64,000 bases of DNA, from the NCBI GenBank assembly GCA_965242865.1, contig CBDETK010000013.1, positions 704,001 to 768,000 of the forward strand. Reading direction: 5' to 3'. Below are positions 1 through 64,000 of this stretch, piece after piece. The notes below the pieces were generated by a model. That model ran no database searches. It was given only the letters and a program-made list of their open reading frames with translations, and was not told where the DNA came from. The translations under genes were made by a program, and so were the position numbers. Each line of letters opens with the position of its first letter. Positions within the stretch are counted from its first letter, which is position 1. Source of the stretch: Candidatus Latescibacterota bacterium (GTDB taxonomy: Bacteria; Latescibacterota; UBA2968; UBA8231).

Positions 1-3000
1 CTCAGCACTTTAGCCGATGGTTCCCATAGCGATCTATGGGAGAGCTATAACTTGGTGCTGTTGCCCGATCCTGATCCAACCAACACCAATAACATGGGCC
101 TTACACCAGACATGAGCTGGTTGGGAGCGCGGATACTGTGGGGGACGCCAGTGGTTCATGGCCCCGGTGGAAACAAGAGCCCAAAGGGGCCTTATAACAG
201 AAATTACGGACCAAATAGCAAGAGCAGAGGTTGGGGGGATTTGAAGTTGTTCACCGCAAAAACGCTATACGGTGATACTTTTCACCATAGCGATTTAGAA
301 ACACACAGCTATCACCATTGGGCCATTATCGGCGACGAGACATGGAGTGGCACAATCTCTCTGAGCGGCGATGTGGTGGTCTTTCCTGGGGCGACGCTTA
401 CGATACAGGCCGGCACCACCGTTGAGTTCTCTCCGGACGATCGCCGCCAGTCGGATGATCGCCACCAGTTCAAGGAAGGTAACGACAGGCTCTCGGAGAT
501 ATTCGTGTATGGCACCTTGAAGTCCGAAGGAACCAGTAGTAGTCCAGTTGTATTTAGAGGCTCCAATGTCTCGGATGATGAGCGGCATTCTGAGTTGCGT
601 TGGGATTGGGGCGGCATCCGCATGATGGCGGGCAGTTCGGATACGGTACGCCATACTCAGGTTCGCAATGTGCCCCTCCCGTCGGTCCGTCCGACGAATC
701 TGAGGGTGGTCGTCGGTGATGGCGCGGTGACGTTGCGGTGGGAGGAGCCGTCCCCGTCCGATGCGAGTATCACCGGGTGGCAGTATCGCACCAAGCCGGA
801 GACTGCTACTACTTGGGGGGATTGGGAGGACGTGTCCGGGCGGTCAACGCACGAGGCGGTGGTGTCGTCGTTGGCGCACGGGTTGCGGCACCAATTTGAG
901 GTGTGGGCGGTCAACGCCACTGGTAGCGGACCGGCGTCGGCGGTGTCGGCGTCGTTGCTGGAGGTGGCGTTCATTGAGCCGATCGACCCGGTCAGGGCGA
1001 TACGCGCACGTTACACCCTGATCGAAAGTGGCAAGCCGGTCGTCTTCGTGCGCGGCGTGCGCGGCCAAGCCGAAGATCCGGCCCTAACGGCCAACAAGGT
1101 GCAAGTGGGGGTTCAGTTGACGCCGGCGACCGACCGGCGGGTGACCATTCCCATCACCGTAACGGCCGGTTCGGCTGAGTCCGCCGACTACGAGGTGCGC
1201 GGCCTGCCCGCTTCGGGCCGGTTGGTCTTCGGTGTGGGTCGGGCCTTAAAGGAGTTCAGGATCTGGGCCAACGCCGACGCGGACTTCGACGACGAGACGA
1301 TTCAACTTAGCTTTGGGGCGTTGCCGGCGGGGGTGCAGGTGGGGCGCCCGGCGTCGGCGATGGTGACGATATACGATACACCATCGGCTCCGATGGGCTT
1401 GGAGGCGGAAGGCGGCGATGGGCAGGTGACGCTGCGGTGGGACGATCCGGACAACAGGAGCATCGCCGGGTGGGAGTATCAGCAGCGGCGCATCAGATCG
1501 TCGTGGAGCGAGTGGCTACCTATGAAAGCCAGCAACGCTCGGACGACCGAGTATTTGGTGAAGGATCTGACCAACGGGGGGAACTACCTGTTTAAGGTGC
1601 GGGCGGTCACTACGCGGGGGTTGGGGGATGAGTCGGCATCGGTGGCGGCTCGTCCGAGTTCGTTTATTGCGGAAGCGGCCCCTGGCGCGGTGCGGCTACG
1701 CTGGGACGATCCGGGGGATGCGGCGATCGACCATTGGGAGTATCGGGTGCGTCGGGTTCCGGATAAGTGGGGTCCGTGGGAGCCGATAGCAGGCAGTGCT
1801 GCGACGACGACCGAGCATACGGTGCGGGAGTTGGACAGCGGGGTGTTGTACCGGTTCAAGGTGCGGGCGGTTTCCTCGTCGGGGGCGGCGGTGCTGACTT
1901 TGGCGGCGGTCGAGGCGACGCCGCAGGTTCCCTGTCAACTGACGGGGGCGACGGATCCGACATTTGCGGAAAACGCCCCTGGGGCGGTAGGCACGTACAC
2001 GGCCAGTGCGGGGTGTGATTCGGCGTTGTCGTGGGGGTTGGCGGGGACGGATGCGCGCTTTTTTGAGTTGAAAGGGGACGGCATGTCGCGCACCCTCGAG
2101 TTCAATAGTTCTCATAGTCCTCCCAACTTTGAGCAGCCTGCCGACGCTGGCGCGAACAACACTTACGCGGTGTCGGTGTCCATCGGCGACGCATCCGTGT
2201 CGGTGACCGTGTCGGTGACCGATGCCAACGATGCCGGTGTCATTAGTCTTTCGACGACCGCGCCGCGAGCGGAGGAATCCCTCACGGCAACGCTGTCGGA
2301 CGAAGATGGCATTGCAGAGCCGGTGTATTGGACGCCCCACTATGAGAGCACCTCGGACAGGGATGGCGTAACCGGGCCGGCGTCGGAGGCGACACAGACA
2401 TGGACGCTGACCATCCCCAGCAGCCGCGTGGGGCAGCCCCTGCGCCTCCAAGCCGACTACACGGACTCTTTTGGCGCGGCGTCGGCGACGAGTGCTTTGA
2501 CTTCGCCGGTGCGCCCGGCCTCCAACCGCGCCCCGTCGGTGTCGGGTCCGGCGGCGGTGGACATAGCCGAAAACAGTTCCGCCCCGTGGTTGTTGGGCAC
2601 TTATATCGGCCGCGACCCGGATGGCGACGAGTTGACGTGGAGCGTAACAGGCACGGATGCCAGTGCGTTTGAATTGAAGGAGCCGGCGTCGCCGGGGGCG
2701 GAGCCGTCGCGGGAACTCCATTTGGCGAATGCGGCCGATTACGAAACCCAAGATAGCTTATGACGTGTGGGTGAAGGTCTCCGACGCGACACTGTCGGAC
2801 AGCCTGCGGGTGTCGGTGTCGGTCGTCAATCAGAACGAGGATGGGTCGGTGGTGCTGACGGGGGGGTTGCCGCCGGAGGTGGGCACGGCGGTGGTGGCGG
2901 GGTTGACCGACCCAGATGGGCAGATTACGGGATCGGCTTGGCAGTGGCAGCGTCGGTTGGGCACAACGGGAGCGTGGGAAGCGATTGGGGCCGGGGTGTC

Positions 3001-4942
3001 GGGGGCTTCATCAGCGGTGTCGGGTGCGGCCTCGGCGTATCCTGAGCTATCGAGCTACACGCCGGTGTCGGGCGATGTGGGGTGGCAGTTGCAGGCGACA
3101 GTGCGCTACCGCGATGGGCACGATCCCAACACGGAACGGATGTCCGCAAGTGATCCAAGTCGGGCGGTGGTTGGTCCGCCGGTTGCGCCGTCGGAGGTGT
3201 CGTTTCGGTCGGGGTGGACGCAGGTTCGGGTGGAGTGGTCGGCGGTGGCGGCAGCGACGGGCTACGCGGTGCAAGGGCAGAGCAAACCCTTTGATGGCGG
3301 CACATGGCCTTCGACATGGACATCATTGGCGTCTGAGGTCGTCGGCCAGCGGCGGTATGTTCACCGGGGGGTGTCGCCGGATAGCCTATATCGGTATCAG
3401 GTGCGGGCGCGGGTAGGCGAGTTGGAGAGTGCGTGGTCGGCGGCGCAGCCTTTGGCGGGGGTTCAGCCTGGGGTGGGTCCGCCGACCGGGTTTACCGCCG
3501 AGGCCGGGGCGACCCAGGCGACGCTGCGGTGGACGGGGCCGGATCACGCCAGCATCACCCAGTGGCGGTATCGGGATGTGACGGCGGAGGGGGCCGATAC
3601 GGACGGGGACTGGCTGGACGCGACGGTCAGCGGTAGTGCCGCGACGGCGTGGGTGGCTACGGTAGAGGGCTTGACAGCGGGTCAAGCGTATCGGTTTCAA
3701 GTGCGGGCGGTCAATGGGGCCGGCGGTGGTCGGCCTTCGGCGGTGAGCAATACGGTAACGCCGTGGTTGGCTCGGCCCACGGGCGGTTCGGTTTCAGTGC
3801 AGGCGGGACCGGCGCTGAAGGTTGCTTGGTCATCGGTGGCGTCGGCGACCGGCTATGAGGTGGAAGGGCAGAGCAAGCCATTCGATGGCGGGTCTTGGCC
3901 ATCGGCGTGGACGACGCAACAGGCCAACGGCGCACAGCCCTATGTGCATCGAGGGGTCGATGCCGACCGCCGCTATCGCTACCGAGTGCGGGCGCGAGTG
4001 GGCGCGACGGTGAGTGCCTGGTCGGATACGCTGCCGGGGGTGGCGGGAGTGCAACTGCCACCGGGCGCGCCGATGGGCTTGACGGCCACGCCGGGCATCC
4101 GACAGGCGACGCTTCGGTGGACCGGGCCGACGCACACCAGCATCAGCGAGTGGCAGTATAAGCGGGGCCAGATTTTGGAGCCGATCACCGCGTGGGGGGG
4201 ATGGCTGTCCATGGGGACGGCGGCGACGACGCGGTCGTTTATAGTGCGGCATCCGCTGGTGGATGGGGGGTCTTATCGGTTTGAAGTGCGGGTGCGCAAC
4301 GGCGGGGGATGGTCCGCGACGACGCGGACGGATACGGTGACGTTGCCGGTGGACACCAAGGGGCGTGTGGTGCTCTCGACGACCACGCCGCGGGTCGGCG
4401 ACGACTTGATGGCGACATTGACCGACCCGGATAACCCGACGGATGTGGGGTTTACTTGGTCGTTTTCCCTGCCGGCGGGGGTGTCGGGGGCCAACGGAGC
4501 CGATCCGCCGCCCAGCGCATTGCAGTCGGAGCCGTTGCGGGTGAGCACAGTGCATTTGGGGGTGCAGATCCGGGCGCGGGTGTCCTATGCCGATGACTAT
4601 GGTCGGCAACAGGTGCAAAGCCCCAAGACATCGGCGGTGGTGGGGCCGCCGTGGGCGCCGCGGACGTTTACGGCGACGGCCGGCGATGGGCAGGTGGCGC
4701 TTTCTTGGGAGGCGCCCTTGAAAATCGGCGGCTCGGCGATCACCAGTTACCAGTACCGCTACAAGAAGACCAGCGGTAGCTGGCCGGAGAACTGGACGAG
4801 TGCCGGCACGGCGACGAGCGCGACCGTGACGGACTTGACCAACGGCACTCCTTTTAACATAGAAAACCCGAGATTCCGGTTGCTCGCAAAGGTGAGTGCT
4901 GGAACGGCTTCGGAGACAGGAGATACGTCATGCTTTTTCTAA
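1..4942 (+). pseudogene. Unit A giant secreted repeat protein (5' end outside window): beta-helix-like linker, FN3, Calx-beta-like, cadherin-like and Ig-like modules; frameshifted and 3'-truncated
   Basis: Frame 1 is open from base 1 into ORF 52..2763 and continues in ORF 2729..4942. There is an extra T at 2758-2759 (gatagcttatgac vs gatagctacgac near 39980). FN3 motifs (VTLRW...WQYR...YxFxVRAVN) and cadherin-like motifs (FAENA...PPNFEQP) are present. Homology to the other stalk copies stops at 4851, so no C-terminal domain. Confidence 0.85.
1915..4851 (+). repeat. Stalk repeat copy 1 (~3 kb cadherin/Ig/FN3 block)
   Basis: Near-identical DNA to ~8289-11290, ~16094-19068, ~26901-29890 and ~39158-42133 by direct comparison; boundaries approximate. 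Confidence 0.9.
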
Positions 4943-5859
4943 TGCTTTTTTGGCTAGGCGTTTGTGCTTCCGCCGCAATGGCTATAGCCGATGAAATCAA
5001 TGAAGTCATCACCCCCATAGAACTCAATCCGCACGACTACGTCCCTTTGGCAGTGGGAAACCGCTGGACGTACGAGCATTATTATCTCAATGAATCATAT
5101 CCCGGTGGAAGTGGCTGGTACGACTTGGAATACCTGAAGGCCATGGAGATACCTGGATATCCACATGGGAGGGAGAATCCAATACCGCCCGATTCTCTGA
5201 CCTTTGTAGAGAGAATATTGACTATTGAGATCACTCATACGGAGATGATTGACGGCTTTGAGTACTTTGTTTTTAGCGGTCCCGATTATGCTTGGCCGCC
5301 CTTACCCGATTTGTTCTGGGGAGGGAAAAAGGTACGTATATCCGATGAAGATTTCTTAGTCTTCAGATGGAATGGGCAGGATCTCCCATTATATGACTTC
5401 AGCCATCATCATTTGGACCGTTATGATGATACTTATTATGACAGTTATAGGTATACAGTCATACTTCCAGGAATTGAGGAGGTGAGTGACTTCTATCGTA
5501 AGGTGGACATCCGCGGGATGGACATCTTCTTAGCCCTTTTCTCTGGCATGGACTACTATAATTCCGGTATCTACTTCAGTCGCTATATACTCCCCAGTTA
5601 CCCGGAATTGCTCTTTTTTTGGGATCATGGAGAAACCCAGTTGGTGTTTGTACACGGATATGGGATGGGGCTGTTTAATATCGCGGTGCTACGCGAAGAG
5701 TGGGTGCCTATATTTGAGACTCTCCTTACACCGATTTCAGTGAGTATTGACGGGAAAGAAATTCCATACCCCGAACATCTACCTCCTCCTTTCCTCGACT
5801 CTTCTGTTCAGCCTACATCGTGGGGACAGTTGAAAAACTCTATACTCAGGACAAAGTAG
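4930..5859 (+). CDS. Unit B small secreted partner protein (PLAVGNxWxY family) with C-terminal SWGQLK tail
   Basis: 309-aa ORF with aggag RBS and hydrophobic signal peptide. DYVPLAVGNRWTY and HTEMIDGFEYFV...WPP...GKK motifs are shared with 11444 and 12491. Ends VQPTSWGQLKNSILRTK. Confidence 0.85.
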   Translation: MLFLMLFWLGVCASAAMAIADEINEVITPIELNPHDYVPLAVGNRWTYEHYYLNESYPGGSGWYDLEYLKAMEIPGYPHGRENPIPPDSLTFVERILTIEITHTEMIDGFEYFVFSGPDYAWPPLPDLFWGGKKVRISDEDFLVFRWNGQDLPLYDFSHHHLDRYDDTYYDSYRYTVILPGIEEVSDFYRKVDIRGMDIFLALFSGMDYYNSGIYFSRYILPSYPELLFFWDHGETQLVFVHGYGMGLFNIAVLREEWVPIFETLLTPISVSIDGKEIPYPEHLPPPFLDSSVQPTSWGQLKNSILRTK

Positions 5860-5898
5860 GTCTTTCCGATTTACACACCTTTAGAAAATGAGGATACT

Positions 5899-8800
5899 AT
5901 GATAATTCTACTGTTTTTGCTCATTAGTCTCTACTCCTCCAGCACTTGGGGCCAAGATTTCGTTTGTGGGTTTGGTCTGGCACCGGAATCCGAGAATGAT
6001 CAGGTCATGGGTGCGAGTGGCCATAATCCGGCCTTCTACCGGAGTCAAACCATCCAACCGCTGGTTCTGTTTGGAAGGTTTGATGGTGCAGCAGATCGTA
6101 CTTTAACGACACTTTGGGATCGCGAGGGCGTCGCCAATCAGCGCGCCGATTCTTTGCTATCCGTCACTCATGAAGGTAGTTTGGCGCACTATTTCTCCGA
6201 GATGTCGAATGGCACCTTGACGTTGGTCCCACCCCCCGGCGGTATTGACCTGACTTGGTATGAGGCGCAAGATGACGAGGTCTCCGATTATGTAGGATCG
6301 CCATGTGGTACTAATTGGCATGGTGGTGTGCAGCGATTTGTACGGGAAGTGATCATGGATGCCGACGCTTCTATTAACTTCAGCGATTCCATTTATGATA
6401 GAGATATGAACGGTCTGGTCGACTTGGTTATCGTGACCGTTCCACAACAGTTTGGAAGGGCGTGCGGTCCCAATGGGACGGTCTTTTACGAACACGACTT
6501 TTCCCCCCTTCTACGTATAGATGGAGTCGGCATAGAAGCTATCATCACGTCGGATGATCGGCCAAGTTTGCCTTTCATTGTAGGCGTGTTAGTGCATGAG
6601 TATGGCCACGTAATGGGCCTACCTGAGCTTTTTGACCGAGATCACCAATCCGTAAATCGGCCTCCCCGCAGACCGATAGAGCACGGAGCCGGCATCGGCC
6701 TTTGGGGCGTAATGGCTGGCGGCGAGGGATGGCCGCATGTCCCAAGTAGGTCGTCCGGCCCGAATCCCATGTCAGCGTGGTCTAGGATGGAGGTAGGGTG
6801 GCTCACGCCTAGGACCGTGGCCGCCGACACGTTGGGAGTTCAAATCCACGATGTCAATTCTTCTATGGGCGAGGTACTTGAGATTCCCGTGCCCGGTTCA
6901 AGAACGGAGTACTTTTTAGTGGTCAATCGGCAGAATACGTATAGTGAGACCCGTAGTGAGACTCAGGTGGGGAGTTACTACGACGACTTGGCTCCAGTGA
7001 GTGGTCTGGCGATCTGGCACGTTGATGAGAATGTCCAGAATTTCCCTGGAGCCCTTGATGTCAACGAAAATGAGGTCCACAAACGTGTTGATCTGGAGTG
7101 CGCTGACGGACTTTTTTTAGACCGAGGTAGGGGCAACGTGCCTAATTCTGAAATCGGAGGAGATAATCTGGACTACTGGTCAAATGATGCCACCTATAGA
7201 AGGATTCGCAATGGAAATCAAGGCGACGCGACCGATTTGTGGATCTCTGGCGCGTTCACGCCGTATAGCAACCCCTCAACAGCGGGCTACGATGGCAATA
7301 TTCAGGATGAGTTCACAGGGATCGCGGTGCGGAACATTCAGGCTCGGCCCAATGGGGTGATGCAGGCCGACATCGTCTTTCTGCCTCTGGAGCCGGCGAA
7401 CCTTCGGGCGGAAGCGGGTATCCGTCAGGTGACGCTGCGTTGGAACGCGCCAATGCCTAATGGCGGTTCAGCGATCACCGGGTATGAGTATCGTCAGAGC
7501 CTTGATGGGGGGCGCACATGGATGCCCTGGACGCCGGTGACCGGAGGATCCACGGACCGTATCCAGACAGTGGGGGAGTTGACGGCCGGTACGCTGTACA
7601 CGTTTGAGGTGCGAGCGGTCAACGCGTCGGGGTCAGGTGGGTGGGCTTCCGCCACGGCGACGCCGGTGCCGTCGGTGCCGTCGGCGTCGGTGACGGCTGG
7701 GTTTCGCCGGATTCATGTGGACTGGACGCCGGTGGCGTCGGCGACGGGCTACGATGTGCAGGTGCAGAGCAAACCCTTCGATAGGGGCCCTTGGCCGACA
7801 GCATGGTCGCCGTTGGCCACCAATACCGCCGGCCGGATCCCCAATAATAGGTCGTCGCTTCTGCGGGAGACGCACACGAGGGTGTCGCCGGATAGTTTGT
7901 ATCGGTATCAGGTGCGCTCGCGGGCGGGTGCGTCGGTGAGTGGGTGGTCGGCCCTGGTGCCGGATGCGGATGGGGTCCAGCCCGGCGTTGATGCTCCGAC
8001 GGAGTTTCAGGCGGAGGCGGGTGCTGGTCAGGTGACGCTTCGGTGGACGGGTCCGGATCACGCCAGTATTACTCAGTGGCAGTATCGGGATGTGACGGCG
8101 TCGGGGGCCGATACGCGGGGGGGTTGGCAGGACGCAGCGGTCAGCGGTAGTGCCTCAACGGAGTGGTTGGCCACGGTGGACGCCTTGACGCCGGGACAAG
8201 CCTATCAGTTTCAATTGCGGGCGGTCAATGGAGCGGGGGACGGCCAGCTGTCGGCGGTGAGCGATGCGGTGACGCCGCGGGCGCCGGTCTGCCTGCTGAC
8301 GGGGGCGATGGCTCCGACGTTTGCCGAAAACGCCACTGGAGCGGTAGGCACGTACACGGCCAGTGCCGGGTGTGGTTCGGCGTTGTCGTGGAAGTTGGAG
8401 GGGACGGATGCGAGTGCGTTTGTGGAGTTACAAGGGACGGGCGCGTCGCAGACGCTTGAGTTCAAGCGTCCTCCCAACTTTGAGCAGCCTGCCGACGATG
8501 GTGCGAACAACACCTACGCGGTATCGGTGTCCATCGGCGACGTGTCGGTGTCGGTTACCGTGTCGGTGACCGATGCCAACGATCCCGGTGTCATTGTCCT
8601 TTCGACGACCGCGCCGCGAGCGGAGGAATCCCTCACCGCGACGCTATCGGACGAAGATGGGATTGCAGAGCCGGTGTATTGGACACCCCACTATGAGAGT
8701 GCCTCGGATGGCGGCGGCGTAACCGGGCAGGCGTCGGAAGCGACGCAGACATGGACGCTGACTATCCCCAACAGCCGTGTGGGGCAGTCCCTGCGCCTCC

Positions 8801-11318
8801 AAGCTGACTACACCGACTCTTTTGGCTCGGCGTCGGCGACGAGTGCTTTGACTTCGCCGGTGCGTCCGGCCTCCAACCGCGCCCCGTCGGTGTCGGGTCC
8901 GGCGGCGGTGGACATAGCCGAAAACAGTTCCGAACCGTGGCTGTTGGGCACTTATATCGGCCGCGACCCGGATGGCGACGAGTTGACGTGGAGCGTAACG
9001 GGCCCGGATGCGAGTGCGTTTGATGAATTGAAGGAACCGGCGTCGCCGGGGGCGGAGCCGTCGCGGGAACTCCATTTGGCGAGTGCGCCCGATTACGAAG
9101 CCCAAGCGCGCTACGACGTGTGGGTGAAGGTCTCTGATGCGGCACTGTCGGACAGCCTGCGGGTGTCGGTGTCGGTGCTCAATCAGAACGAGGATGGGGA
9201 GGTGGTGCTGACGGGGGGGCTGCCGCCGGAGGTGGGCACGGCGGTGGTGGCGGGGCTGACCGATCCGGATGGGCAGATTACCGGGGCGTCTTGGCAGTGG
9301 CAACGGCGGTTGGGCGCGACGGGAGCATGGGAAGCGATTGGGGCCGGGGTGTCGGGGGCTTCATCAGCGGTGTCGGGTGCGGCCTCGGCGTATCCTGAAC
9401 TATCGAGTTACACGCCGGTGTCGGGCGATGTGGGTTGGCAGTTGCAAGCGACGGTGCGCTACCGCGATGGGCACGATCCCAACACGGAACGGACGGCCGC
9501 AAGTGATCCGAGTGCGGCGGTGGTCGGTCCGCCGGTTGCGCCGTCGGAGGTGTCGTTTCGGTCGGGGTGGACGCAGGTTCGGGTGGAGTGGTCGGCGGTG
9601 GTCGCGGCGACGAGCTACGCGGTGCAAGGGCAGAGCAAACCCTTTGATGGCGGGTCGTGGCCTTCGACGTGGACGTCGTTGGCGTCTGAGGTCGTCGGCC
9701 AGCGGCGGTATGTTCACCGGGGGGTGTCGCCGGATAGCCTGTATCGGTATCAGGTGCGGGCGCGAGTGGGCGAGTTGGAAAGCGCGTGGTCGGCGGCGGA
9801 GCCTTCGGCGGGGGTTCAGCCCGGGGTGGGTCCGCCGACCGGGTTTACCGCCGAGGCCGGGGCGAGCCAAGCGACGCTGCGGTGGACGGGTCCGGATCAT
9901 GCCAGCATTACCAAGTGGCGGTATCGGGATGTGACGGCGGAGGGGGCCGATACGGAGGGGGATTGGCAGGACGCGACGGTCAGTGGTAGTGCCGTGGCGG
10001 GGTGGTCGGCCCCGGTAGAAGGCTTGACGCCGGGGCGCGAGTATCGGTTTCAAGTGCGGGCGGTCAATGGGGCCGGCGGCGGTCGGCCTTCGGCGGTGAG
10101 CAATACGGTCACGCCGTGGTTGGCTCGGCCCACCGGCGGTTCGGTTTCAGTGCAGGCCGGCCCGGCGCTGGAGGTTGCTTGGTCGGCGGTGGCGTCGGCG
10201 ACCGGCTATGAGGTGGAGGGGCAGAGCAAGCCGTATGACGGCGGGTCGTGGCCTTCGGCGTGGACGACGCAGCAGGCCCACGGCGCACAGCCCTATGTGC
10301 ATCGAGGGGTGGATGCCGACCGCCGCTATCGCTACCGAGTGCGGGCGCGGGTCGGCGAGACGGCGAGTGCTTGGTCGGATACGCTGCCGGGGGTGGCGGG
10401 AGTGCAACCGCCACCGGGTGCGCCGACGGGCTTGACCGCCACGCCGGGCATCCGACAGGCGACGCTGACGTGGACGGGGCCGACGCACACCAGCATCGCC
10501 GAGTGGCAGTATAAGCGGGGCCAGATTTTGGAGCCGATCACCGCGTGGGGGGGGGGTGGCTGTCCATGGGCACGGCGGCAACGACGCGGTCGTTTACAGT
10601 GCGGCATCCGCTGGTGGATGGGGGCTCCTATCGGTTTGAAGTGCGGGCACGCAACGGCGGGGGATGGTCCGCGACGACGCGGACGGATACGGTGACGTTG
10701 CCGGTGGACACCAAGGGGCGTGTGGCGCTCTTGACGACCACGCCGCGGGTCGGCGACGACCTGACGGCGACGTTGACCGACCCGGATAACCCGACGGATG
10801 TGGGGTTTACTTGGTCGTTTTTCTTGCCGGTTACTTGGTCGTTTTTCTTGCCGGCGGGGGTGTCGGGGGCCAATGGGGCTGATCCGCCGCCCAGCGCAGT
10901 GCAGTCGGAGCCGTTGCGGGTGAGCACAGTGCATTTGGGGTTGCAGATCCGGGCGCGGGTGTCCTATGCCGATGATTATGGTCGGCAGCAGGCGCAAAGC
11001 CCCAAGACGTCGGCGGTGGTGGGGCCGCCGTGGGCGCCGCGGACGTTTACGGCGACGGCCGGCGACGGGCAGGTGGCGCTTTCTTGGGAGGCGCCCTTGA
11101 AAATCGGCGGCTCGGCGATCACCAGCTACCAGTACCGCTACAAGAAGACCAGCGGCAGTTGGCCGGAGAGTTGGACGAGTGCCGGCACGGCGACGAGCGC
11201 GACGGTGACGGACTTGACCAACGGCACTCCGTACTCCTTTGCGGTGCGGGCGGTCAATGGCTACGGCGACGGCACGGTCGCCTCGGCGGCGGCACGAGCG
11301 CGACGGTGCGTAGCTTGA
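5899..11318 (+). pseudogene. Unit B giant protein: signal peptide + M6 (immune inhibitor A-like) metalloprotease + FN3/cadherin stalk; frameshift at poly-G and 3'-truncated
   Basis: HEYGHVMGLPELFD zinc motif (codons from 6595), GLWGVMAGG Met-turn, PNPMSAWSRMEVGW, EYFLVVNRQ, GLAIWHVDE. A G10 run at 10547-10556 shifts the frame into ORF 10545..11318. Stalk homology ends ~11290. Confidence 0.85.
8289..11290 (+). repeat. Stalk repeat copy 2
   Basis: Near-identical to the other stalk copies; contains a 24-bp in-frame tandem duplication at 10807-10854. Confidence 0.9.
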
Positions 11319-11443
11319 CCAACGGCCAGTCCTATTCCTTCATTACGACCGGCCCTACGGCGAAAATTCCAGAGGAATACAAACTCAATGTTTTACCGTC
11401 TGAACACTTAGCTTCTCGGCATCCTATCTAAGGAGGAATTATC

Positions 11444-12334
11444 ATGCAAAACAGTATGCTTTTGACGCTCTCGTCTCCTATTCTGTCGCGGCCTTTGAGG
11501 CCAGTAAAGCACCTTCTGGCGGCGGTCTTGGTCGGCCTGTTGGGCAACGGGTCTGCCATTGCGGACGCCAGCGACTGGTTGCCGCTGGCCGTGGGCAATT
11601 CGTGGACGTATAGCCATAGATACAGTGACCACAATGTGGACTATAGCCAATGGACCAACTACACGGCTCCATACGGCATACCCGAGTTCACTCTTTCGGT
11701 GTTGCGCACCGAGGTTATCGATGGCCATACCTACTTCGTCATCAGCGATATGCCGGAGTATTGGCCGCCGGTGCCGCCGCAGTTCATAGCAGGTAAGAAG
11801 CTACGGTGGGTAGGCGACCAACTGATGGAGCGTACCGCCGATGGCGAGCAAGCCCTGTTCCGCTTTGGCGGAGCCAGTGGAGCCAGCGGAGCCAGCGGCG
11901 CCAGCGGCGAAGTTAGCTATACCGTCCCCACCCCAGAGGGAACCCTCCGCGTCACCGCACGGGAAAACCGCTCCGAGCACACTCACGACAATTATTTCGG
12001 CTTTAGTGGCGGCGCAGAGGCCGCTGGTCCCTCTAATTGGTACGAATTGTTGGGAGGCGAGTCGGGGGTGACAGGTGAGTCGGGGGTAACGGTCGGGTTG
12101 GGGGCAGCTCTCATCTTCCTAAAGGGTTTCGGTGTCCAACAATGTCAGATGGCACTCTACGACGACGATGCTCCGCTATTCAAAAACATACAAAAAGCGA
12201 AACACGCGGTGCTCGATGGGCGTACCGTGACAGTTCGGGAAGCCCAGGCGGCGGCGGGTCAGGCTTCGTCGTCGGACGCAACGAGCATTGAGTGGTTTTC
12301 TTGGGGGCTTATCAAGCAGGAGGGTCGCGAATGA
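11444..12334 (+). CDS. Unit C small secreted partner protein 1 (PLAVGNSWTY family), SWGLIK tail
   Basis: 296-aa ORF with strong RBS and signal peptide; paralog of 12491 and 4930; (GAS)4 loop; ends IEWFSWGLIKQEGRE. Confidence 0.85.
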   Translation: MQNSMLLTLSSPILSRPLRPVKHLLAAVLVGLLGNGSAIADASDWLPLAVGNSWTYSHRYSDHNVDYSQWTNYTAPYGIPEFTLSVLRTEVIDGHTYFVISDMPEYWPPVPPQFIAGKKLRWVGDQLMERTADGEQALFRFGGASGASGASGASGEVSYTVPTPEGTLRVTARENRSEHTHDNYFGFSGGAEAAGPSNWYELLGGESGVTGESGVTVGLGAALIFLKGFGVQQCQMALYDDDAPLFKNIQKAKHAVLDGRTVTVREAQAAAGQASSSDATSIEWFSWGLIKQEGRE

Positions 12335-12394
12335 ATCCGCTTCGTGTATTGTGTGTGCTTTGCTTCGGTTCGCTAGTTTGTGCCTCCGCAGGAT
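12331..12394 (+). pseudogene. 5' stub (signal peptide only) of a giant-protein gene
   Basis: ATGA overlap with the upstream stop. MNPLRVLCVLCFGSLVCASAG matches VNPLRVLLALCFGLLVCASAG at 13354, then joins the duplicated leader. Confidence 0.75.
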
Positions 12395-12490
12395 CGGCCC
12401 TACGGCGAAAATTCCAGAGGAACACAAACCCCAACGTTTTACTACCTGAACATTTAGCCTCTCGGCATCCTACTCTAAGGAGGAATCATC

Positions 12491-13357
12491 ATGCGAAACA
12501 GTATGCTTTTGACGCCCTCGTCTCCCGTTCTGTCGCGGCCTTTGGGGCTTGTGAAGTGCCTTCTGGCGGCGGTCTTGGTTGGTCTGTTGGACAGCGGGTC
12601 GGCTGTTGCGGACGCTAGCGACTACCTGCCGCTGGCCGTGGGCAATTCGTGGAGGTATGCACATCGATATCGCGAATACGAAAAGGACCGGAGCCAATGG
12701 ACCAACTACATGGCTCAATTCGACACCCTCGGCACTCCGCAATTCACCATTTCCGTATTGCACACTGAGGTCATTGACGGCCATACCTATTTTGTTATTA
12801 GCGACATACCCGACTTCTGGCCGCCGGTGCCATCGTATTTCATCGCGGGTAAGAAGTTGCGGTGGGCGGGCAATCAACTGATGGAGCGCACCGCCGATGG
12901 CGAGCGGTCGCTGTTTCGCTTTGGCGGGACCAGCGGAGCCAGCGGAGCCAGTGGAGACGTTAGCAGCTATGCCATCACTATCCCAGAGGGACTCAACCAA
13001 GCCACCCGATGGGGAGGACGGTTCAACTTTGATCTTGATAACGATGACGATGACGGCGTAGGGGGAGCGAGCGACTCTGGGTCTTTTCTCGATCCCGGTT
13101 CTTGGGATCGTCCTTACGAACAAGGGGGAGCCGTATTCCTAAGGGGCTTTGGCATCGAAGATTGTGGCTTTGAAAGCGGTAGCGGCGATGCCCCTCTATT
13201 CATCAACTACCAAACAGCCAAACACGCGGTCATCAACGGGCGTACCGTGACGGTGAAGCAAGCCCGGAAAGAGGCCGCTACTCAGTCTCAGTCGTCAGAC
13301 GCAAGCAGCATTGAGTGGCTTTCTTGGGGAGCCATCAAACAGGAGGGCAGCCCGTGA
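12491..13357 (+). CDS. Unit C small secreted partner protein 2 (PLAVGNSWRY family), SWGAIK tail
   Basis: 288-aa ORF with RBS and signal peptide. The N-terminal half is very similar to 11444 and the central part is divergent. Ends IEWLSWGAIKQEGSP. Confidence 0.85.
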   Translation: MRNSMLLTPSSPVLSRPLGLVKCLLAAVLVGLLDSGSAVADASDYLPLAVGNSWRYAHRYREYEKDRSQWTNYMAQFDTLGTPQFTISVLHTEVIDGHTYFVISDIPDFWPPVPSYFIAGKKLRWAGNQLMERTADGERSLFRFGGTSGASGASGDVSSYAITIPEGLNQATRWGGRFNFDLDNDDDDGVGGASDSGSFLDPGSWDRPYEQGGAVFLRGFGIEDCGFESGSGDAPLFINYQTAKHAVINGRTVTVKQARKEAATQSQSSDASSIEWLSWGAIKQEGSP

Positions 13358-16300
13358 ATCCGCTCCGTGTACTACTCGCGCTTTGCTTCGGCTTGCTGGT
13401 TTGTGCCTCTGCGGGGTTCGCCCGCGGTTCGCTTTCGACATAGCCGCACGCCAATAACCCCATCTTGGCTGCACGCGCTGATGCGTGTACGCTGGACGTG
13501 GTGCTGGTCACCTTTCGAGACACCACGGCCTCAGACACTGCAAACCATCGAAGCTATGACTATCACGATTATGACCGGCCCTTCGGTGAAGTAGGCGGGC
13601 GGCTGAGAGGCCGCTCATATCGCCTGAACGATTTTCTGCGGATGCTAGCCGGTGGCTACGACGACGATGGCGGGCATCCCACGCCCTTTGTCGGGACGGA
13701 CGTCACGGTGGCAAATGGCAGTGAGCAACTGCCCCAAGTATTCGGCAGTGTGCGGGCGTACTTCGATTCGGTGTCCAACGGCGCGTTCCAATTGCACGTG
13801 CGTATGGTTAACCCGGCCGCGGCGGGTCAGGCCGCGGGTGGCTTGCCCCGCTGGATTGAGCTGCCGGCTTCCAAAGAACACTATGCTGAGCGGGCTAGGA
13901 GAGATCAGTTCTGGAACGCCGCCTATGAAGCGACGCTGGACTCGTTGGCCGACTGGAACACTGGGATCAGCCTACCCCACCACGATTCGACCGAGACCTA
14001 CTCCTTTACCCGCCTCTTGCGCCGCAAGATTCTCTTCTTGTATTCCGGTCCCTTCTTTGACAATACCGATAGCCGAATACATCCCCGAGTGGATGTGGTT
14101 ACAGAGGAAAATCCAACCGCTCCTGATGAGGTCGGCTATCGCTACGTGATGTCGGAGCGTCAGGGGTTCGGCAACAACGATGATCGCGTCAACGAGTTCG
14201 CTGGCGTTGGTACGCACGCCCATGAAATAGGCCATCTGCTCGGCCTGAATCATGGCTTTGGGGATTGGGCAGACTCGACCGGTAGTGATCGGTACGGCAA
14301 CACGTCAGACCCCAATTATGAAGTGGACGAGGCCGCTAACCAACTAGGGTGGACATTGATGCAAGGCGGCGGCGACCAAGGACCGGAAGAGGAGGCCGGC
14401 GGCTACTCCGTGGCCTACCGCTCCTGTCCCAATCCAATCAACCCCTTCTATCTACGCGACTTAGGTTGGCTGACGCCGACAGAGATCCTGAACGCTCAGA
14501 ACGATTGAATTTCTGCTTAACCGCCGCACTACGCAGCCGTTTGGCGGGCGCTATGTCTCCTTCTATGACTATGCCGCCCCCAATGCCGCCGATCAGGGCC
14601 TGATGATCTGGCGTCGGCGCTTCAGAGTCGAGCGTCCTCTGCTCATCGTCGCCGATGAGCGACGCTACCGCGACGCCCGGGATCAGGATGCGAGCCCCAA
14701 TATCCCCGAATACTACGACATGCTCTCCGATCCGTTTGCGGCCGGTAGGATATCCGATCCCAGAGACGATCCCGGAGACGATACTAATTTCGACCAAGCT
14801 AACGTGTCGGCGGTCAATAGCCTGACCGCCGGGGCCGGCTTGCGCCAAGCGACCACAGGTATAGGGCGTAACCCGGATCCTAGGGATGTGAACTTAGCCC
14901 TGACCGACATTCGGTATGACGCTGCTGGCGACAACATCCTTGTGGACGTAGCCCTTACGCTGCCGGCAGCTCCGGACAATTTGACTGCTGAAGTCCAAGC
15001 GGGCCAAGTGACGCTACGGTGGGCTGCTTCGAACGACCCGACCGTCTCCTACCGATACCGATATCGTCCTGATACGATGCTTTGGAGCGGGTGGAGCATG
15101 ACAACCGCCACTGAGAATGGACGGATCGTAGCGACCATCGAAGCCGGAGATTTGATCAACAACACGGCGTACACGTTTGAAGTCGCGGCGGTCAACGGGT
15201 TGGGGAGAAATTCAGCCACCCTGACGGCCACGCCCCAAGCGTTAGGTCCCAGCGCGGTGAATTTTGTCGAGGATGTGACGCCCGATCAGGACGATACGCC
15301 AGCGGTGGCCACCTATACGGTGGCCGGCTTGGGCAATACCCCGAATTGGACGCTAGAGGACGACACTCGGAATGCCTTTGAGTTACAGGGCACTGGGACG
15401 ACGCAGGAGCTTCACTTCCGGCAGCCGCCCGACTTTGAAACCTTGCAGGACGCGACCTACTCGGTGACCATCCAAGCCCGCGCTGGCCAAGTCACGGTCA
15501 CACAAGCGGTGTCGGTGACGGTGGTGAATGCGGAGGAAGCAGGCACGGTGGTTGTGATGCCGACGACAGCTCATAGGGTGGGCGAGGAACTAACGGCGAC
15601 GCTGACCGACCCGGATGGCGACGTGTCGGGCGCGTCTTGGCGGTGGCACCGTCGGGCCTCGGATACGATGGAGTGGGTCACTATTCAAGACGCGACAGCG
15701 GCGACGTATTCTCTGGTGCCCGCGGATGTTGGGTACGTGCTCCAAGCGACGGTGAGCTATACGGATGGGCACGGCTCTAACAAAAGCGCCGAGAGTGCGC
15801 CGGTGCTCGGCCTGCCGAGTGCGCCGCAGGAATTTGAAGCGGTGGCCGGCAACGGGGAGGTGGCCTTGCGTTGGCAGCCGCCGGCGTTGGATGGGGGTTC
15901 GCCGATTGATGTTTATAAAGTGCTGTATTTTTCGGAGACGCAGCCGAATACGGATAAGGCTGGTTTTTCGGCGGTGTCGGGGGGTTCGTCGGCGCGGGAC
16001 ACGACGATTAAGGGGTTGACCAACGGGACGCGATACGTGTTTCGGGTGGCCGCCCATAACGAAGTGGGCAACGGGGATCGGGCCGAGGCAAAGGCGACGC
16101 CGCAGGTTCCCTGTCAACTGATGGGGGCGACGGCTCCGACGTTTGCGGAAAACGCGACTGGGGCGGTAGGCATGTACACGGCGAGTGCTGGGTGTGATTC
16201 GGCGTTGTCGTGGGGGTTGGCGGGGACGGATGCGCGCTTCTTTGAGTTGAAAGGGGACGGCATGTCGCGCACCCTCGAGTTCGATAGTTCTCATAGTCCT

Positions 16301-19200
16301 CCCAACTTTGAGCAGCCTGCCGACGCCGGCGCGAACAACACTTACGCGGTGTCGGTGTCCATCGGCGACGCATCCGTGTCGGTGACCGTGTCGGTGACCG
16401 ATGCCAACGATGCCGGTGTCATTAGTCTTTCGACGACCGCGCCGCGAGCGGAGGAATCCCTCACGGCGACGCTATCGGACGAAGATGGCATTGCAGAGCC
16501 GGTGTATTGGACGCCCCACTATGAGAGCACCTCGGACAGGGATGGCGTAACCGGGCCGGCGTCGGAGGCGACGCAGACATGGACGCTGACTATCCCCAAC
16601 AGCCGCGTGGGGCAGTCCCTGCGCCTCCAAGCTGACTACACCGACTCTTTTGGCGCAGCGTCGGCGACGAGTGCTTTGACCTCGCCGGTGCGCCCGGCTG
16701 CCAACCGCGCCCCGTCGGTGTCGGGTCCGGCGTCGGTGGACATAGCCGAAAACAGCCCCGAACCGTGGCTGTTGGGCACTTATATCGGCCGCGACCCGGA
16801 TGGCGACGAGTTGGCGTGGAGTATAACGGGCACGGATGCGAGTGCGTTTGAATTGAAGGAACCGGCGTCGCCGGGGACGGAGCCATCGCGGGAACTCCAT
16901 TTGGCGAATGCGGCCGATTACGAAGCCCAAGCGCGCTACGACGTGTGGGTGAAGGTCTCCGATGCGGTGCTGTCGGACAGCCTGCGGGTGTCGGTGTCGG
17001 TCGTCAATCAGAACGAGGATGGGTCGGTGGTGCTGACGGGGGGGTTGCCGCCGGAGGTGGGCACGGCGGTGGTGGCGGGGTTGACCGATCCGGATGGGCA
17101 GATTACGGGAGCGTCTTGGCAGTGGCAACGGCGGTTGGGCACAACGGGAGCATGGGAAGCGATTGGGGCCGGGGTGTCGGGGGCTTCATCAGCGGTGTCG
17201 GGTGCGGCCTCGGCGTATCCTGAGCTATCGAGCTACACGCCGGTGTCGGGCGATGTGGGGTGGCAGTTGCAGGCGACGGTGCGCTACCGCGATGGGCACG
17301 ATCCCAACACGGAACGGATGTCCGCGAGTGCGGCGAGTGCGGCGGTGTTCGGCCCTCCGGCCGCGTCGGTGACGGCTGGGTGGGGCCGTATTCGGGTAGA
17401 GTGGCCGGCGGTGGCGTCGGCGACGAGCTACGATGTGCAGGGGCAGGGCAAACCCTTTGATAGGGGCCCTTGGCCGGCGGCTTGGTCGTCATTGGCGACC
17501 AACATCACCGCTCTGCGGTATGCCCACCGGGGGGTGTCGCCGGATAGCCTGTATCGGTATCAGGTGCGCTCGCGGACAGATGCGGCGGTGAGTGAGTGGT
17601 CGGACCCGCTGCCGGATGCGGCCGGGGTCCAGCCCGGCGTTGATGCTCCGACGGGGTTTCGGGCGGCGGCGGGGGCTGGTCAGGTGACGCTGCGGTGGAC
17701 AGGGCCGGAACACGCCAGCATCATCAAGTGGCGGTATCGGGATGTGACGGCGGCGGGGGCCGATACGGACGGGGACTGGCAGGACGCGACGGTCAGCGGT
17801 AGTGCCTCGACGGAGTGGGTGGCTACGGTAGAGGGCTTGACGCCGGGGCGCGAGTATCGGTTTCAAGTGCGGGCGGTCAATGGGGCCGGCGGTGGGCGGC
17901 CTTCGGCGGTGAGCAATACGGTCACGCCGTGGTTGGCTCGGCCCACGGGCGGTTCGGTTTCAGTGCAGGCGGGTCCGGCACTGAAGGTTGCTTGGTCGGC
18001 GGTGGCGTCGGCGACCGGCTATGAGGTGGAGGGGCAGAGCAAGCCGTATGACGGCGGGTCGTGGCCTTCGGCGTGGACGACGCAGCAGGCCCACGGCGCA
18101 CAGCCCTATGTGCATCCAGGGGTGGATGCCGACCGCCGCTATCGCTACCGAGTGCGGGCGCGAGTAGGCGAGACGGTGAGTGCCTGGTCGGATACGCTGC
18201 CGGGGGTGGCGGGGGTGCAACCGCCACCGGGCGCGCCCACGGGCTTGACGGCCACGCCGGGCATCCGACAGGCGACGCTTCGGTGGACCGGGCCGACGCA
18301 CACCAGCATCACCGAGTGGCAGTATAAGCGGGGCCAGATTTTGGAGCCGATCACCGCGTGGGGGGGATGGCTGTCCATGGGCACAGCGGCAACGACGCGG
18401 TCGTTTACGGTGCGGCATCCGCTGGTGGATGGGGGCTCCTATCGGTTTGAAGTGCGGGCGCGCAACGGCGGGGGATGGTCCGCGACGACGCGGACGGATA
18501 CGGTGACGTTGCCGGTGGACACCAAAGGGCGTGTGGCACTCTCGACGACCACGCCGCAGGTCGGAGACGCCTTGACCGCGATGTTGACCGACCCGGATAA
18601 CCCGACCGATGTGGGGTTTACTTGGGCGTTTTTTCTGCCGGCGGGGGTGTCGGGGGCCAACGGAGCCGATCCGCCGCCCAGCGCAGTGCAGTCGGAGCCG
18701 TTGCGGGTGAGCACAGTGCATTTGGGGTTGCAGATCCGGGCGCGGGTGTCCTATGCCGATGATTATGGTCGGCAGCAGGCGCAAAGCCCCAAGACGTCGG
18801 CGGTGGTGGGGCCGCCGTGGGTGCCGCGGACGTTTACGGCGATGGCGGGCGACGGGCAGGTGGCGCTTGCTTGGGAAGTGCCCTTGAAAATCGGCGGCTC
18901 GGCGATCACCAGCTACCAGTACCGCTACAAGAAGACCAGCGGCAGTTGGCCGGAGAACTGGACGAGTGCCGGCACGGCGACGAGCGCGACGGTGACGGAC
19001 TTGACCAACGGCACTCCGTACTCCTTTGCGGTGCGGGCAGTCAATGGCTACGGCGACGGCACGGTTGCCGGTAAGCACGGGGGTGCGTATTCTGTCCACG
19101 GTGTCCTATACGGATGACTATGGTGCCCAACAGGAGCACAGCGACACGACCGTGGCGGTAGTAGGACCGCCGAGTGCGCCGCGGACGTTTACGGCGACAA
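13354..19200 (+). pseudogene. Unit C giant protein: signal peptide + M6-like metzincin + FN3/cadherin stalk; nonsense codon, frameshift and 3' truncation
   Basis: GTG at 13354 overlaps the upstream TGA. In-frame TAG at 13441-13443. HEIGHLLGLNH at 14221 and WTLMQGG Met-turn. Frame change at ~14504 into EFLLNRR...GLMIW (frame of ORF 14603..19117). Stalk breaks ~19068, followed by an out-of-frame Ig/FN3 fragment to ~19200. Confidence 0.85.
16094..19068 (+). repeat. Stalk repeat copy 3
   Basis: Near-identical to the other copies; carries the FGPPAASVTAGWGRIRVEW FN3 variant shared with copy 5. Confidence 0.9.
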
Positions 19201-19231
19201 CCTCTCATCCCTCCAGAAAGAGAGGGTACGG

Positions 19232-19897
19232 ATGATACTTAGATGTGAACAAAGTGCGGTGAAGTGCCTGATGCTCACTGTCACTATCTGTGTGTTCGGA
19301 AGTGGGCCAGCTATCGCATTGAGCGGCTCGACTCAAAGTACCAAAGCCTGGGCCCTGCCGGCCGTTTTTGGCTTGTTTGCCCGACTGCCGACGCAAGTTG
19401 ATACCATGAGGTACTATCAGGGCTTTGACTTCAGTGCTGGAAATGCCGGAGGCGAAAGCGATAATTACGATGGGGAACTTTTCCCGGGGACCGATGACTT
19501 GGGGATGTATCAACTCACTGACATTGATGGCAGTCCTTCGACTCCGGGATATTTCCAAACGCCACTCAGTGGAGGTGGAGATATAGTTGATATAGATATA
19601 TATCCTTTCAACGTGATTTTTAGACCGCCGAGAGGTAGAGATGGGGTGATAGGATTCCAAGAGATAATTGAAGGCCATACCTATGCAGTTTGGCCGCTCG
19701 ATGGGGGGCTTGTGCTCATGTACGTCGTTGAGGTCGGTTTATGGCCACCTGACCCCGTTGGGGGGTATGCTGGCGGGGCCATCGCTAATGTCGTGATAGA
19801 GTGGATGTATGCTCCAGAGTGGATGTATGGGGAACCGACGGCCATTCAAGCGACGCCATGGGGGCGATTAAAAAGCAACATCCGCAGGGGGCCATAG
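19232..19897 (+). CDS. Unit D small secreted partner protein, unknown fold, PWGRLK tail
   Basis: 221-aa ORF with gaggg RBS and a signal-peptide-like N-terminus (..GPAIA). Ends TAIQATPWGRLKSNIRRGP. No visible similarity to the other small families apart from the tail. Confidence 0.75.
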   Translation: MILRCEQSAVKCLMLTVTICVFGSGPAIALSGSTQSTKAWALPAVFGLFARLPTQVDTMRYYQGFDFSAGNAGGESDNYDGELFPGTDDLGMYQLTDIDGSPSTPGYFQTPLSGGGDIVDIDIYPFNVIFRPPRGRDGVIGFQEIIEGHTYAVWPLDGGLVLMYVVEVGLWPPDPVGGYAGGAIANVVIEWMYAPEWMYGEPTAIQATPWGRLKSNIRRGP

Positions 19898-19940
19898 CCC
19901 GATCTCAAACCACATGTTGTCAAGAAAAAGGAAAAATCAG

Positions 19941-21428
19941 ATGCGTTTTCTGCTGTTTTTGCTCTTGAGTCTGTACGCCGCCAGTGCTTGGGGCCAAGAA
20001 TTCGTCTGTGCGTTCGGTCTGGAGCCGGAAGGGGTCTCGGGTGCGTCCTCGCATAATGTGGCGCACTACCAGAGGGGAACGGTCAAAATGCTGATCCTGT
20101 TTGGGAAGTTAAACGGTGCCCAAGATGCAGGGTCATTGACACAGCTTTGGAATCGGAATGAAGACGCCAGTCCACTCTGGTCCGCCGCAGACTTGTTGAA
20201 CAGCGAATTTAAGGGCAGTCTAGCGCACTACTTCAAGGAGATGTCGTATGGTGCTCTGACGCTATCGCCGGGAAGCAAGGGCATTCCAATGAAATTTTAT
20301 CAGTCGAACAACAGCACTACCGGCATCGGCTCCTATAATATACCCCAAATCCAGACGGATTGTACCGTTCCCAATTGGAAAAGAGGTATGAATGGGACAA
20401 CGACAACGAACGAAGGGATGCGGCAGTTTGTAAGGGAGGTACTCGAAAACGCTGACAAAGAGCTTAATTTCAGTCGCCTTGCGACGTCCGGTGTTAATGC
20501 CGGCTTCTCAGAATACGATGGGGACAAGGACGGGAATATCGACATCATCGGTGTAGTTACTCCGCGAACCGTTTGCAGCTATAGCGGGACCGTTTTTTAT
20601 AATATTCAATACCCCGACCCAGACAACGCTAGTAAAATGATCACTGTGGACAGAGTCGTCACCACGGATTGGAGACGAAGTTTTCCTTATATCGTCGGCG
20701 TGGTCGCGCATGAGTATGGCCATGCGATGGGGCTGCCCGAACTATACGACCGCGACCATTTCTCTTCGAATGATTCAGCAAGTCACAGTGCTGGCATCGG
20801 AGCTTGGGGGACAATGGGAAGATCAGCGTCTTGGGATCACGAAGGGGCACGACGGGAACGAGCGGTAGATGGCCCCAATCCGCTGTCAGTGTGGTCGCGG
20901 ATAAAAGTGGGCTGGATCACGGATGATACTTCTGCTCCGCGAGCAAACCAGCGTTTAGAGAGCGTAACCGGCGACAAGAGCGTCGATAATATCCACGACA
21001 TCAACTCGTCCGGCGGCAAGGTCTATAAAATTCCGATGCTTGGTTCAACAACCGAATACTTTCTCGTCGCCAATCGGCAGAATCGCTACCCGTCAATTGG
21101 AAGCTTTTACGACACCTACGCTCCGGCGAGCGGGCTGTTGATTTGGCACATTGACGAGTTAGCAAGGTCTGGCAGCAACGATGCCAACCAAAACGGCTTT
21201 GACGCCTTGCGCATCGACACGCCGACGCCGGTGCGCTTTGTCGGCTTGCAGATGGGCGAGCCGCTCGCGCCGGTAGAGCCGGATCGCGTCAGCGCGGGCG
21301 ACCGCCGCCTCGAAGTGGTGTTCACCAGCCACAAGATAACCTTTGCCAACAACGTGCCGCTGCATATCCCTGCTCAGTTGGGGTCGATTGAAACAGAAAG
21401 GACTGTGAGATGCGCTTTATTTTGCTAG
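19941..21428 (+). pseudogene. Unit D M6 metalloprotease, truncated at ~21182 and fused to a fragment of the 45322 gene
   Basis: MRFLLFLLLSLYAASAWGQEFVC signal (paralog of 5899); HEYGHAMGLPELYD at 20709; EYFLVANRQ; GLLIWHIDE. From 21183 the DNA matches 34091-34271 and 46618-46798. Confidence 0.85.
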
Positions 21429-22081
21429 TCTTATGGCTACTGCTCGCCCTTTGGGAGCCAGTGGCGGCTCGGACGATTCGGGTCTCAGAAAAGGAATCAG
21501 AACACGGGGAACTGGCCTTGTATTGGGCTCTGATAGAGGCGGCTCCGCACGATACGCTGCTCGTCGCTGCCGGGTATTATGAGGGGGGTGGTATTGACAA
21601 ACCCCTGACGCTCATTGGGGCCGGAGCCGATAGCACAATAGTGGCAGGTCCCTACACGGCAATCGGGATAGGAGCCGAAGGGGTAACCATTGAAGGATTT
21701 TATATACTGGGCTTTGGGAAATGTCGTCTGACGAGTGCTATTTATTGTAATAATTGTTCTGCAACGCTCAAGCACAACATTCTCGAAGGGTGTTACTCGG
21801 CGATTACCACCTTTGATAATGCTCGACTAACCGTCAACTACAACCAACTAATAGGCAACTTCGCCTTTGAGGTTTTCCCCTTTGACCCTCCGAGTGCTAT
21901 TGACGCTCGCTTCAACTGGTGGGAGACGACGGTTGAACAGGAGATACAGGCCAAGATAGCCGCGACGATGGACGAGGTGGTGTATCGGCCTTGGCTGCAA
22001 GGTCCCGAGGAAATCTTCCGTGATCTCCCTACCTTTATATCCTTGATCAGTTGGGGTCAACTGAAACAGAAAGGACGATGA
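21410..22081 (+). CDS. Secreted right-handed beta-helix (pectin-lyase-fold) protein, array copy E1, SWGQLK tail
   Basis: Signal peptide; AAPHDTLLVAAGxYE..IDKPLTLIGAGADST beta-helix cap; IDARFNWW; 223 aa. Confidence 0.85.
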   Translation: MRFILLVLWLLLALWEPVAARTIRVSEKESEHGELALYWALIEAAPHDTLLVAAGYYEGGGIDKPLTLIGAGADSTIVAGPYTAIGIGAEGVTIEGFYILGFGKCRLTSAIYCNNCSATLKHNILEGCYSAITTFDNARLTVNYNQLIGNFAFEVFPFDPPSAIDARFNWWETTVEQEIQAKIAATMDEVVYRPWLQGPEEIFRDLPTFISLISWGQLKQKGR

Positions 22082-22082
22082 G

Positions 22083-22760
22083 ATGCGCTTTATTTTGCTA
22101 GTCTTATGGCTACTGCTCGCCCTTTGGGAGCCAGTGGCGGCTCGGACGATTCGGGTCTCAGAAAAGGAATCAGAACACGGGTACATGGCCTTGTTTTGGG
22201 CTCTGATTGAGGCGGCTCCGCACGATACGCTGCTCGTCGCTGCCGGGGATTATGAGGGGGGTAGCATCGATAAACCCCTGACGCTCATTGGCGCAGGGGC
22301 CGATAGCACAATAGTGGGAAGTTACAGCGGCGCGGGACTCGGGATAGGAGCCGAAGGGGTAACCATTGAAGGATTTTATATACAGAGCTACTTTGATAAA
22401 TGTCGTGGGACGAGAGCTATTGTGTGTAATAATTGTTCTGCGACACTCAAGCACAACATTCTTGAAGGGTGTTACTCGGCGATTACCACCTTTGATAATG
22501 CTCGACTAACCGTCAACTACAACCAACTAATAGGCAACTTCGCCTTTGAGGTTTTCCCCTTTGACCCTCCGAGCGTTATTGACGCCCGCTTCAACTGGTG
22601 GGGGACGACGGTTGAACAGGAGATACAGGCCAAGATAGCCGCGACGATGGACCAGGTGGTGTATCGGCCTTGGCTGCAAGGTCCCGAGGAAATCTTCCGC
22701 GATCTACCTACCTTTATATCCTTGATCAGTTGGGGTCGATTGAAACAGAAAGGACTATGA
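22083..22760 (+). CDS. Beta-helix protein, array copy E2, SWGRLK tail
   Basis: Paralog joined by TGA-g-ATG; most divergent variable patches (GSYSGAGL, QSYFDKCRGTRAIV). Confidence 0.85.
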   Translation: MRFILLVLWLLLALWEPVAARTIRVSEKESEHGYMALFWALIEAAPHDTLLVAAGDYEGGSIDKPLTLIGAGADSTIVGSYSGAGLGIGAEGVTIEGFYIQSYFDKCRGTRAIVCNNCSATLKHNILEGCYSAITTFDNARLTVNYNQLIGNFAFEVFPFDPPSVIDARFNWWGTTVEQEIQAKIAATMDQVVYRPWLQGPEEIFRDLPTFISLISWGRLKQKGL

Positions 22761-22761
22761 G

Positions 22762-23436
22762 ATGCGCTTTATTTTGCTGGTCTTATGGCTACTGCTCGCC
22801 CTTTGGGAGCCGGTGGCGGCTCGGACGATTCGGGTCTCAGAAAAGGAATCAGAACACGGGTACATGGCCTTGTTTTGGGCTCTGATTGAGGCGGCTCCGC
22901 ACGATACGCTGCTCGTCGCCGCCGGCTTGTATGAAGGGGGTGGTATTGACAAACCCCTGACGCTCATTGGTGCCGGAGCCGATAGCACAATAGTGGAAGG
23001 TCACTTCACTGGACTCGGGATAGGAGCCGAAGGGGTAACCATTGAAGGATTTTATATACGGGGCTCTGGGAAATGTCGTCTGTCGAGTGCTATTTACTGT
23101 AATAACTGTTCCGCAACACTCAAGCACAACATTCTTGAAGGATGTTACTCGGTGATTACCACCGATGGTAATGCTCGACTAACCGTCAACTACAACCACC
23201 TAATATCAGGAACCTTCGCCTTTGACGTTTTTCCCTCTGACCCTCCGAGCACTATTGACGCTCGCTTCAACTGGTGGGAGACGACGGTTGAACAGGAGAT
23301 ACAGGCCAAGATAGCCGCGGCGGTGGACGAGGTGGTGTATCGGCCTTGGCTGCAAGGTCCCGAGGAAATCTTCCGCGATCTCCCTACCTTTATATCCCTG
23401 CTCAGTTGGGGCCAACTGAAACAGAAAGGACTGTGA
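22762..23436 (+). CDS. Beta-helix protein, array copy E3, SWGQLK tail
   Basis: Paralog, 224 aa, TGA-g-ATG junction. Confidence 0.85.
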   Translation: MRFILLVLWLLLALWEPVAARTIRVSEKESEHGYMALFWALIEAAPHDTLLVAAGLYEGGGIDKPLTLIGAGADSTIVEGHFTGLGIGAEGVTIEGFYIRGSGKCRLSSAIYCNNCSATLKHNILEGCYSVITTDGNARLTVNYNHLISGTFAFDVFPSDPPSTIDARFNWWETTVEQEIQAKIAAAVDEVVYRPWLQGPEEIFRDLPTFISLLSWGQLKQKGL

Positions 23437-23437
23437 G

Positions 23438-24121
23438 ATGCGCTTTTTCTTGCTGGTCTTATGGCTACTGCTCGCCCTTTGGGAGCCAGTGGCGGCTCGG
23501 ACGATTCGGGTCTCAGAAAAGGAATCAGAACATGGGTACTTTGCCTTGTATTGGGCTCTGATAGAGGCGGCTCCGCACGATACGCTGCTCGTCGCCGCCG
23601 GCTTGTATGAAGGGGGTGGTATTGACAAACCCCTGACGCTCATTGGTGCCGGAGCCGATAGCACAATAGTGGAAGGTCACTTCACTGGACTCGGGATAGG
23701 AGCCGAAGGGGTAACCATTGAAGGATTTTATATACGGGGCTCTGGGAAATGTCGTCTGTCGAGTGCTATTTACTGTAATAACTGTTCCGCAACACTCAAG
23801 CACAACATTCTTGAAGGATGTTACTCGGTGATTACCACCGATGGTAATGCTCGACTAACCGTCAACTACAACCACCTAATATCAGGAACCTTCGCCTTTG
23901 ACGTTTTTCCCTCTGACGAATTGCGAGGCAATAGTGGCATTGAGTCGCTCAATAGCCTGAGTTCCATTGACGCTCGCTTCAATTGGTGGGAAACGGAAAA
24001 GCAGGCCGAAATTCAAGCCAAAATATCTAGTCCTAGAAAGGATCTAATCAATGTTTCTGACCATCTAACCGAGAGTACAAAAGAATTAATCATCAACCGG
24101 GAAAACGAGGGAGATAGGTGA
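23438..24121 (+). CDS. Beta-helix protein, terminal copy E4 (different C-terminus, no WGxLK tail)
   Basis: Core identical in protein to E3 from ALIEAAPHD to FDVFPSD, then a distinct AT-rich 3' end. The stop overlaps the GTG of the giant gene. Confidence 0.85.
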   Translation: MRFFLLVLWLLLALWEPVAARTIRVSEKESEHGYFALYWALIEAAPHDTLLVAAGLYEGGGIDKPLTLIGAGADSTIVEGHFTGLGIGAEGVTIEGFYIRGSGKCRLSSAIYCNNCSATLKHNILEGCYSVITTDGNARLTVNYNHLISGTFAFDVFPSDELRGNSGIESLNSLSSIDARFNWWETEKQAEIQAKISSPRKDLINVSDHLTESTKELIINRENEGDR

Positions 24122-26900
24122 TTACTATGAACCGTGCTATACTCAAAATAACCGTTCTGCTTGTTCTATTACTCGTCGGTACTGTCCATTCGGCGACCAT
24201 AACCACGTCAGGTCGTAAGGTACTAATAGACGGGGAGCCTTTCTTTGCTCTTGGCGTTTACTACCAAAGGGAGGGTTCACTTAGTACGACCCACACCTCA
24301 TGGCAAACGCTAAAGGATCATCGTTTTAATCTACTAAATCTATCCGATCCTTTTCCCGTTAGGTCCATTGATTCCCAAACGAGTCCGTACGCCTCCTCGT
24401 TTAGGGGCTTTATTACGGCGAATCAGGTGGACTTACCGTGGCTAAGCAATACTCACCAGCCCTCTTACAACAACCCTACTAATGCACAATCTATAATGCA
24501 GAACGCGGCGGCTCATGATATATACGTCATCGCAGACCAAGCTCCTTTTACACCTGATGGTGCCAGAGCATTAAACGGAACTAACCTGAGGACTTATGGC
24601 ATTGATGCCATGGGAAATGACGTCATAAATGCTACTAAGAGACAGGAATTCATTAACAATTTAGCATTGCCATCCCCTCAAGGGTGGTCTCATTTCGGTA
24701 TAGATCATGACAATTTCTTTGGGTGGAACAGTTTGGACGAACCTGTATGGTTTTGGGGGCCTTATGAAGGTACGTCCTATAAGGGGACGCCGATTCGTTA
24801 TAACGAAACTCAAGTAACGAATATGTATAATAACCTAATCTTGGATAGCTATAATAAAATCAAGGCTGTCGATAGCACTCACGTCGTATTTATGAATTTC
24901 GCATACGCTCACGGATCCGCTTTTAGTGGGGGTGCGGCCTCGTGGAATGCGGATGGCGAGTTGGTCGTCGGAGGGGATAACATTGTCGATAATTATGTAA
25001 GAGACTTAAGACGTTACAGTCAAGCGGCTGACATTATTGCCATGGATATCTATCCGATACATAGCTACAGAGGCCGGACGCGCGGTACTTGGCCTGATCG
25101 CTATTGCCTGTTCGATGATAGTAGCTTATCCGTTATTGGAAAATATCAGAAATTGCTCAATGAGCGCGTCGTAACCGATAAGCCTGTTTACCAAGTACTA
25201 CAGTCGTGGACTGGTGCCATGAGGCCAACTCTGACGACAGCAGAAGTACGATTTCAAGCGTATGATGCAATCATCAACGGGGCTGCGGGCCTACTGTGGT
25301 TTGGCTGGCATGTTCCTGCTGCGTCCTCAGGGACGGACCTTACTTGGGAGCGCACCAAGGTGCTCGTGCGCGACGAGTTAAGCGATCCCATTCTCTATCC
25401 CGTCTTGTCGGCGGATACGTCTCCCCTCCACAGTTCGGTCTCCGTCGATACGCCTGATATAGAATTCTTACTCAAGAAATACAATGGCCAGTCGTATCTT
25501 TTCGCGGCTATACTTCTTCCACGGCGACCCACAGCGCAGTAACTTTTCGTGGGTTGTGTTCACAGGCGACGAGTGCTGAGGTGCTATTCGAGTCGCGCAT
25601 GGTCACTTGCCGTAATGGGGAAATCCAAGACAGCTTCGATCCCTACCAAGTGCATGTGTATAAACTCGACAACTGGTCGGGAACACTGGCTCAGAATACG
25701 ACTTGGAGCGGCACGGTCCGAGTCTCCGGTGATATAACGGTTGGTTCGGGTACTACACTGACATTGGAGCAGGGGACCGAGGTTCGCTTTCTGGCTAACA
25801 CGGATGATACCAACGGCGGCGACGACACCGCTCGCTCGGAACTGATCGTCGAGGGCACACTCAACGCGAACGCCGGCACCATCACCTTCCGCTCGGCGAG
25901 TGCTTCTTCGTCCAATACTGATTGGTATGGCATCCGCGTGGCCACCGGCGGTCGTGCCGATGTGTCCAACGCAACGATCCGCGATGGGATGCACTGTGTG
26001 CAGACCCATCAACTCAACTCGGTCACGCTGACCGGCCTGACCTGCGGTAATGGTGCTTCGCCGGTGCGCTTTGCCGAAAACAGCACGGACGCGGTAGCTA
26101 CCTACCAAGTACTGGGAGCCTCGTCGGTTATGTGGACGCTGGGCGGCGCGGATGAGACACTCTTTACCATAAATGCTACCGGTCAGTTGAGGTTTGCTAC
26201 CCCCCCGAACTTTGAGATGCCAAGTGGTAGTGGTGCGAATCGCGATAATACTTACGAAGTAACGGTGGAGGGGTATGCCGGGGAAGTCTATACGCTTTTC
26301 CCGGTGGTTGTGCAGGTGTTTAATGTGGAGGAGGAGGGGTCGGTTTCGCTGACGGGGGGGAGGCCGGAAGTGGATCAGGTGGTGGTGGCGACCTTGACCG
26401 ATCCGGATGGCGTGGTGGGGGTTCCGTCTTGGTGGTGGGAACGGGGGTCGAGTACGACGGATACGTGGACGGAGATTGCGTTGGCACATGCTGAGTCCTA
26501 CAAGCCGCAGCGGGATGATATAGGGTATCAGCTACGGGCGACGGCGCATTACACCGACCGTCATGGCTCCAACAAAAGTGCGTCGGGGGCCACGAGTGCG
26601 TCGGTGGTCGGTCGGCCGAGTGCGCCGCGGGAGTTTGAGGCGGTCCCGGGCGCGGGTGCCGGGGAGGTGGTCTTGCGTTGGCAGCCGCCGGCGTCGGATG
26701 GGGGGTTGCCGATAGATGTTTATAAAGTGCTGTATTTTTCGGAGACGCAGCCGAATACGGATAAGGCTGGTTTTTCGGCGGTGTCGGGGGGTTCGTCGGC
26801 ACGGGACACGACGATTAAGGGGTTGACCAACGGGACGCGGTATGTGTTTCGGGTGGCCGCCCATAACGAAGTGGGCAACGGGGATCGGGCCGAGGCAAAG

Positions 26901-29890
26901 GCGACGCCGCAGGTTCCCTGTCAACTGACGGGGGCGACGGTTCCGACGTTTGCGGAAAACGCCCTTGGGGCGGTAGGCACGTACACGGCGAGTGCGGGGT
27001 GTGGTTCGGCGTTGTCGTGGAAGTTGGCTGGGACGGATGCGAGTGCGTTTACGAAGTTACAAGGGACGGGCACGTCGCGGATGCTTGAGTTCAAGCGTCC
27101 TCCCAACTTTGAGCAGCCTGCCGACGCCGACAAGAACAACACCTACGCGGTGTCGGTGTCCATCGGCGACGTATCCGTGCCGGTGACCGTGTCGGTGACC
27201 GATGCCAACGATGCCGGTGTCGTTAGCCTTTCGACGACCGCGCCGCGAGCGGAGGAATCCCTCACGGCGACGCTGTCGGACGAAGATGGGATTGCAGAGC
27301 CGGTGTATTGGACACCCCACTATGAGGGTGCCTCGGACAGCGGCGGCGTAACCGGGCCGGCGTCGGAGGCGACGCAGACATGGACGCTGACTATCCCCAA
27401 CAGCCGCGTGGGGCAACCCCTGCGTATCCAAGCTGACTACACAGACTCTTTTGGCGCGGCGTCGGCGACGAGTGCTTTGACTTCGCCGGTGCGCCCGGCC
27501 TCCAACCGCGCCCCGTCGGTGTCGGGTCCGGCGTCGGTGGACATAGCCGAAAACAGTTCCTCACCGTGGTTGTTGGGCACCTATACTGGCCGCGACCCGG
27601 ATGGCGACGATCTGACGTGGAGTATAACGGGCACGGATGCGAGTGCGTTTGAATTGAAGGAACCGGCGTCGCCGGGGACGGAGCCGTCGCGGGAACTCCA
27701 TTTGGCGAATGCGGCCGATTATGAAGCCCAAGCGCGCTACGACGTGTGGGTGAAGGTCTCCGACGCGGTGCTGTCGGACAGCCTGCGGGTGTCGGTGTCG
27801 GTCGTCAATCAGAACGAGGATGGGTCGGTGGTGCTGACGGGGGGGTTGCCGCCGGAGGTGGGCACGGCAGTGGTGGCGGGGTTGACCGATCCGGATGGGC
27901 AGATTACGGGATCGGCTTGGCAGTGGCAGCGTCGGTTGGGCACAACGGGAGCATGGGAAGCGATTGGGGCCGGGGTGTCGGGGGCTTCGTCGGCGGTGTC
28001 GGGTGCGGCCTCGGCGTATCCTGAGCTATCGAGTTACACGCCGGTGTCGGGCGATGTGGGGTGGCAGTTGCAGGCGACGGTGCGCTACCGCGATGGGCAC
28101 GATCCCAACACGGAACGGACGGCAGAGAGTGATCCAAGTGAGGCGGTGGTCGGTCCGCCGGTTGCGCCGTCGGGGGTGTCGTTTCGGTCGGGGTGGACGC
28201 AGGTTCGGGTGGAGTGGTCGGCGGTGGTCGCGGCGACGAGCTACGCGGTGCAAGGGCAGAGCAAACCCTTTGATGGCGGGTCGTGGCCTTCGACGTGGAC
28301 ATCATTGGCGTCCGATGTCGTTGGCCGGCGGCGGTATGTTCACCAGGGGGTATCGCCGGATAGCCTGTATCGGTATCAGGTGCGGGCGCGGGTGGGCGAG
28401 TTGGAGAGTGCGTGGTCGGCGGCGGAGCCTTTGGCAGGGGTTCAGCCCGGGGTGGGTTCGCCGACGGGGTTTACCGCCGAGGCCGGGGCGAGCGAGGCGA
28501 CGCTGCGGTGGACGGGGCCGGATCATGCCAGCATCACCAAGTGGCGGTATCGGGATGTGACGGCGGAGGGGGCCGATACGGACGGGGACTGGCTGGACGC
28601 GACGGTCAGCGGTAGTGCCGTGGCGGGGTGGTCGGCCCCGGTAGAAGGCTTGACGGCCGGTCAAGCGTATCGGTTTCAAGTGCGGGCGGTCAATGGGGCC
28701 GGCGGCGGTCGGCCTTCGGCGGTGAGCAATACGGTCACGCCGTGGTTGGCTCGGCCCACCGGCGGTTCGGTTTCGGTGCAAGCCGGCCCGGCACTGAAGG
28801 TTGCTTGGTCGGCGGTGGCGTCGGCGACCGGCTATGAGGTGGAGGGGCAGAGCAAGCCATTCGATGGCGGGTCGTGGCCGTCGGCGTGGACGACGCAGCA
28901 GGCCAACGGCGCACAGCCCTATGTGCATCGAGGGGTGGACGCCGACCGCCGCTATCGCTACCGGGTGCGGGCGCGGGTCGGCGAGACGGTGAGTGCATGG
29001 TCCGATACGCTGCCGGGGGTGGCGGGAGTGCAACCGCCGCCGGGCGCGCCGACGGGCTTGACCGCCACGCCGGGCATCCGACAGGCGACGCTGACGTGGA
29101 CGGGGCCGACGCACACCAGCATCACCGAGTGGCAGTATAAGCGGGGCCAGATTTTGGAGCCGATCACCGCGTGGGGAGGGTGGCTGTCCATGGGCACGGC
29201 GGCGACGACGCGGTCGTTTACAGTGCGGCATCCGCTGGTGGATGGGGGGTCTTATCGGTTTGAAGTGCGGGCACGCAACGGCGGAGGATGGTCGGCGACG
29301 ACGCGGACGGATACGGTGACGTTGCCGGTGGACACCAAAGGGAGGGTGGCGCTCTCGACGACCACGCCGCGGGTCGGTGACGACCTGACCGCGACGTTGA
29401 CCGACCCGGATAACCCGACGGATGTGGGGTTTACTTGGTCGTTTTTCCTGCCGGCAGGGGTGTCGGGGGCCAATGGGGCCGATCCGCCGCCCAGCGCAGT
29501 GCAGTCGGAGCCGTTGCGGGTGAGCACGGTGCATTTGGGGTTGCAGATCCGGGCGCGGGTGTCCTATGCCGATGATTATGGTCGGCAGCAGGTGCAAAGT
29601 CCCAAGACGTCGGCGGTGGTGGGGCCGCCGTGGGCGCCGCGGACATTTACGGCGACGGCGGGCGACGGGCAGGTGGTGCTTTCTTGGGAGGTGCCCTTGA
29701 AAAGCGGCGGCTCGGCGATCACCAGTTACCAGTACCGCTACAAGAAGACCAGCGGTAGCTGGCCGGAGCACTGGACGAGTGCCGGCACGGCGACGAGCGC
29801 GACGGTGACGGACTTGACCAACGACACTCCGTACTCCTTTGCGGTGCGGGCGGTCAATGGCTACGGCGACGGCACGGTCGCCTCAGCGGT
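26901..29890 (+). repeat. Stalk repeat copy 4
   Basis: Near-identical to the other stalk copies. Confidence 0.9.
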
Positions 29891-31952
29891 GGCGACGCCC
29901 CAGCCGAAAAACCGCGCCCCGGATGTATCGGGTCCGGCGTCGGTGTCGGTGGACGAAAACAGCCTCACGTCCACGTCATTGGGCACGTACACTGCCCGCG
30001 ACCCCGACGGCGACGAACTGACTTGGAGCGTGACGGGGACAGATGCCCGTGCGTTTGAGTTGAAGACGCCGACGCCGCAGGGGACGAACCCGTCGCGGAC
30101 GCTGCACTTCCGCAACAAGCCCGATTACGAGACCCAGGACGACTACCAAGTCAGCGTGCAGGTCTCCGACGGGTCGCTATCGGACAGCCAGTCGGTCTCG
30201 GTGTCGGTCTCCGATATAAATGACGCCCCGAAGTTGTCGTGTACGGCGAACTCGGTGCGCGAAAACACCACCGATACGGCGGGCACATGCACCGCCAGTG
30301 ATGAGGATGGCGACGCGCTGACTTGGAGCGTGACGGGGACGGAGGCCAGTGCGTTTGAGTTGAAGACGCCGACGCCGCAGGGGACGAACCCATCGCGGAC
30401 GCTGCATTTTCGCAGCAAGCCCAATTACGAGGCCAAGAGCAGCTACCCCGTTACGGTGTCGGTCTCCGACGGGTCACGGGCGACGAGTCAATCGCTCACG
30501 GTGTCGGTCACCAATGCGGACGATGCGGGCAGCGTAACTCTGGCTCCAGACCCCCCCCAAGTCGGCCAGAAGCTCATCGCCACGCTCAAAGACGACGATG
30601 GGCGGGTCGTGGTGACTCGGTGGGCTTGGGAGCGGTTTCCCGAACCCTTTGGCGCGACGGGCGCGTCAGGGCTGGCCACGGGCGAGTACACGCCAGCGGC
30701 CGGGGAGGTCGGCCAGTATGTGCGGGTAACGGCCTATTATACCGATGGGCACGGGGAGAACAAGCAGGCGCAGAGCGCGCAAACCGCGGCGATTGTGGAT
30801 GTGCCGGGGGCCCCGCGGGACGTTACGGCATCGGCCGGCGACGGGCAGGTGGCGTTGAGTTGGAAGGCCCCGTTGTCGGATGGGGGGTCGAAGATTACCG
30901 GCTACCAGTACCGCCACAAGGCGGCGGGCGGCAGCTACGCTGGGTGGTCCACCACCACCACCACGAGCGCGACGGTGCGTAGCCTGACCAATGGCACAGA
31001 GTACACCTTTGCGGTGCGGGCGGTCAATGGCTACGGCGACGGGCGAGTGGCTACCGACACGGCCACGCCCCAGTCAAGCAACCGGGCCCCCTCGGTGTCG
31101 TGTACAGTACACTCGGTGGCCGAAAACAAGACCGGCACGGCGGGTTCCTGCACGGCCAGCGACCCGGAAGGCAACGCGCTGAGTTGGAGCGTGACGGGCA
31201 CGGATGCCGGTTCCTTCCAATTGACGGGCACGGGCACGTCGCGCACCCTCCACTTGGGGAGTAAAGCTAATTACGAAGCCAAGAAGCGCTACCAAGTCAG
31301 GGTGCGCGTCTCCGATGGCTCACTGTCGGATAGCGAAGCGCTCACCGTGTCGATTACCAATGCGGAGGAGGCGGGTTCGGTGGCGCTGTCTCCGGCCGTG
31401 CCGCGGGTGGGCAGGCTACTGACCGCGACGCTTACCGACCCTGATGGGGTGACAGGGTCTCCGTTGTGGGCTTGGACGCCCCTCGGCCCATCCGGGGCCG
31501 ACGACGACGATGCCGCCGAGCCTCCGGCGGTGTCTGGGGCCAATGGCTCCGCCACGAGCACCTACACCCCCACCACGGCCGGCGTTCGGATGCAGGCGAC
31601 CGCGTTCTATACCGACGGCCATGGCCCCAACAAACGGGCGCACGGAACGTCGGGGGCTGCCATCGACAAACCGGGGCCGCCGGGTGCCCTGTCGGCGCGG
31701 CCGGGCAACATCTACACGCGCGTAGATTTGAGTTGGACCGCGGCGGCGGCCAATGGTTCACCGATTACGGACTATCAGTATCGCTATAAGCGGAACGGCA
31801 CCAGCCGGTGGTCGGGTTGGTCGAGTGCAGGGACGGGAACCAGTTACACGGTATCCGGCCTCACGTCCAATACGGACTACAACTTTGAGGTGCGGGCGGT
31901 CAACGCGGTGGGGAGTGGGTCGGCCGCGTCGGCTACGGGTCGGTCGCGAGCC

Positions 31953-32138
31953 GAGGACGAGGACGAAGAAGAAACCGAGGACGAGGACGAAGAAGAAACC
32001 GAGGACGAGGACGAAGAAGAAACCGAGGACGAGGACGAAGAAGAAACCGAGGACGAGGAAGAAGAAACCGAGGACGAGGAAGAAACCGAGGACGAGGAAG
32101 AAGAAACCGAGGACGAGGAAGAAACCGAGGACGAAGAG
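31953..32138 (+). repeat. Coding VNTR (18/21/24-bp units) encoding E/D/T acidic linker
   Basis: Tandem gaggac(gaggac)gaagaagaaacc-type units giving EDEDEEET/EDEEEET/EDEEET. Confidence 0.95.
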
Positions 32139-32794
32139 CCGGCTGTGGAAGGACAGGCCGAAGGCGAGCAGACAGCGGAAGCCCCCGCCGAGGGCGATCA
32201 GACCGAAGAAGGCGAAGACGAACAGACCGAAGGCGAGGGCGAGCAGACCGAAGAAGGCGAAGACGAACAGATGGCGGAGGCCCCCGCCGAAGACGAACAG
32301 ACCGAAGGCGAAGAAGAGCAGACCGAAGAAGCCCCCGCGGCCAAGGTCGCCCTGCCCGACGCCGCCCTAGCCGCCCGAGCGGCCCCCAACCCATTTAATC
32401 CGACCACGACCCTACACGTCCAGCTACCCGCCAGCGGCCCCGTCCGGCTGACCCTATACAACGTCGCCGGGCAAGTCGTGCATACCTTGGTGGACACCGC
32501 GTTGGACGCGGGCTATCATACCTTCTACTGGGATGGACGAGACCAACACGGACGCCCCGTAACGTCGGGCGTGTACCTGTATCGGCTGGTAGCGGGACCG
32601 CACGTCGTCGTGGGCAAAATGGCCCTGATCCGCTGAGGAAAGAGCATGAGGAGGACATACTTAATGCACATACGCCACATCGCAACGAATCATACCCTTA
32701 TGGCAATTGGAAGCCTTGGACTCCAGTGCGCGTTACCTGTGGAGTTCCAACGCGAGATGTACTCCGCGCTGCATCCTCGCCCGGAGACGCCGTA

Positions 32795-34444
32795 ATGCGC
32801 CGGGGCATGGCTCGCCTTGCGGCTTTGGGATGCGCCCTGTGCTTGGGGCCGCCGTGGCTGGCGGCCGACGAATGGGTGATCGGGGGGCATGGCTTGCCGT
32901 GGGGCGAGCTCGTTCAGGTGCGCGCCCAAATCGACGACCAAAGCAGTCCGGGCGCGATCCAGTTGCGCGGCTTTACGCCCGACGAGAACATCATCACCTC
33001 GCTGGCGTGGGCGTATGGCAAGCCCAACGACTTGGTCAGCGAAGGCCATGCCGCGCTGTGGGACAATACAGCGGCCAAGAATTCCCGGTCGCTGTCCATC
33101 GTCGATGGCGACGACACCACCAGCACCGCCGACCTGTTCAAAACGGCCGGCGTCGATCAAGACGGGCGCACGTTCTTTTTGGACCTGGGTTCGCGCGTGC
33201 CCGCCGACAGCTTGGTGTTCTTTCCGCGGCAAGAGGGGACGTATGCCAATGGCAAGCCCTTTAGCGCCGACTTTGTCCGCAAGCACCGGATTTCCGTCAG
33301 CGACGGGCTGACATATATCAACAAGCAGCCGCTGTTCACCTTGCTGCGCGACATTCCGGTCAACCCCAACAGCGTGTTCACCATGAAGTTCCCCCAGCAG
33401 TTCATTCGCTTTATTCAATTGCGCGTGGGGTCGCGCAGTCCCTTTGAGATCGCCGAATTTGAACTGTACGGCAATGGGTTTGTGCCGCGGGCGACGTATC
33501 GCAGCCAAGTCATTGACTTGGGCGAGGTGTCCAACTACGGCACCATCTCTTGGGTGCAGCGCACGCTCGCCTTGGCCGATGGCGCATTGGTTGCATTGTC
33601 CGAGCCGGGGCAGACCTCGGTGGCGGTGCGGATGAAGACCGGGCAAGACGACAGCCCGCGGGTTCACTTTCAGAAGGTGGTGGACAATGAAACGCGCGCG
33701 GTGAGCCAAGAGGTGGTCTCGGAAGCGGACTACAACAAGCTGCCTTCGGGACAGAAGGGCGACATTGAGGACGACGCCGACAACTGGAGTCCGTGGTCGT
33801 TGCCGCTCGCGTCCGGGCAGTTGATTCCGCTGCCGAGCCCGCGGCCGTACTTTCAGTTGCAGATCGTCATGGAGAGCCAGTCCGTGACGCAGACGGTGCG
33901 CATCGACTCGTTGCGGATTGAGCATTCGCTGCCCCCGGCGTCGGCGGTCGTCGGCGAGATTTCCTTGGCGGCCGAACCCAACCCACCGGCCGACATCGGC
34001 GTCATCGACAAAGACGATACCGTGGTGCTGCCGAGTATTGACGGGGGCGAAGAGGTGCTCTTTGCCTACGACGTGCGCGCCGTGATCAACGCCAACCAAA
34101 ACGGCTTTGACGCCTTGCGCATCGACACGCCGACGCCGGTGCGCTTTGTCGGCTTGCAGATGGGCGAGCCGCTCGCGCCGGTAGAGCCGGATCGCGTCAG
34201 CGCGGGCGACCGCAGCCTCGAAGTGGTGTTCACCAGCCACAAGATAACCTTTGCCAACAACGTGCCGCTGCATATCCCTGCTCAGTTGGGGTCGATTGAA
34301 ACAGAAAGGACTGTGAGATGCGCTTTATTTTGCTGGTCTTATGGCTACTGCTCGCCCTTTGGGAGCCAGTGGCGGCTCGGACGATTCGGGTCTCAGAAAA
34401 GGAATCAGAACATGGGGAACTGGCCTTATATATGGCCCTGTTAG
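32795..34444 (+). pseudogene. 3'-truncated duplicate of the 45322 gene
   Basis: Near-identical to 45322-46798 up to 34271 (..FANNVPL), then reads out of frame into the beta-helix array. Lacks the C-terminal domain. Confidence 0.9.
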
Positions 34445-34992
34445 AGGCGGCTCCGCACGATACGTTGCTCGTCGCTGCCGGGTATTATGAGGGGGGTGGT
34501 ATTGACAAACCCCTGACGCTCATTGGGGCCGGAGCCGATAGCACAATAGTGGCAGGTCCCTACACGGCAATCGGGATAGGAGCCGAAGGGGTAACCATTG
34601 AAGGATTTTATATACTGGGCTTTGGGAAATGTCGTCTGACGAGTGCTATTTATTGTAATAATTGTTCTGCAACGCTCAAGCACAACATTCTCGAAGGGTG
34701 TTACTCGGTGATTACCACCGATGGTAATGCTCGACTAACCGTCAACTACAACCACCTAATAGCAGGAACCTTCGCCTTTGACATTTTCCCCTTTGACCCT
34801 CCGAGTGCTATTGACGCTCGCTTCAACTGGTGGGAGACGACGGTTGAACAGGAGATACAGGCCAAGATAGCCGCGGCGATGGACGAGGTGGTGTATCGGC
34901 CTTGGCTGCAAGGTCCCGAGGAAATCTTCCGTGATCTCCCTACCTTTATATCCCTGCTCAGTTGGGGCCAACTGAAACAGAAAGGACTGTGA
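34318..34992 (+). CDS. Beta-helix protein, array copy F1, SWGQLK tail
   Basis: Paralog; 5' half like E1, 3' half like E3 (mosaic). Confidence 0.85.
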   Translation: MRFILLVLWLLLALWEPVAARTIRVSEKESEHGELALYMALLEAAPHDTLLVAAGYYEGGGIDKPLTLIGAGADSTIVAGPYTAIGIGAEGVTIEGFYILGFGKCRLTSAIYCNNCSATLKHNILEGCYSVITTDGNARLTVNYNHLIAGTFAFDIFPFDPPSAIDARFNWWETTVEQEIQAKIAAAMDEVVYRPWLQGPEEIFRDLPTFISLLSWGQLKQKGL

Positions 34993-34993
34993 G

Positions 34994-35668
34994 ATGCGCT
35001 TTATTTTGCTGGTCTTATGGCTACTGCTCGCCCTTTGGGAGCCGGTGGCGGCTCGGACGATTCGGGTCTCAGAAAAGGAATCAGAACACGGGTACATGGC
35101 CTTGTATTGGGCTCTGATTGAGGCGGCTCCGCACGATACGCTGCTCGTCGCCGCTGGCTTGTACGAAGGAGGCAGCATCGATAAACCCCTGACGCTCATT
35201 GGCGCAGGGGCCGATAGCACCAGAGTGGCGGGTGCTTTCACGGCTCTCGGGATAGGAGCCGAAGGGGTAACCATTGAAGGATTTTATATACGGGGCCATG
35301 GGAAATGTCGTCTGACGAGTGCTATTTATTGTAATAACTGTTCCGCAACGCTCAAGCACAACATTCTCGAAGGATGTTACTCGGTGATTACTACCTCTGG
35401 TAATGCTCGACTAACCGTCAACTACAACCAACTACTAGCAGGAACCTTCGCCTTTGACGTTTTCCCCTCTGACCCTCCGAGCACTATTGACGCTCGCTTC
35501 AACTGGTGGGAGACGACGGTTGAACAGGAGATACAGGCCAAGATAGCCGCGACGATAGACGAGGTGGTGTATCGTCCTTGGCTGCAAGGTCCCGAGGAAA
35601 TCTTCCGTGATCTCCCTACCTTTATATCCCTGCTCAGTTGGGGCCAACTGAAACAGAAAGGACTGTGA
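34994..35668 (+). CDS. Beta-helix protein, array copy F2, SWGQLK tail
   Basis: Paralog, 224 aa, TGA-g-ATG junction. Confidence 0.85.
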   Translation: MRFILLVLWLLLALWEPVAARTIRVSEKESEHGYMALYWALIEAAPHDTLLVAAGLYEGGSIDKPLTLIGAGADSTRVAGAFTALGIGAEGVTIEGFYIRGHGKCRLTSAIYCNNCSATLKHNILEGCYSVITTSGNARLTVNYNQLLAGTFAFDVFPSDPPSTIDARFNWWETTVEQEIQAKIAATIDEVVYRPWLQGPEEIFRDLPTFISLLSWGQLKQKGL

Positions 35669-35669
35669 G

Positions 35670-36353
35670 ATGCGCTTTATTTTGCTGGTCTTATGGCTAC
35701 TGCTCGCCCTTTGGGAGCCGGTGGCGGCTCGGACGATTCGGGTCTCAGAAAAGGAATCAGAACATGGGTACTTTGCCTTGTATTGGGCTCTGATAGAGGC
35801 GGCTCCGCACGATACGCTGCTCGTCGCCGCTGGCTTGTACGAAGGAGGCAGCATCGATAAACCCCTGACGCTCATTGGCGCAGGGGCCGATAGCACCAGA
35901 GTGGCGGGTGCTTTCACGGCTCTCGGGATAGGAGCCGAAGGGGTAACCATTGAAGGATTTTATATACGGGGCCATGGGAAATGTCGTCTGACGAGTGCTA
36001 TTTATTGTAATAACTGTTCCGCAACGCTCAAGCACAACATTCTCGAAGGATGTTACTCGGTGATTACTACCTCTGGTAATGCTCGACTAACCGTCAACTA
36101 CAACCAACTACTAGCAGGAACCTTCGCCTTTGAGATTTTCCCCTCTGACGAATTGCGAGGCAATAGTGGTATTGAGTCACTCAATAACATGAGTTCCATT
36201 GACGCCCGCTTCAATTGGTGGGAAACGGAAAAGCAGGCCGAAATCCAAGCAAAAATAGCTAGCCCTAGAAAGGATCTAATCAACATTTCTGGCCATCTAA
36301 CCGAGAGCACCAAGAAATTAGTTATCAACCGGGAAAACAAGGAAGATAGGTGA
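35670..36353 (+). CDS. Beta-helix protein, terminal copy F3 (no WGxLK tail)
   Basis: Core matches F2 and C-terminus matches E4. The stop overlaps the GTG at 36350. Confidence 0.85.
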   Translation: MRFILLVLWLLLALWEPVAARTIRVSEKESEHGYFALYWALIEAAPHDTLLVAAGLYEGGSIDKPLTLIGAGADSTRVAGAFTALGIGAEGVTIEGFYIRGHGKCRLTSAIYCNNCSATLKHNILEGCYSVITTSGNARLTVNYNQLLAGTFAFEIFPSDELRGNSGIESLNNMSSIDARFNWWETEKQAEIQAKIASPRKDLINISGHLTESTKKLVINRENKEDR

Positions 36354-39300
36354 TTACGATGAACCGTGCTATACTCAAAACAACCGTTCTGCTTGCTCTA
36401 TTACTCGTTGGTACTGTCCATTCGGCGACCATAACCACGTCAGGTCGTAAGGTACTAATAGACGGGGAGCCTTTCTTTGCTCTTGGCGTTTACTACCAAA
36501 GGGTGGATACGTATAATACGTCTTTCACTTCATGGCAAACGCTAGCGGATCATCGTTTTAATCTACTAAATCTATCCGATCCTTTTCCTATTACGCCCAT
36601 TGATTCCCAAACGGATCCGTACGCCTTCTCTTTTAGAGGCTTTATTACGGCGGACTTACCGTGGATGCAAAACACTCACCAGTCCCCCCAGCCCCCCCGG
36701 CCCCCCCAGCCCCCTTACAACAACCCTACTAATGCACAAGCTATAATGCAGAACGCGGCGGCTCATGGTATTTACGTCATCGCAGACCAAGCTCCTTTTA
36801 CACCTGATGGTGCCAGAGCATTAAACGGAACTAACCTGAGGACTTATGGCATTGATGCCATGAGAAATGACGTCATAAATGCTACTAAGAGACAGGAATT
36901 CATTAACAATTTAGCATTGCCATCTCCTCAAGGGTGGTCTCATTTCGGTATAGATCATGACAATTTTTTTGGGTGGAACAGTTTGGACGAACCCGTATGG
37001 TTTTGGGGACCTTATGAAGGTACGCGCTATAAGGGGATGCCGATTCCCTATAACAGAAATCAAAATGTAGTACCTATGTATAATAACCTGATCTTGGATA
37101 GCTACAAAAAGATCAAGGCTGTCGATAGCACTCACGTCGTATTTATGAACTTCGCATACGCTCACGGATCCGCTACTAGTAATAGGAATACTGCCTCATG
37201 GAATGCGGATGGCGAGTTGGTCGTCGGAGGGGATAACATTGTCGATAATTATGTGGACGACTTAACACTGTATAGTGGAGCGGCTGACATTATTTCTGTG
37301 GATATTTACCCGATACATAGCTATGGAGGCCAGACGCTCGGTACTTGGCCTGATCGCTATTGCCTGTTCGATGATAGAAGCTTATCCGTTATTGGAAAAT
37401 ATCAGAAATTGCTCAATGAGCGCGTCGTAACCGATAAGCCTGTTTACCAAGTACTACAGGCGTGGACTGGTCGTATGAGGCGACCTTTGACAGCCACTGA
37501 AGTTCGATTTCAAGCGTATGATGCAATCATCAACGGGGCTGCGGGCCTACTTTGGTTTGGCTGGCATGTTCCTGAGGCATCTAGCGGGCATGATGATACT
37601 TGGGAGCGCACCAAGGTGCTCGTGCGCAACGAGTTAAGCGATCCCATTCTCTATCCCGTCTTGTCGGCGGATACGTCTCCCCTCCACAGTTCGGTCTCCG
37701 TCAATACGCCTGATATTGAATTCTTACTCAAGGAATACAATGGCCAGTCGTATCTTTTCGCGGCTAATACTTCTTCCACGACGACCCACAGCGCAGTAAT
37801 TTTTAGGGGGTTGTGTTCACAGGCGACGAGTGCTGAGGTGCTATTCGAGTCGCGCATGGTCACTTGCCGCAATGGGGAAATCCAAGACAGCTTCGATCTC
37901 TACCAAGTGCATGTGTATAAACTCGACAACTGGTCGGGAACACTGGCTCAGAATACGACTTGGAGCGGCACCGTCCGAGTCTCCGGTGATATAACGGTTG
38001 GTTCGGGTACTACACTGACATTGGAGCAGGGGACCGAGGTTCGCTTTCTGGCTAACACGGATGATACCAACGGCGGCGACGACACCGCTCGCTCGGAACT
38101 GATCGTCGAGGGCACACTCAACGCGAACGCCGGCACCATCACCTTCCGCTCGGCGAGTGCTTCTTCGTCCAATACTGATTGGTATGGCATCCGCGTGGTC
38201 ACCGGCGGTCGTGCCGATGTGTCCAACGCAACGATCCGCGATGGGATGCACTGTGTGCAGACCCATCAACTCAACTCGGTCACGCTGACCGGCCTGACCT
38301 GCGGTAATGGTGCTTCGCCGGTGCGCTTTGCCGAAAACAGCACGGACGCGGTAGCTACTTACCAAGTACCGGGAGCCTCGTCGGTTATGTGGACGCTGGG
38401 CGGCGCGGATGAGACACTCTTTACCATAAATGCTACCGGTCAGTTGAGGTTTGCTACCCCCCCGAACTTTGAGATGCCAAGTGGTAGTGGTGCGAATCGC
38501 GATAATACTTACGAAGTAACGGTGGAGGGGTATGCCGGGGAAGTCTATACGCTCTTCCCGGTGGTTGTGCAGGTGTTGAATGTGGAGGAGGAGGGGTCGG
38601 TTTCGCTGACGGGGGGGAGGCCGGAAGTGGGTCAGGTGGTGGTGGCGACCTTGACCGATCCGGATGGCGTGGTGGGGGTTCCGGTTTGGTGGTGGGAACG
38701 GGGGTCGAGTACGACGGATACGTGGACGGAGATTGCGTTGGCACATGCTGAGTCCTACAAGCCGCAGCGGGATGATATAGGGTATCAGCTACGGGCGACG
38801 GCGCATTACACCGACCGTCATGGCTCCAACAAAAGTGCGTCGGGGGCCACGAGTGCGTCGGTGGTCGGTCGGCCGAGTGCGCCGCGGGAGTTTGAGGCGG
38901 TCCCGGGCGCGGGTGCCGGGGAGGTGGTCTTGCGTTGGCAGCCGCCGGCGTCGGATGGGGGGTTGCCGATTGATGTTTATAAAGTGCTGTATTTTTCGGA
39001 GACGCAGCCGAATACGGATAAGGCTGGTTTTTCGGCGGTGTCGGGGGGTTCGTCGGCACAGGACACGACGATTAAGGGGTTGACCAACGGGACGCGGTAT
39101 GTGTTTCGGGTGGTCGCCCATAACGAAGTGGGCAACGGGGACCGGGCCGAGGCAAAGGCGACGCCGCAGGTTCCCTGTCAACTGACGGGGGCGACGGATC
39201 CAACGTTTGCAGAAAACGCCACTGGGGCGGTGGGCACGTACACGGCCAGCCCTGGGTGTGATTCGGCGTTGTCGTGGGGGTTGGCGGGGACGGACGAGAG

Positions 39301-42300
39301 CTTCTTTCGGTTGGCAGGGGAGGGCACGTCTCGGACGCTTGAGTTCAAGGATCCTCCTCCCAACTTTGAGCAGCCTGCCGACGCTGGCAAGAACAACACT
39401 TACGCGGTGTCGGTGTCCATCGGCGACGTGTCGGTGCCGGTCATCGTGTCGGTGACCGATGCCAACGATGCCGGTGTCATTAGCCTTTCGACGACCGCGC
39501 CGCGAGCGGAGGAATCCCTCACGGCAACGCTGTCGGACGAAGATGGGATTGCAGAGCCGGTGCATTGGACACCCCATTATGAGAGTGCCTCGGACGGGGA
39601 TGGCGTAACCGAGCCGGCGTCGGAGGCGACACAGACGTGGACGCTGACCATCCCCAGCAGCCGTGTGGGACAGTCCCTGCGCCTCCAAGCCGATTACACA
39701 GACTCTTTTGGTGCAGCGTCGGCGACGAGTGCTTTGACCTCGCCGGTGCGCCCGGCCTCCAACCGCGCCCCGTCGGTGTCGGGTCCGGCGTCGGTGGACA
39801 TAGCCGAAAACAGTTCCTCACCGTGGTTATTGGGCACTTATATCGGCCGCGACCCGGATGGCGACGATCTGACGTGGAGTATAACAGGTACGGATGCCAG
39901 TGCGTTTGAATTGAAGGAGCCAGCGTCGCCGGGGACGGAGCCATCGCGGGAACTCCATTTGGCGAGTGCGGCCGATTACGAAACCCAAGATAGCTACGAC
40001 GTGTGGGTAAAGGTCTCCGACGCGGCGCTGTCGGACAGCCTGCGGGTGTCGGTGTCGGTCGTCAATCAGAACGAGGATGGGTCGGTGGTGCTGACGGGGG
40101 GGCTGCCGCCGGAGGTGGGCACGGCAGTGGTGGCGGGGTTGACCGATCCGGATGGGCAGATTACGGGGGCGTCTTGGCAGTGGCAGCGTCGGTTGGGCGC
40201 GACGGGAGCATGGGAAGCGATTGGGTCCGGGGTGTCGGGGGCTTCATCGGCGGTGTCGGGTGCGGCCTCGGCGTATCCTGAGCTATCGAGTTACACGCCG
40301 GTGTCGGGCGATGTGGGGTGGCAGTTGCAGGCGACGGTGCGCTACCGCGATGGGCACGATCCCAACGCGGAACGGACGGCCGCGAGTGCGGCGAGTGCGG
40401 CGGTGTTCGGCCCTCCGGCCGCGTCGGTGACGGCTGGGTGGGGCCGTATTCGGGTAGAGTGGCCGGCGGTGGCGTCGGCGACGAGCTACGATGTGCAGGG
40501 GCAGGGCAAACCCTTTGATAGGGGCCCTTGGCCGGCGGCTTGGTCGTCATTGGCGACCAACATCACCGCTCTGCGGTATGCCCACCGGGGGGTGTCGCCG
40601 GATAGCCTGTATCGGTATCAGGTGCGCTCGCGGACAGATGCGGCGGTGAGTGAGTGGTCGGACCCGCTGCCGGATGCGGCCGGGGTCCAGCCCGGCGTTG
40701 ATGCTCCGACGGGGTTTCGGGCGGCGGCGGGGGCTGGTCAGGTGACGCTTCGGTGGACGGGTCCGGATCACGCCAGTATTACCCAGTGGCGGTATCGGGA
40801 TGTGACGGCGGAGGGGGCCGATACGGATGGGGATTGGCAGGACGCGACGGTCAGCGGCAGTGCCTCGACGGCGTGGGTGGCTACGGTAGAGGGCTTGACG
40901 GCCGGTCAAGCGTATCGGTTTCAGGTGCGGGCGGTCAATGGGGCCGGCGGCGGTCGGCCTTCGGTGGTGAGCAATACGGTCACGCCGTGGTTAGCTCGGC
41001 CCACGGGCGGTTCGGTTTCGGTGCAGGCCGGTCCGGCGCTGAAGGTTGCTTGGTCGGCGGTGGCATCGGCGACCGGCTATGAGGTGGAGGGGCAGAGCAA
41101 GCCGTATGACGGCGGGTCGTGGCCGTCGGCGTGGACGACGCAGCAGGCCAACGGCGCACAGCCCTATGTGCATCGAGGGGTCGATGCCGACCGCCGCTAT
41201 CGCTACCGAGTGCGGGCGCGGGTCGGCGAGACGGTGAGTGCCTGGTCGGATACGCTGCCGGGGGTGGCGGGAGTGCAACCGCCGCCGGGTGCGCCCACGG
41301 GCTTGACGGCCACGCCGGGCATCCGACAGGCGACGCTGACGTGGACGGGGCCGACGCACACCAGCATCCGCGAGTGGCAGTATAAGCGGGGCCAGATTTT
41401 GGAGCCGATCACCGCGTGGGGAGGGTGGCTGTCCATGGGCACGGCGGCGATGACGCGGTCGTTTATAGTGCGGCATCCGCTGGTGGATGGGGGGTCTTAT
41501 CGGTTTGAAGTGCGGGCGCGCAACGGCGGAGGATGGTCGGCGACGACGCGGACGGATACGGTGACGTTGCCGGTGGATACCAAGGGAAGTGTGGCGCTCT
41601 CGACGACCACGCCGCGGGTCGGCGACGACCTGACGGCGACGTTGACCGACCCGGATAACCCGACGGATGTGGGGTTTACTTGGTCGTTTTCCCTGCCGGC
41701 GGGGGTGTCGGGGGCCAATGGGGCCGATCCGCCGCCCAGCGCAGTGCAGTCGGAGCCGTTGCGGGTGAGCACAGTGCATTTGGGGTTGCAGATCCGGGCG
41801 CGGGTGTCCTATGCCGATGACTATGGTCGGCAGCAGGTGCAAAGTCCCAAGACGTCGGCGGTGGTGGGGCCGCCGTGGGCGCCGCGGACGTTTACGGCGA
41901 CGGCCGGCGACGGGCAGGTGGCGCTTGCTTGGGAGGTGCCCTTGAAAATCGGCGGCTCGGCGATCACCAGCTATCAATACCGCTACAAGAAGACCAGCGG
42001 CAGTTGGCCGGAGAGTTGGACGAATGCCGGCACGGCGACGAGCGCGACCGTGACGGACTTGACCAACGACACTCCGTACTCCTTTGCGGTGCGGGCGGTC
42101 AATGGCTACGGCGACGGCACGGTCGCCTCAGCGTCGGCGACGCCCCAGCCGAAAAACCGCGCCCCGGATGTATCGGGTCCGGCGTCGGTGTCGGTGGCCG
42201 AAAACAGCCCCCCATCCACGTCATTGGGCACGTACACTGCCCGCGACCCTGACGGCGACGAACTGACTTGGAACTTGACGGGGACAGATGCGAGTACGTT

Positions 42301-45163
42301 TGAGTTGAAGACGCCGACGCCGCAGGGGACGAACCCGTCGCGGACGCTGCACTTCCGCAACAAGCCCAATTACGAGACCCAGGATGACTACCAAGTCAGC
42401 GTACAGGTCTCCGACGGGTCGCTATCGGACAGCCAGTCGGTCGCGGTGTCGGTCACCGATATAAATGACGCCCCGGTGCTGAAGGGTCCGGCGTCGGTGT
42501 CGATAGCCGAAAACAGCCCCCCATCCACGTCATTGGGCACGTACCCCGCCAGTGATGAGGATGGCGACGAACTGACTTGGAACTTGACGGGGACAGATGC
42601 CAATGCGTTTGAGTTGAAGACGCCGACGCCGCAGGGGACGAACCCGTCGCGGACGCTGCACTTGCGTAGCACGCCCAATTACGAGGTCAAGAATAGCTAC
42701 ACCGTCTGGGTGCAGGTCTCCGACGCGGCCCTCTCGGACAGCCTTATGGTGTCGGTGTCGGTCACCAATGCGGACGATGCGGGCAGCGTAACCCTGTCCA
42801 CGACCCAGCCCCAAGTCGGCCAGAAGATCATTGCGACGCTCACAGACGACGATGGGCGGGTCGTGGTGACTCGGTGGGCTTGGGAGCGGTTTCCCGAACC
42901 CTTTGGCGCGACGGGCGCGTCAGGGCTGGCCACGGACGAGTACACGCCGGTGGCCGGGGAGGTCGGCCAGTATGTGCGGGTAACGGCCTATTACAACGAT
43001 GGGCACGGGGAGAACAAGCAGGCGCAGAGCGCACAAACCGCGGCGATTGTGGGGGTGCCGGGGGCCCCGGGTCTGTCGGCGTCGGCCGGCGACGGGCAGG
43101 TGGGGCTTTCTTGGACTGCGCCGACGTCCGATGGGGGGTCGAAGCTTACCGGCTATGCGTATCGCTACAAGACCGCGTCGAGCACGTGGACCCAGGCACA
43201 GGCTTGGCCGACCACGGCGAGTCTGACTGCGACGACGACGAGCCAGACCATCCGCAGTTTGACCAATGGGACGCAGTACACCTTCCAAGTGCGGGCGTAC
43301 AACAAGGTGGGAGCGGGCTCCGTGGCGGCGCAGTCGGCCACGCCCCAGTCGAGCAACCGGCCCCCCTCGGTGTCGTGTACAGTGAACTCGGTGGCCGAAA
43401 ACAGCACCCAATCGGCGGGTTCCTGCACCGCCCGCGATGCGGATGGCGACGACCTGAGTTGGAGCGTGACGGGCACGGATGCCGATTCCTTTCGGTTGAC
43501 AGGGTCGGGTTCGTCGCGGACGCTCCGTTTCCGCAGTGCGCCCAATTACGAGGCCAAGGAGCGCTACCAAGTCAGCGTGCGCGTCTCCGACGGGTCGCTG
43601 TCGGCCAGCCAAGCCCTCACCGTGCCGGTCACCGATGTCAATGAAACCCCGGAGGTGTCGTGTTCGGCGAGTTCGGTGGCCGAGAACACCACCGGCACGG
43701 CGGGTTCCTGCACCGCCCGCGACCCGGAAGGCAACACGCTGAGTTGGAGCGTGACGGGCACGGATGCCGGTTCCTTCCAATTGACAGGTACGGGCACGTC
43801 GCGCACCCTCTACTTGGGGAGTAAAGCTAATTACGAGGCCAAGAGTCGCTATCAGGTCAGTGTGCGCGTCTCCGATGGGTCGCTGTCGGATAGCGAAGCA
43901 CTCACCGTGTCGATTACCAATGCGGAGGAGGCGGGTTCGGTGGCGCTGTCTCCGGCCGTGCCGCGGGTGGGCAGGCTACTGACCGCGACGCTTACCGACC
44001 CTGATGGGGTGACAGGGTCTCCGTTGTGGGCTTGGACGCCCCTCGGCCCATCCGGGGCCGACGACGACGATGCCGCCGAGCCTGCGGCGGTGTCTGGGGC
44101 CAATGGCTCCGCCACGAGCACCTACACCCCCACCACGGCCGGCGTTCGGATGCAGGCGACTGCGTTCTATACCGACGGCCATGGCCCCAACAAACGGGCG
44201 CACGGAACGTCGGGGGCTGCCATCGACAAACCGGGGCCGCCGGGGGCCCTGTCGGCGCGGCCGGGCAACATCTACACGCGCGTAGATTTGAGTTGGACCG
44301 AGGCGGCGGCCAATGGTTCACCGATTACGGACTATCAGTATCGCTATAAGCGGAACGGCACCAGCCGGTGGTCGGGTTGGTCGAGTGCAGGGACGGGAAC
44401 CAGCTACACGGTGTCCGGCCTCACGTCCAATACGGACTACAACTTTGAGGTGCGGGCGGTCAACGCGGTGGGGAGCGGGTCGGCCGCGTCGGCTACGGGT
44501 CGGTCGCGAGCTGAGGACGAGGAAGAAGAAACCGAGGACGAGGAGGAAGAAGAAACCGAGGACGAGGAAGAAACCGAGGACGAGGAAGAAGAAACCGAGG
44601 ACGAAGAAGAAACCGAGGACGAGGAAGAAACCGAGGACGAGGAAGAAACCGAGGACGAGGAAGAAGAAACCGAGGACGAAGAAGAAACCGAGGACGAGGA
44701 AGAAACCGAGGACGAAGAGCCGGCTGTGGAAGGACAGGCCGAAGGCGAACAGACCGAAGGCGAGGGCGAGCAGACCGAAGAAGGCGAAGACGAACAGATG
44801 GCGGAGGCCCCCGCCGAAGACGAACAGACCGAAGGCGAAGAAGAGCAGACCGAAGAAGCCCCCGCGGCCAAGGTCGCTTTGCCCGACGCAACTCTGGCCG
44901 CCCGAGCGGCCCCCAACCCATTTAATCCGACCACAACCCTACACGTCCAGCTACCCGCCAGCGGCCCCGTCCGGCTGACCCTATACAACGTCGCCGGGCA
45001 AGTCGTGCATACCTTGGTGGACACCGCGTTGGAAGCGGGCTATTATACCTTCTACTGGGATGGACGAGACCAACACGGACGCCCCGTAACGTCCGGCGTG
45101 TACCTGTATCGGCTGGTAGCGGGACCGCACGTCGTCGTGGGCAAAATGGCCCTGATCCGCTGA
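36350..45163 (+). CDS. Unit F intact 2937-aa secreted protein: TIM-barrel glycoside-hydrolase-like domain + beta-helix linker + cadherin/FN3/Ig stalk + acidic linker + FlgD-Ig/T9SS-type-A-like C-terminal domain
   Basis: Signal peptide (..GTVHSA). LIDGEPFFALGVY, GWNSLDEP, ADIISVDIYP, KPVYQVLQ, AIINGAAGLLWF are barrel-type motifs. C-terminal PNPFNPTT..LYNVAGQ..WDGRD..SGVYLYRL. ATG at 36359 is an alternative start. Confidence 0.9.
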   Translation: MITMNRAILKTTVLLALLLVGTVHSATITTSGRKVLIDGEPFFALGVYYQRVDTYNTSFTSWQTLADHRFNLLNLSDPFPITPIDSQTDPYAFSFRGFITADLPWMQNTHQSPQPPRPPQPPYNNPTNAQAIMQNAAAHGIYVIADQAPFTPDGARALNGTNLRTYGIDAMRNDVINATKRQEFINNLALPSPQGWSHFGIDHDNFFGWNSLDEPVWFWGPYEGTRYKGMPIPYNRNQNVVPMYNNLILDSYKKIKAVDSTHVVFMNFAYAHGSATSNRNTASWNADGELVVGGDNIVDNYVDDLTLYSGAADIISVDIYPIHSYGGQTLGTWPDRYCLFDDRSLSVIGKYQKLLNERVVTDKPVYQVLQAWTGRMRRPLTATEVRFQAYDAIINGAAGLLWFGWHVPEASSGHDDTWERTKVLVRNELSDPILYPVLSADTSPLHSSVSVNTPDIEFLLKEYNGQSYLFAANTSSTTTHSAVIFRGLCSQATSAEVLFESRMVTCRNGEIQDSFDLYQVHVYKLDNWSGTLAQNTTWSGTVRVSGDITVGSGTTLTLEQGTEVRFLANTDDTNGGDDTARSELIVEGTLNANAGTITFRSASASSSNTDWYGIRVVTGGRADVSNATIRDGMHCVQTHQLNSVTLTGLTCGNGASPVRFAENSTDAVATYQVPGASSVMWTLGGADETLFTINATGQLRFATPPNFEMPSGSGANRDNTYEVTVEGYAGEVYTLFPVVVQVLNVEEEGSVSLTGGRPEVGQVVVATLTDPDGVVGVPVWWWERGSSTTDTWTEIALAHAESYKPQRDDIGYQLRATAHYTDRHGSNKSASGATSASVVGRPSAPREFEAVPGAGAGEVVLRWQPPASDGGLPIDVYKVLYFSETQPNTDKAGFSAVSGGSSAQDTTIKGLTNGTRYVFRVVAHNEVGNGDRAEAKATPQVPCQLTGATDPTFAENATGAVGTYTASPGCDSALSWGLAGTDESFFRLAGEGTSRTLEFKDPPPNFEQPADAGKNNTYAVSVSIGDVSVPVIVSVTDANDAGVISLSTTAPRAEESLTATLSDEDGIAEPVHWTPHYESASDGDGVTEPASEATQTWTLTIPSSRVGQSLRLQADYTDSFGAASATSALTSPVRPASNRAPSVSGPASVDIAENSSSPWLLGTYIGRDPDGDDLTWSITGTDASAFELKEPASPGTEPSRELHLASAADYETQDSYDVWVKVSDAALSDSLRVSVSVVNQNEDGSVVLTGGLPPEVGTAVVAGLTDPDGQITGASWQWQRRLGATGAWEAIGSGVSGASSAVSGAASAYPELSSYTPVSGDVGWQLQATVRYRDGHDPNAERTAASAASAAVFGPPAASVTAGWGRIRVEWPAVASATSYDVQGQGKPFDRGPWPAAWSSLATNITALRYAHRGVSPDSLYRYQVRSRTDAAVSEWSDPLPDAAGVQPGVDAPTGFRAAAGAGQVTLRWTGPDHASITQWRYRDVTAEGADTDGDWQDATVSGSASTAWVATVEGLTAGQAYRFQVRAVNGAGGGRPSVVSNTVTPWLARPTGGSVSVQAGPALKVAWSAVASATGYEVEGQSKPYDGGSWPSAWTTQQANGAQPYVHRGVDADRRYRYRVRARVGETVSAWSDTLPGVAGVQPPPGAPTGLTATPGIRQATLTWTGPTHTSIREWQYKRGQILEPITAWGGWLSMGTAAMTRSFIVRHPLVDGGSYRFEVRARNGGGWSATTRTDTVTLPVDTKGSVALSTTTPRVGDDLTATLTDPDNPTDVGFTWSFSLPAGVSGANGADPPPSAVQSEPLRVSTVHLGLQIRARVSYADDYGRQQVQSPKTSAVVGPPWAPRTFTATAGDGQVALAWEVPLKIGGSAITSYQYRYKKTSGSWPESWTNAGTATSATVTDLTNDTPYSFAVRAVNGYGDGTVASASATPQPKNRAPDVSGPASVSVAENSPPSTSLGTYTARDPDGDELTWNLTGTDASTFELKTPTPQGTNPSRTLHFRNKPNYETQDDYQVSVQVSDGSLSDSQSVAVSVTDINDAPVLKGPASVSIAENSPPSTSLGTYPASDEDGDELTWNLTGTDANAFELKTPTPQGTNPSRTLHLRSTPNYEVKNSYTVWVQVSDAALSDSLMVSVSVTNADDAGSVTLSTTQPQVGQKIIATLTDDDGRVVVTRWAWERFPEPFGATGASGLATDEYTPVAGEVGQYVRVTAYYNDGHGENKQAQSAQTAAIVGVPGAPGLSASAGDGQVGLSWTAPTSDGGSKLTGYAYRYKTASSTWTQAQAWPTTASLTATTTSQTIRSLTNGTQYTFQVRAYNKVGAGSVAAQSATPQSSNRPPSVSCTVNSVAENSTQSAGSCTARDADGDDLSWSVTGTDADSFRLTGSGSSRTLRFRSAPNYEAKERYQVSVRVSDGSLSASQALTVPVTDVNETPEVSCSASSVAENTTGTAGSCTARDPEGNTLSWSVTGTDAGSFQLTGTGTSRTLYLGSKANYEAKSRYQVSVRVSDGSLSDSEALTVSITNAEEAGSVALSPAVPRVGRLLTATLTDPDGVTGSPLWAWTPLGPSGADDDDAAEPAAVSGANGSATSTYTPTTAGVRMQATAFYTDGHGPNKRAHGTSGAAIDKPGPPGALSARPGNIYTRVDLSWTEAAANGSPITDYQYRYKRNGTSRWSGWSSAGTGTSYTVSGLTSNTDYNFEVRAVNAVGSGSAASATGRSRAEDEEEETEDEEEEETEDEEETEDEEEETEDEEETEDEEETEDEEETEDEEEETEDEEETEDEEETEDEEPAVEGQAEGEQTEGEGEQTEEGEDEQMAEAPAEDEQTEGEEEQTEEAPAAKVALPDATLAARAAPNPFNPTTTLHVQLPASGPVRLTLYNVAGQVVHTLVDTALEAGYYTFYWDGRDQHGRPVTSGVYLYRLVAGPHVVVGKMALIR
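39158..42133 (+). repeat. Stalk repeat copy 5
   Basis: Near-identical to the other stalk copies; FN3 variant shared with copy 3. Confidence 0.9.
44513..44719 (+). repeat. Coding VNTR encoding acidic linker (different unit arrangement from 31953-32138)
   Basis: Tandem gaggacga(g/a)gaa(gaa)gaaacc units. Confidence 0.95.
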
Positions 45164-45321
45164 GGAAAGAGCATGAGGAGGACATACTTAATGCACATAC
45201 GCCACATCGCAACGAATCATACCCTTATGGCAATTGGAAGCCTTGGACTCCAGTGCGCGTTACCTGTGGAGTTCCAACGCGAGATGTACTCCGCGCTGCA
45301 TCCTCGCCCGGAGACGCCGTA

Positions 45322-47283
45322 ATGTGCCGGGGCATGGCTCGCCTTGCGGCTTTGGGATGCGCCCTGTGGTTGGGGCCGCCGTGGCTGGCGGCTGACGAAT
45401 GGGTGATCGGGGGGCATGGCTTGCCGTGGGGGGAGCTCGTTCAGGTGCGCGCCCAAATCGACGACCAGAGCAGTCCGGGCGCGATCCAGTTGCGCGGCTT
45501 TACGCCCGACGAGAACATCATCACCTCGCTGGCGTGGGCGTATGGCAAGCCCAACGACTTGGTCAGCGAAGGCCATGCCGCGCTGTGGGACAATACAGCG
45601 GCCAAGAATTCCCGGTCGCTGTCCATCGTCGATGGCGACGACACCACCAGCACCGCCGACCTGTTCAAAACGGCCGGCGTCGATCAAGACGGGCGCACGT
45701 TCTTTTTGGACCTGGGTTCGCGCGTGCCCGCCGACAGCTTGGTGTTCTTTCCGCGGCAAGAGGGGACGTATGCCAATGGCAAGCCCTTTAGCGCCGACTT
45801 TGTCCGCAAGCACCGGATTTCCGTCAGCGACGGGCTGACATATATCAACAAGCAGCCGCTGTTCACCTTGCTGCGCGACATTCCGGTCAACCCCAACAGC
45901 GTGTTCACCATGAAGTTCCCCCAGCAGTTCATTCGCTTTATTCAATTGCGCGTGGGGTCGCGCAGTCCCTTTGAGATCGCCGAATTTGAACTGTACGGCA
46001 ATGGGTTTGTGCCGCGGGCGACGTATCGCAGCCAAGTCATTGACTTGGGCGAGGTGTCCAACTACGGCACCATCTCTTGGGTGCAGCGCACGCTCGCCTT
46101 GGCCGATGGCGCGTTGGTTGCATTGTCCGAGCCGGGGCAGACCTCGGTGGCGGTGCGGATGAAGACCGGGCAAGACGACAGCCCGCGGGTTCACTTTCAG
46201 AAGGTGGTGGACAATGAAACGCGCGCGGTGAGCCAAGAGGTGGTCTCGGAAGCGGATTACAACAAGCTGCCTTCGGGACAGAAGGGCGACATTGAGGACG
46301 ACGCCGACAACTGGAGTCCGTGGTCGCTGCCGCTCGAATCTGGGCAGTTGATTCCGCTACCGAGCCCGCGGCCGTACTTTCAGTTGCAGATCGTCATGGA
46401 GAGCCAATCGGTGACGCAGACGGTGCGCATCGACTCGTTGCGGATTGAGCACTCGCTGCCTCCGGCCGCGGCGGTCGTCGGCGAGATTTCCTTGGCGGCC
46501 GAACCCAACCCACCGGCCGACATCGGCGTCATCGACAAAGACGATACCGTGGTGCTGCCGAGTATTGACGGGGGCGAAGAGGTGCTCTTTGCCTACGACG
46601 TGCGCGCCGTGATCAACGCCAACCAAAACGGCTTTGACGCCTTGCGCATCGACACGCCGACGCCGGTGCGCTTTGTCGGCTTGCAGATGGGCGAGCCGCT
46701 CGCGCCGGTGGAGCCGGATCGCGTGCTCGCAGGCGACCGCAGCCTCGAAGTGGTGTTCACCAGCCACAAGATAACCTTTGCCAACAACGTGCCGCTGCGC
46801 GTGCTCTTTGAGGGGTCGGCCGTGGTGTTCGGCACGATTTTTACCGGCACGGTGTGGGACACGCAGGCCGATATCCTCGGCCAGCCCGTGCTCGAAGGCG
46901 ATGCCAATTTCGACGTCAGCACCAACTCGCTGCGCGTGGCCCTAACCCAGAAGTCCGTGGGCGAAATCGTCCGCGCCATAGCGTTTAGCCCCTCGGTCTT
47001 TACCCCGAATGGCGATGGCGTCAACGACCGCATCGCCATCCAATACACCGTAATCCAGATTTCCGAGCCCAAGCCCATTGCGGTGGCCGTGTACGACTTA
47101 GCCGGGCGGTTGGTGCGCGTCTTGGCCGACCGCGAGCAGACCGGCGGGATTTACACCGAGCGGTGGGATGGGCGCAACGATAGCGGCGAGGCCGTGCCCC
47201 CGGGCACGTACGTGGTCTCGCTCGCCGTGGACAGTGGAATCGGCAACTTCAGGCGGGTCGGCGTCGTGGGCGTGGCCTATTGA
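45322..47283 (+). CDS. Secreted protein with C-terminal FTPNGDGVND / FlgD-Ig domain
   Basis: Start chosen from the ggaga RBS (ORF track begins 45253). Signal peptide. Paralogous to 58691 and 60748; ends VGVAY. Confidence 0.85.
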   Translation: MCRGMARLAALGCALWLGPPWLAADEWVIGGHGLPWGELVQVRAQIDDQSSPGAIQLRGFTPDENIITSLAWAYGKPNDLVSEGHAALWDNTAAKNSRSLSIVDGDDTTSTADLFKTAGVDQDGRTFFLDLGSRVPADSLVFFPRQEGTYANGKPFSADFVRKHRISVSDGLTYINKQPLFTLLRDIPVNPNSVFTMKFPQQFIRFIQLRVGSRSPFEIAEFELYGNGFVPRATYRSQVIDLGEVSNYGTISWVQRTLALADGALVALSEPGQTSVAVRMKTGQDDSPRVHFQKVVDNETRAVSQEVVSEADYNKLPSGQKGDIEDDADNWSPWSLPLESGQLIPLPSPRPYFQLQIVMESQSVTQTVRIDSLRIEHSLPPAAAVVGEISLAAEPNPPADIGVIDKDDTVVLPSIDGGEEVLFAYDVRAVINANQNGFDALRIDTPTPVRFVGLQMGEPLAPVEPDRVLAGDRSLEVVFTSHKITFANNVPLRVLFEGSAVVFGTIFTGTVWDTQADILGQPVLEGDANFDVSTNSLRVALTQKSVGEIVRAIAFSPSVFTPNGDGVNDRIAIQYTVIQISEPKPIAVAVYDLAGRLVRVLADREQTGGIYTERWDGRNDSGEAVPPGTYVVSLAVDSGIGNFRRVGVVGVAY

Positions 47284-47324
47284 TGAGCCGACCAACAGAC
47301 AGATTCAACAGGGAGGTTTTTAGC

Positions 47325-49961
47325 GTGAGACACGTTTTCTACTTAGCAGTGGCCGGCGTCGTGCTTTTGGGCGATGCGGCCCTTGCCCAGCGGGTCGGCT
47401 TTCTCACCGGGCGCGAGCCGCGCGGCGTGGATGTCTATGAGATGGCCATGACGCCGGCGCAACGGAAATGGCAGTATCCGCAAAGTCTGTACCAATTTTA
47501 CCGCTGGACCGGCGAGGAATACAGCAACTACGCCCGCGAAAACTACGAGCGGTACGTGGGGACTGAGCTGGAGGGATTTCGCACGTACGATCTGTACGGC
47601 AACTACATCACGCGCGGCTTTGAGGTGTACACTTGGGCGATCGACAGCCCGGTGACCTCCGGCAGCGAGGTGCGCAAAGGGCGCTACTACTCGGGGTGGT
47701 TCAGCGGCCTGATCGTCTCGTCCATGTCCAAGGGGCAGTTCTACTCGTCGATGACCATTGGCGAGGCCCTGCGCACCACCCTGACGCCCCTGACCTTCTC
47801 CAAGCCCACCTTCAACGGGGTGCAGTGGGACTTTGCCGCCGACAAGTACCAGATGACCCTGTTGGCGTCGCGCTTGGCCTCCCCGGGCACGGCCGTGGCC
47901 CTTGAAAACTCGCTCGGCCAGATTTTGGGCGACATGACCAATCTCTTCGGCGCCCACACCAAGGTCCAGCTCGGGGATTTTTCCAAGCTGGGCTTTACCT
48001 ATCTGAACATTGCCAACTTTTCCACCGGTCGTAAGCTGGGCGACAACTCGCTCAAAGGCGTGTTGACCGAGGCCCAAAACGGCGGCAATGTCGAGACGAT
48101 CGTCCTGCGGCTGTCCGACGATTCGCCCGAAGACGGCGTCGGCGGTGCCCAGCTTTTTGCCGAGCGCATCATCATCAATGGGGTCAATCACCCCGAGATC
48201 GTCCCCTCGCCGCGCGGCGGGGTGCGGCGCGCTGGCGTGATCGAGGCCAATGGGGCCGAAACGCTGGAGCTGACCTACAACATCGCCCGCGACTTCCGCC
48301 AGCAGCCCGACGACGAAATCACCACGTTTCAGGAGATCCGCGACATCGAGTTCGAGCTGGTCATTGCCAACGACTACCGCATTGAGAGCACCTCCAACCT
48401 GCAAGTCAACGCCCAAGGCGAGCCGGTGTTTTTGGAGGTCGAGCGCGCCCACGGCAACGTCAGCGACGGGTCCAACCAGCGCTTCATCCGCTTTGAATAC
48501 GGGCTGCCCACCGGCAAGGACATCATTGGCCTCAACTTTGACGTCGACGATGTCAAGGGCTTTAATCTGCGCTCGGAGATCGCCCTCAGCCGGGCGTTTC
48601 GCCGCTTTCCCAACCAGAACTTCCAAGAACACACCCTCACCCAAGACAATGGCTTGGCGTACTACCTCACGGCCTCGCAGGATGCGTATCCGTTCTTTGC
48701 GTACGGAGAGTTTTACCGCCTAGAGCCGGAGTACCAGACCAATGCGTTTATCACGGATGCGCGGGGGTTTATCGACTACGAACACCCCGAGCGCCACACC
48801 TTTGAGCTGGTGGATGACAACGACGATCAAGACCGCTTTCCCGACTGGAAGCGCCTGTGGCAAAACGGCGACAATGCGTTTGGCCAAACGCCCTTTGGCA
48901 CCGGCGGCCAAGCCGACCCGCAAGTCTTTCCCGGGTACGACGAAAACGCGGACTTCATCTCGGACTTCAACCAAAACGACAACGCGCAGCCGGATTTTGC
49001 CGAGCCGTTTTTGCGCTACAACGTCGATCCGCCCGAGTTCCTCTTTGGCGTGGATATGAACAACAACGACGTCATCGACCGCTTTGAGAACGACACCTTT
49101 GCCGACTATCCCTACCGGCACGACCGCGACGGGTACAACGTGTACGGCGGGGCGTACCTGACCGAAGGTATTAAGCTGACGGTCGGGTACTCATCGGCCG
49201 ACGAAATAAGCTCCAAGCGCCGCGCCCAGATGAGCTATGCGGTGCTCACCGGCCAGTGGAAATGGCCGGGCATTGAGGCCCAAGCGTTCCAATACGTCCG
49301 CTCGGTGCGAGACGACATTGAAGACGACGTGATCGAGTGGGTCGATCCCGACGGCTTTCGCGAAAGCCTGGACCCGCTCATCGCCCAAGACACCTTTGTC
49401 TGGACCGGCTACCTGACGTTCGATTACCTGCGCCTCAAAAACCTGAACATCTACAACAAGGTGAAGTACGATTGGTTCCGGCAGCGCGGCGATCAGGGTC
49501 AGCCCGAGTTCGGAAACAAAGACAATCGCCTCTTTTTGGGGGTGATCAACAAGGTGGATTATCCGCTGCCGATTACGGACAACCTGTCGTTCTGGCCGCG
49601 CTACAAGAGCGTCTTCCGCAAGATCAACCCGACCTTTAGCACGGACCTCGACATCACTGAGTGGTCGCAGTTTTACATGCTGACCTCCAAGTACTTCGTC
49701 CTGCCCGGGACCTTTATCGAGTACGGCGTGGAGTTCAACCTCTTCCGCAACCTCGAAGAGCGCCCGGAGATTTTGCCGCCCGGGTACGTGGATGACTTCA
49801 CGGGTTCGGTGCTGGCCTTGCAGCTTTCCAACAAGTCGGCGTACCTCGGCTACGCGCTGACCATGAATACGGGCTTTCGCTGGGAGCGCCGGGCCTTTGC
49901 CGAAGCAACCGAAACCAACTCCCTGCTCTTCATTCGGGTCTTCGTGGGGCTCCAAGAGTAA
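47325..49961 (+). CDS. Large exported protein, putative outer-membrane beta-barrel with Asp-rich Ca-binding-like loops
   Basis: ggagg RBS before GTG 47325; signal peptide ending ALA-Q; alternating aromatic/hydrophobic strands in the C-terminal part; DDNDDQD, DFNQND and DMNNND motifs. The fold is inferred. Confidence 0.7.
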   Translation: MRHVFYLAVAGVVLLGDAALAQRVGFLTGREPRGVDVYEMAMTPAQRKWQYPQSLYQFYRWTGEEYSNYARENYERYVGTELEGFRTYDLYGNYITRGFEVYTWAIDSPVTSGSEVRKGRYYSGWFSGLIVSSMSKGQFYSSMTIGEALRTTLTPLTFSKPTFNGVQWDFAADKYQMTLLASRLASPGTAVALENSLGQILGDMTNLFGAHTKVQLGDFSKLGFTYLNIANFSTGRKLGDNSLKGVLTEAQNGGNVETIVLRLSDDSPEDGVGGAQLFAERIIINGVNHPEIVPSPRGGVRRAGVIEANGAETLELTYNIARDFRQQPDDEITTFQEIRDIEFELVIANDYRIESTSNLQVNAQGEPVFLEVERAHGNVSDGSNQRFIRFEYGLPTGKDIIGLNFDVDDVKGFNLRSEIALSRAFRRFPNQNFQEHTLTQDNGLAYYLTASQDAYPFFAYGEFYRLEPEYQTNAFITDARGFIDYEHPERHTFELVDDNDDQDRFPDWKRLWQNGDNAFGQTPFGTGGQADPQVFPGYDENADFISDFNQNDNAQPDFAEPFLRYNVDPPEFLFGVDMNNNDVIDRFENDTFADYPYRHDRDGYNVYGGAYLTEGIKLTVGYSSADEISSKRRAQMSYAVLTGQWKWPGIEAQAFQYVRSVRDDIEDDVIEWVDPDGFRESLDPLIAQDTFVWTGYLTFDYLRLKNLNIYNKVKYDWFRQRGDQGQPEFGNKDNRLFLGVINKVDYPLPITDNLSFWPRYKSVFRKINPTFSTDLDITEWSQFYMLTSKYFVLPGTFIEYGVEFNLFRNLEERPEILPPGYVDDFTGSVLALQLSNKSAYLGYALTMNTGFRWERRAFAEATETNSLLFIRVFVGLQE

Positions 49962-49984
49962 GGATCGGCGGTACGCTAGCGGAG

Positions 49985-51214
49985 ATGCCGAGCGCTGTAC
50001 TGCTCATGGCGGTGGCTTTAATCGGGCTTGGCTGCGACGCCCCGCAACGCCACATCCCGGCCAAGCCGGCCGCGCTCCAGCCCCTGGCGTTTTACCAGCG
50101 CGCCTACGAGCAAAATCCCGCCGACCCGGAGGTGCTCTTGGCCTTGGGGTGGCTCTACCTGCAAAAGGACCGCACGCGCCGCGCGGTCGCCGTGTGGTCC
50201 GAGTGGGTCGCCCTCGCGCCCGACGATGCAGACGCCCACTACTACCGCGGGGTCGCGCTCGCCAAAGAGCACCGCAAGAGCGAAGCGATCGCCTCCTTTA
50301 CGCGCGCACTCGACCACGCGCCGGCTTTTGCCGAGGCGCACTGGGCCTTGGCCCTGTTATACAATGAAAGAGGCGATGGGTATCAGCAGGCGATTGCCGC
50401 GGCCGAAGCCGGCTTGCAACGGGCCGGGCGGAGCGGCTATGGGCACTTTGTGTTGGGCTTTGTGCTGTGTTCGCGCGGCGACAATGAAAACGCCGAGACC
50501 GCGCTGTTGCAGGCCATTGAACTCGACCCCGGGTTGGCCCACGCCCATTACTACTTGGCGCTCGTGTACTTGCGGGCGCAGGACGACGAGCGCGCCATGG
50601 CCGCGATGGAGCGGACCATTGCGGCCGACCGCGGGTACACCGCGGCCTATTACAGCTTGGGCACGCTCTATGCGCGCACGGGCCGCGTGGCCGAAGGGGA
50701 GCGCATGATCGAGGTTTTCCAGCAGTTGAGCAGCGCGACCATGGACGAAGATCACTACCGCCGCTTGCTCTACCGCCAAGCCGTGCCGCTCGCGGCCGAC
50801 CAGCGGGCGGCCACGCACTTTAACTTGGGACAGGTGTATTGGCGCGGAAACGAGCTCGCGGCCGCCCTAGAGCAGTTTGAAGCGGCCTTGGCCTTGGACT
50901 CCACGTACGCGGAAGCCAGCCACAACATCGGGGTGATCCATTCGCTGCAAGGGGACCACGCGGTGGCGCGGCCCTTTTTGCAGCGCGCGGTGCGCCACAA
51001 GCCCGACTACGCTCTGGCGTTTGAAAACCTCGGCAACAACAGCTTGGCCCTCGGCCAGTACGAAGCCGCGGCCGCCGCGTTTGACCGCGCCTTGGCCCTC
51101 GACGCGAACCGGCCCTCGGCCCTCGACGGCTTGGGGACAGCCCTGATCCAGCAGGGCCGCGTGGCCGAAGGCCGGGCCGCCCGCGCCGAAGCAGCCGCCT
51201 TGAGAGCGCAGTAG
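49985..51214 (+). CDS. TPR-repeat lipoprotein
   Basis: Lipobox (GLGC); repeated AEAHxxLAxxY / AHYYLAL TPR patterns. Confidence 0.9.
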   Translation: MPSAVLLMAVALIGLGCDAPQRHIPAKPAALQPLAFYQRAYEQNPADPEVLLALGWLYLQKDRTRRAVAVWSEWVALAPDDADAHYYRGVALAKEHRKSEAIASFTRALDHAPAFAEAHWALALLYNERGDGYQQAIAAAEAGLQRAGRSGYGHFVLGFVLCSRGDNENAETALLQAIELDPGLAHAHYYLALVYLRAQDDERAMAAMERTIAADRGYTAAYYSLGTLYARTGRVAEGERMIEVFQQLSSATMDEDHYRRLLYRQAVPLAADQRAATHFNLGQVYWRGNELAAALEQFEAALALDSTYAEASHNIGVIHSLQGDHAVARPFLQRAVRHKPDYALAFENLGNNSLALGQYEAAAAAFDRALALDANRPSALDGLGTALIQQGRVAEGRAARAEAAALRAQ

Positions 51215-51286
51215 CAAATGCGGTTGGCGTACTACGCGACACCCACTCCAGCTTTCCATAGACGCAACGGGAACACCAGAAAAGGT

Positions 51287-52990
51287 ATGTGCAAAGTACG
51301 GGTCGCGTACTGGTTGGTACTCGCGGTTATTTCGACATCAGGGTGCTCCAGCGAGGAGGCGCGGCCCCGGTTCGTGGATGTAGCAGCCCAAGCGGGCGTT
51401 GACGTGCGCACTGTATCGGGAACCCCGCAAAAGGAGCACATCGTCGAATGCAACACCGGCGGGACCGCCCTGTTCGACTACGATCTCGACGGCGACGTGG
51501 ATATTTTCATCGTCAATGGCGCGCGTCTCGCTGGATACGCCCCGGGCCGCGAACCCCGCGCCGAGCTGTACCGCAACGACGGGGCGTGGCGTTTTACCGG
51601 CGTTGGCCGCGAGGCGGGCGTGGCGCACGTGGGCTGGGGCATGGGGGTTGCGGCGGCCGACTACAACGGCGACGGCTGGCCGGACCTGTACTTGGCCAAC
51701 TTTGGCCCCAACGCCCTGTACGAAAATCAGGGCGACGGCACGTTTGTCGATGTAGCGGCCGAGCGGGGCGTCCACTTTGGCGGCTGGAGCTCGGCGGCGG
51801 CCTTTGGCGACTACGATCTCGACGGCGACTTGGACTTTTACTTGGCCAATTACATCGACTTTGACCCGGCCTTCCGCCCGGCCGATCCGAGTTTTTGCAC
51901 GTGGCGCGGGCTGGATGTATTCTGCGGCCCCCGCGGGATGCCGGGCGAGCGAGACCGCTTCTATCGCAACGATGGCCCCAGCGCGGGTTGGGCCTTTGCC
52001 GAGGCGAGCGCGGCCATTGCCGACTACGAGTACTATGGCTTTGCCGCGCTGGCCGGCGACTGGGACGAGGACGGCGATTTGGATATTTACGTAGCCAATG
52101 ATTCGACGCCGAATGTGCTTTACCGCAACGACCAAGGCGCGTTTGCCGACATCGCGCTGTTGTCGGCCACCGCGTACAGCGAGGACGGTCGCGAACAGGG
52201 CGGCATGGGCTTGGCGGCTGGCGACTACGATCGCGATGGCGATTTCGACCTCTTCGTCACCAATTTCTCGCACGACAACAATTCGCTCTACCACAACAAT
52301 GGCCGGGGGTTTTTCACGGACGCTAGTTTTAGTTCGACCTTGGGTCGGGCGAGCATCAGCTCCTTGGGGTGGGGCACGGGTTTTTTCGATTGGGACAACG
52401 ATGGCGACGACGATCTGTTCGTCGCCAACGGCCACGTGTACCCGGCCGTTGACCGCCGCGACTTGGGGACCCGCTACGCCCAGCGCAACCACCTGTTTGA
52501 GAATCGCGGCGGCGCGTTCGTCGAGGTGGGCGCAGTCGCTGGCCCGGGCCTAGCGGTGGAAAAGTCGAGCCGCGGCTCGGCCACGGGCGATCTGGACAAC
52601 GATGGCGACTTAGACTTGGTGATAGTCAACATCGACGATACCCCGACCTTGTTGCGCAACGACGGAGGCAATCGCCACAACTACCTGATGGTGCGGCTAA
52701 TTGGTACAGGCGGCAATTTAGACGCCATTGGGGCGCGGGTGGCGGTGGCGGTGGGCGGCGCTGTGTCGATGCGGGAATTGCGCGCCGGCACGGGGTACTT
52801 GTCGCAGGACGACCTGCGGTTGCACTTTGGCTTGGGGCTGGCGACCGAGGCCGACTCGGTCGTGGTGCGCTGGCCCGATGGGGTGGAAGAGTGCCTCGAC
52901 CGAGTGGCCGGCAATCGGCTGGTCACCATCCGGCGCGGCGCGGGTCTCATCGCCGAGGGATTTGGGCCGGTGCCGAGGCCGGGGTTGTGA
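51287..52990 (+). CDS. CRTAC1-family protein (FG-GAP repeats + ASPIC/UnbV), likely lipoprotein
   Basis: Repeated DYDxDGDxD motifs; C-terminal AIGARV..GYLSQDDLRLHFGLG..VRWPDG; lipobox TSGC. Start chosen at ATG 51287 (track: 51218). Confidence 0.9.
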   Translation: MCKVRVAYWLVLAVISTSGCSSEEARPRFVDVAAQAGVDVRTVSGTPQKEHIVECNTGGTALFDYDLDGDVDIFIVNGARLAGYAPGREPRAELYRNDGAWRFTGVGREAGVAHVGWGMGVAAADYNGDGWPDLYLANFGPNALYENQGDGTFVDVAAERGVHFGGWSSAAAFGDYDLDGDLDFYLANYIDFDPAFRPADPSFCTWRGLDVFCGPRGMPGERDRFYRNDGPSAGWAFAEASAAIADYEYYGFAALAGDWDEDGDLDIYVANDSTPNVLYRNDQGAFADIALLSATAYSEDGREQGGMGLAAGDYDRDGDFDLFVTNFSHDNNSLYHNNGRGFFTDASFSSTLGRASISSLGWGTGFFDWDNDGDDDLFVANGHVYPAVDRRDLGTRYAQRNHLFENRGGAFVEVGAVAGPGLAVEKSSRGSATGDLDNDGDLDLVIVNIDDTPTLLRNDGGNRHNYLMVRLIGTGGNLDAIGARVAVAVGGAVSMRELRAGTGYLSQDDLRLHFGLGLATEADSVVVRWPDGVEECLDRVAGNRLVTIRRGAGLIAEGFGPVPRPGL

Positions 52991-54600
52991 AGGCGCGGTA
53001 CGGCATGGTGCTGCTTTTTTGGTGCAGTGCGGCGGCCGAATCGCGCTTTGTCGATGTCGCGCAATCGGCCGGGATCGATTTCGTCCACCGCAGCGGCGCG
53101 AGCGGGGCGCGCTACTTGCCCGAAACGTACGGCTCGGGGGTCGCGTTTTTGGACTTTGACGGCGATGGCGCGCTCGATCTCTACTGGGTCAACGCCGGCC
53201 GCCTGCCCGGGCTCTCGACCGCGCCCGCAGCCGCCAACGCGCTCTTTCGCAACGCGGGCGCGGGCCGGTTCTCAGCGCAGGATGCTGGCGTCGGCGACCG
53301 CGGCTACGGCATGGGCGCGGCCGTTGGCGACTTTGACAACGACGGCTGGGCCGACCTTTACGTCACCAATTTTGGCCCCAACGCGCTCTTCCACAATCGC
53401 GCGGGCCGCTTTGCCAATGTCACGGCCCCGGCCGGCGTGGGCTGCCCGCGTTGGGGGACGAGCGCGGCCTTTGCCGATGTAGATCTCGACGGGGATTTGG
53501 ACCTATTCGTGGGCAACTATCTCGACTATCCGACCGACGATCCGCTCGTGTGCCGCATTGGAAACAGCGCGGAGCGGCTCTATTGCGACCCGCGCAAGTT
53601 CGATGGCGCGGTCGACCGCCTCTACATCAACGAGGGAGTGGGCTTTGCTGACCGCACGGCGGCCTTTGGGCTGGTCAGCACGGCCGGCAAGGAGCTGGGG
53701 GTCGTTTTTGGCGACTACGACCAAGACGGCGATCCCGACCTGTACTTGGCCAACGACCTCGTGCCCAACATGCTCTACCGCAACGACGGTGCGCGCTTTG
53801 TCGACCGCGGGCTGGCCAGCGGTACGAGCCTCAATGGCGAAGGGGGCGTCGAGGCCGGGATGGGGGTGGACATGGCCGATGCCGACGGCGACGGCGACTT
53901 GGATTTGTTCGTGACCAACTTCCAGTGGGAGAGCAACACCTTGTACAGCAACTTGGGCGGCACGTTCTTTGCCGACGCCACCGTATCGGCCGGAATCACC
54001 CGCGCCAGCATGGCCTTTTTGGGGTTTGGCACGGGGTTTTTCGACTGGGGCCACGACGGCGATCTCGACCTGTTCGTGGCCAATGGGCACGTGTACGACA
54101 ACGTGAAACAGGTCGATCGGGCGGCCGAGTACGCCCAGCGCAATCAACTTTTGGAAAACGTCGGCGCGGGTGCATTTGTCGATCGCAGCGATCTCGGCCC
54201 GGGTCTCGCGCTGGTTCAGGTCAGTCGCGGGAGTGCCTTCGGCGACATCGACGGCGACGGCGACCTAGATATTGCGGTGAACAACTCCAACGACCGGCCG
54301 GCCCTGTTGCGCAACGACGCGGTCGGCGGGAATTGGTTGGGGCTTAGGCTACAAGGCGCGGCGAGCAATCGCGACGCCATTGGGGCGCGGATCGAGCTGA
54401 CCACCGGCGGCCGCACTCTGGTGCGCGAGGTGCGCCGCAACGCGAGCTACCTGTCGTCGCACGACCCTCGCGTGATCTTTGGCCTCGGAACCGCCGAGGT
54501 CGCCGAGCGCGTTAAAATTCGCTGGCCGTCCGGCGTCGTCCAAGTCGTCAAGGGGCTGCCGGGGCGACGATACGTGGCTATTGAGGAGGATACTCGGTGA
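52987..54600 (+). CDS. CRTAC1-family protein (FG-GAP repeats + ASPIC/UnbV)
   Basis: DFDGDG/DFDNDG repeats; NRDAIGARI..SYLSSHDPRVIFGLG..IRWPSG. The GTG start overlaps the upstream TGA. Confidence 0.9.
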   Translation: MKARYGMVLLFWCSAAAESRFVDVAQSAGIDFVHRSGASGARYLPETYGSGVAFLDFDGDGALDLYWVNAGRLPGLSTAPAAANALFRNAGAGRFSAQDAGVGDRGYGMGAAVGDFDNDGWADLYVTNFGPNALFHNRAGRFANVTAPAGVGCPRWGTSAAFADVDLDGDLDLFVGNYLDYPTDDPLVCRIGNSAERLYCDPRKFDGAVDRLYINEGVGFADRTAAFGLVSTAGKELGVVFGDYDQDGDPDLYLANDLVPNMLYRNDGARFVDRGLASGTSLNGEGGVEAGMGVDMADADGDGDLDLFVTNFQWESNTLYSNLGGTFFADATVSAGITRASMAFLGFGTGFFDWGHDGDLDLFVANGHVYDNVKQVDRAAEYAQRNQLLENVGAGAFVDRSDLGPGLALVQVSRGSAFGDIDGDGDLDIAVNNSNDRPALLRNDAVGGNWLGLRLQGAASNRDAIGARIELTTGGRTLVREVRRNASYLSSHDPRVIFGLGTAEVAERVKIRWPSGVVQVVKGLPGRRYVAIEEDTR

Positions 54601-56090
54601 CTAAATGGGCTAAGTACGCGACCCTCGCTTTGGGTATGCCTTTTCTGGCGTGGCCGATGCGCCGGGCGCGAGTGAGGGGTCATTCCCGCGAACGCGGGAA
54701 TCCAGTCCTCGGAAGGTGGGTTTCTCTCGCCTTGGGCGTCGCGTTGACCGCTGGCTGCCAGCCCGAGCCCGCGGCCCCGCCCGCGCCGCCGGTAGTGCAG
54801 CCGCGGCCGGTTGAGGACCCGCTGCTGCTCGGGCGCGCCCTGTTGCGGCAGAAGCGCTACGCGGACGCGCTGGCCGCGTACGAGCAAGCGCGGCTGCGCC
54901 ATCCCCAGTCCGGCGAGGTGCTGGCGACGCTGGGCCGAATTCACTTGGCCTTGGGCCAGCCCGACGAAGCGACCCAGTTCTACGAAATGGCCGTGGCCCT
55001 CGAAGCCGACCAACCCGAATGGCTGGTGGCTTTGGGCAATGTGCATCTCAAGCTCAACCGCTACGACCCAGCCCACGCGGCCTTTGCCGCGGCCTTGGCC
55101 TTGGACTCGACCTACGCGCCAGCGCGGCGCAACAAGGCGGCCGTGTACAGCAAGCAAGGGCGCTGGGGCGACGCAGCGCACGAATACGAGCGCGCCTTGG
55201 CCTTGCGGCCCGAACACCTCCACACCCGCTTCAACCTCGGGCTGGTGTACGCCCGCTTGGGCCGCTATGCCGACGCCAGCGAGGCCCTGCAACAGGTCTT
55301 GGTGGCCGCGCCGCAAAACGCCCGCGCCCTCTACGCGATGGGGGAAATTTGGCTGCAAGAAGGCGACGACCCCAAAGCGACCCAGTACTTTGAGCGCACG
55401 CTGGCCGCGGACACCACGTACGCGGAGGCGCACCTGCAACTGGGGCGGATTCGGATGCGCCAAAACGACCTCGGGGCCGCGGCCGATCGCTTCCGCCGGG
55501 CCATCCTCCTCGAGCCGGGGCTGGCCGAGTCCTTCCGCCTGCTGGGCCAAATTCACCTGCGGCAGGGCCGCGCCACGGCCGGCGAAAAATCCCTCGCGGC
55601 CTACGAAAAGGTCAAGCAGGTCGAGGAGGAGATCCAGCACTACCGAGAGCGGCTGCGCAGCGATCCAGACGACGCCGAAGCGCATTACAGCTTGGGGTTT
55701 ACGTACAATCGCTTGGGGTTTACCGGCGTGGCCCTGCCGCACTACGCGCAGGCCGTGCGGATCAATCCCGCGCACGTGCGGGCGCTGAACAACATGGGCA
55801 ACATCTTGTTGCGCACCGGCCATTTTGAGCAAGCGGCCGCAGCCTATCAGCAGATCATCGAGCAAGACCCCGAGCACGTGGCCGCTTTTGCCGCGCTCGG
55901 GCAGGTCTATTTGAATCAGCAGCGCGAGGACGAGGCCATCGCCATGCTCAACCGCGCCCTCGCGCTCGACGAAAGCTATCTCAGCGCTCACCAAGCCTTG
56001 GCCGAAGCCTACAAGCGGCTGGGGCAAGTCGCCAAAAGCCAAGAACACAACCGCATGGCCGAAGCCTTGCTTAGAAAGCCAAGAGAATGA
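54597..56090 (+). CDS. TPR-repeat lipoprotein (start uncertain)
   Basis: Many TPR motifs; lipobox TAGC; GTGA overlap with the upstream gene. The N-terminus contains a palindromic element. Confidence 0.85.
   Translation: MTKWAKYATLALGMPFLAWPMRRARVRGHSRERGNPVLGRWVSLALGVALTAGCQPEPAAPPAPPVVQPRPVEDPLLLGRALLRQKRYADALAAYEQARLRHPQSGEVLATLGRIHLALGQPDEATQFYEMAVALEADQPEWLVALGNVHLKLNRYDPAHAAFAAALALDSTYAPARRNKAAVYSKQGRWGDAAHEYERALALRPEHLHTRFNLGLVYARLGRYADASEALQQVLVAAPQNARALYAMGEIWLQEGDDPKATQYFERTLAADTTYAEAHLQLGRIRMRQNDLGAAADRFRRAILLEPGLAESFRLLGQIHLRQGRATAGEKSLAAYEKVKQVEEEIQHYRERLRSDPDDAEAHYSLGFTYNRLGFTGVALPHYAQAVRINPAHVRALNNMGNILLRTGHFEQAAAAYQQIIEQDPEHVAAFAALGQVYLNQQREDEAIAMLNRALALDESYLSAHQALAEAYKRLGQVAKSQEHNRMAEALLRKPRE
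54679..54707 (+). repeat. ATTCCC-N8-GGGAAT (dRS3-like) palindromic element
   Basis: GTCATTCCCGCGAACGCGGGAATCCAGTC; near-identical inverted copy at 58603-58631. Confidence 0.8.
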
Positions 56091-57820
56091 CCCATATTGC
56101 GAGAAAATGGGCGGGGCTCGCCGCCTTCGTCCTGTTCTGTTGCGCCGAAGAGCCGGTCGCTCCGGGCGCGGGCGGCTTAGTGGTGACCGGGACCGCTTTG
56201 GCCCAAGTCGGCGACCGCCCGATTGACGAGCGCGAATTTCGCCGCTACGAGGCCCGAATTCAATCGCAGCACCGCTCGTTGGCCGAGGGCGTGCAAAAGC
56301 ACCGCGAGCACCTGTTGACCTTGATCGACATCAAGCTCATGGCGCGCGAGGCGCGGGCGCGGGGGCTGGACCAAAGCCCCGACTGGGCGAAGGCCGTGTC
56401 GCTCGCTCGGCACAAGGCCATGGTCGAAGCCTATATCCGCGAGCAGGTCGGCTTGCAAATCGAGATTTCCGAAGACGAGCTGCGGGCCAATTTTGCCGCG
56501 CACCCGGCTCGCCACGCGGTGCGCGGTGCGCACATCCTGCTCGACAGCCGCGCCCGGGCGGATTCCATCTACGCGGAGATACAGGCCGGCCGGGCCACTT
56601 TTGAGGATATGGCGCGGGCGCATTCGCTGGACGAGGTCACTGCGGCCGAGGGGGGTTGGTTTGCTTCGTACTATGCCTTTGACCGGGTTTCAGACCGGGT
56701 GTACGAGCGCGTGTTCTCGCTGGACGTCGGCGAGGTCAGCCCGCCTTTCCGCACGCCCCAAGGCTGGGAACTCGCCAAGGTCGTCGATAAGAAGGAGGTG
56801 TCGTTTGAACGGTACCGCTCGGTCATTCAGCGGGCGACCTTCCTCGAAAAAATCGAAAACTTGCGCAGCGAGCACATCGATAAATTGGTGGCCGAGAGCA
56901 GGTTGCGCCCGGTGCCTGAGCAGGTGCGGCGCTTTGTCGCGGCTTGGAACGAGCAGCCGGGGTCGCCCCAGTTTGCGCCCGAGGAGTGGGACGCTCCCCT
57001 GTACGAGTACGACGGCGGCGTCATCAGCGTGCAGCAGGGCAGCTATTTGCTGCACAACACGCGGCTGGGCAACACGCGCATCGACAGTGCCTTGCTCGAC
57101 GACCGCATCCGCCGCCGGGGCGCGCCAGACCTGCTCTTGGGCTTGGCGGCCGAGCGCGGGGGATACGCCGAGCGACCCGAGGTGCAGGAGAAGGTAGCAG
57201 CCGAAAGGGAGCGGCTGCTGGTGCAAGCGTTGTGGCAAGAGCGGCTCGAAGGGGCGGCCCTGCCGGTGAGCGAAGCGGAAGCCCGCGCCCACTACGACGC
57301 GCACCCCGAGATGTACTATGCACCCGAAGAAATCGTCGTCCAAGAAATCATGGTGGCCGACGAGGTGCTCGCCCAAACGCTGCTGGAGCAAATTCGCAAC
57401 GGGGCTGACATGGCCGCGCTGGCCACCAAGCACAGCATCCGCCGCGACGCGGACGAAAACGGCGGCCTGTACGCGCTGCGTAGCTTTGAAAAGATCGTGT
57501 ACAAGGAGTTGATGGATGCAGCCGTAGCCGCGCCGGCAAGGGAATTGCAGGGGCCGATTGAGTTGGTCGAGCCCCTGCCTTCTTCTTTGCGCGACCCGCG
57601 CCCGCTAGAACGGGCCTTTTCGGTCTTCAGGGTGTTGCAGCACCGGCCCAAGCGGGTGCAAGAATACGACTTGAGCCAACAGAAGGCCCACTACTTGGCG
57701 CGCCAAGAAAAGCAGCAGCGCACCCTGCGAACCCTCAGCCTCGAACTGCGCGACAGGTGGCACCGCGAATGGGGCATCAACCCGGACGCGCTGGCTGAGT
57801 ACGCGCTGGCCGAGCGCTGA
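56087..57820 (+). CDS. PpiC/parvulin-type peptidyl-prolyl isomerase (SurA/PrsA-like foldase, two rotamase-like domains)
   Basis: AHILL..FEDMARAHSLD..TAAEGG..GEVSPPFRTPQGW, plus a second QEIMV..MAALATKHS..NGG domain; N-terminal signal/lipobox-like segment. Confidence 0.85.
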   Translation: MTHIARKWAGLAAFVLFCCAEEPVAPGAGGLVVTGTALAQVGDRPIDEREFRRYEARIQSQHRSLAEGVQKHREHLLTLIDIKLMAREARARGLDQSPDWAKAVSLARHKAMVEAYIREQVGLQIEISEDELRANFAAHPARHAVRGAHILLDSRARADSIYAEIQAGRATFEDMARAHSLDEVTAAEGGWFASYYAFDRVSDRVYERVFSLDVGEVSPPFRTPQGWELAKVVDKKEVSFERYRSVIQRATFLEKIENLRSEHIDKLVAESRLRPVPEQVRRFVAAWNEQPGSPQFAPEEWDAPLYEYDGGVISVQQGSYLLHNTRLGNTRIDSALLDDRIRRRGAPDLLLGLAAERGGYAERPEVQEKVAAERERLLVQALWQERLEGAALPVSEAEARAHYDAHPEMYYAPEEIVVQEIMVADEVLAQTLLEQIRNGADMAALATKHSIRRDADENGGLYALRSFEKIVYKELMDAAVAAPARELQGPIELVEPLPSSLRDPRPLERAFSVFRVLQHRPKRVQEYDLSQQKAHYLARQEKQQRTLRTLSLELRDRWHREWGINPDALAEYALAER

Positions 57821-57867
57821 TGTAGAGAAAACAGGGCCGCTTTATTACATTGCTAACCAACGTGCTA

Positions 57868-57923
57868 GCAGTGTAGGGCGATGCCCCCGTGCGCAGTGTA
57901 GGGCGATGCCCCCGTGCTCGCCC
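57868..57923 (+). repeat. 25-bp tandem duplication containing a GTAG-type REP-like hairpin
   Basis: gcagtgtagggcgatgcccccgtgc occurs twice (57868-57892, 57893-57917). The second copy completes GTA-GGGCGA..TCGCCC. Confidence 0.75.
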
Positions 57924-57950
57924 GAAGACACATTCGTTGGAGGAACAGAA

Positions 57951-58175
57951 ATGGCAAAACAAATAACCGTGTTGGTCGATTCCGAGATGGCCGACGTCTA
58001 TCATTCGGCTTCGGACGAGGAACGCCGCAAACTGGATTTGCTCATCAATTTCCGCTTGCGCGAGGCGACAAAGTCTAGGAAATCGCTGCTCGAAGTTATG
58101 TCGAGGATCAGCCGCAACGCGCAACGGCGAGGCCTGACGCCGGAAATTTTGCAGTCGATCTTGGCGGAGGAATGA
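57951..58175 (+). CDS. Putative antitoxin
   Basis: ggagg RBS before ATG 57951; 74 aa ending AQRRGLTPEILQSIL; ATGA overlap with the PIN gene. Confidence 0.8.
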   Translation: MAKQITVLVDSEMADVYHSASDEERRKLDLLINFRLREATKSRKSLLEVMSRISRNAQRRGLTPEILQSILAEE

Positions 58176-58579
58176 GCCGCGTCGTCTTGGATACCAACAT
58201 CATTGTCAGCGCGGCACTCGCCAACGATTCCGTGCCGGGCCAAGTGTTCATTCATGCGTTGGAGCACGGTACAATTCTGGTTTCTCGGTCATTGATAAAG
58301 GAACTAGACGGTGTGCTCAGGCGGGCCAAGTTCGATAGGTACGTCTCTCTTGAAGATCGCGGCGAATTCCGTGACGCTCTGATACACGCATCGGACCTGA
58401 TAGAAATTACCGAATCAATCCATGTATGCCGCGATCCTAAAGACAACCAAATTCTGGAATTAGCCATCTGTGGGAGTGCTGAATTCATCGTTACGGGCGA
58501 TGACGACCTGCTTGCCCTGAACCCATTTCGCGGTGTGCAGATTCTAAAACCCGCCGAGTTCCTGAAATTGTCGACTTAA
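58172..58579 (+). CDS. PIN-domain (VapC-like, PIN_3 type) toxin
   Basis: RVVLDTNIIVSA, CRDPKDNQILELA and IVTGDDDLL motifs. Confidence 0.9.
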   Translation: MSRVVLDTNIIVSAALANDSVPGQVFIHALEHGTILVSRSLIKELDGVLRRAKFDRYVSLEDRGEFRDALIHASDLIEITESIHVCRDPKDNQILELAICGSAEFIVTGDDDLLALNPFRGVQILKPAEFLKLST

Positions 58580-58602
58580 ATTTTCTTTTTTACATCCTTC
58601 AA

Positions 58603-58631
58603 GACTGGATTCCCGCTGTTGCGGGAATGAC
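58603..58631 (-). repeat. ATTCCC-N8-GGGAAT (dRS3-like) palindromic element
   Basis: Reverse complement is GTCATTCCCGCAACAGCGGGAATCCAGTC, differing from 54679-54707 only in the loop. Confidence 0.8.
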
Positions 58632-58641
58632 GACTCATAGC

Positions 58642-58670
58642 TTGCAAGTCATTTAGGATTGCTGTATAAC
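58642..58670 (+). promoter_or_regulatory. Candidate sigma70-type promoter for 58691
   Basis: TTGCAA (58642-58647), 17-nt spacer, TATAAC (58665-58670), ending 20 nt before the ATG with a ggag RBS. Confidence 0.55.
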
Positions 58671-58690
58671 GTGCTAGCGGGAGAAGGTTT

Positions 58691-60736
58691 ATGAAACGTC
58701 CAGCGAATTGGTGGCTTTGGTTTTTTGCGGTTGCAGCGGCTACGAGCGCGGCGGCCGACATTGCTCTGTGGCAGATCGGCGGCAGCCGCCTCCGTTGGGC
58801 CGACAGCGACTCGGCCCAAGTCATGATCGACTTTACCGGCCCGAACAACTCGATCCAGCCGGTGCTCGTCCGCGCCGATACCACGGTCTTTCCCCTGCTC
58901 GACAACTGGTCGCCGAAAAAGAATCCTGACGAGCTGGGGTTTGTCGATGGCGAGCGTCCCCGCGCGTGGAAGGGCTGCTGCGGCACCTCCTCCACGGTGG
59001 ACAACGCGCTCAACCTCATCGACGGCAGCGGCGCCACGTACAATCCGGTCACCAGCAACAGCATTGGCAGCGAGTACTATACCATTGATTTGGGCGTGCC
59101 CGTGCCCCTGTTTCGCTTTGCCATGACCACGCCGGATAAGGGGTTTTTTCGCTCGGACGGAACGCCGCTCGAAGAAGACGCCATTCCGGCCTTTGAGGTG
59201 TCGATTGCCGGCGATACCAACCCGGACGTGCTGAACACGGCCAACCCCATCGGCGCGATCATCGCGGAGGCGCGGGAAAATGTCGCGGCCAAAATCGCGG
59301 CCAACTTTCCCCTGCAATACGTGCGCTACGTGCGCTACAAGCGCAAGAATTCGATTCTCGACGAGGCGACCAACCAGTCGTCCGGGCATTCGGGCACCGC
59401 GCGCAAGGGGACGGTGGCCGAGTTTTTCCTCTGGGGCGAGGGAATCCCCAAGCGGGCCACGTACAAGACGACCATTTTCGATCTCGGCACGGTCGTCAAT
59501 TTGGGGCGGCTGTTCTGGAAGGCTACGCCCATGCGCCTCGTCAATGGCGTGGCCGAGGAAGCCCCGGATGCCAACGTGTGGGTCGAGGTTGAAGCGCGCA
59601 CCGGGATCGACGCGAGTCCCGACATTTACTACGAGTTCACGGACATGGGGACGCGCGTCGTGGTGGAGCAGGGCCGCTATCAAGGCGTGCTAAAAAACCA
59701 GAGCTCGCCCGTGACCAATGCCGACGGACTAGGCGGCACTCTGACCCTTTCCACGCGGCCCAAGCCGGGAATCCGCGCCGGCATTGAGTACGACCAGCAA
59801 AACTGGACGTTTTGGTCCTTTCCCACGACCGAGTCCGACCGGCCCCTCAACCTCAACCGGGGGTCGCACCTGCAAGTCAAGGTGGTGCTGCACAGCGAGC
59901 GGTTCGACGAGTTCGTGCGCCTCGATTCCCTGTGGATCGAGACCTCGCCGGTCTTGGCCCGGCGCGTCGTGGCCGAGGTGGCCGAGCGCGACCAACCTCA
60001 TCCGGTGCGCGGCGTGGCCGAGGTGCCCCTAGGCGAGATGACGGAATTCACCTACGACATCCAAGCGGAATTTGCCGCCAGCGAGGTGGGGTTTGACGCC
60101 CTGCGGATTCGCACCGGCAGCTCTCAGACCGAGTTCAAGGGGCTCGAAGTGAATGGGGTCGCCACCGACCCGGCCGGGGTGGAGGTGATAGGCGACGACT
60201 TTGTCGTGCAGTTGCCGCAGCGCGTAACCCGCGCGTACAACCCGAGCTTGCGGGTGATCTTTGCGGCCGAAGTCTTTGACTTTGCCCACACCTTTGGCGG
60301 CGAGGTCTTCAACGCCGGCAGCGCGGACCTGCCCCAGCCGGTCGAGGGCGGGGACGTCAGCGACGCGATTGGCACCAATAGCCTGCGGGTCTTGGCGGCC
60401 AGCGCGGCCAATCCGCAGTTGGTGCAGGACGTGCAGCTTTCCAGCGGCGTGGTCACGCCCAACGGCGACGGGGTCAACGACGAATTGGTCATTTCCTACT
60501 CGCTGTTCGCGCTGCCGCAATCGGTGCCGGTGCGGTTGCAGGTCTTTTCGCTGGACGGCCGGCGGGTGGCCCAAGTCGAGCGCGGCCCGCAGGGGTCCGG
60601 CCCCCAGCGCTTGCACTGGGACGGCCGCGACCAGCGCGGCGCGATCCTCGCTCCGGGCCTTTATCTTTTGGGCATTGGCATTGAGGCCGAAGACGAGAGC
60701 GGCCTACAGTTGCGGCCCATTAACCTCGCGTATTGA
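58691..60736 (+). CDS. Secreted protein with C-terminal TPNGDGVND / FlgD-Ig domain
   Basis: Signal peptide; paralog of 45322 (GFDALRI, VEGGD..TNSLRV); ends INLAY. Confidence 0.88.
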   Translation: MKRPANWWLWFFAVAAATSAAADIALWQIGGSRLRWADSDSAQVMIDFTGPNNSIQPVLVRADTTVFPLLDNWSPKKNPDELGFVDGERPRAWKGCCGTSSTVDNALNLIDGSGATYNPVTSNSIGSEYYTIDLGVPVPLFRFAMTTPDKGFFRSDGTPLEEDAIPAFEVSIAGDTNPDVLNTANPIGAIIAEARENVAAKIAANFPLQYVRYVRYKRKNSILDEATNQSSGHSGTARKGTVAEFFLWGEGIPKRATYKTTIFDLGTVVNLGRLFWKATPMRLVNGVAEEAPDANVWVEVEARTGIDASPDIYYEFTDMGTRVVVEQGRYQGVLKNQSSPVTNADGLGGTLTLSTRPKPGIRAGIEYDQQNWTFWSFPTTESDRPLNLNRGSHLQVKVVLHSERFDEFVRLDSLWIETSPVLARRVVAEVAERDQPHPVRGVAEVPLGEMTEFTYDIQAEFAASEVGFDALRIRTGSSQTEFKGLEVNGVATDPAGVEVIGDDFVVQLPQRVTRAYNPSLRVIFAAEVFDFAHTFGGEVFNAGSADLPQPVEGGDVSDAIGTNSLRVLAASAANPQLVQDVQLSSGVVTPNGDGVNDELVISYSLFALPQSVPVRLQVFSLDGRRVAQVERGPQGSGPQRLHWDGRDQRGAILAPGLYLLGIGIEAEDESGLQLRPINLAY

Positions 60737-60747
60737 GGAAAGTACTT

Positions 60748-63204
60748 ATGTACCAGCGAGCCATTGCCTTAGCGTTGCTACTTGCCGGCCCGGTCTGGGC
60801 CGAGTTTCTCACCTTCGACCGCCGGGCGGCTTGGGAAGCCAACTGGGTGCTCAAGCCGCAGCTACATGTCTTTACCCCGCAGGAACACTTGGGGTTGGTC
60901 CAGTTCCGCAAGGACATCAACGCCACGCTCGACGCCCATCTCTTCACCCACCCGACGAATGAGCGCGGGGATGTGGCCGGCGGTATCTGGTCCGCGCTGA
61001 GCAACCCCAACGACGCCCCCCGGATCATCGACGGGGACCCCGCCACCTTTTGGCGGCCGGCCGGCGGGGACCCGCTCGACAAGTGGATCGTGCAAATCGA
61101 CTTGGGCCGGGCCGTATTGGCCAAAGAGATCCGCATCCACTTCCCGGACGAAGCGGGGGCCAAGCCCTTCCGCCAGTTCAGCGTCTTCGCCTCAACCGGG
61201 GCGCACGTAGCGGCCTTGGAGGACGTGTACCGCTTCGCAGCCGTCTATCGCACGACCAAGCCCAACTTAGACAGCTACGTCCGCTTTGGCTTTAAGCCGG
61301 CCGTGGAGGATACCACCCGCGCCGTAGAGCAGCTCAGCGCCGCCGGCGGCCGGGCCGATTTTGCCGCGCCCGAGTTCACCGGCGATGCCAACACCGCCAC
61401 GACCGGCGGCCGCAACAAGCCGGTGGCGACCGGCCAAGCCAATTCGCGGGTAGAGGCCAACGCTCGCTGGCAGATGATCCAGTTCATTCGCTTCATCGTG
61501 GATGAGCACCAGCTCGACGGCGCGCTCGCCGAGATCGAGGTCATTGCCGTGGGCGACAACATCAGCTTGGGGGTAGAGGAAAAGGGCGGCACGTACATCA
61601 ATGGCTCGCGGGCGACCGATCCCTTCTTCTGGCTCGACGGCAATCTCAATACGTACGGGGTCATCGAGGTCCATCAGCAGTTTACGGAATCGCGCGGCAC
61701 GGCCTTTGAAGGGGGCTTGTGGTGGCAGGTGGATCTGGGGGCTACGTACTGGGTTGACGACGCGTTCGTCTATTGGCAAAAAGCCGGCGAGCGCCTCGCG
61801 GACTTTCGCTTGGGCACCAACAACGCCGGCACTGGGTACACCTTTTTCTCGTCCGACGGCACCGAGACCCTGACCGGCGACATCGACTTTGACCCGTGGA
61901 TTTTTGAACCGGAGTGGACCAATGCCCGCGAGCAATACAAGCGGCACTACCGCTATTTGTTCAATCCGCGCAAGGTGCGGCACATCTTCTGGCTGGCCCT
62001 GCACGACTTGGGCTGGCGCGCCCATCCCATGGAGCTGCAGATGTTCTCCCCGGGCTACCCGGCCGAAGTCGCGATCGAATCGAGGTTTTTGGACCTGAGC
62101 GCACTCGCCGGCGACGGGCAGCCCAAGGTGATCAAGGCCCTCCACTACGACGCGGACCTGCCGCCCAATACCCAGATCGAGTTGCGCTCCCGGTCGGGCA
62201 ACGCCATGGGCGAGGTGTACACCTTTCACAACAAGATCGGCGAGGTCGTATCCGAGGAGAAGTGGAAGAGCTCGCCCAAAGTGCTGCGGGGCCGCGTGGA
62301 TACCTCGGTTGTGGTCGGGGAGGATTGGAGCGCGTGGAGCAATGGGTACAAGCTGGCGGTCGAGCCGTTTAAGTCGGACTCGCCGCGCAAGTTTGTGCAA
62401 CTCGCGCTGGTGATGCGGACGGAGGACCCGGCCGTAGCTCCCACAGTGCGCTCGGTCTCGCTGGAGTACGTCGATGCGCTGGTCAACGAGGCCCACGGGT
62501 CGATCCGACCGCGCCAAGCCAAGCCCAACGAGGCCACTCGCTTCACCTATATGCTGTGGCCGTCGGTGACCCCGGACAACGCTGGCTTTGACCGGCTGCG
62601 CTTGGTCGTGCCCGACTTAGTGCAGGCCGAGGCGGTCGAGGTGCAGGTCGCTGGCCAAGCGGTTGAACTCGCGGCCATGGACATTACAGCCGATTCGCTG
62701 CGGATCGACTTGCCGCAGGTGGTGCAAGGCGACTCCGTGCAGGTGGCTTTTACCACGCGGCTGGTGCAAAACGCGGCCGTGATCGACGCCGATCTGGGCC
62801 TGAGCGACGCGCCCGGCCTGTGGCAGGATGTCGAGCCGGCCGCGCGCCGGTCCAACGTGGTGCTCCTGCCCGAGCTGGCCGACAGCGACCGCTTGATCGG
62901 CGACTTGCAGCTTTCGACCCGGGTGTTCACGCCCAATGGCGATGGGGTCAACGATGCGGTGGAACTCAGCTTCGTGGTCTTCAAGGCCCAACAGGCCGCG
63001 CCGCGGGTCGAGGTGAGCGACTTGACCGGCCGGGCCGTCGCTTCCCTGACGCCGGTCGCCCAAGGACCGACCCGCCGCTTTGCGTGGAATGGCCAAGACG
63101 CAACCGGCGCCTTGGTGCCCCCGGGCATCTATCTGTGGCGCATAGACGTAAACGCAGACTCGGGCGACGCCACGGCGTTGCGCGTGGTCGAGGTGGCCTA
63201 CTGA
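60748..63204 (+). CDS. Secreted protein with discoidin-like segments and C-terminal FTPNGDGVND / FlgD-Ig domain
   Basis: ATG 60748 after gagg RBS; signal peptide ending VWA; IIDGDPATFW..IDLG motif; ends VEVAY. Confidence 0.88.
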   Translation: MYQRAIALALLLAGPVWAEFLTFDRRAAWEANWVLKPQLHVFTPQEHLGLVQFRKDINATLDAHLFTHPTNERGDVAGGIWSALSNPNDAPRIIDGDPATFWRPAGGDPLDKWIVQIDLGRAVLAKEIRIHFPDEAGAKPFRQFSVFASTGAHVAALEDVYRFAAVYRTTKPNLDSYVRFGFKPAVEDTTRAVEQLSAAGGRADFAAPEFTGDANTATTGGRNKPVATGQANSRVEANARWQMIQFIRFIVDEHQLDGALAEIEVIAVGDNISLGVEEKGGTYINGSRATDPFFWLDGNLNTYGVIEVHQQFTESRGTAFEGGLWWQVDLGATYWVDDAFVYWQKAGERLADFRLGTNNAGTGYTFFSSDGTETLTGDIDFDPWIFEPEWTNAREQYKRHYRYLFNPRKVRHIFWLALHDLGWRAHPMELQMFSPGYPAEVAIESRFLDLSALAGDGQPKVIKALHYDADLPPNTQIELRSRSGNAMGEVYTFHNKIGEVVSEEKWKSSPKVLRGRVDTSVVVGEDWSAWSNGYKLAVEPFKSDSPRKFVQLALVMRTEDPAVAPTVRSVSLEYVDALVNEAHGSIRPRQAKPNEATRFTYMLWPSVTPDNAGFDRLRLVVPDLVQAEAVEVQVAGQAVELAAMDITADSLRIDLPQVVQGDSVQVAFTTRLVQNAAVIDADLGLSDAPGLWQDVEPAARRSNVVLLPELADSDRLIGDLQLSTRVFTPNGDGVNDAVELSFVVFKAQQAAPRVEVSDLTGRAVASLTPVAQGPTRRFAWNGQDATGALVPPGIYLWRIDVNADSGDATALRVVEVAY

Positions 63205-64000
63205 TGCCCCTTTTTTCCCCGAGGATTTGCTACCTGCTCGCGGTGTTGTTGGTCTGCGGTCCGAGCCGCGCCGAGGAGGTCCGCTTTGACTCCCCGGCCG
63301 AGTGGGCTAGTTGGGACATGCCCGTGGACATCGTCCAGTTTGCCGACGACGGCTCGCTGGAGCTGAGGAAGTTTCGCAAGCAGATCAACGCCACCCTCAA
63401 TGCCCATCTGTTTACCCAGCCCACCCAGACGCGCGGCCGAGTTGAGGGCGGCATCTGGCAGGCCGGGTCCAATCCGGCCGCGGCCGGCCGCATCATGGAC
63501 GGCGATCGGGCCACAGTGTGGCGTCCGAGCCCGTCGGACGATCTCGTCGATTGGGTCGCGACCATTGACTTGGGGCGGCCGGTGCTGGCCGAGCGCATCC
63601 GCTTGGTGTTTCCCGACCGCGCCGGGGCGCGTCCTTGGCGGCAATTCAGCGTCTTTACGGCCAATGGGGCGCGCATTCAGCCACGTGACGATGTCTTCAA
63701 GTTCGACCAAGCCTTTCAGACGACCCAGCCCAATCAAGCGCGAGTCGTCGATATCGAGCTCGTCGGGGAGCGCGACGTAACGCGGGTCATCGACGAAAGC
63801 CTCGGGCTGGAACCGGCCGCGCTGAACACCTTTCGCATGGTGCGGTTTGTGCGCGTGCGCGCCGACGAAAAAAGCGCGGACGCGGCCTTGGCCGAAGTGG
63901 AGGTGCTGGCCGTGGGCGACAACATCAGCCTCGGGGTTTTGGCGCGCGGCGGGAGCTTTGACAACGGGCTGTTGGCGCGCGAGCCGCAAAACATGTTCGA
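63204..64000 (+). CDS. Secreted paralog of the 60748 protein (3' end outside window; not in ORF track)
   Basis: ATG overlaps the upstream TGA. My translation MPLFSPRICYLLAVLLVCGPSRAEE..FRKQINATLNAHLFTQPT..GGIW..EVLAVGDNISLG matches FRKDINATLDAHLFTHPT..GGIW..EVIAVGDNISLG. Confidence 0.85.
   Translation, partial: MPLFSPRICYLLAVLLVCGPSRAEEVRFDSPAEWASWDMPVDIVQFADDGSLELRKFRKQINATLNAHLFTQPTQTRGRVEGGIWQAGSNPAAAGRIMDGDRATVWRPSPSDDLVDWVATIDLGRPVLAERIRLVFPDRAGARPWRQFSVFTANGARIQPRDDVFKFDQAFQTTQPNQARVVDIELVGERDVTRVIDESLGLEPAALNTFRMVRFVRVRADEKSADAALAEVEVLAVGDNISLGVLARGGSFDNGLLAREPQNMF

Follow-up and report, generated by a model that had tools for sequence, protein, structure and literature searches.

What would lead a bacterium to keep a row of giant genes in which different enzyme heads are joined to one shared stalk, with small secreted genes in front of them and an export tail on the last two only? 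The question is raised by a 64,000-nt stretch of contig CBDETK010000013.1 (C13; positions 704,001-768,000), the window analysed here, from the Latescibacterota MAG of a sponge-associated Candidatus Latescibacterota bacterium. The ORF map of the window confirms the array of six units (A-F) described in a first-pass annotation, with every gene on the + strand and one recurrent grammar, namely small secreted genes followed by a large gene made of a variable head and a 3-kb FN3/cadherin block (Table 1). We consider that the locus, together with a second array, probably belongs to a recombining family of T9SS-exported giant stalked surface enzymes, which exchange cassettes; recombination between the stalks appears to shuffle heads rather than to arm a toxin-immunity system.

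Table 1. Features of the array, in window positions except where C13 is given
Feature	Position	Strand	Description
Unit A	1-4942	+	Frames 1-2763 and 2729-4942; 3′-truncated, without tail
Unit A start	C13:703518	+	Upstream of window; signal-peptide part still further upstream, in another frame
Unit A stalk block	1913-4851	+	Preceded by beta-helix-like neck
Unit A frame break	~2753	+	+1 base
Partner of B	4930-5859	+	309 aa; fam2; signal peptide; C-terminal SWGQLK tag
Unit B	5899-11318	+	M6-type head; stalk block 8296-11296; 3′-truncated
Unit B frames	5899-10695, 10545-11318	+	+2 in poly-G run at ~10560
Two partners of C	11444-12334, 12491-13357	+	fam2 paralogs, both tagged
Unit C	13354-19117	+	HExxHxxGxxH head; neck; stalk block 15793-19069; 3′-truncated
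Unit C open frames	13465-14508, 14603-19117	+	First frame, head
Partner of D	19232-19897	+	221 aa; own family; tagged; paralog at C13:1540204
Unit D	19914-21428	+	M6 head cut at ~21183; no stalk
Four small genes of E	21410-24121	+	Tandem NosD-like beta-helix, 676-bp period
Unit E	24118-32636	+	Frames 24118-25542 and 25554-32636
Unit E parts		+	GH-A-fold head, beta-helix neck, stalk block 26925-29897, tail, acidic linker, T9SS type A domain 32382-32609
Truncated CHU_C-type downstream-gene copy	32726-34444	+	Homology stops at 34271, the junction of the 12.2-kb tandem duplication
Three small genes of F	34318-36353	+	Tandem NosD-like; two tagged; last overlaps head start
Unit F	36350-45163	+	Intact, 2937 aa
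Unit F parts		+	GH-A-fold head (1-495), beta-helix neck, FN3/cadherin stalk (block 39182-42142), tail, acidic linker
Unit F sorting domain	44909-45136	+	T9SS type A
Intact downstream gene	45253-47283	+	676 aa; CHU_C/FlgD_ig C-terminus; 5′ 1.6 kb inside duplicated unit

Units E and F are the two copies of the tandem duplication (22037-34271 and 34272-46798). The partner stop and the head start are coupled, either overlapping or separated by 17-40 nt. The small genes encode proteins of 220-310 aa, in one to four copies per cassette, and are intact with a hydrophobic N-terminus each, as first described; their earlier division into families has been corrected, with the partners of B and C forming one family (fam2) and that of D a separate one. 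Of the four ahead of E, the first three are tagged, and the fourth has a diverged 3′ end and a 4-nt overlap with the head start. The upstream large genes are damaged in different ways. Unit A has an additional frame break near its N-terminus, beyond the window edge, and unit C starts with GTG (13354), is interrupted by TAG at codon 30 (13441) and has lost 47 bp at 14506/14507, with a scar of ~110 nt of stalk-like module at its junction to D. Unit D is a deletion product, its head being joined to a downstream-type gene fragment (the last 180 bp, 21183-21363). Positions 4000-23999, scanned with the sigma-70 consensus, which may not be that of this phylum, hold 12 promoter-like sites (7.2 expected) and 13 terminator-like sites (16 expected), counts that are uninformative.

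Repeats of this length invite the suspicion that dispersed genes have been joined through the 3-kb block during assembly. None of the independent contigs compared spans a whole stalk, there is at least one base-level error or polymorphism (at 25509), and the KLIKK loci of Tannerella had to be re-sequenced after a misassembly in the first genome (PMC4404884). Such an artefact is nevertheless very improbable here, since the copies are 7-10% diverged, with a head, junction scar and partners unique to each, independent contigs bridge the neck and stalk of C (15324-15930) and the head and neck of E (25083-26373) with no differences, and the same cassette grammar recurs in related species, in separately assembled complete MAG chromosomes. 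Run X9 has almost no cover over 21738-24405, which we do not count as evidence by itself. At the level of single bases more caution is needed. The 1-base break in E at ~25509 is missing from the contigs of both runs that cover it (2/2), the downstream frame is open over the site, and one contig across it (1292 nt) shows no other difference from the assembly. F is intact, and the earlier statement that it alone is uninterrupted is partly due to this difference between assemblies. Single-base frame breaks are unreliable in this assembly and the intact status of the copies is therefore uncertain, including that of the terminal gene of the second array, which has two frame breaks as assembled.

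In the window the acidic linker and C-terminal tail are found in E and F only, as had been noticed at first pass. The sorting-domain model TIGR04183 (cut-off 23) scores 25 and 30.1 bits in F and 29.9 bits in E, with no match at E ≤ 0.001 in units A-D; 94 of the 96 listed open frames are above the cut-off. PorU (624 bits, cut-off 420) and SprA (482+114 bits, cut-off 200) are matched well above their thresholds, and the best match to the GldK model stays below its own (68.8 bits, cut-off 350). These profile matches show a predicted T9SS signal and part of the predicted machinery to be encoded in the genome. Hydrophobic N-termini ending in an AxA-like site can be read from the translations of B, D, E and F.

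The stalk blocks in the window, first described as almost identical in five copies, are in fact only 89.8-93.5% identical over 2.9-3.3 kb. The second array (C13:2412985-2450698) consists of five units with the same grammar and contributes five further stalk copies, 86.7-95.7% identical; here the tail is on the last gene only, and three of the tail-less copies are open from start codon to junction. The expected recombination between stalks is borne out by conversion tracts and by a nearest neighbour that changes along the block. Between the arrays, which lie 1.7 Mb apart, we found identical tracts of 934, 801, 536, 534, 440, 417 and 370 bp against a background divergence of 3.5-8%; the observed tract was reached in 0/20000 shuffles for each of these seven pairs, compared with 9116/20000 for the control pair A-B. 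Tracts of this length between arrays point to recent gene conversion, and those of up to 934 bp are common to tail-less and full copies. An identical junction is found in two cassettes with different heads. Unit C and its array-2 copy have a dS of 0.45 in the head, 0.066 in the neck and 0.052 in the partner, and the two C partners are 96% and 86% identical to the array-2 pair.

Recombination of this kind is also what a decaying paralog array would display, in which tandem duplications had their right-hand breakpoint inside a gene, the truncated copies are pseudogenes without a role and gene conversion has homogenised the stalks as a passive side effect. A truncated copy upstream and an intact one downstream are what any tandem duplication with its end inside a gene will leave, and events of this sort are seen in the E/F duplication and the D deletion; there are junction scars of other stalk modules, and the lesions in A-D (frameshift, nonsense codon, 47-bp deletion, large deletion) fit decay as well as they fit a reservoir. 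We nevertheless regard decay alone as rather unlikely. The heads are unrelated, so that the units are not simple duplicates, and three tail-less copies of array 2 are open, as described above. An orthologous tail-less cassette has a dN/dS of 0.23 over 1021 codons, with no stops and the frame open in two species, close to the 0.25 of the full gene. Moreover, all seven stalk-bearing tail-less copies retain 2.3-3.3 kb of the block and stop within 730 bp of its 3′ edge. Over 45 stalk pairs dN/dS is 0.17-0.44 (mean 0.30) and 10/10 shared stalk indels are in frame, but low values between paralogs may partly predate truncation. Judged by these substitution ratios, the tail-less copies are under purifying selection, which would challenge the assumption that T9SS cargo without a sorting domain is dead.

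Selection on tail-less cassettes could also mean that these genes function in place, their products being Sec-exported and periplasmic, released otherwise or carried out in complex with a tailed protein, with the partner serving as a periplasmic chaperone or inhibitor. The retention of their own start codons and signal-peptide-like N-termini, together with the coupling of partner stop and head start, would suit such a role. We think it unlikely, as the orthologous tail-less proteins (1176 aa and 1023 aa) show no conservation at the C-terminal end, with orthology to about codon 1017, and units A-D of the window are broken. In Porphyromonas, T9SS cargo without the C-terminal domain stays periplasmic, which likewise counts against function in place.

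Exchange of whole cassettes between species is seen in two related species, G013 and G002, which answer the suggestion that relatives be compared for different heads at one tail. At a syntenic locus they differ only in the [partner+head] cassette. The flanking sequence is 95.7% identical on one side (6.8 kb) and 94.1% on the other (9.4 kb); between them lie segments of 4.66 kb and 3.58 kb that share no homology and encode different partners and heads. The breakpoints lie in the stalks, which are 88% identical at the amino-acid level. This swap is a clean natural case of domain-level [partner+head] exchange between species. Partner and head are inherited together, as seen from their co-location and co-transfer. 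The mirror-image architecture proposed at first pass, in which head, partner and stalk stub lie upstream of one tailed gene, also holds in array 2 and in related species. Relatives within the genus are only ~50-56% identical in the tail, and a metagenome scan with the tail region returned one weak locus (56% identity over 36 residues) and no close strain.

Under the cassette-exchange reading, the 3-kb FN3/cadherin block would act as portable homology, and a cassette would comprise the block itself, a catalytic head and between one and four small accessory genes with the tag. Unequal crossover, gene conversion and double crossover between blocks would duplicate and delete cassettes, would leave 3′-truncated, tail-less copies upstream of a single gene with tail and sorting domain, and would allow [partner+head] cassettes to be traded between arrays and species. 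A crossover between an upstream and the terminal stalk would further place another head on the export tail, in which case the tail-less copies may be a reservoir. Head switching onto the tail is what we infer from this layout; in the reads and contigs of the independent runs no upstream head was found joined to the tail. The one long joint, in run X10 (15531 to 26327), matches the array-2 paralog. A stronger form of the idea is a working head-switch, in which RecA-type stalk crossovers bring any stored head with its accessory genes to the single tail and cassettes also leave as circles and re-enter the other array or another cell. A host-associated bacterium would thereby gain a repertoire of surface enzymes that is heritable, reversible and combinatorial, an enzymatic analogue of antigenic variation that rests on the C-terminal placement of the T9SS signal. 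We regard this as possible but doubtful. If stalk recombination does swap heads onto one tail, it would be a new route to vary surface function, not just appearance, and would show the position of the C-terminal T9SS signal shaping the evolution of a gene family.

A parallel for such a store is found in Neisseria pilE/pilS and Borrelia vlsE, where incomplete ORF-like donors lie beside one expression-competent gene and leave mosaic conversion tracts. Incomplete donor copies, open-frame-like donors and mosaic tracts are likewise seen in the present arrays. Donors of the pilS/vlsE type lack the promoter and 5′ parts, and surface epitopes are varied, whereas the copies described here retain the start codon and are missing the export signal at the 3′ end, and it is a whole catalytic domain with an accessory gene that varies.

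The heads are as varied as first reported, comprising M6-type proteases, the HExxHxxGxxH head of C, a GH-like barrel (E/F) and one of unknown family (A). Pfam Peptidase_M6 (PF05547, cut-off 22) scores 31.7 bits in D and 21.0 bits, just below the cut-off, in B, and TIGR03296 (cut-off 110.8 bits) gives 90.0 for B, 93.4 for D and 38.3 for C, all below. The head of unit C carries HAHEIGHLLGLNH, and HEYGH is invariant across seven aligned heads. The E/F head has no Pfam or PDB match by sequence, but its predicted structure (pLDDT 82.6) is a (beta/alpha)8 glycoside-hydrolase barrel; among the Foldseek matches listed nearly all are glycoside hydrolases (best E 3.7e-9), including GH5, GH35, GH42, GH157 and GH164 at E 1e-7 to 4e-9, and D213-E214 is nearly invariant in 37 homologs. 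A 738-aa homolog was considered as a fusion of the GH head to a NosD-like partner and rejected, its beta-helix being the E/F neck and not the small partner. The head of unit A and a 2206-aa head type match nothing in Pfam or NCBIfam. In so far as profile and structure predictions allow, the heads are degradative enzyme folds and thus putative exoenzymes.

This character of the heads speaks against a reverse-polarity polymorphic effector system, the interpretation offered at first pass, according to which the heads are toxic, the partners are cognate immunity or inhibitor proteins and the tail-less units are orphan cassettes. The layout does mirror Rhs/CdiA orphan arrays, intact partners stand beside damaged enzymes and the partner moves along with its head. 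One partner type of array 2 (a2_d) is a duplicated copy of the N-terminal ~115 residues of its own head (59% identical, E 2e-37), which would suit a prodomain-like inhibitor; in a comparison of partners with heads both a2_d partners match (2/8) and the other 6/8 have no match at E ≤ 0.01. Against this, the heads resemble M6 metallopeptidases and a GH-A barrel, typical degradative exoenzymes, with no toxin family matched in Pfam or NCBIfam, and up to four near-identical partner copies precede one head. The C-terminal SWGxIK-type tag of the partners is common to 58 proteins genome-wide, from at least six families with diverse ligand-binding-type domains, and fam2 also occurs in conserved gene contexts without any head. 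We therefore do not follow this interpretation, which is improbable, and view the partners not as immunity proteins but as putative accessory proteins specific to their heads, in the role of chaperone, inhibitor or substrate binder.

Among known systems the KLIKK protease/potempin arrays of Tannerella come closest. The KLIKK genes of Tannerella forsythia encode T9SS cargo in two clusters, with unrelated N-terminal catalytic domains on a near-identical shared C-terminal region, and each is directly preceded by a small ORF; these ORFs are mutually unrelated and encode specific inhibitors (PMC4404884, PMC9890683). The present arrays are alike in being T9SS cargo in two clusters, with unrelated N-terminal heads, a shared C-terminal part and a small upstream ORF. 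They differ in that an FN3/cadherin stalk of 3 kb is shared together with the tail, that most copies lack the sorting domain, that at least one head has a glycoside-hydrolase fold and that the phylum is Latescibacterota, not Bacteroidota. The KLIKK upstream ORF encodes an outer-membrane lipoprotein inhibitor; the partners here match it in upstream position and differ in being 220-310 aa long, showing no lipobox, carrying the SWGxIK-type tag and in some cases coming in two to four copies. In the translations of the NosD-like and C partners we see no lipobox cysteine.

TANFOR proteins have their variable toxins at the C-terminus. The TANFOR-domain polymorphic toxins of Bacteroidetes are described as large secreted multi-domain proteins with exchangeable modules (PMC7073777). 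On that description they share with the present family exchangeable modules in large secreted multi-domain proteins of the FCB group, but their N-terminus is conserved and the toxins vary, the opposite of the polarity seen here. Rhs/CdiA/MafB loci (10.1101/2025.05.08.652813) keep one full gene beside partial copies with a stub of the conserved region, and the variable module moves together with its small cognate gene, with exchange proposed to proceed via homologous recombination in the conserved part. Orphan modules with a recombinable conserved stub are found here too, as a mirror image in which the variable part is N-terminal, partner and stubs are upstream and the retained stub measures 2.3-3.3 kb. 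The variable modules here are hydrolytic enzymes and not toxin domains, as judged from Pfam, NCBIfam and folds.

Some further observations concern the partners themselves. The 58 small secreted proteins that carry the tag may share an undescribed signal for sorting or docking in Latescibacterota. Neither Pfam nor NCBIfam has a match for the partners of B, C or D. The fam2 partner of B is predicted to fold as a curved beta-sheet half-barrel with no Foldseek match at E ≤ 0.001, and a VIA search placed it closest to a Bacteroidales lipoprotein (4fvs, Z 8.6), followed by LolA-like and barrel folds (Z 5-7.6), scores within the range common for this tool, from which we draw no function. For residues 28-309 of the B partner and residues 19-500 of the B M6 head, complex prediction scored 0.00, which gives no verdict and counts neither for nor against binding. 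Of 38 fam2 loci, 8 have an M6 head immediately 3′, and all eight are among the 17 closest. Among 30 relatives searched, NosD-like sequence adjoins GH-head remnants in both of the two that have that head.

The six units of the window (A to F), delimited by self-comparison and translation and with all relevant genes on the + strand, are best read as a cassette-exchange family of T9SS surface enzymes, in which a variable N-terminal catalytic head and its small partner genes are combined with a common stalk. The observation behind the first-pass annotation, which had proposed a polymorphic effector/immunity system, is partly confirmed, and its interpretation partly supported. FN3, cadherin and Calx-beta repeats (Pfam) occupy the long parts of the large genes; the ~3-kb stalk, previously described as almost identical in five copies, proved to be 89.8–93.5% identical over 2.9–3.3 kb. 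The head of D exceeds the Pfam Peptidase_M6 cut-off and that of B falls slightly below it, while B, C and D all match the M6 domain model TIGR03296 under its cut-off. No sequence match to the head of E and F was found in Pfam, NCBIfam or PDB; its AlphaFold model (37 homologs, pLDDT 82.6) resembles barrels of clan GH-A (GH5, GH35, GH42, GH157 and GH164; E down to 3.7e-9), pointing to a predicted fold of this kind. Searches found no family for the head of A.

Features of the window array
Feature	Small gene(s)	Large gene	Strand	Head or motif	State
Unit A	none seen in window	1-2763 / 2729-4942	+	head of no known family	3'-truncated
Unit B	4930-5859 (309 aa)	5899-10695 / 10545-11318	+	M6-type head	3'-truncated
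Unit C	two paralogous, 11444-12334, 12491-13357	head 13465-14508 / 14603-19117	+	HExxHxxGxxH head	3'-truncated
Unit D	19232-19897 (221 aa)	19914-21428	+	M6 head	cut off
Unit E	four NosD-like, 21410-24121	24118-25542 / 25554-32636	+		complete tail
Unit F	three NosD-like, 34318-36353	36350-45163 (2937 aa)	+		intact
C-terminal tag	5830-5859, 12300-12334, 13320-13357, 19860-19897, ends of 21410-23436 and 34318-35668		+	SWGxIK-type motif	

As the first-pass annotation had noted, only E and F reach the acidic linker and C-terminal tail, whose last domain scores above cut-off with the T9SS type A sorting model. The same domain is found in 94 open frames genome-wide; the PorU and SprA models score over their cut-offs in this genome, and the GldK cut-off is not reached. 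E and F are copies of a 12.2-kb tandem duplication (22037-34271 and 34272-46798) which takes in the small and giant genes together with the 5' 1.6 kb of a downstream CHU_C-type gene. The duplication junction recurs at 21363/21364; D is therefore an M6 head that a deletion at ~21183 fused to the terminal 180 bp of an older copy of the unit. Just upstream of A (C13:700429-702900) the CHU_C-type gene occurs once more as a broken copy, together with an OMP-like gene that ends in LRF; OMP-like genes with this ending also stand at the head of the arrays in two related MAGs, G013 and G002.

A second array on the - strand of the same contig (C13:2412985-2450698, loci L027 and L028) holds five further stalk copies, 86.7–95.7% identical to those of the window, with three M6 heads, one head of the C type and one of a 2206-aa type. 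The C-type head is preceded by the same two small genes as in the window and the 2206-aa type by two of its own; the tail and sorting domain are again confined to the last gene. In all seven tail-less copies that have a stalk, the sequence stops no more than 730 bp from the block's 3' edge (F coordinates 41415-42142), the point at which the two different full tails also lose their likeness. Packing is tight, with 46–82 bp between a stalk end and the next cassette, and at two junctions other stalk modules have left scars. In several related MAGs a tail-less unit of partner, head and stalk likewise lies 5' of a tailed gene; the site syntenic to the second array holds a single 3890-aa gene in one MAG (G012) and other content in another (G022). 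In G009 (L044:8253-10504), an opposite-strand 295-aa ORF stands between a 455-aa M6 head frame and the remaining 2812 aa of a tailed gene, which may have been split by an insertion.

Exchange within the stalk is indicated by the nearest neighbour of each copy, which shifts along the aligned block, and by identical tracts of 370–934 bp in seven copy pairs against a divergence of 3.5–8%. When the differences were shuffled, the observed tract was reached in 0 of 20000 trials for each of the seven pairs, as compared with 9116 of 20000 for the chance-like control pair A-B. Most of these pairs link copies from both arrays, which lie 1.7 Mb from one another, and in some a tail-less copy is paired with a tailed one. 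In the second array the stalk/partner junction is identical in two cassettes whose heads differ, and C differs from its second-array counterpart by a dS of 0.45 in the head, as against 0.066 in the flanking neck and 0.052 in the partner. The clearest case of recombination is a syntenic locus by pst-like genes in G013 and G002, where flanks of 95.7% and 94.1% identity enclose unrelated middles of 4.66 kb and 3.58 kb, with breakpoints in an upstream truncated stalk and the main stalk. The G013 middle encodes a tagged 526-aa partner and an M6 head, that of G002 a 175-aa ORF and another HExxH head, so that relatives do not always carry the same head on the tail; a constant head would have counted against the first-pass interpretation.

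On the cassette-exchange reading, the 3-kb block supplies the homology for duplication, deletion, conversion and swapping of cassettes, and were an upstream stalk to cross over with the terminal one, another head would come to sit on the tail. Such transfer is mechanistically expected given direct repeats with identical tracts of up to 934 bp. An upstream head joined to the tail by crossover was not observed in the public contigs, the sole long contig joint matching a second-array paralog. A 3921-nt contig of one public run (X9) joins a tail-like piece (30710-30815), 2930 letters absent from the aligned stretch (14401-34400) and the E/F neck (25694-26578) at ~97% identity; this is a lead that a related strain apparently has different content 5' of this neck.

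Across the block, dN/dS ranges from 0.17 to 0.44 (mean 0.30; 45 pairs, including pairs of tail-less copies). One tail-less cassette (head X), shared by G013 and G002 through common descent, has no stops or frameshifts in either genome and over 1021 codons gives a dN of 0.023, a dS of 0.10 and a dN/dS of 0.23, compared with 0.25 for the tailed gene and 0.09 for the flanking pst-like gene. Low ratios and open frames argue that tail-less cassettes are not simply decaying; they may act in place, or may persist through periodic use on a tail.

The first-pass annotation regarded only F as uninterrupted. F is indeed intact and A to D are damaged or truncated: in this assembly A has one extra base, with a second frame change near its N-terminus upstream of the window, B has two extra bases in a poly-G run, and in C codon 30 is a TAG stop and 47 bp present in the paralog are deleted. 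E lacks one A here, with its downstream frame open across the break site. When public contigs were aligned to 14401-34400 to check this break, the A was present in both runs covering the site, in one of them on a 1292-nt contig otherwise free of differences; either at least some of the population therefore carries an intact E, or the assembly is in error at the break. All seven frame-breaking indels of the block are private to a single copy, three of them at the poly-G site, and all ten shared indel events are in frame. The poly-G run (10556-10567) and the same site in nine other stalk copies vary between G7, G8, G10, an interrupted form and a 24-nt in-frame duplication, which could reflect sequencing error or a slippage-prone site.

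The partners end in [ST]WGx[ILV]K followed by a few residues, a tag carried C-terminally by 58 small open frames across the genome (clusters of 24, 13, 6, 4, 2 and 2, and seven singletons). In fuller form, (T)SVE..[ST]WGx[ILV]K plus 2–12 residues, it ends these 58 small proteins, which have signal peptides, belong to six or more families and include NosD-like beta-helix, CBM9-like, Cache and other domains. The tag is covered by no Pfam or NCBIfam model and lacks a following transmembrane segment; possibly it represents a sorting or docking signal of Latescibacterota and Gemmatimonadota that has not been described before. The partners of B and C form one family (fam2) with 246 homologs, all lacking a Pfam domain or name; W-G..K is invariant or nearly so in an alignment of 47 sequences, and the predicted fold, a curved beta-sheet, gave no better than middling matches to other folds. 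In 8 of 38 loci of other genomes, all among the 17 closest, fam2 is immediately followed by an M6 head; other fam2 genes have a different conserved context. NosD-like sequence adjoins GH-head remnants in both relatives with a trace of that head (30 searched). A same-strand frame of at least 450 aa follows 23 of the 58 tagged genes, against 374 of 1948 control frames (Fisher p 4e-4, which overstates the effect because paralogs are not independent). This linkage, together with the breadth of the tagged class, suggests head-linked accessory genes, and the partners bear no mark of the immunity proteins first proposed. In the second array, fam2 genes lie on the opposite strand, divergently transcribed from M6 heads, and at L028:3909-5374 and L028:1-3891 (both -) the two partners of the 2206-aa type consist of copies of the N-terminal ~115 residues of that head, 59% identical and including the signal peptide, plus the tag.

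The nearest parallel is the KLIKK protease/potempin system of Tannerella forsythia (PMC4404884, PMC9890683): in both systems unrelated catalytic domains share a C-terminal region that bears a T9SS signal, the genes form two clusters, and each gene has a small unrelated ORF in front of it. A non-exhaustive survey of the literature found no description of tail-less cassettes, a long recombining stalk, the tag or a non-protease head, and for T9SS with polymorphic toxins it yielded usual-polarity systems only (e.g. TANFOR).

Gene pairs of ~670 and ~850 aa with CHU_C/FlgD_ig C-termini ending in VAY occur at 45253-49961, 58691-63204 and L025:1868-7713; at other sites of the genome a tagged 300–340-aa protein of the largest tag family lies before such pairs. 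The interval 49985-57820 holds tandem FG-GAP/ASPIC-UnbV paralogs (51218-52990 and 52891-54600) flanked by TPR proteins, then a PpiC-type rotamase. At 57906-58579 an 89-aa ORF and a 135-aa PIN-domain gene (PF13470, E 4e-18) overlap, a layout resembling a VapBC-type toxin-antitoxin pair.

Follow-up and report, generated by a model that had tools for sequence, protein, structure and literature searches.

Domains of the PbH1/NosD type (PF13229, PF05048 NosD) are repeated in giant archaeal and bacterial surface proteins. A repeat scaffold with one variable face is known from the variable lymphocyte receptors of lampreys, LRR solenoids in which the variable face arises somatically from segments shuffled by gene conversion. 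In Neisseria pilS/pilE and Borrelia vls, tandem silent cassettes take part in a mosaic exchange of short variable segments, and diversity-generating retroelements focus variation on the ligand-binding surface of a constant fold. In the rAID clusters of gut Bacteroidales, orphan immunity arrays beside effector-immunity pairs (PMC12247911), a cognate copy goes with a secreted protein and has a row of diverged paralogues beside it, and non-synonymous change is concentrated at a predicted interface.

The window, a stretch of 64,000 nucleotides from a Candidatus Latescibacterota bacterium, contains two arrays, E and F, with four and three paralogues of about 224 residues (Table 1). An eighth copy, G1, is situated 3.3 Mb from the arrays (G000:C13:4060300-4060983). 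Literature searches combining Latescibacteria with sponge, cadherin or fibronectin, and orphan immunity with glycoside hydrolase inhibitor or beta-helix, returned nothing describing this family.

Arrays, flanks and assembly

The seven open reading frames listed by the sequence-only reading were confirmed at their places, with adjacent genes one base apart (junction TGAGATG). The copies, described there as nearly identical, share 74-95% protein identity with E1. Between the arrays, the span 21410..36353 also contains genes for a head (474 aa) and a stalk (2360 aa) and an open reading frame of 572 aa, which that reading had left out. Every copy is a complete gene with its own start codon and ribosome-binding site and begins with a hydrophobic segment, suggesting a signal peptide and secretion of the products. 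Promoter-like and terminator-like sites between positions 19000 and 37000 are not in excess over shuffled sequence (10 vs 7.6 and 15 vs 16.0, respectively).

Table 1. Features of the two arrays and their surroundings (positions in the window)
Feature	Position	Strand	Length (aa)	Remarks
M6-like metallopeptidase gene	19914..21428	+	504	Upstream of E array; Pfam Peptidase_M6 E 1.3e-7
Relic of unit 3' end	21364..21409	+		Before E1; tag-coding stretch, AAAGGA ribosome-binding site, TGA-g
E1, long form	21410..22081	+	223	Putative signal peptide, mini beta-helix, NWW cap, PWL motif, SWGxLK tail
E2, long form	22083..22760	+	225	Patches closest to distant eighth copy G1 (dS 0.07)
E3, long form	22762..23436	+	224	p2-p6 identical to terminal copy E4 (dS 0.038)
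E4, short form	23438..24121	+	227	12-residue insertion; alternative tail in place of SWG tail
Head E, predicted (beta/alpha)8 barrel	24118..25542	+	474	AF2 and Foldseek
Stalk E, FN3/cadherin giant	25554..32636	+	2360	Pfam; acidic linker, FlgD_ig-type C-terminal domain
Gene of unknown family between the arrays	32726..34444	+	572	GC3 0.81 in this frame
F1, long form	34318..34992	+	224	E1-like front, E3-like back
F2, long form	34994..35668	+	224	p2-p6 identical to terminal copy F3 (dS 0.021)
F3, short form	35670..36353	+	227	Joined to head F as E4 to head E
Head F fused to stalk	36350..45163	+	2937	Apparently the intact form of the E gene

E4 and F3, which close their arrays, differ from the other copies in the alignment by a 12-residue insertion and a very different C-terminal tail, which is kept in a clade just 45-47% identical. 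Their stop codons overlap the GTG start of the head (GTGA) or fall 5 nt ahead of an ATG. The long forms end in an SWGxLK tag, present on 63 mostly secreted open reading frames genome-wide. A full-text literature search with six spellings of this motif yielded nothing relevant (one unrelated paper). The tail is a candidate for a new sorting or docking signal in Latescibacterota. Pfam detected no T9SS-type C-terminal sorting domain in the small beta-helix proteins. The stalks have FlgD_ig, and a neighbouring gene has CHU_C.

The borders of both arrays carry traces of duplication. The upstream peptidase matches the NCBIfam M6 domain TIGR03296 with an E-value of 2.2e-26 but stays below the cut-off (93.4 against 110.8 bits), and alignment of the upstream flanks reveals that its final ~50 nt duplicate, in another reading frame, the 3' end of a beta-helix unit. 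Repeat family D2/D3 starts 46 nt ahead of each ATG, and the relic at 21364..21409 marks the left recombination boundary of the E array. Ahead of the F array, the last 82 codons of the gene at 32726..34444 are a 98% copy of the C-terminal end of the peptidase, which marks the left edge of the duplicated segment. The stalks of E and F are 87% identical over 1985 residues. Comparison of E with F shows a 1-base gap, an A missing in E at about 25509, and contigs of all three public runs covering this site have the extra A. The split between head and stalk in E is probably a 1-base consensus error, and head E and stalk E are most likely one gene. The gene order shared by E and F is a single observation, the two loci being duplicates.

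The assembly is metagenomic (93.6% complete, 6.8% contamination), and short-read contigs of public runs break within the arrays, leaving copy order and number neither confirmed nor refuted. Among the public runs listed as containing this DNA, none is RNA, and those labelled sponge metagenome have small shares. Both points would fit strain variants of a single gene put in tandem by the assembler. This is extremely improbable, given that the two arrays with their different flanks and the third locus are all on one 5.6-Mb contig, that the junctions are exact and that runs X1 and X2 yield mainly pieces matching at >=99% (73/91 and 75/97). Moreover, other contigs in public data carry additional alleles of both forms.

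Relatives are patchily distributed. Matches at E <= 1e-15 occur in 4/76 genomes of the family, a scan of genomes gave two Latescibacterota loci and 17 distant ones, and a scan of metagenomes gave 31 loci, none of them close (best-segment identity 25-43%). The head adjoins only the two terminal copies, E4 and F3; long copies at the G1 locus and in two further genomes (G030, G009) have no head alongside.

A mini beta-helix with shuffled patches

AF2 modelled the core as a beta-helix of five rungs with three strands each (pLDDT mostly 85-96), in agreement with the fold claimed from sequence. VIA-align superimposes the model on the alginate lyase 6kfn_A with Z 18.6 and an rmsd of 2.6 Å over 148 residues, followed by 1qjv_A (Z 14.3), 7eea_A and 6c72_A (both Z 13.8) and NosD 7o0y_A (Z 13.0); 97 chains reach Z >= 8. 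Other searches stayed below their thresholds: the best Foldseek match to the beta-helix model had E 1.8e-3 (threshold 0.001), Pfam Beta_helix PF13229 scored 20.8 bits with E1 (E 3.2e-4, cut-off 25.9) and gave no match to E4, and NosD TIGR04247 reached 46 of the 300 bits required (E 2.6e-12), covering only profile positions 4-117 of 377. The copies are secreted NosD-like mini right-handed beta-helix proteins of about five rungs, lineage-specific and tandemly amplified.

Such a fold invites the assumption that the copies bind or cleave glycans, with the variable side as a carbohydrate groove, like that of beta-helix lyases, pectin methylesterases and phage tailspikes, diversifying along with polysaccharides and the adjacency of the head reflecting a mere surface-protein island. 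Polysaccharide lyases, esterases and tailspike depolymerases head the structural matches, giant surface proteins often carry the module (13,525 proteins at E <= 0.001), Lys-Cys-Arg (K-C-R) is invariant in the midst of hypervariable patch 4, and long copies are found apart from any head. However, a common fold is no proof of function, and the columns invariant across the wider family (GDT, G.G, EG, Asn positions and DAR.NWW) are structural motifs with no recognisable catalytic set. This assumption, which also leaves unexplained both the conserved tail-less terminal copy joined to the head and the co-fold described below, is rather unlikely.

All patches quoted by the sequence-only reading are present in the alignment as written. 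The spacing of about 22 residues proposed there holds for the first four (about residues 36, 58, 81 and 102) and becomes less regular afterwards (133 and 149). Hypervariable sites are clustered, with 22/25 having a neighbour within two residues against 13.3 +/- 2.8 at random (p = 0.0007). The proposed stacking on one face holds only as far as secondary structure goes: hypervariable sites avoid the third strand of every rung and the following turn (0/34 residues, against 22/84 in the other elements; p = 3.9e-4). Within the b strands variable and invariant residues alternate, and outward-facing residues are invariant in the third sheet but not in the b sheet.

Recombination accounts for the combinations of patches, as had been suggested. 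With 82 informative sites among 486, the PHI statistic is 0.205, against 0.316 when permuted (p <= 0.0005); 1010/3321 site pairs are incompatible, at least 19 recombination events are implied (Rm) and all 22 of 22 alleles have distinct patch combinations. Informative sites and the patch table confirm the mosaic nature of F1, whose front matches E1 and whose back matches E3/E4. Along the gene, synonymous diversity varies between 0 and 0.57. Unequal crossing-over and gene conversion hold the signal peptide, the core and one sheet constant and shuffle old, divergent segments elsewhere, which encode the a-b turns and those b-strand residues that point outward. A diversity-generating retroelement was considered and rejected: the genome scan found no reverse transcriptase nearby, the one RVT_1 match in the genome (C13:5488215-5488628) being 4.7 Mb away.

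Constraint on single sites was assessed with site classes defined from 14 other alleles and diversity measured on 9 DNA copies. The result is bimodal, in line with the constant framework and variable patches claimed earlier: piN/piS is 0.01 at 99 invariant, 0.71 at 35 two-state and 1.28 at 26 hypervariable columns, the latter with piS from the same codons. Relative to regional piS, hypervariable piN rises to 1.72 (bootstrap 95% interval 1.21-2.42; <=1 in 0.18% of resamples). Because hypervariable sites were chosen for variability in related alleles, piN is biased upward, and a ratio of 1.3-1.7 is therefore compatible with neutrality; dN/dS at variable sites equals 1 or exceeds it somewhat, but not decisively. 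Columns 111-130, directly adjoining sites with 4-6 residue states, are under true purifying selection (piS 0.25-0.34, piN 0.00-0.06 and 0 over columns 116-130). Two other invariant stretches (about columns 86-99 and 136-150) lack synonymous change as well, so their constancy reflects recent conversion and not selection.

These data bear on whether the pattern is adaptive at all. Recent duplication and conversion could homogenise the copies, with variation persisting in tolerant surface loops; the ratio near 1 at variable sites, in-frame indels in patches 3, 4 and 6, the two converted stretches and the fast evolution of the whole island (omega 0.51 for head, 0.41 for stalk) would all be expected. 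This neutral course is nevertheless unlikely in view of the purifying selection at columns 111-130 beside the multi-state sites, the invariance of outward residues in the third sheet but not the b sheet, the variability of the same positions in a 47%-identical clade and the rarity of bootstrap ratios <=1. It is very unlikely that the copies are surface antigens, phage receptors or decoys whose variable face escapes phage, host or grazer and binds no partner of the cell's own. They are secreted, multicopy, mosaic and patchily distributed (4/76 genomes), and the long forms share their widespread C-terminal tag, but complete genes in one operon-like string give no sign of one-at-a-time expression. 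We infer that the variable side is a protein-binding surface.

The head and its predicted contact with the terminal copy

By sequence, the head matches neither a Pfam or NCBIfam family nor any PDB chain at E <= 1, and the only Atlas lead, GH42, covers 21% of one cluster. The AF2 model of head E (pLDDT 60.7, pTM 0.68) shows strands alternating with helices, and Foldseek places it next to 4qp0 (E 9.7e-10), followed by GH164, GH42 and GH35. Head E thus appears to be a secreted (beta/alpha)8 barrel like clan GH-A glycoside hydrolases. These enzymes carry their nucleophile Glu after strand 7. In the head, LDEP follows strand 4 in 6/6 sequences covering it, and strand 7 is followed by Gln in four sequences and Asp in two, with no aligned Glu. 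Since Gln or Asp takes the position of the expected nucleophile, the head may not be an active hydrolase.

Head E (residues 26-474) and E4 (residues 21-227) were co-folded, a single pair with a head alignment of 7 rows. The score was 0.68 (runs 0.00, 0.68 and 0.68), against 0.00 for the best of three controls. The mark applied is reached by 116/157 solved complexes and 2/215 mismatched pairs, counts that carry over only approximately because the present fold used alignments of our own. The runs share at least 13% of contacts, with partner pLDDT at least 75. Among the 37 residues of E4 in the predicted interface are 12/25 hypervariable sites (Fisher p = 1.9e-4 over 207 residues; p = 0.007 within the core), and 20/25 lie within one residue of it. 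On the head, the contact is formed by loops after barrel strands 4-8, at the barrel top. Heads E and F differ at 7/26 interface residues, compared with 56/439 overall (p = 0.035), and head pN/pS is 0.177/0.189 at the predicted interface and 0.067/0.133 elsewhere. The sequence-only reading had proposed that the copies perhaps inhibit allelic heads. The co-fold, which passes its controls and uses the hypervariable face, lends this some support; binding and inhibition are predictions, and as the head lacks an aligned nucleophile Glu, an enzyme activity to be inhibited is itself putative.

In another species (G007), a head fragment and an FN3 gene are directly preceded by remnants of a decayed beta-helix gene. 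Among proteins of 399-2000 aa, a search brought up none with beta-helix and head fused, which is weak evidence. P0178 was rejected as such a fusion, as its beta-helix Pfam matches lie in the neck after the head and do not correspond to this module.

The best explanation as a whole, plausible though tentative, is that the variable side binds the adjacent head, that the terminal copy caps or inhibits it and that the long copies hold the same and other specificities. The product of the terminal copy would bind the C-terminal (substrate-cleft) face of the GH-A-like barrel heading the giant surface protein and would act as cap or inhibitor while both proteins are periplasmic. The tagged long copies would provide the same specificity (E3 = E4, F2 = F3) as well as others (E1, E2, F1 and G1), like an array of orphan immunity genes beside a cognate one. 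The likeness of the nearest neighbours E3-E4 and F2-F3 is also expected from plain tandem duplication. Quite unlikely, in our estimation, is an undescribed system of contact antagonism and defence, in which stalked giants hold enzyme-like heads far from the cell, the tail-less copy, made just ahead of the head, masks it in the periplasm, and SWGxLK-tagged copies, sorted to the surface by an undescribed tag, shield the cell against heads of kin (E3, F2) and allelic heads of rivals (E1, E2, F1, G1), cassette recombination giving new specificities.

Comparison with described systems

If the variable face does bind the head, the arrays would represent a bacterial multigene repertoire on a solenoid scaffold and the first family of partners or inhibitors to be described for the heads of giant surface proteins of the T9SS type, with cognate and spare specificities distinguished by a C-terminal tag. 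The small expressible pair (about 200 aa with a barrel of 450 aa) and the eight natural alleles within a single genome would lend themselves to studying how specificity is encoded. Even if neutral, the locus cleanly illustrates concerted evolution, with strict purifying selection alternating with free variation from rung to rung.

The copies resemble the multi-module PbH1/NosD-type giants in fold, cap motifs and sequence profile, but each is a free-standing secreted protein of about 200 residues with its own signal peptide and C-terminal tail, tandemly amplified and with a hypervariable side. The repeat scaffold and single variable face are shared with the lamprey receptors, whereas here the genes are germline, complete, co-oriented and bacterial. 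Unlike in pilS/pilE and vls, start codon, ribosome-binding site and signal peptide are present in each copy, and no single expression site exists. The focus of variation resembles that of diversity-generating retroelements, but here the patches are dispersed and include indels and synonymous differences. The rAID arrays (PMC12247911) are alike in the three features given at the outset. In contrast to them, there is no sign here of toxin activity, a T6SS or a recombinase, the predicted partner forms the N-terminal head of an adhesin-like giant with a T9SS-type C-terminal domain, and the cognate gene lies upstream, its binding being predicted from a model. As in orphan immunity, diverged paralogues stand in tandem with the cognate gene.

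Two tail types and tight linkage to the head gene

The seven beta-helix genes proposed by the sequence-only reading were all found where and as described, four in the E array (E1–E4) and three in the F array (F1–F3), and every hypervariable patch quoted there was recovered in the protein alignment. Consecutive genes are separated by a single base (junction TGAGATG), with the ribosome-binding site AAAGGA situated within the final codons of the upstream gene. The copies share 74–95% protein identity with E1. Exactly eight are present genome-wide, as a single-protein search and a family-profile search agree, the eighth (G1) being 3.3 Mb distant from the arrays. The contig that carries the window is 5.6 Mb long and belongs to a metagenome-assembled genome of 6.0 Mb, and the large genes around the arrays all lie on the + strand; that the arrays are an assembly artefact is very improbable.

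Each array closes with a gene (E4 or F3) for a short form with a 12-residue insertion ahead of the DARFNWW cap and a distinct C-terminal tail, without the YRPWL...SWGxLK ending of the long form (E1–E3, F1 and F2). The stop codon of E4 and F3 overlaps the GTG of the gene for the head, a GH-A-like barrel, or lies 5 nt 5' of an in-frame ATG. Both forms are also present in a clade of relatives 45–52% identical, where the short tail is kept at the protein level. In one genome of that clade, long and short form are identical over residues 1–75 (70/70 aligned) and match at 53 of 89 positions over residues 76–175.

Both arrays are parts of one duplicated segment, which runs from about 250 nt of a peptidase 3' end through the array and the 474-residue head to a giant FN3/cadherin stalk. 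This 3' end belongs to an M6-like peptidase gene, and its two versions match at 98% across 82 codons. It is the C-terminal end of the M6-like peptidase as well as of a 572-aa ORF, two different genes upstream of the arrays; both then read a tag-coding relic of the unit one base out of frame, and therefore end in ...RCALFC, with no SWG tag. The relic of the unit's 3' end immediately ahead of E1 and F1 is about 50 nt long, and that ahead of G1 is 21 nt long. In genome G030, a lone beta-helix copy is followed by a gene opening with the unit's first codons, MRFILL. The array edges are recombination scars.

G1 and its G030 counterpart reside inside another tandem family of proteins of about 250–300 aa, whose G030 members read end in ...LRF; the G030 gene 3' of the beta-helix copy joins the unit's first codons and a stalk-neck-like domain to this family. 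In another species (G007), frameshifted remnants of a beta-helix gene directly precede a head fragment and an FN3 gene, and decayed, frameshifted beta-helix and head remains occur as well in genome G005 (loci L069, L072 and L073). The beta-helix/head locus is subject to rapid gain, amplification and loss within the genus.

Coordinates of the arrays and associated features (window positions unless a locus is named)
Feature	Position	Strand	Remark
Tagged ORF	4930–5859		tag at 3' end
Island giant	5899–10695 (ORF 5899–10692)		M6-like region at residues 228–276
Tagged ORF	11444–12334		tag at 3' end
Tagged ORF	12491–13357		tag at 3' end
Island gene	13465–14508 (ORF 13465–14505)		Reprolysin-like
Island giant/neighbour	14603–19117		among giants and neighbours with metallopeptidase-like regions
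Tagged ORF	19232–19897		tag at 3' end
Tagged ORFs			five long beta-helix genes in the window, tag at 3' end
Common 82-codon end	21183–21428		
E array	21410–24121	+	four beta-helix genes
Missing A in E	about 25509 (25509–25510)		separates head from stalk
Acidic repeats	31927–32221		
572-aa ORF	32726–34444		
Common 82-codon end	34091–34340		
F array	34318–36353	+	three beta-helix genes
Acidic repeats	44439–44793		
G1	within L009:8624–14534 (G000:C13:4058624–4064534)		inside another tandem family
G030 counterpart of G1	within L018:6434–14844		inside another tandem family
Decayed remains	L012:1363–2538		G007

Mosaic evolution and bimodal constraint of the beta-helix protein

Every small protein starts with a hydrophobic segment lacking a lipobox cysteine, which is probably a signal peptide. 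Database searches returned a Beta_helix match below threshold and no other in Pfam, and a partial NosD match in NCBIfam (E 2.6e-12; 46 bits, cut-off 300). The AF2 model, based on a 29-sequence alignment, displays five three-stranded rungs and is confident over residues 21–170, with low confidence in the tail. Structural comparison with 48,161 chains (VIA-align) gave alginate lyase 6kfn_A (Z 18.6, r.m.s.d. 2.6 Å, 148 residues), as well as pectin methylesterases and phage tailspikes (Z 13–14) and NosD (Z 13.0). Set beside these matches, a variable side that binds or cleaves varied glycans is possible, if doubtful.

When 1.84 billion representatives were searched with a profile, 13,525 proteins were retrieved at E ≤ 0.001, the majority of them giants with several such modules and about a dozen stand-alone proteins of 214–259 aa with a signal peptide. 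The close family is scarce (28 proteins found). Within the taxonomic family, four of 76 genomes have a match at E ≤ 1e-15, and the present one alone contains more than one.

Whole-gene dN/dS ranges from 0.15 to 0.92 (36 pairs). For site-wise analysis, 14 alleles located on other contigs served to define the site classes, and diversity was taken from nine DNA copies, the eight of this genome and that of G030, which reduces circularity. Constraint is bimodal: piN/piS is 0.01 at 99 invariant columns, 0.71 at 35 two-state columns and 1.28 at 26 columns with three or more residues (hypervariable). When the signal-peptide site is left out, piN at the 25 hypervariable sites is 1.72 times the piS calculated over the entire mature core (bootstrap 95% interval 1.21–2.42; ≤1 in 0.18% of resamples). 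The values at hypervariable sites are suggestive of positive selection but not proof, because the allele sets share ancestry and the sites were chosen as variable. Synonymous diversity along the gene varies from 0 to 0.57. Recent conversion accounts for some constant stretches; others (columns 116–130) are kept constant by real purifying selection. Neutral loop variation under concerted evolution is unlikely.

Reassortment of the patches by recombination, as proposed earlier, is borne out by the 82 parsimony-informative among 486 aligned sites: PHI is 0.205, and 2000 permutations give 0.316 ± 0.019 (p ≤ 0.0005). Of 3321 site pairs, 1010 are incompatible, and the data require a minimum of 19 recombination events. 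Among 22 close alleles each of seven patches has 10–19 variants, and all 22 combinations are distinct. F1 is indeed a mosaic with an E1-like front and an E3-like back, and E2 is similar to the distant G1. In both arrays, p2–p6 of the long copy adjoining the short copy are the same as in the short copy (dS 0.038 for E3 versus E4, 0.021 for F2 versus F3).

With strands assigned by DSSP on the AF2 model and strand classes drawn with the data already seen, hypervariable sites account for 0 of 34 residues in the third strand of the rung and the following turn, and for 22 of 84 in the first strand, the a–b turn and the second strand with its exit (p = 3.9e-4). Furthermore, 22 of the 25 sites have a neighbour no more than two residues away (13.3 ± 2.8 expected, p = 7e-4). 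Within b strands, variable and invariant positions alternate (e.g. 131/133/135 versus 132/134), as expected if side chains point alternately outward and inward. The proposal that the patches stack on one face is therefore supported at strand level and falls short of proof, because the classes are post hoc and rest on secondary structure. Escape variation of an exposed antigen is quite unlikely.

A genome-wide C-terminal tag

The long form ends in T-F-I-S-L-x-S-W-G-x-L-K plus four residues. A scan of the genome's stop-to-stop ORFs (≥100 aa; 24,234 in all) for WG.[LIVM]K within the last 16 residues yielded 63 ORFs, compared with 1 and 0 in two control windows further inward; in extended form the motif reads [PA]-T-[SA]-[VI]-[EQ]-x-x-[ST]-W-G-x-[LIV]-K, with 3–9 residues after it. 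The 63 ORFs belong to several unrelated families, 56 have a hydrophobic, signal-peptide-like start, and 14 are located at 682–740 kb amid giant genes. The long-form tail is thus a genome-wide tag. Most stand-alone beta-helix relatives in other organisms share the same ending. A literature search found no paper naming the SWGxLK tail motif. In known sortase and exosortase signals the motif is followed by a transmembrane stretch, whereas no such stretch follows SWGxLK.

Heads, stalks and predicted binding

Between the two loci the heads are 84% (BLASTP) and the stalks 87% identical, with dS of 0.15–0.16 and omega values of 0.51 (head) and 0.41 (stalk). Both stalks end in a FlgD_ig-type domain, preceded by a linker of Glu/Asp/Thr-rich acidic repeats (periods 9–24 nt) that differs in length between E and F. 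In F, head and stalk form a single 2937-aa ORF; in E they are separated by one missing A. Contigs from all three public runs with cover there contain the extra A, one of them with zero other mismatches to E. The split is most likely a consensus error or strain variant, though one run may be the source sample; E, like F, is probably a single gene (about 2,840 aa).

Pfam, NCBIfam and PDB-chain searches assigned the head to no sequence-level family. Its AF2 model is modest (seven sequences; pLDDT 60.7, pTM 0.68) and shows eight strand–helix alternations, for which Foldseek found clan GH-A barrels, namely GH5 mannanase 4qp0 (E 9.7e-10), then GH164, GH42 and GH35. LDEP follows strand 4 in all six sequences with cover; strand 7 is followed by Q in four and D in two, with no Glu. 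Indels across the head family fall in the loops after strands 6–8.

One pair was co-folded, head E (residues 26–474, 7-row alignment) with E4 (residues 21–227, 33-row alignment). The score was 0.68 (runs 0.00, 0.68 and 0.68) and that of the best of three controls 0.00. Of 157 solved complexes, 116 had reached the mark, as had 2 of 215 mismatched pairs; these counts apply only approximately here, own alignments having been used. Contact agreement between runs was at least 13% and partner pLDDT at least 75. To our knowledge, there is no solved complex of this kind for the model to have memorised. The predicted E4 interface comprises 37 residues including 12 of the 25 hypervariable sites (p = 1.9e-4; within the core p = 0.007), and 20 of the 25 lie no more than one residue from it. 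On the head it is formed by loops of the barrel's C-terminal face, where heads E and F differ at 7 of 26 residues compared with 56 of 439 overall (p = 0.035). The model supports binding of E4 to head E, as a prediction and not as a demonstration of binding itself.

Other giants of the window bear peptidase-like heads, and a neighbouring gene encodes a CHU_C T9SS domain; small SWG-tagged proteins of other families precede some giants. This layout suggests a general arrangement of a small tagged partner plus a stalked head. For the beta-helix family we tentatively favour a variable side that would serve as a protein-binding surface and cap the head, in which case the tail-less copy would be the cognate one and the tagged copies would carry the same and other specificities. 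Such cognate and spare copies resemble the orphan immunity gene arrays described in PMC12247911.
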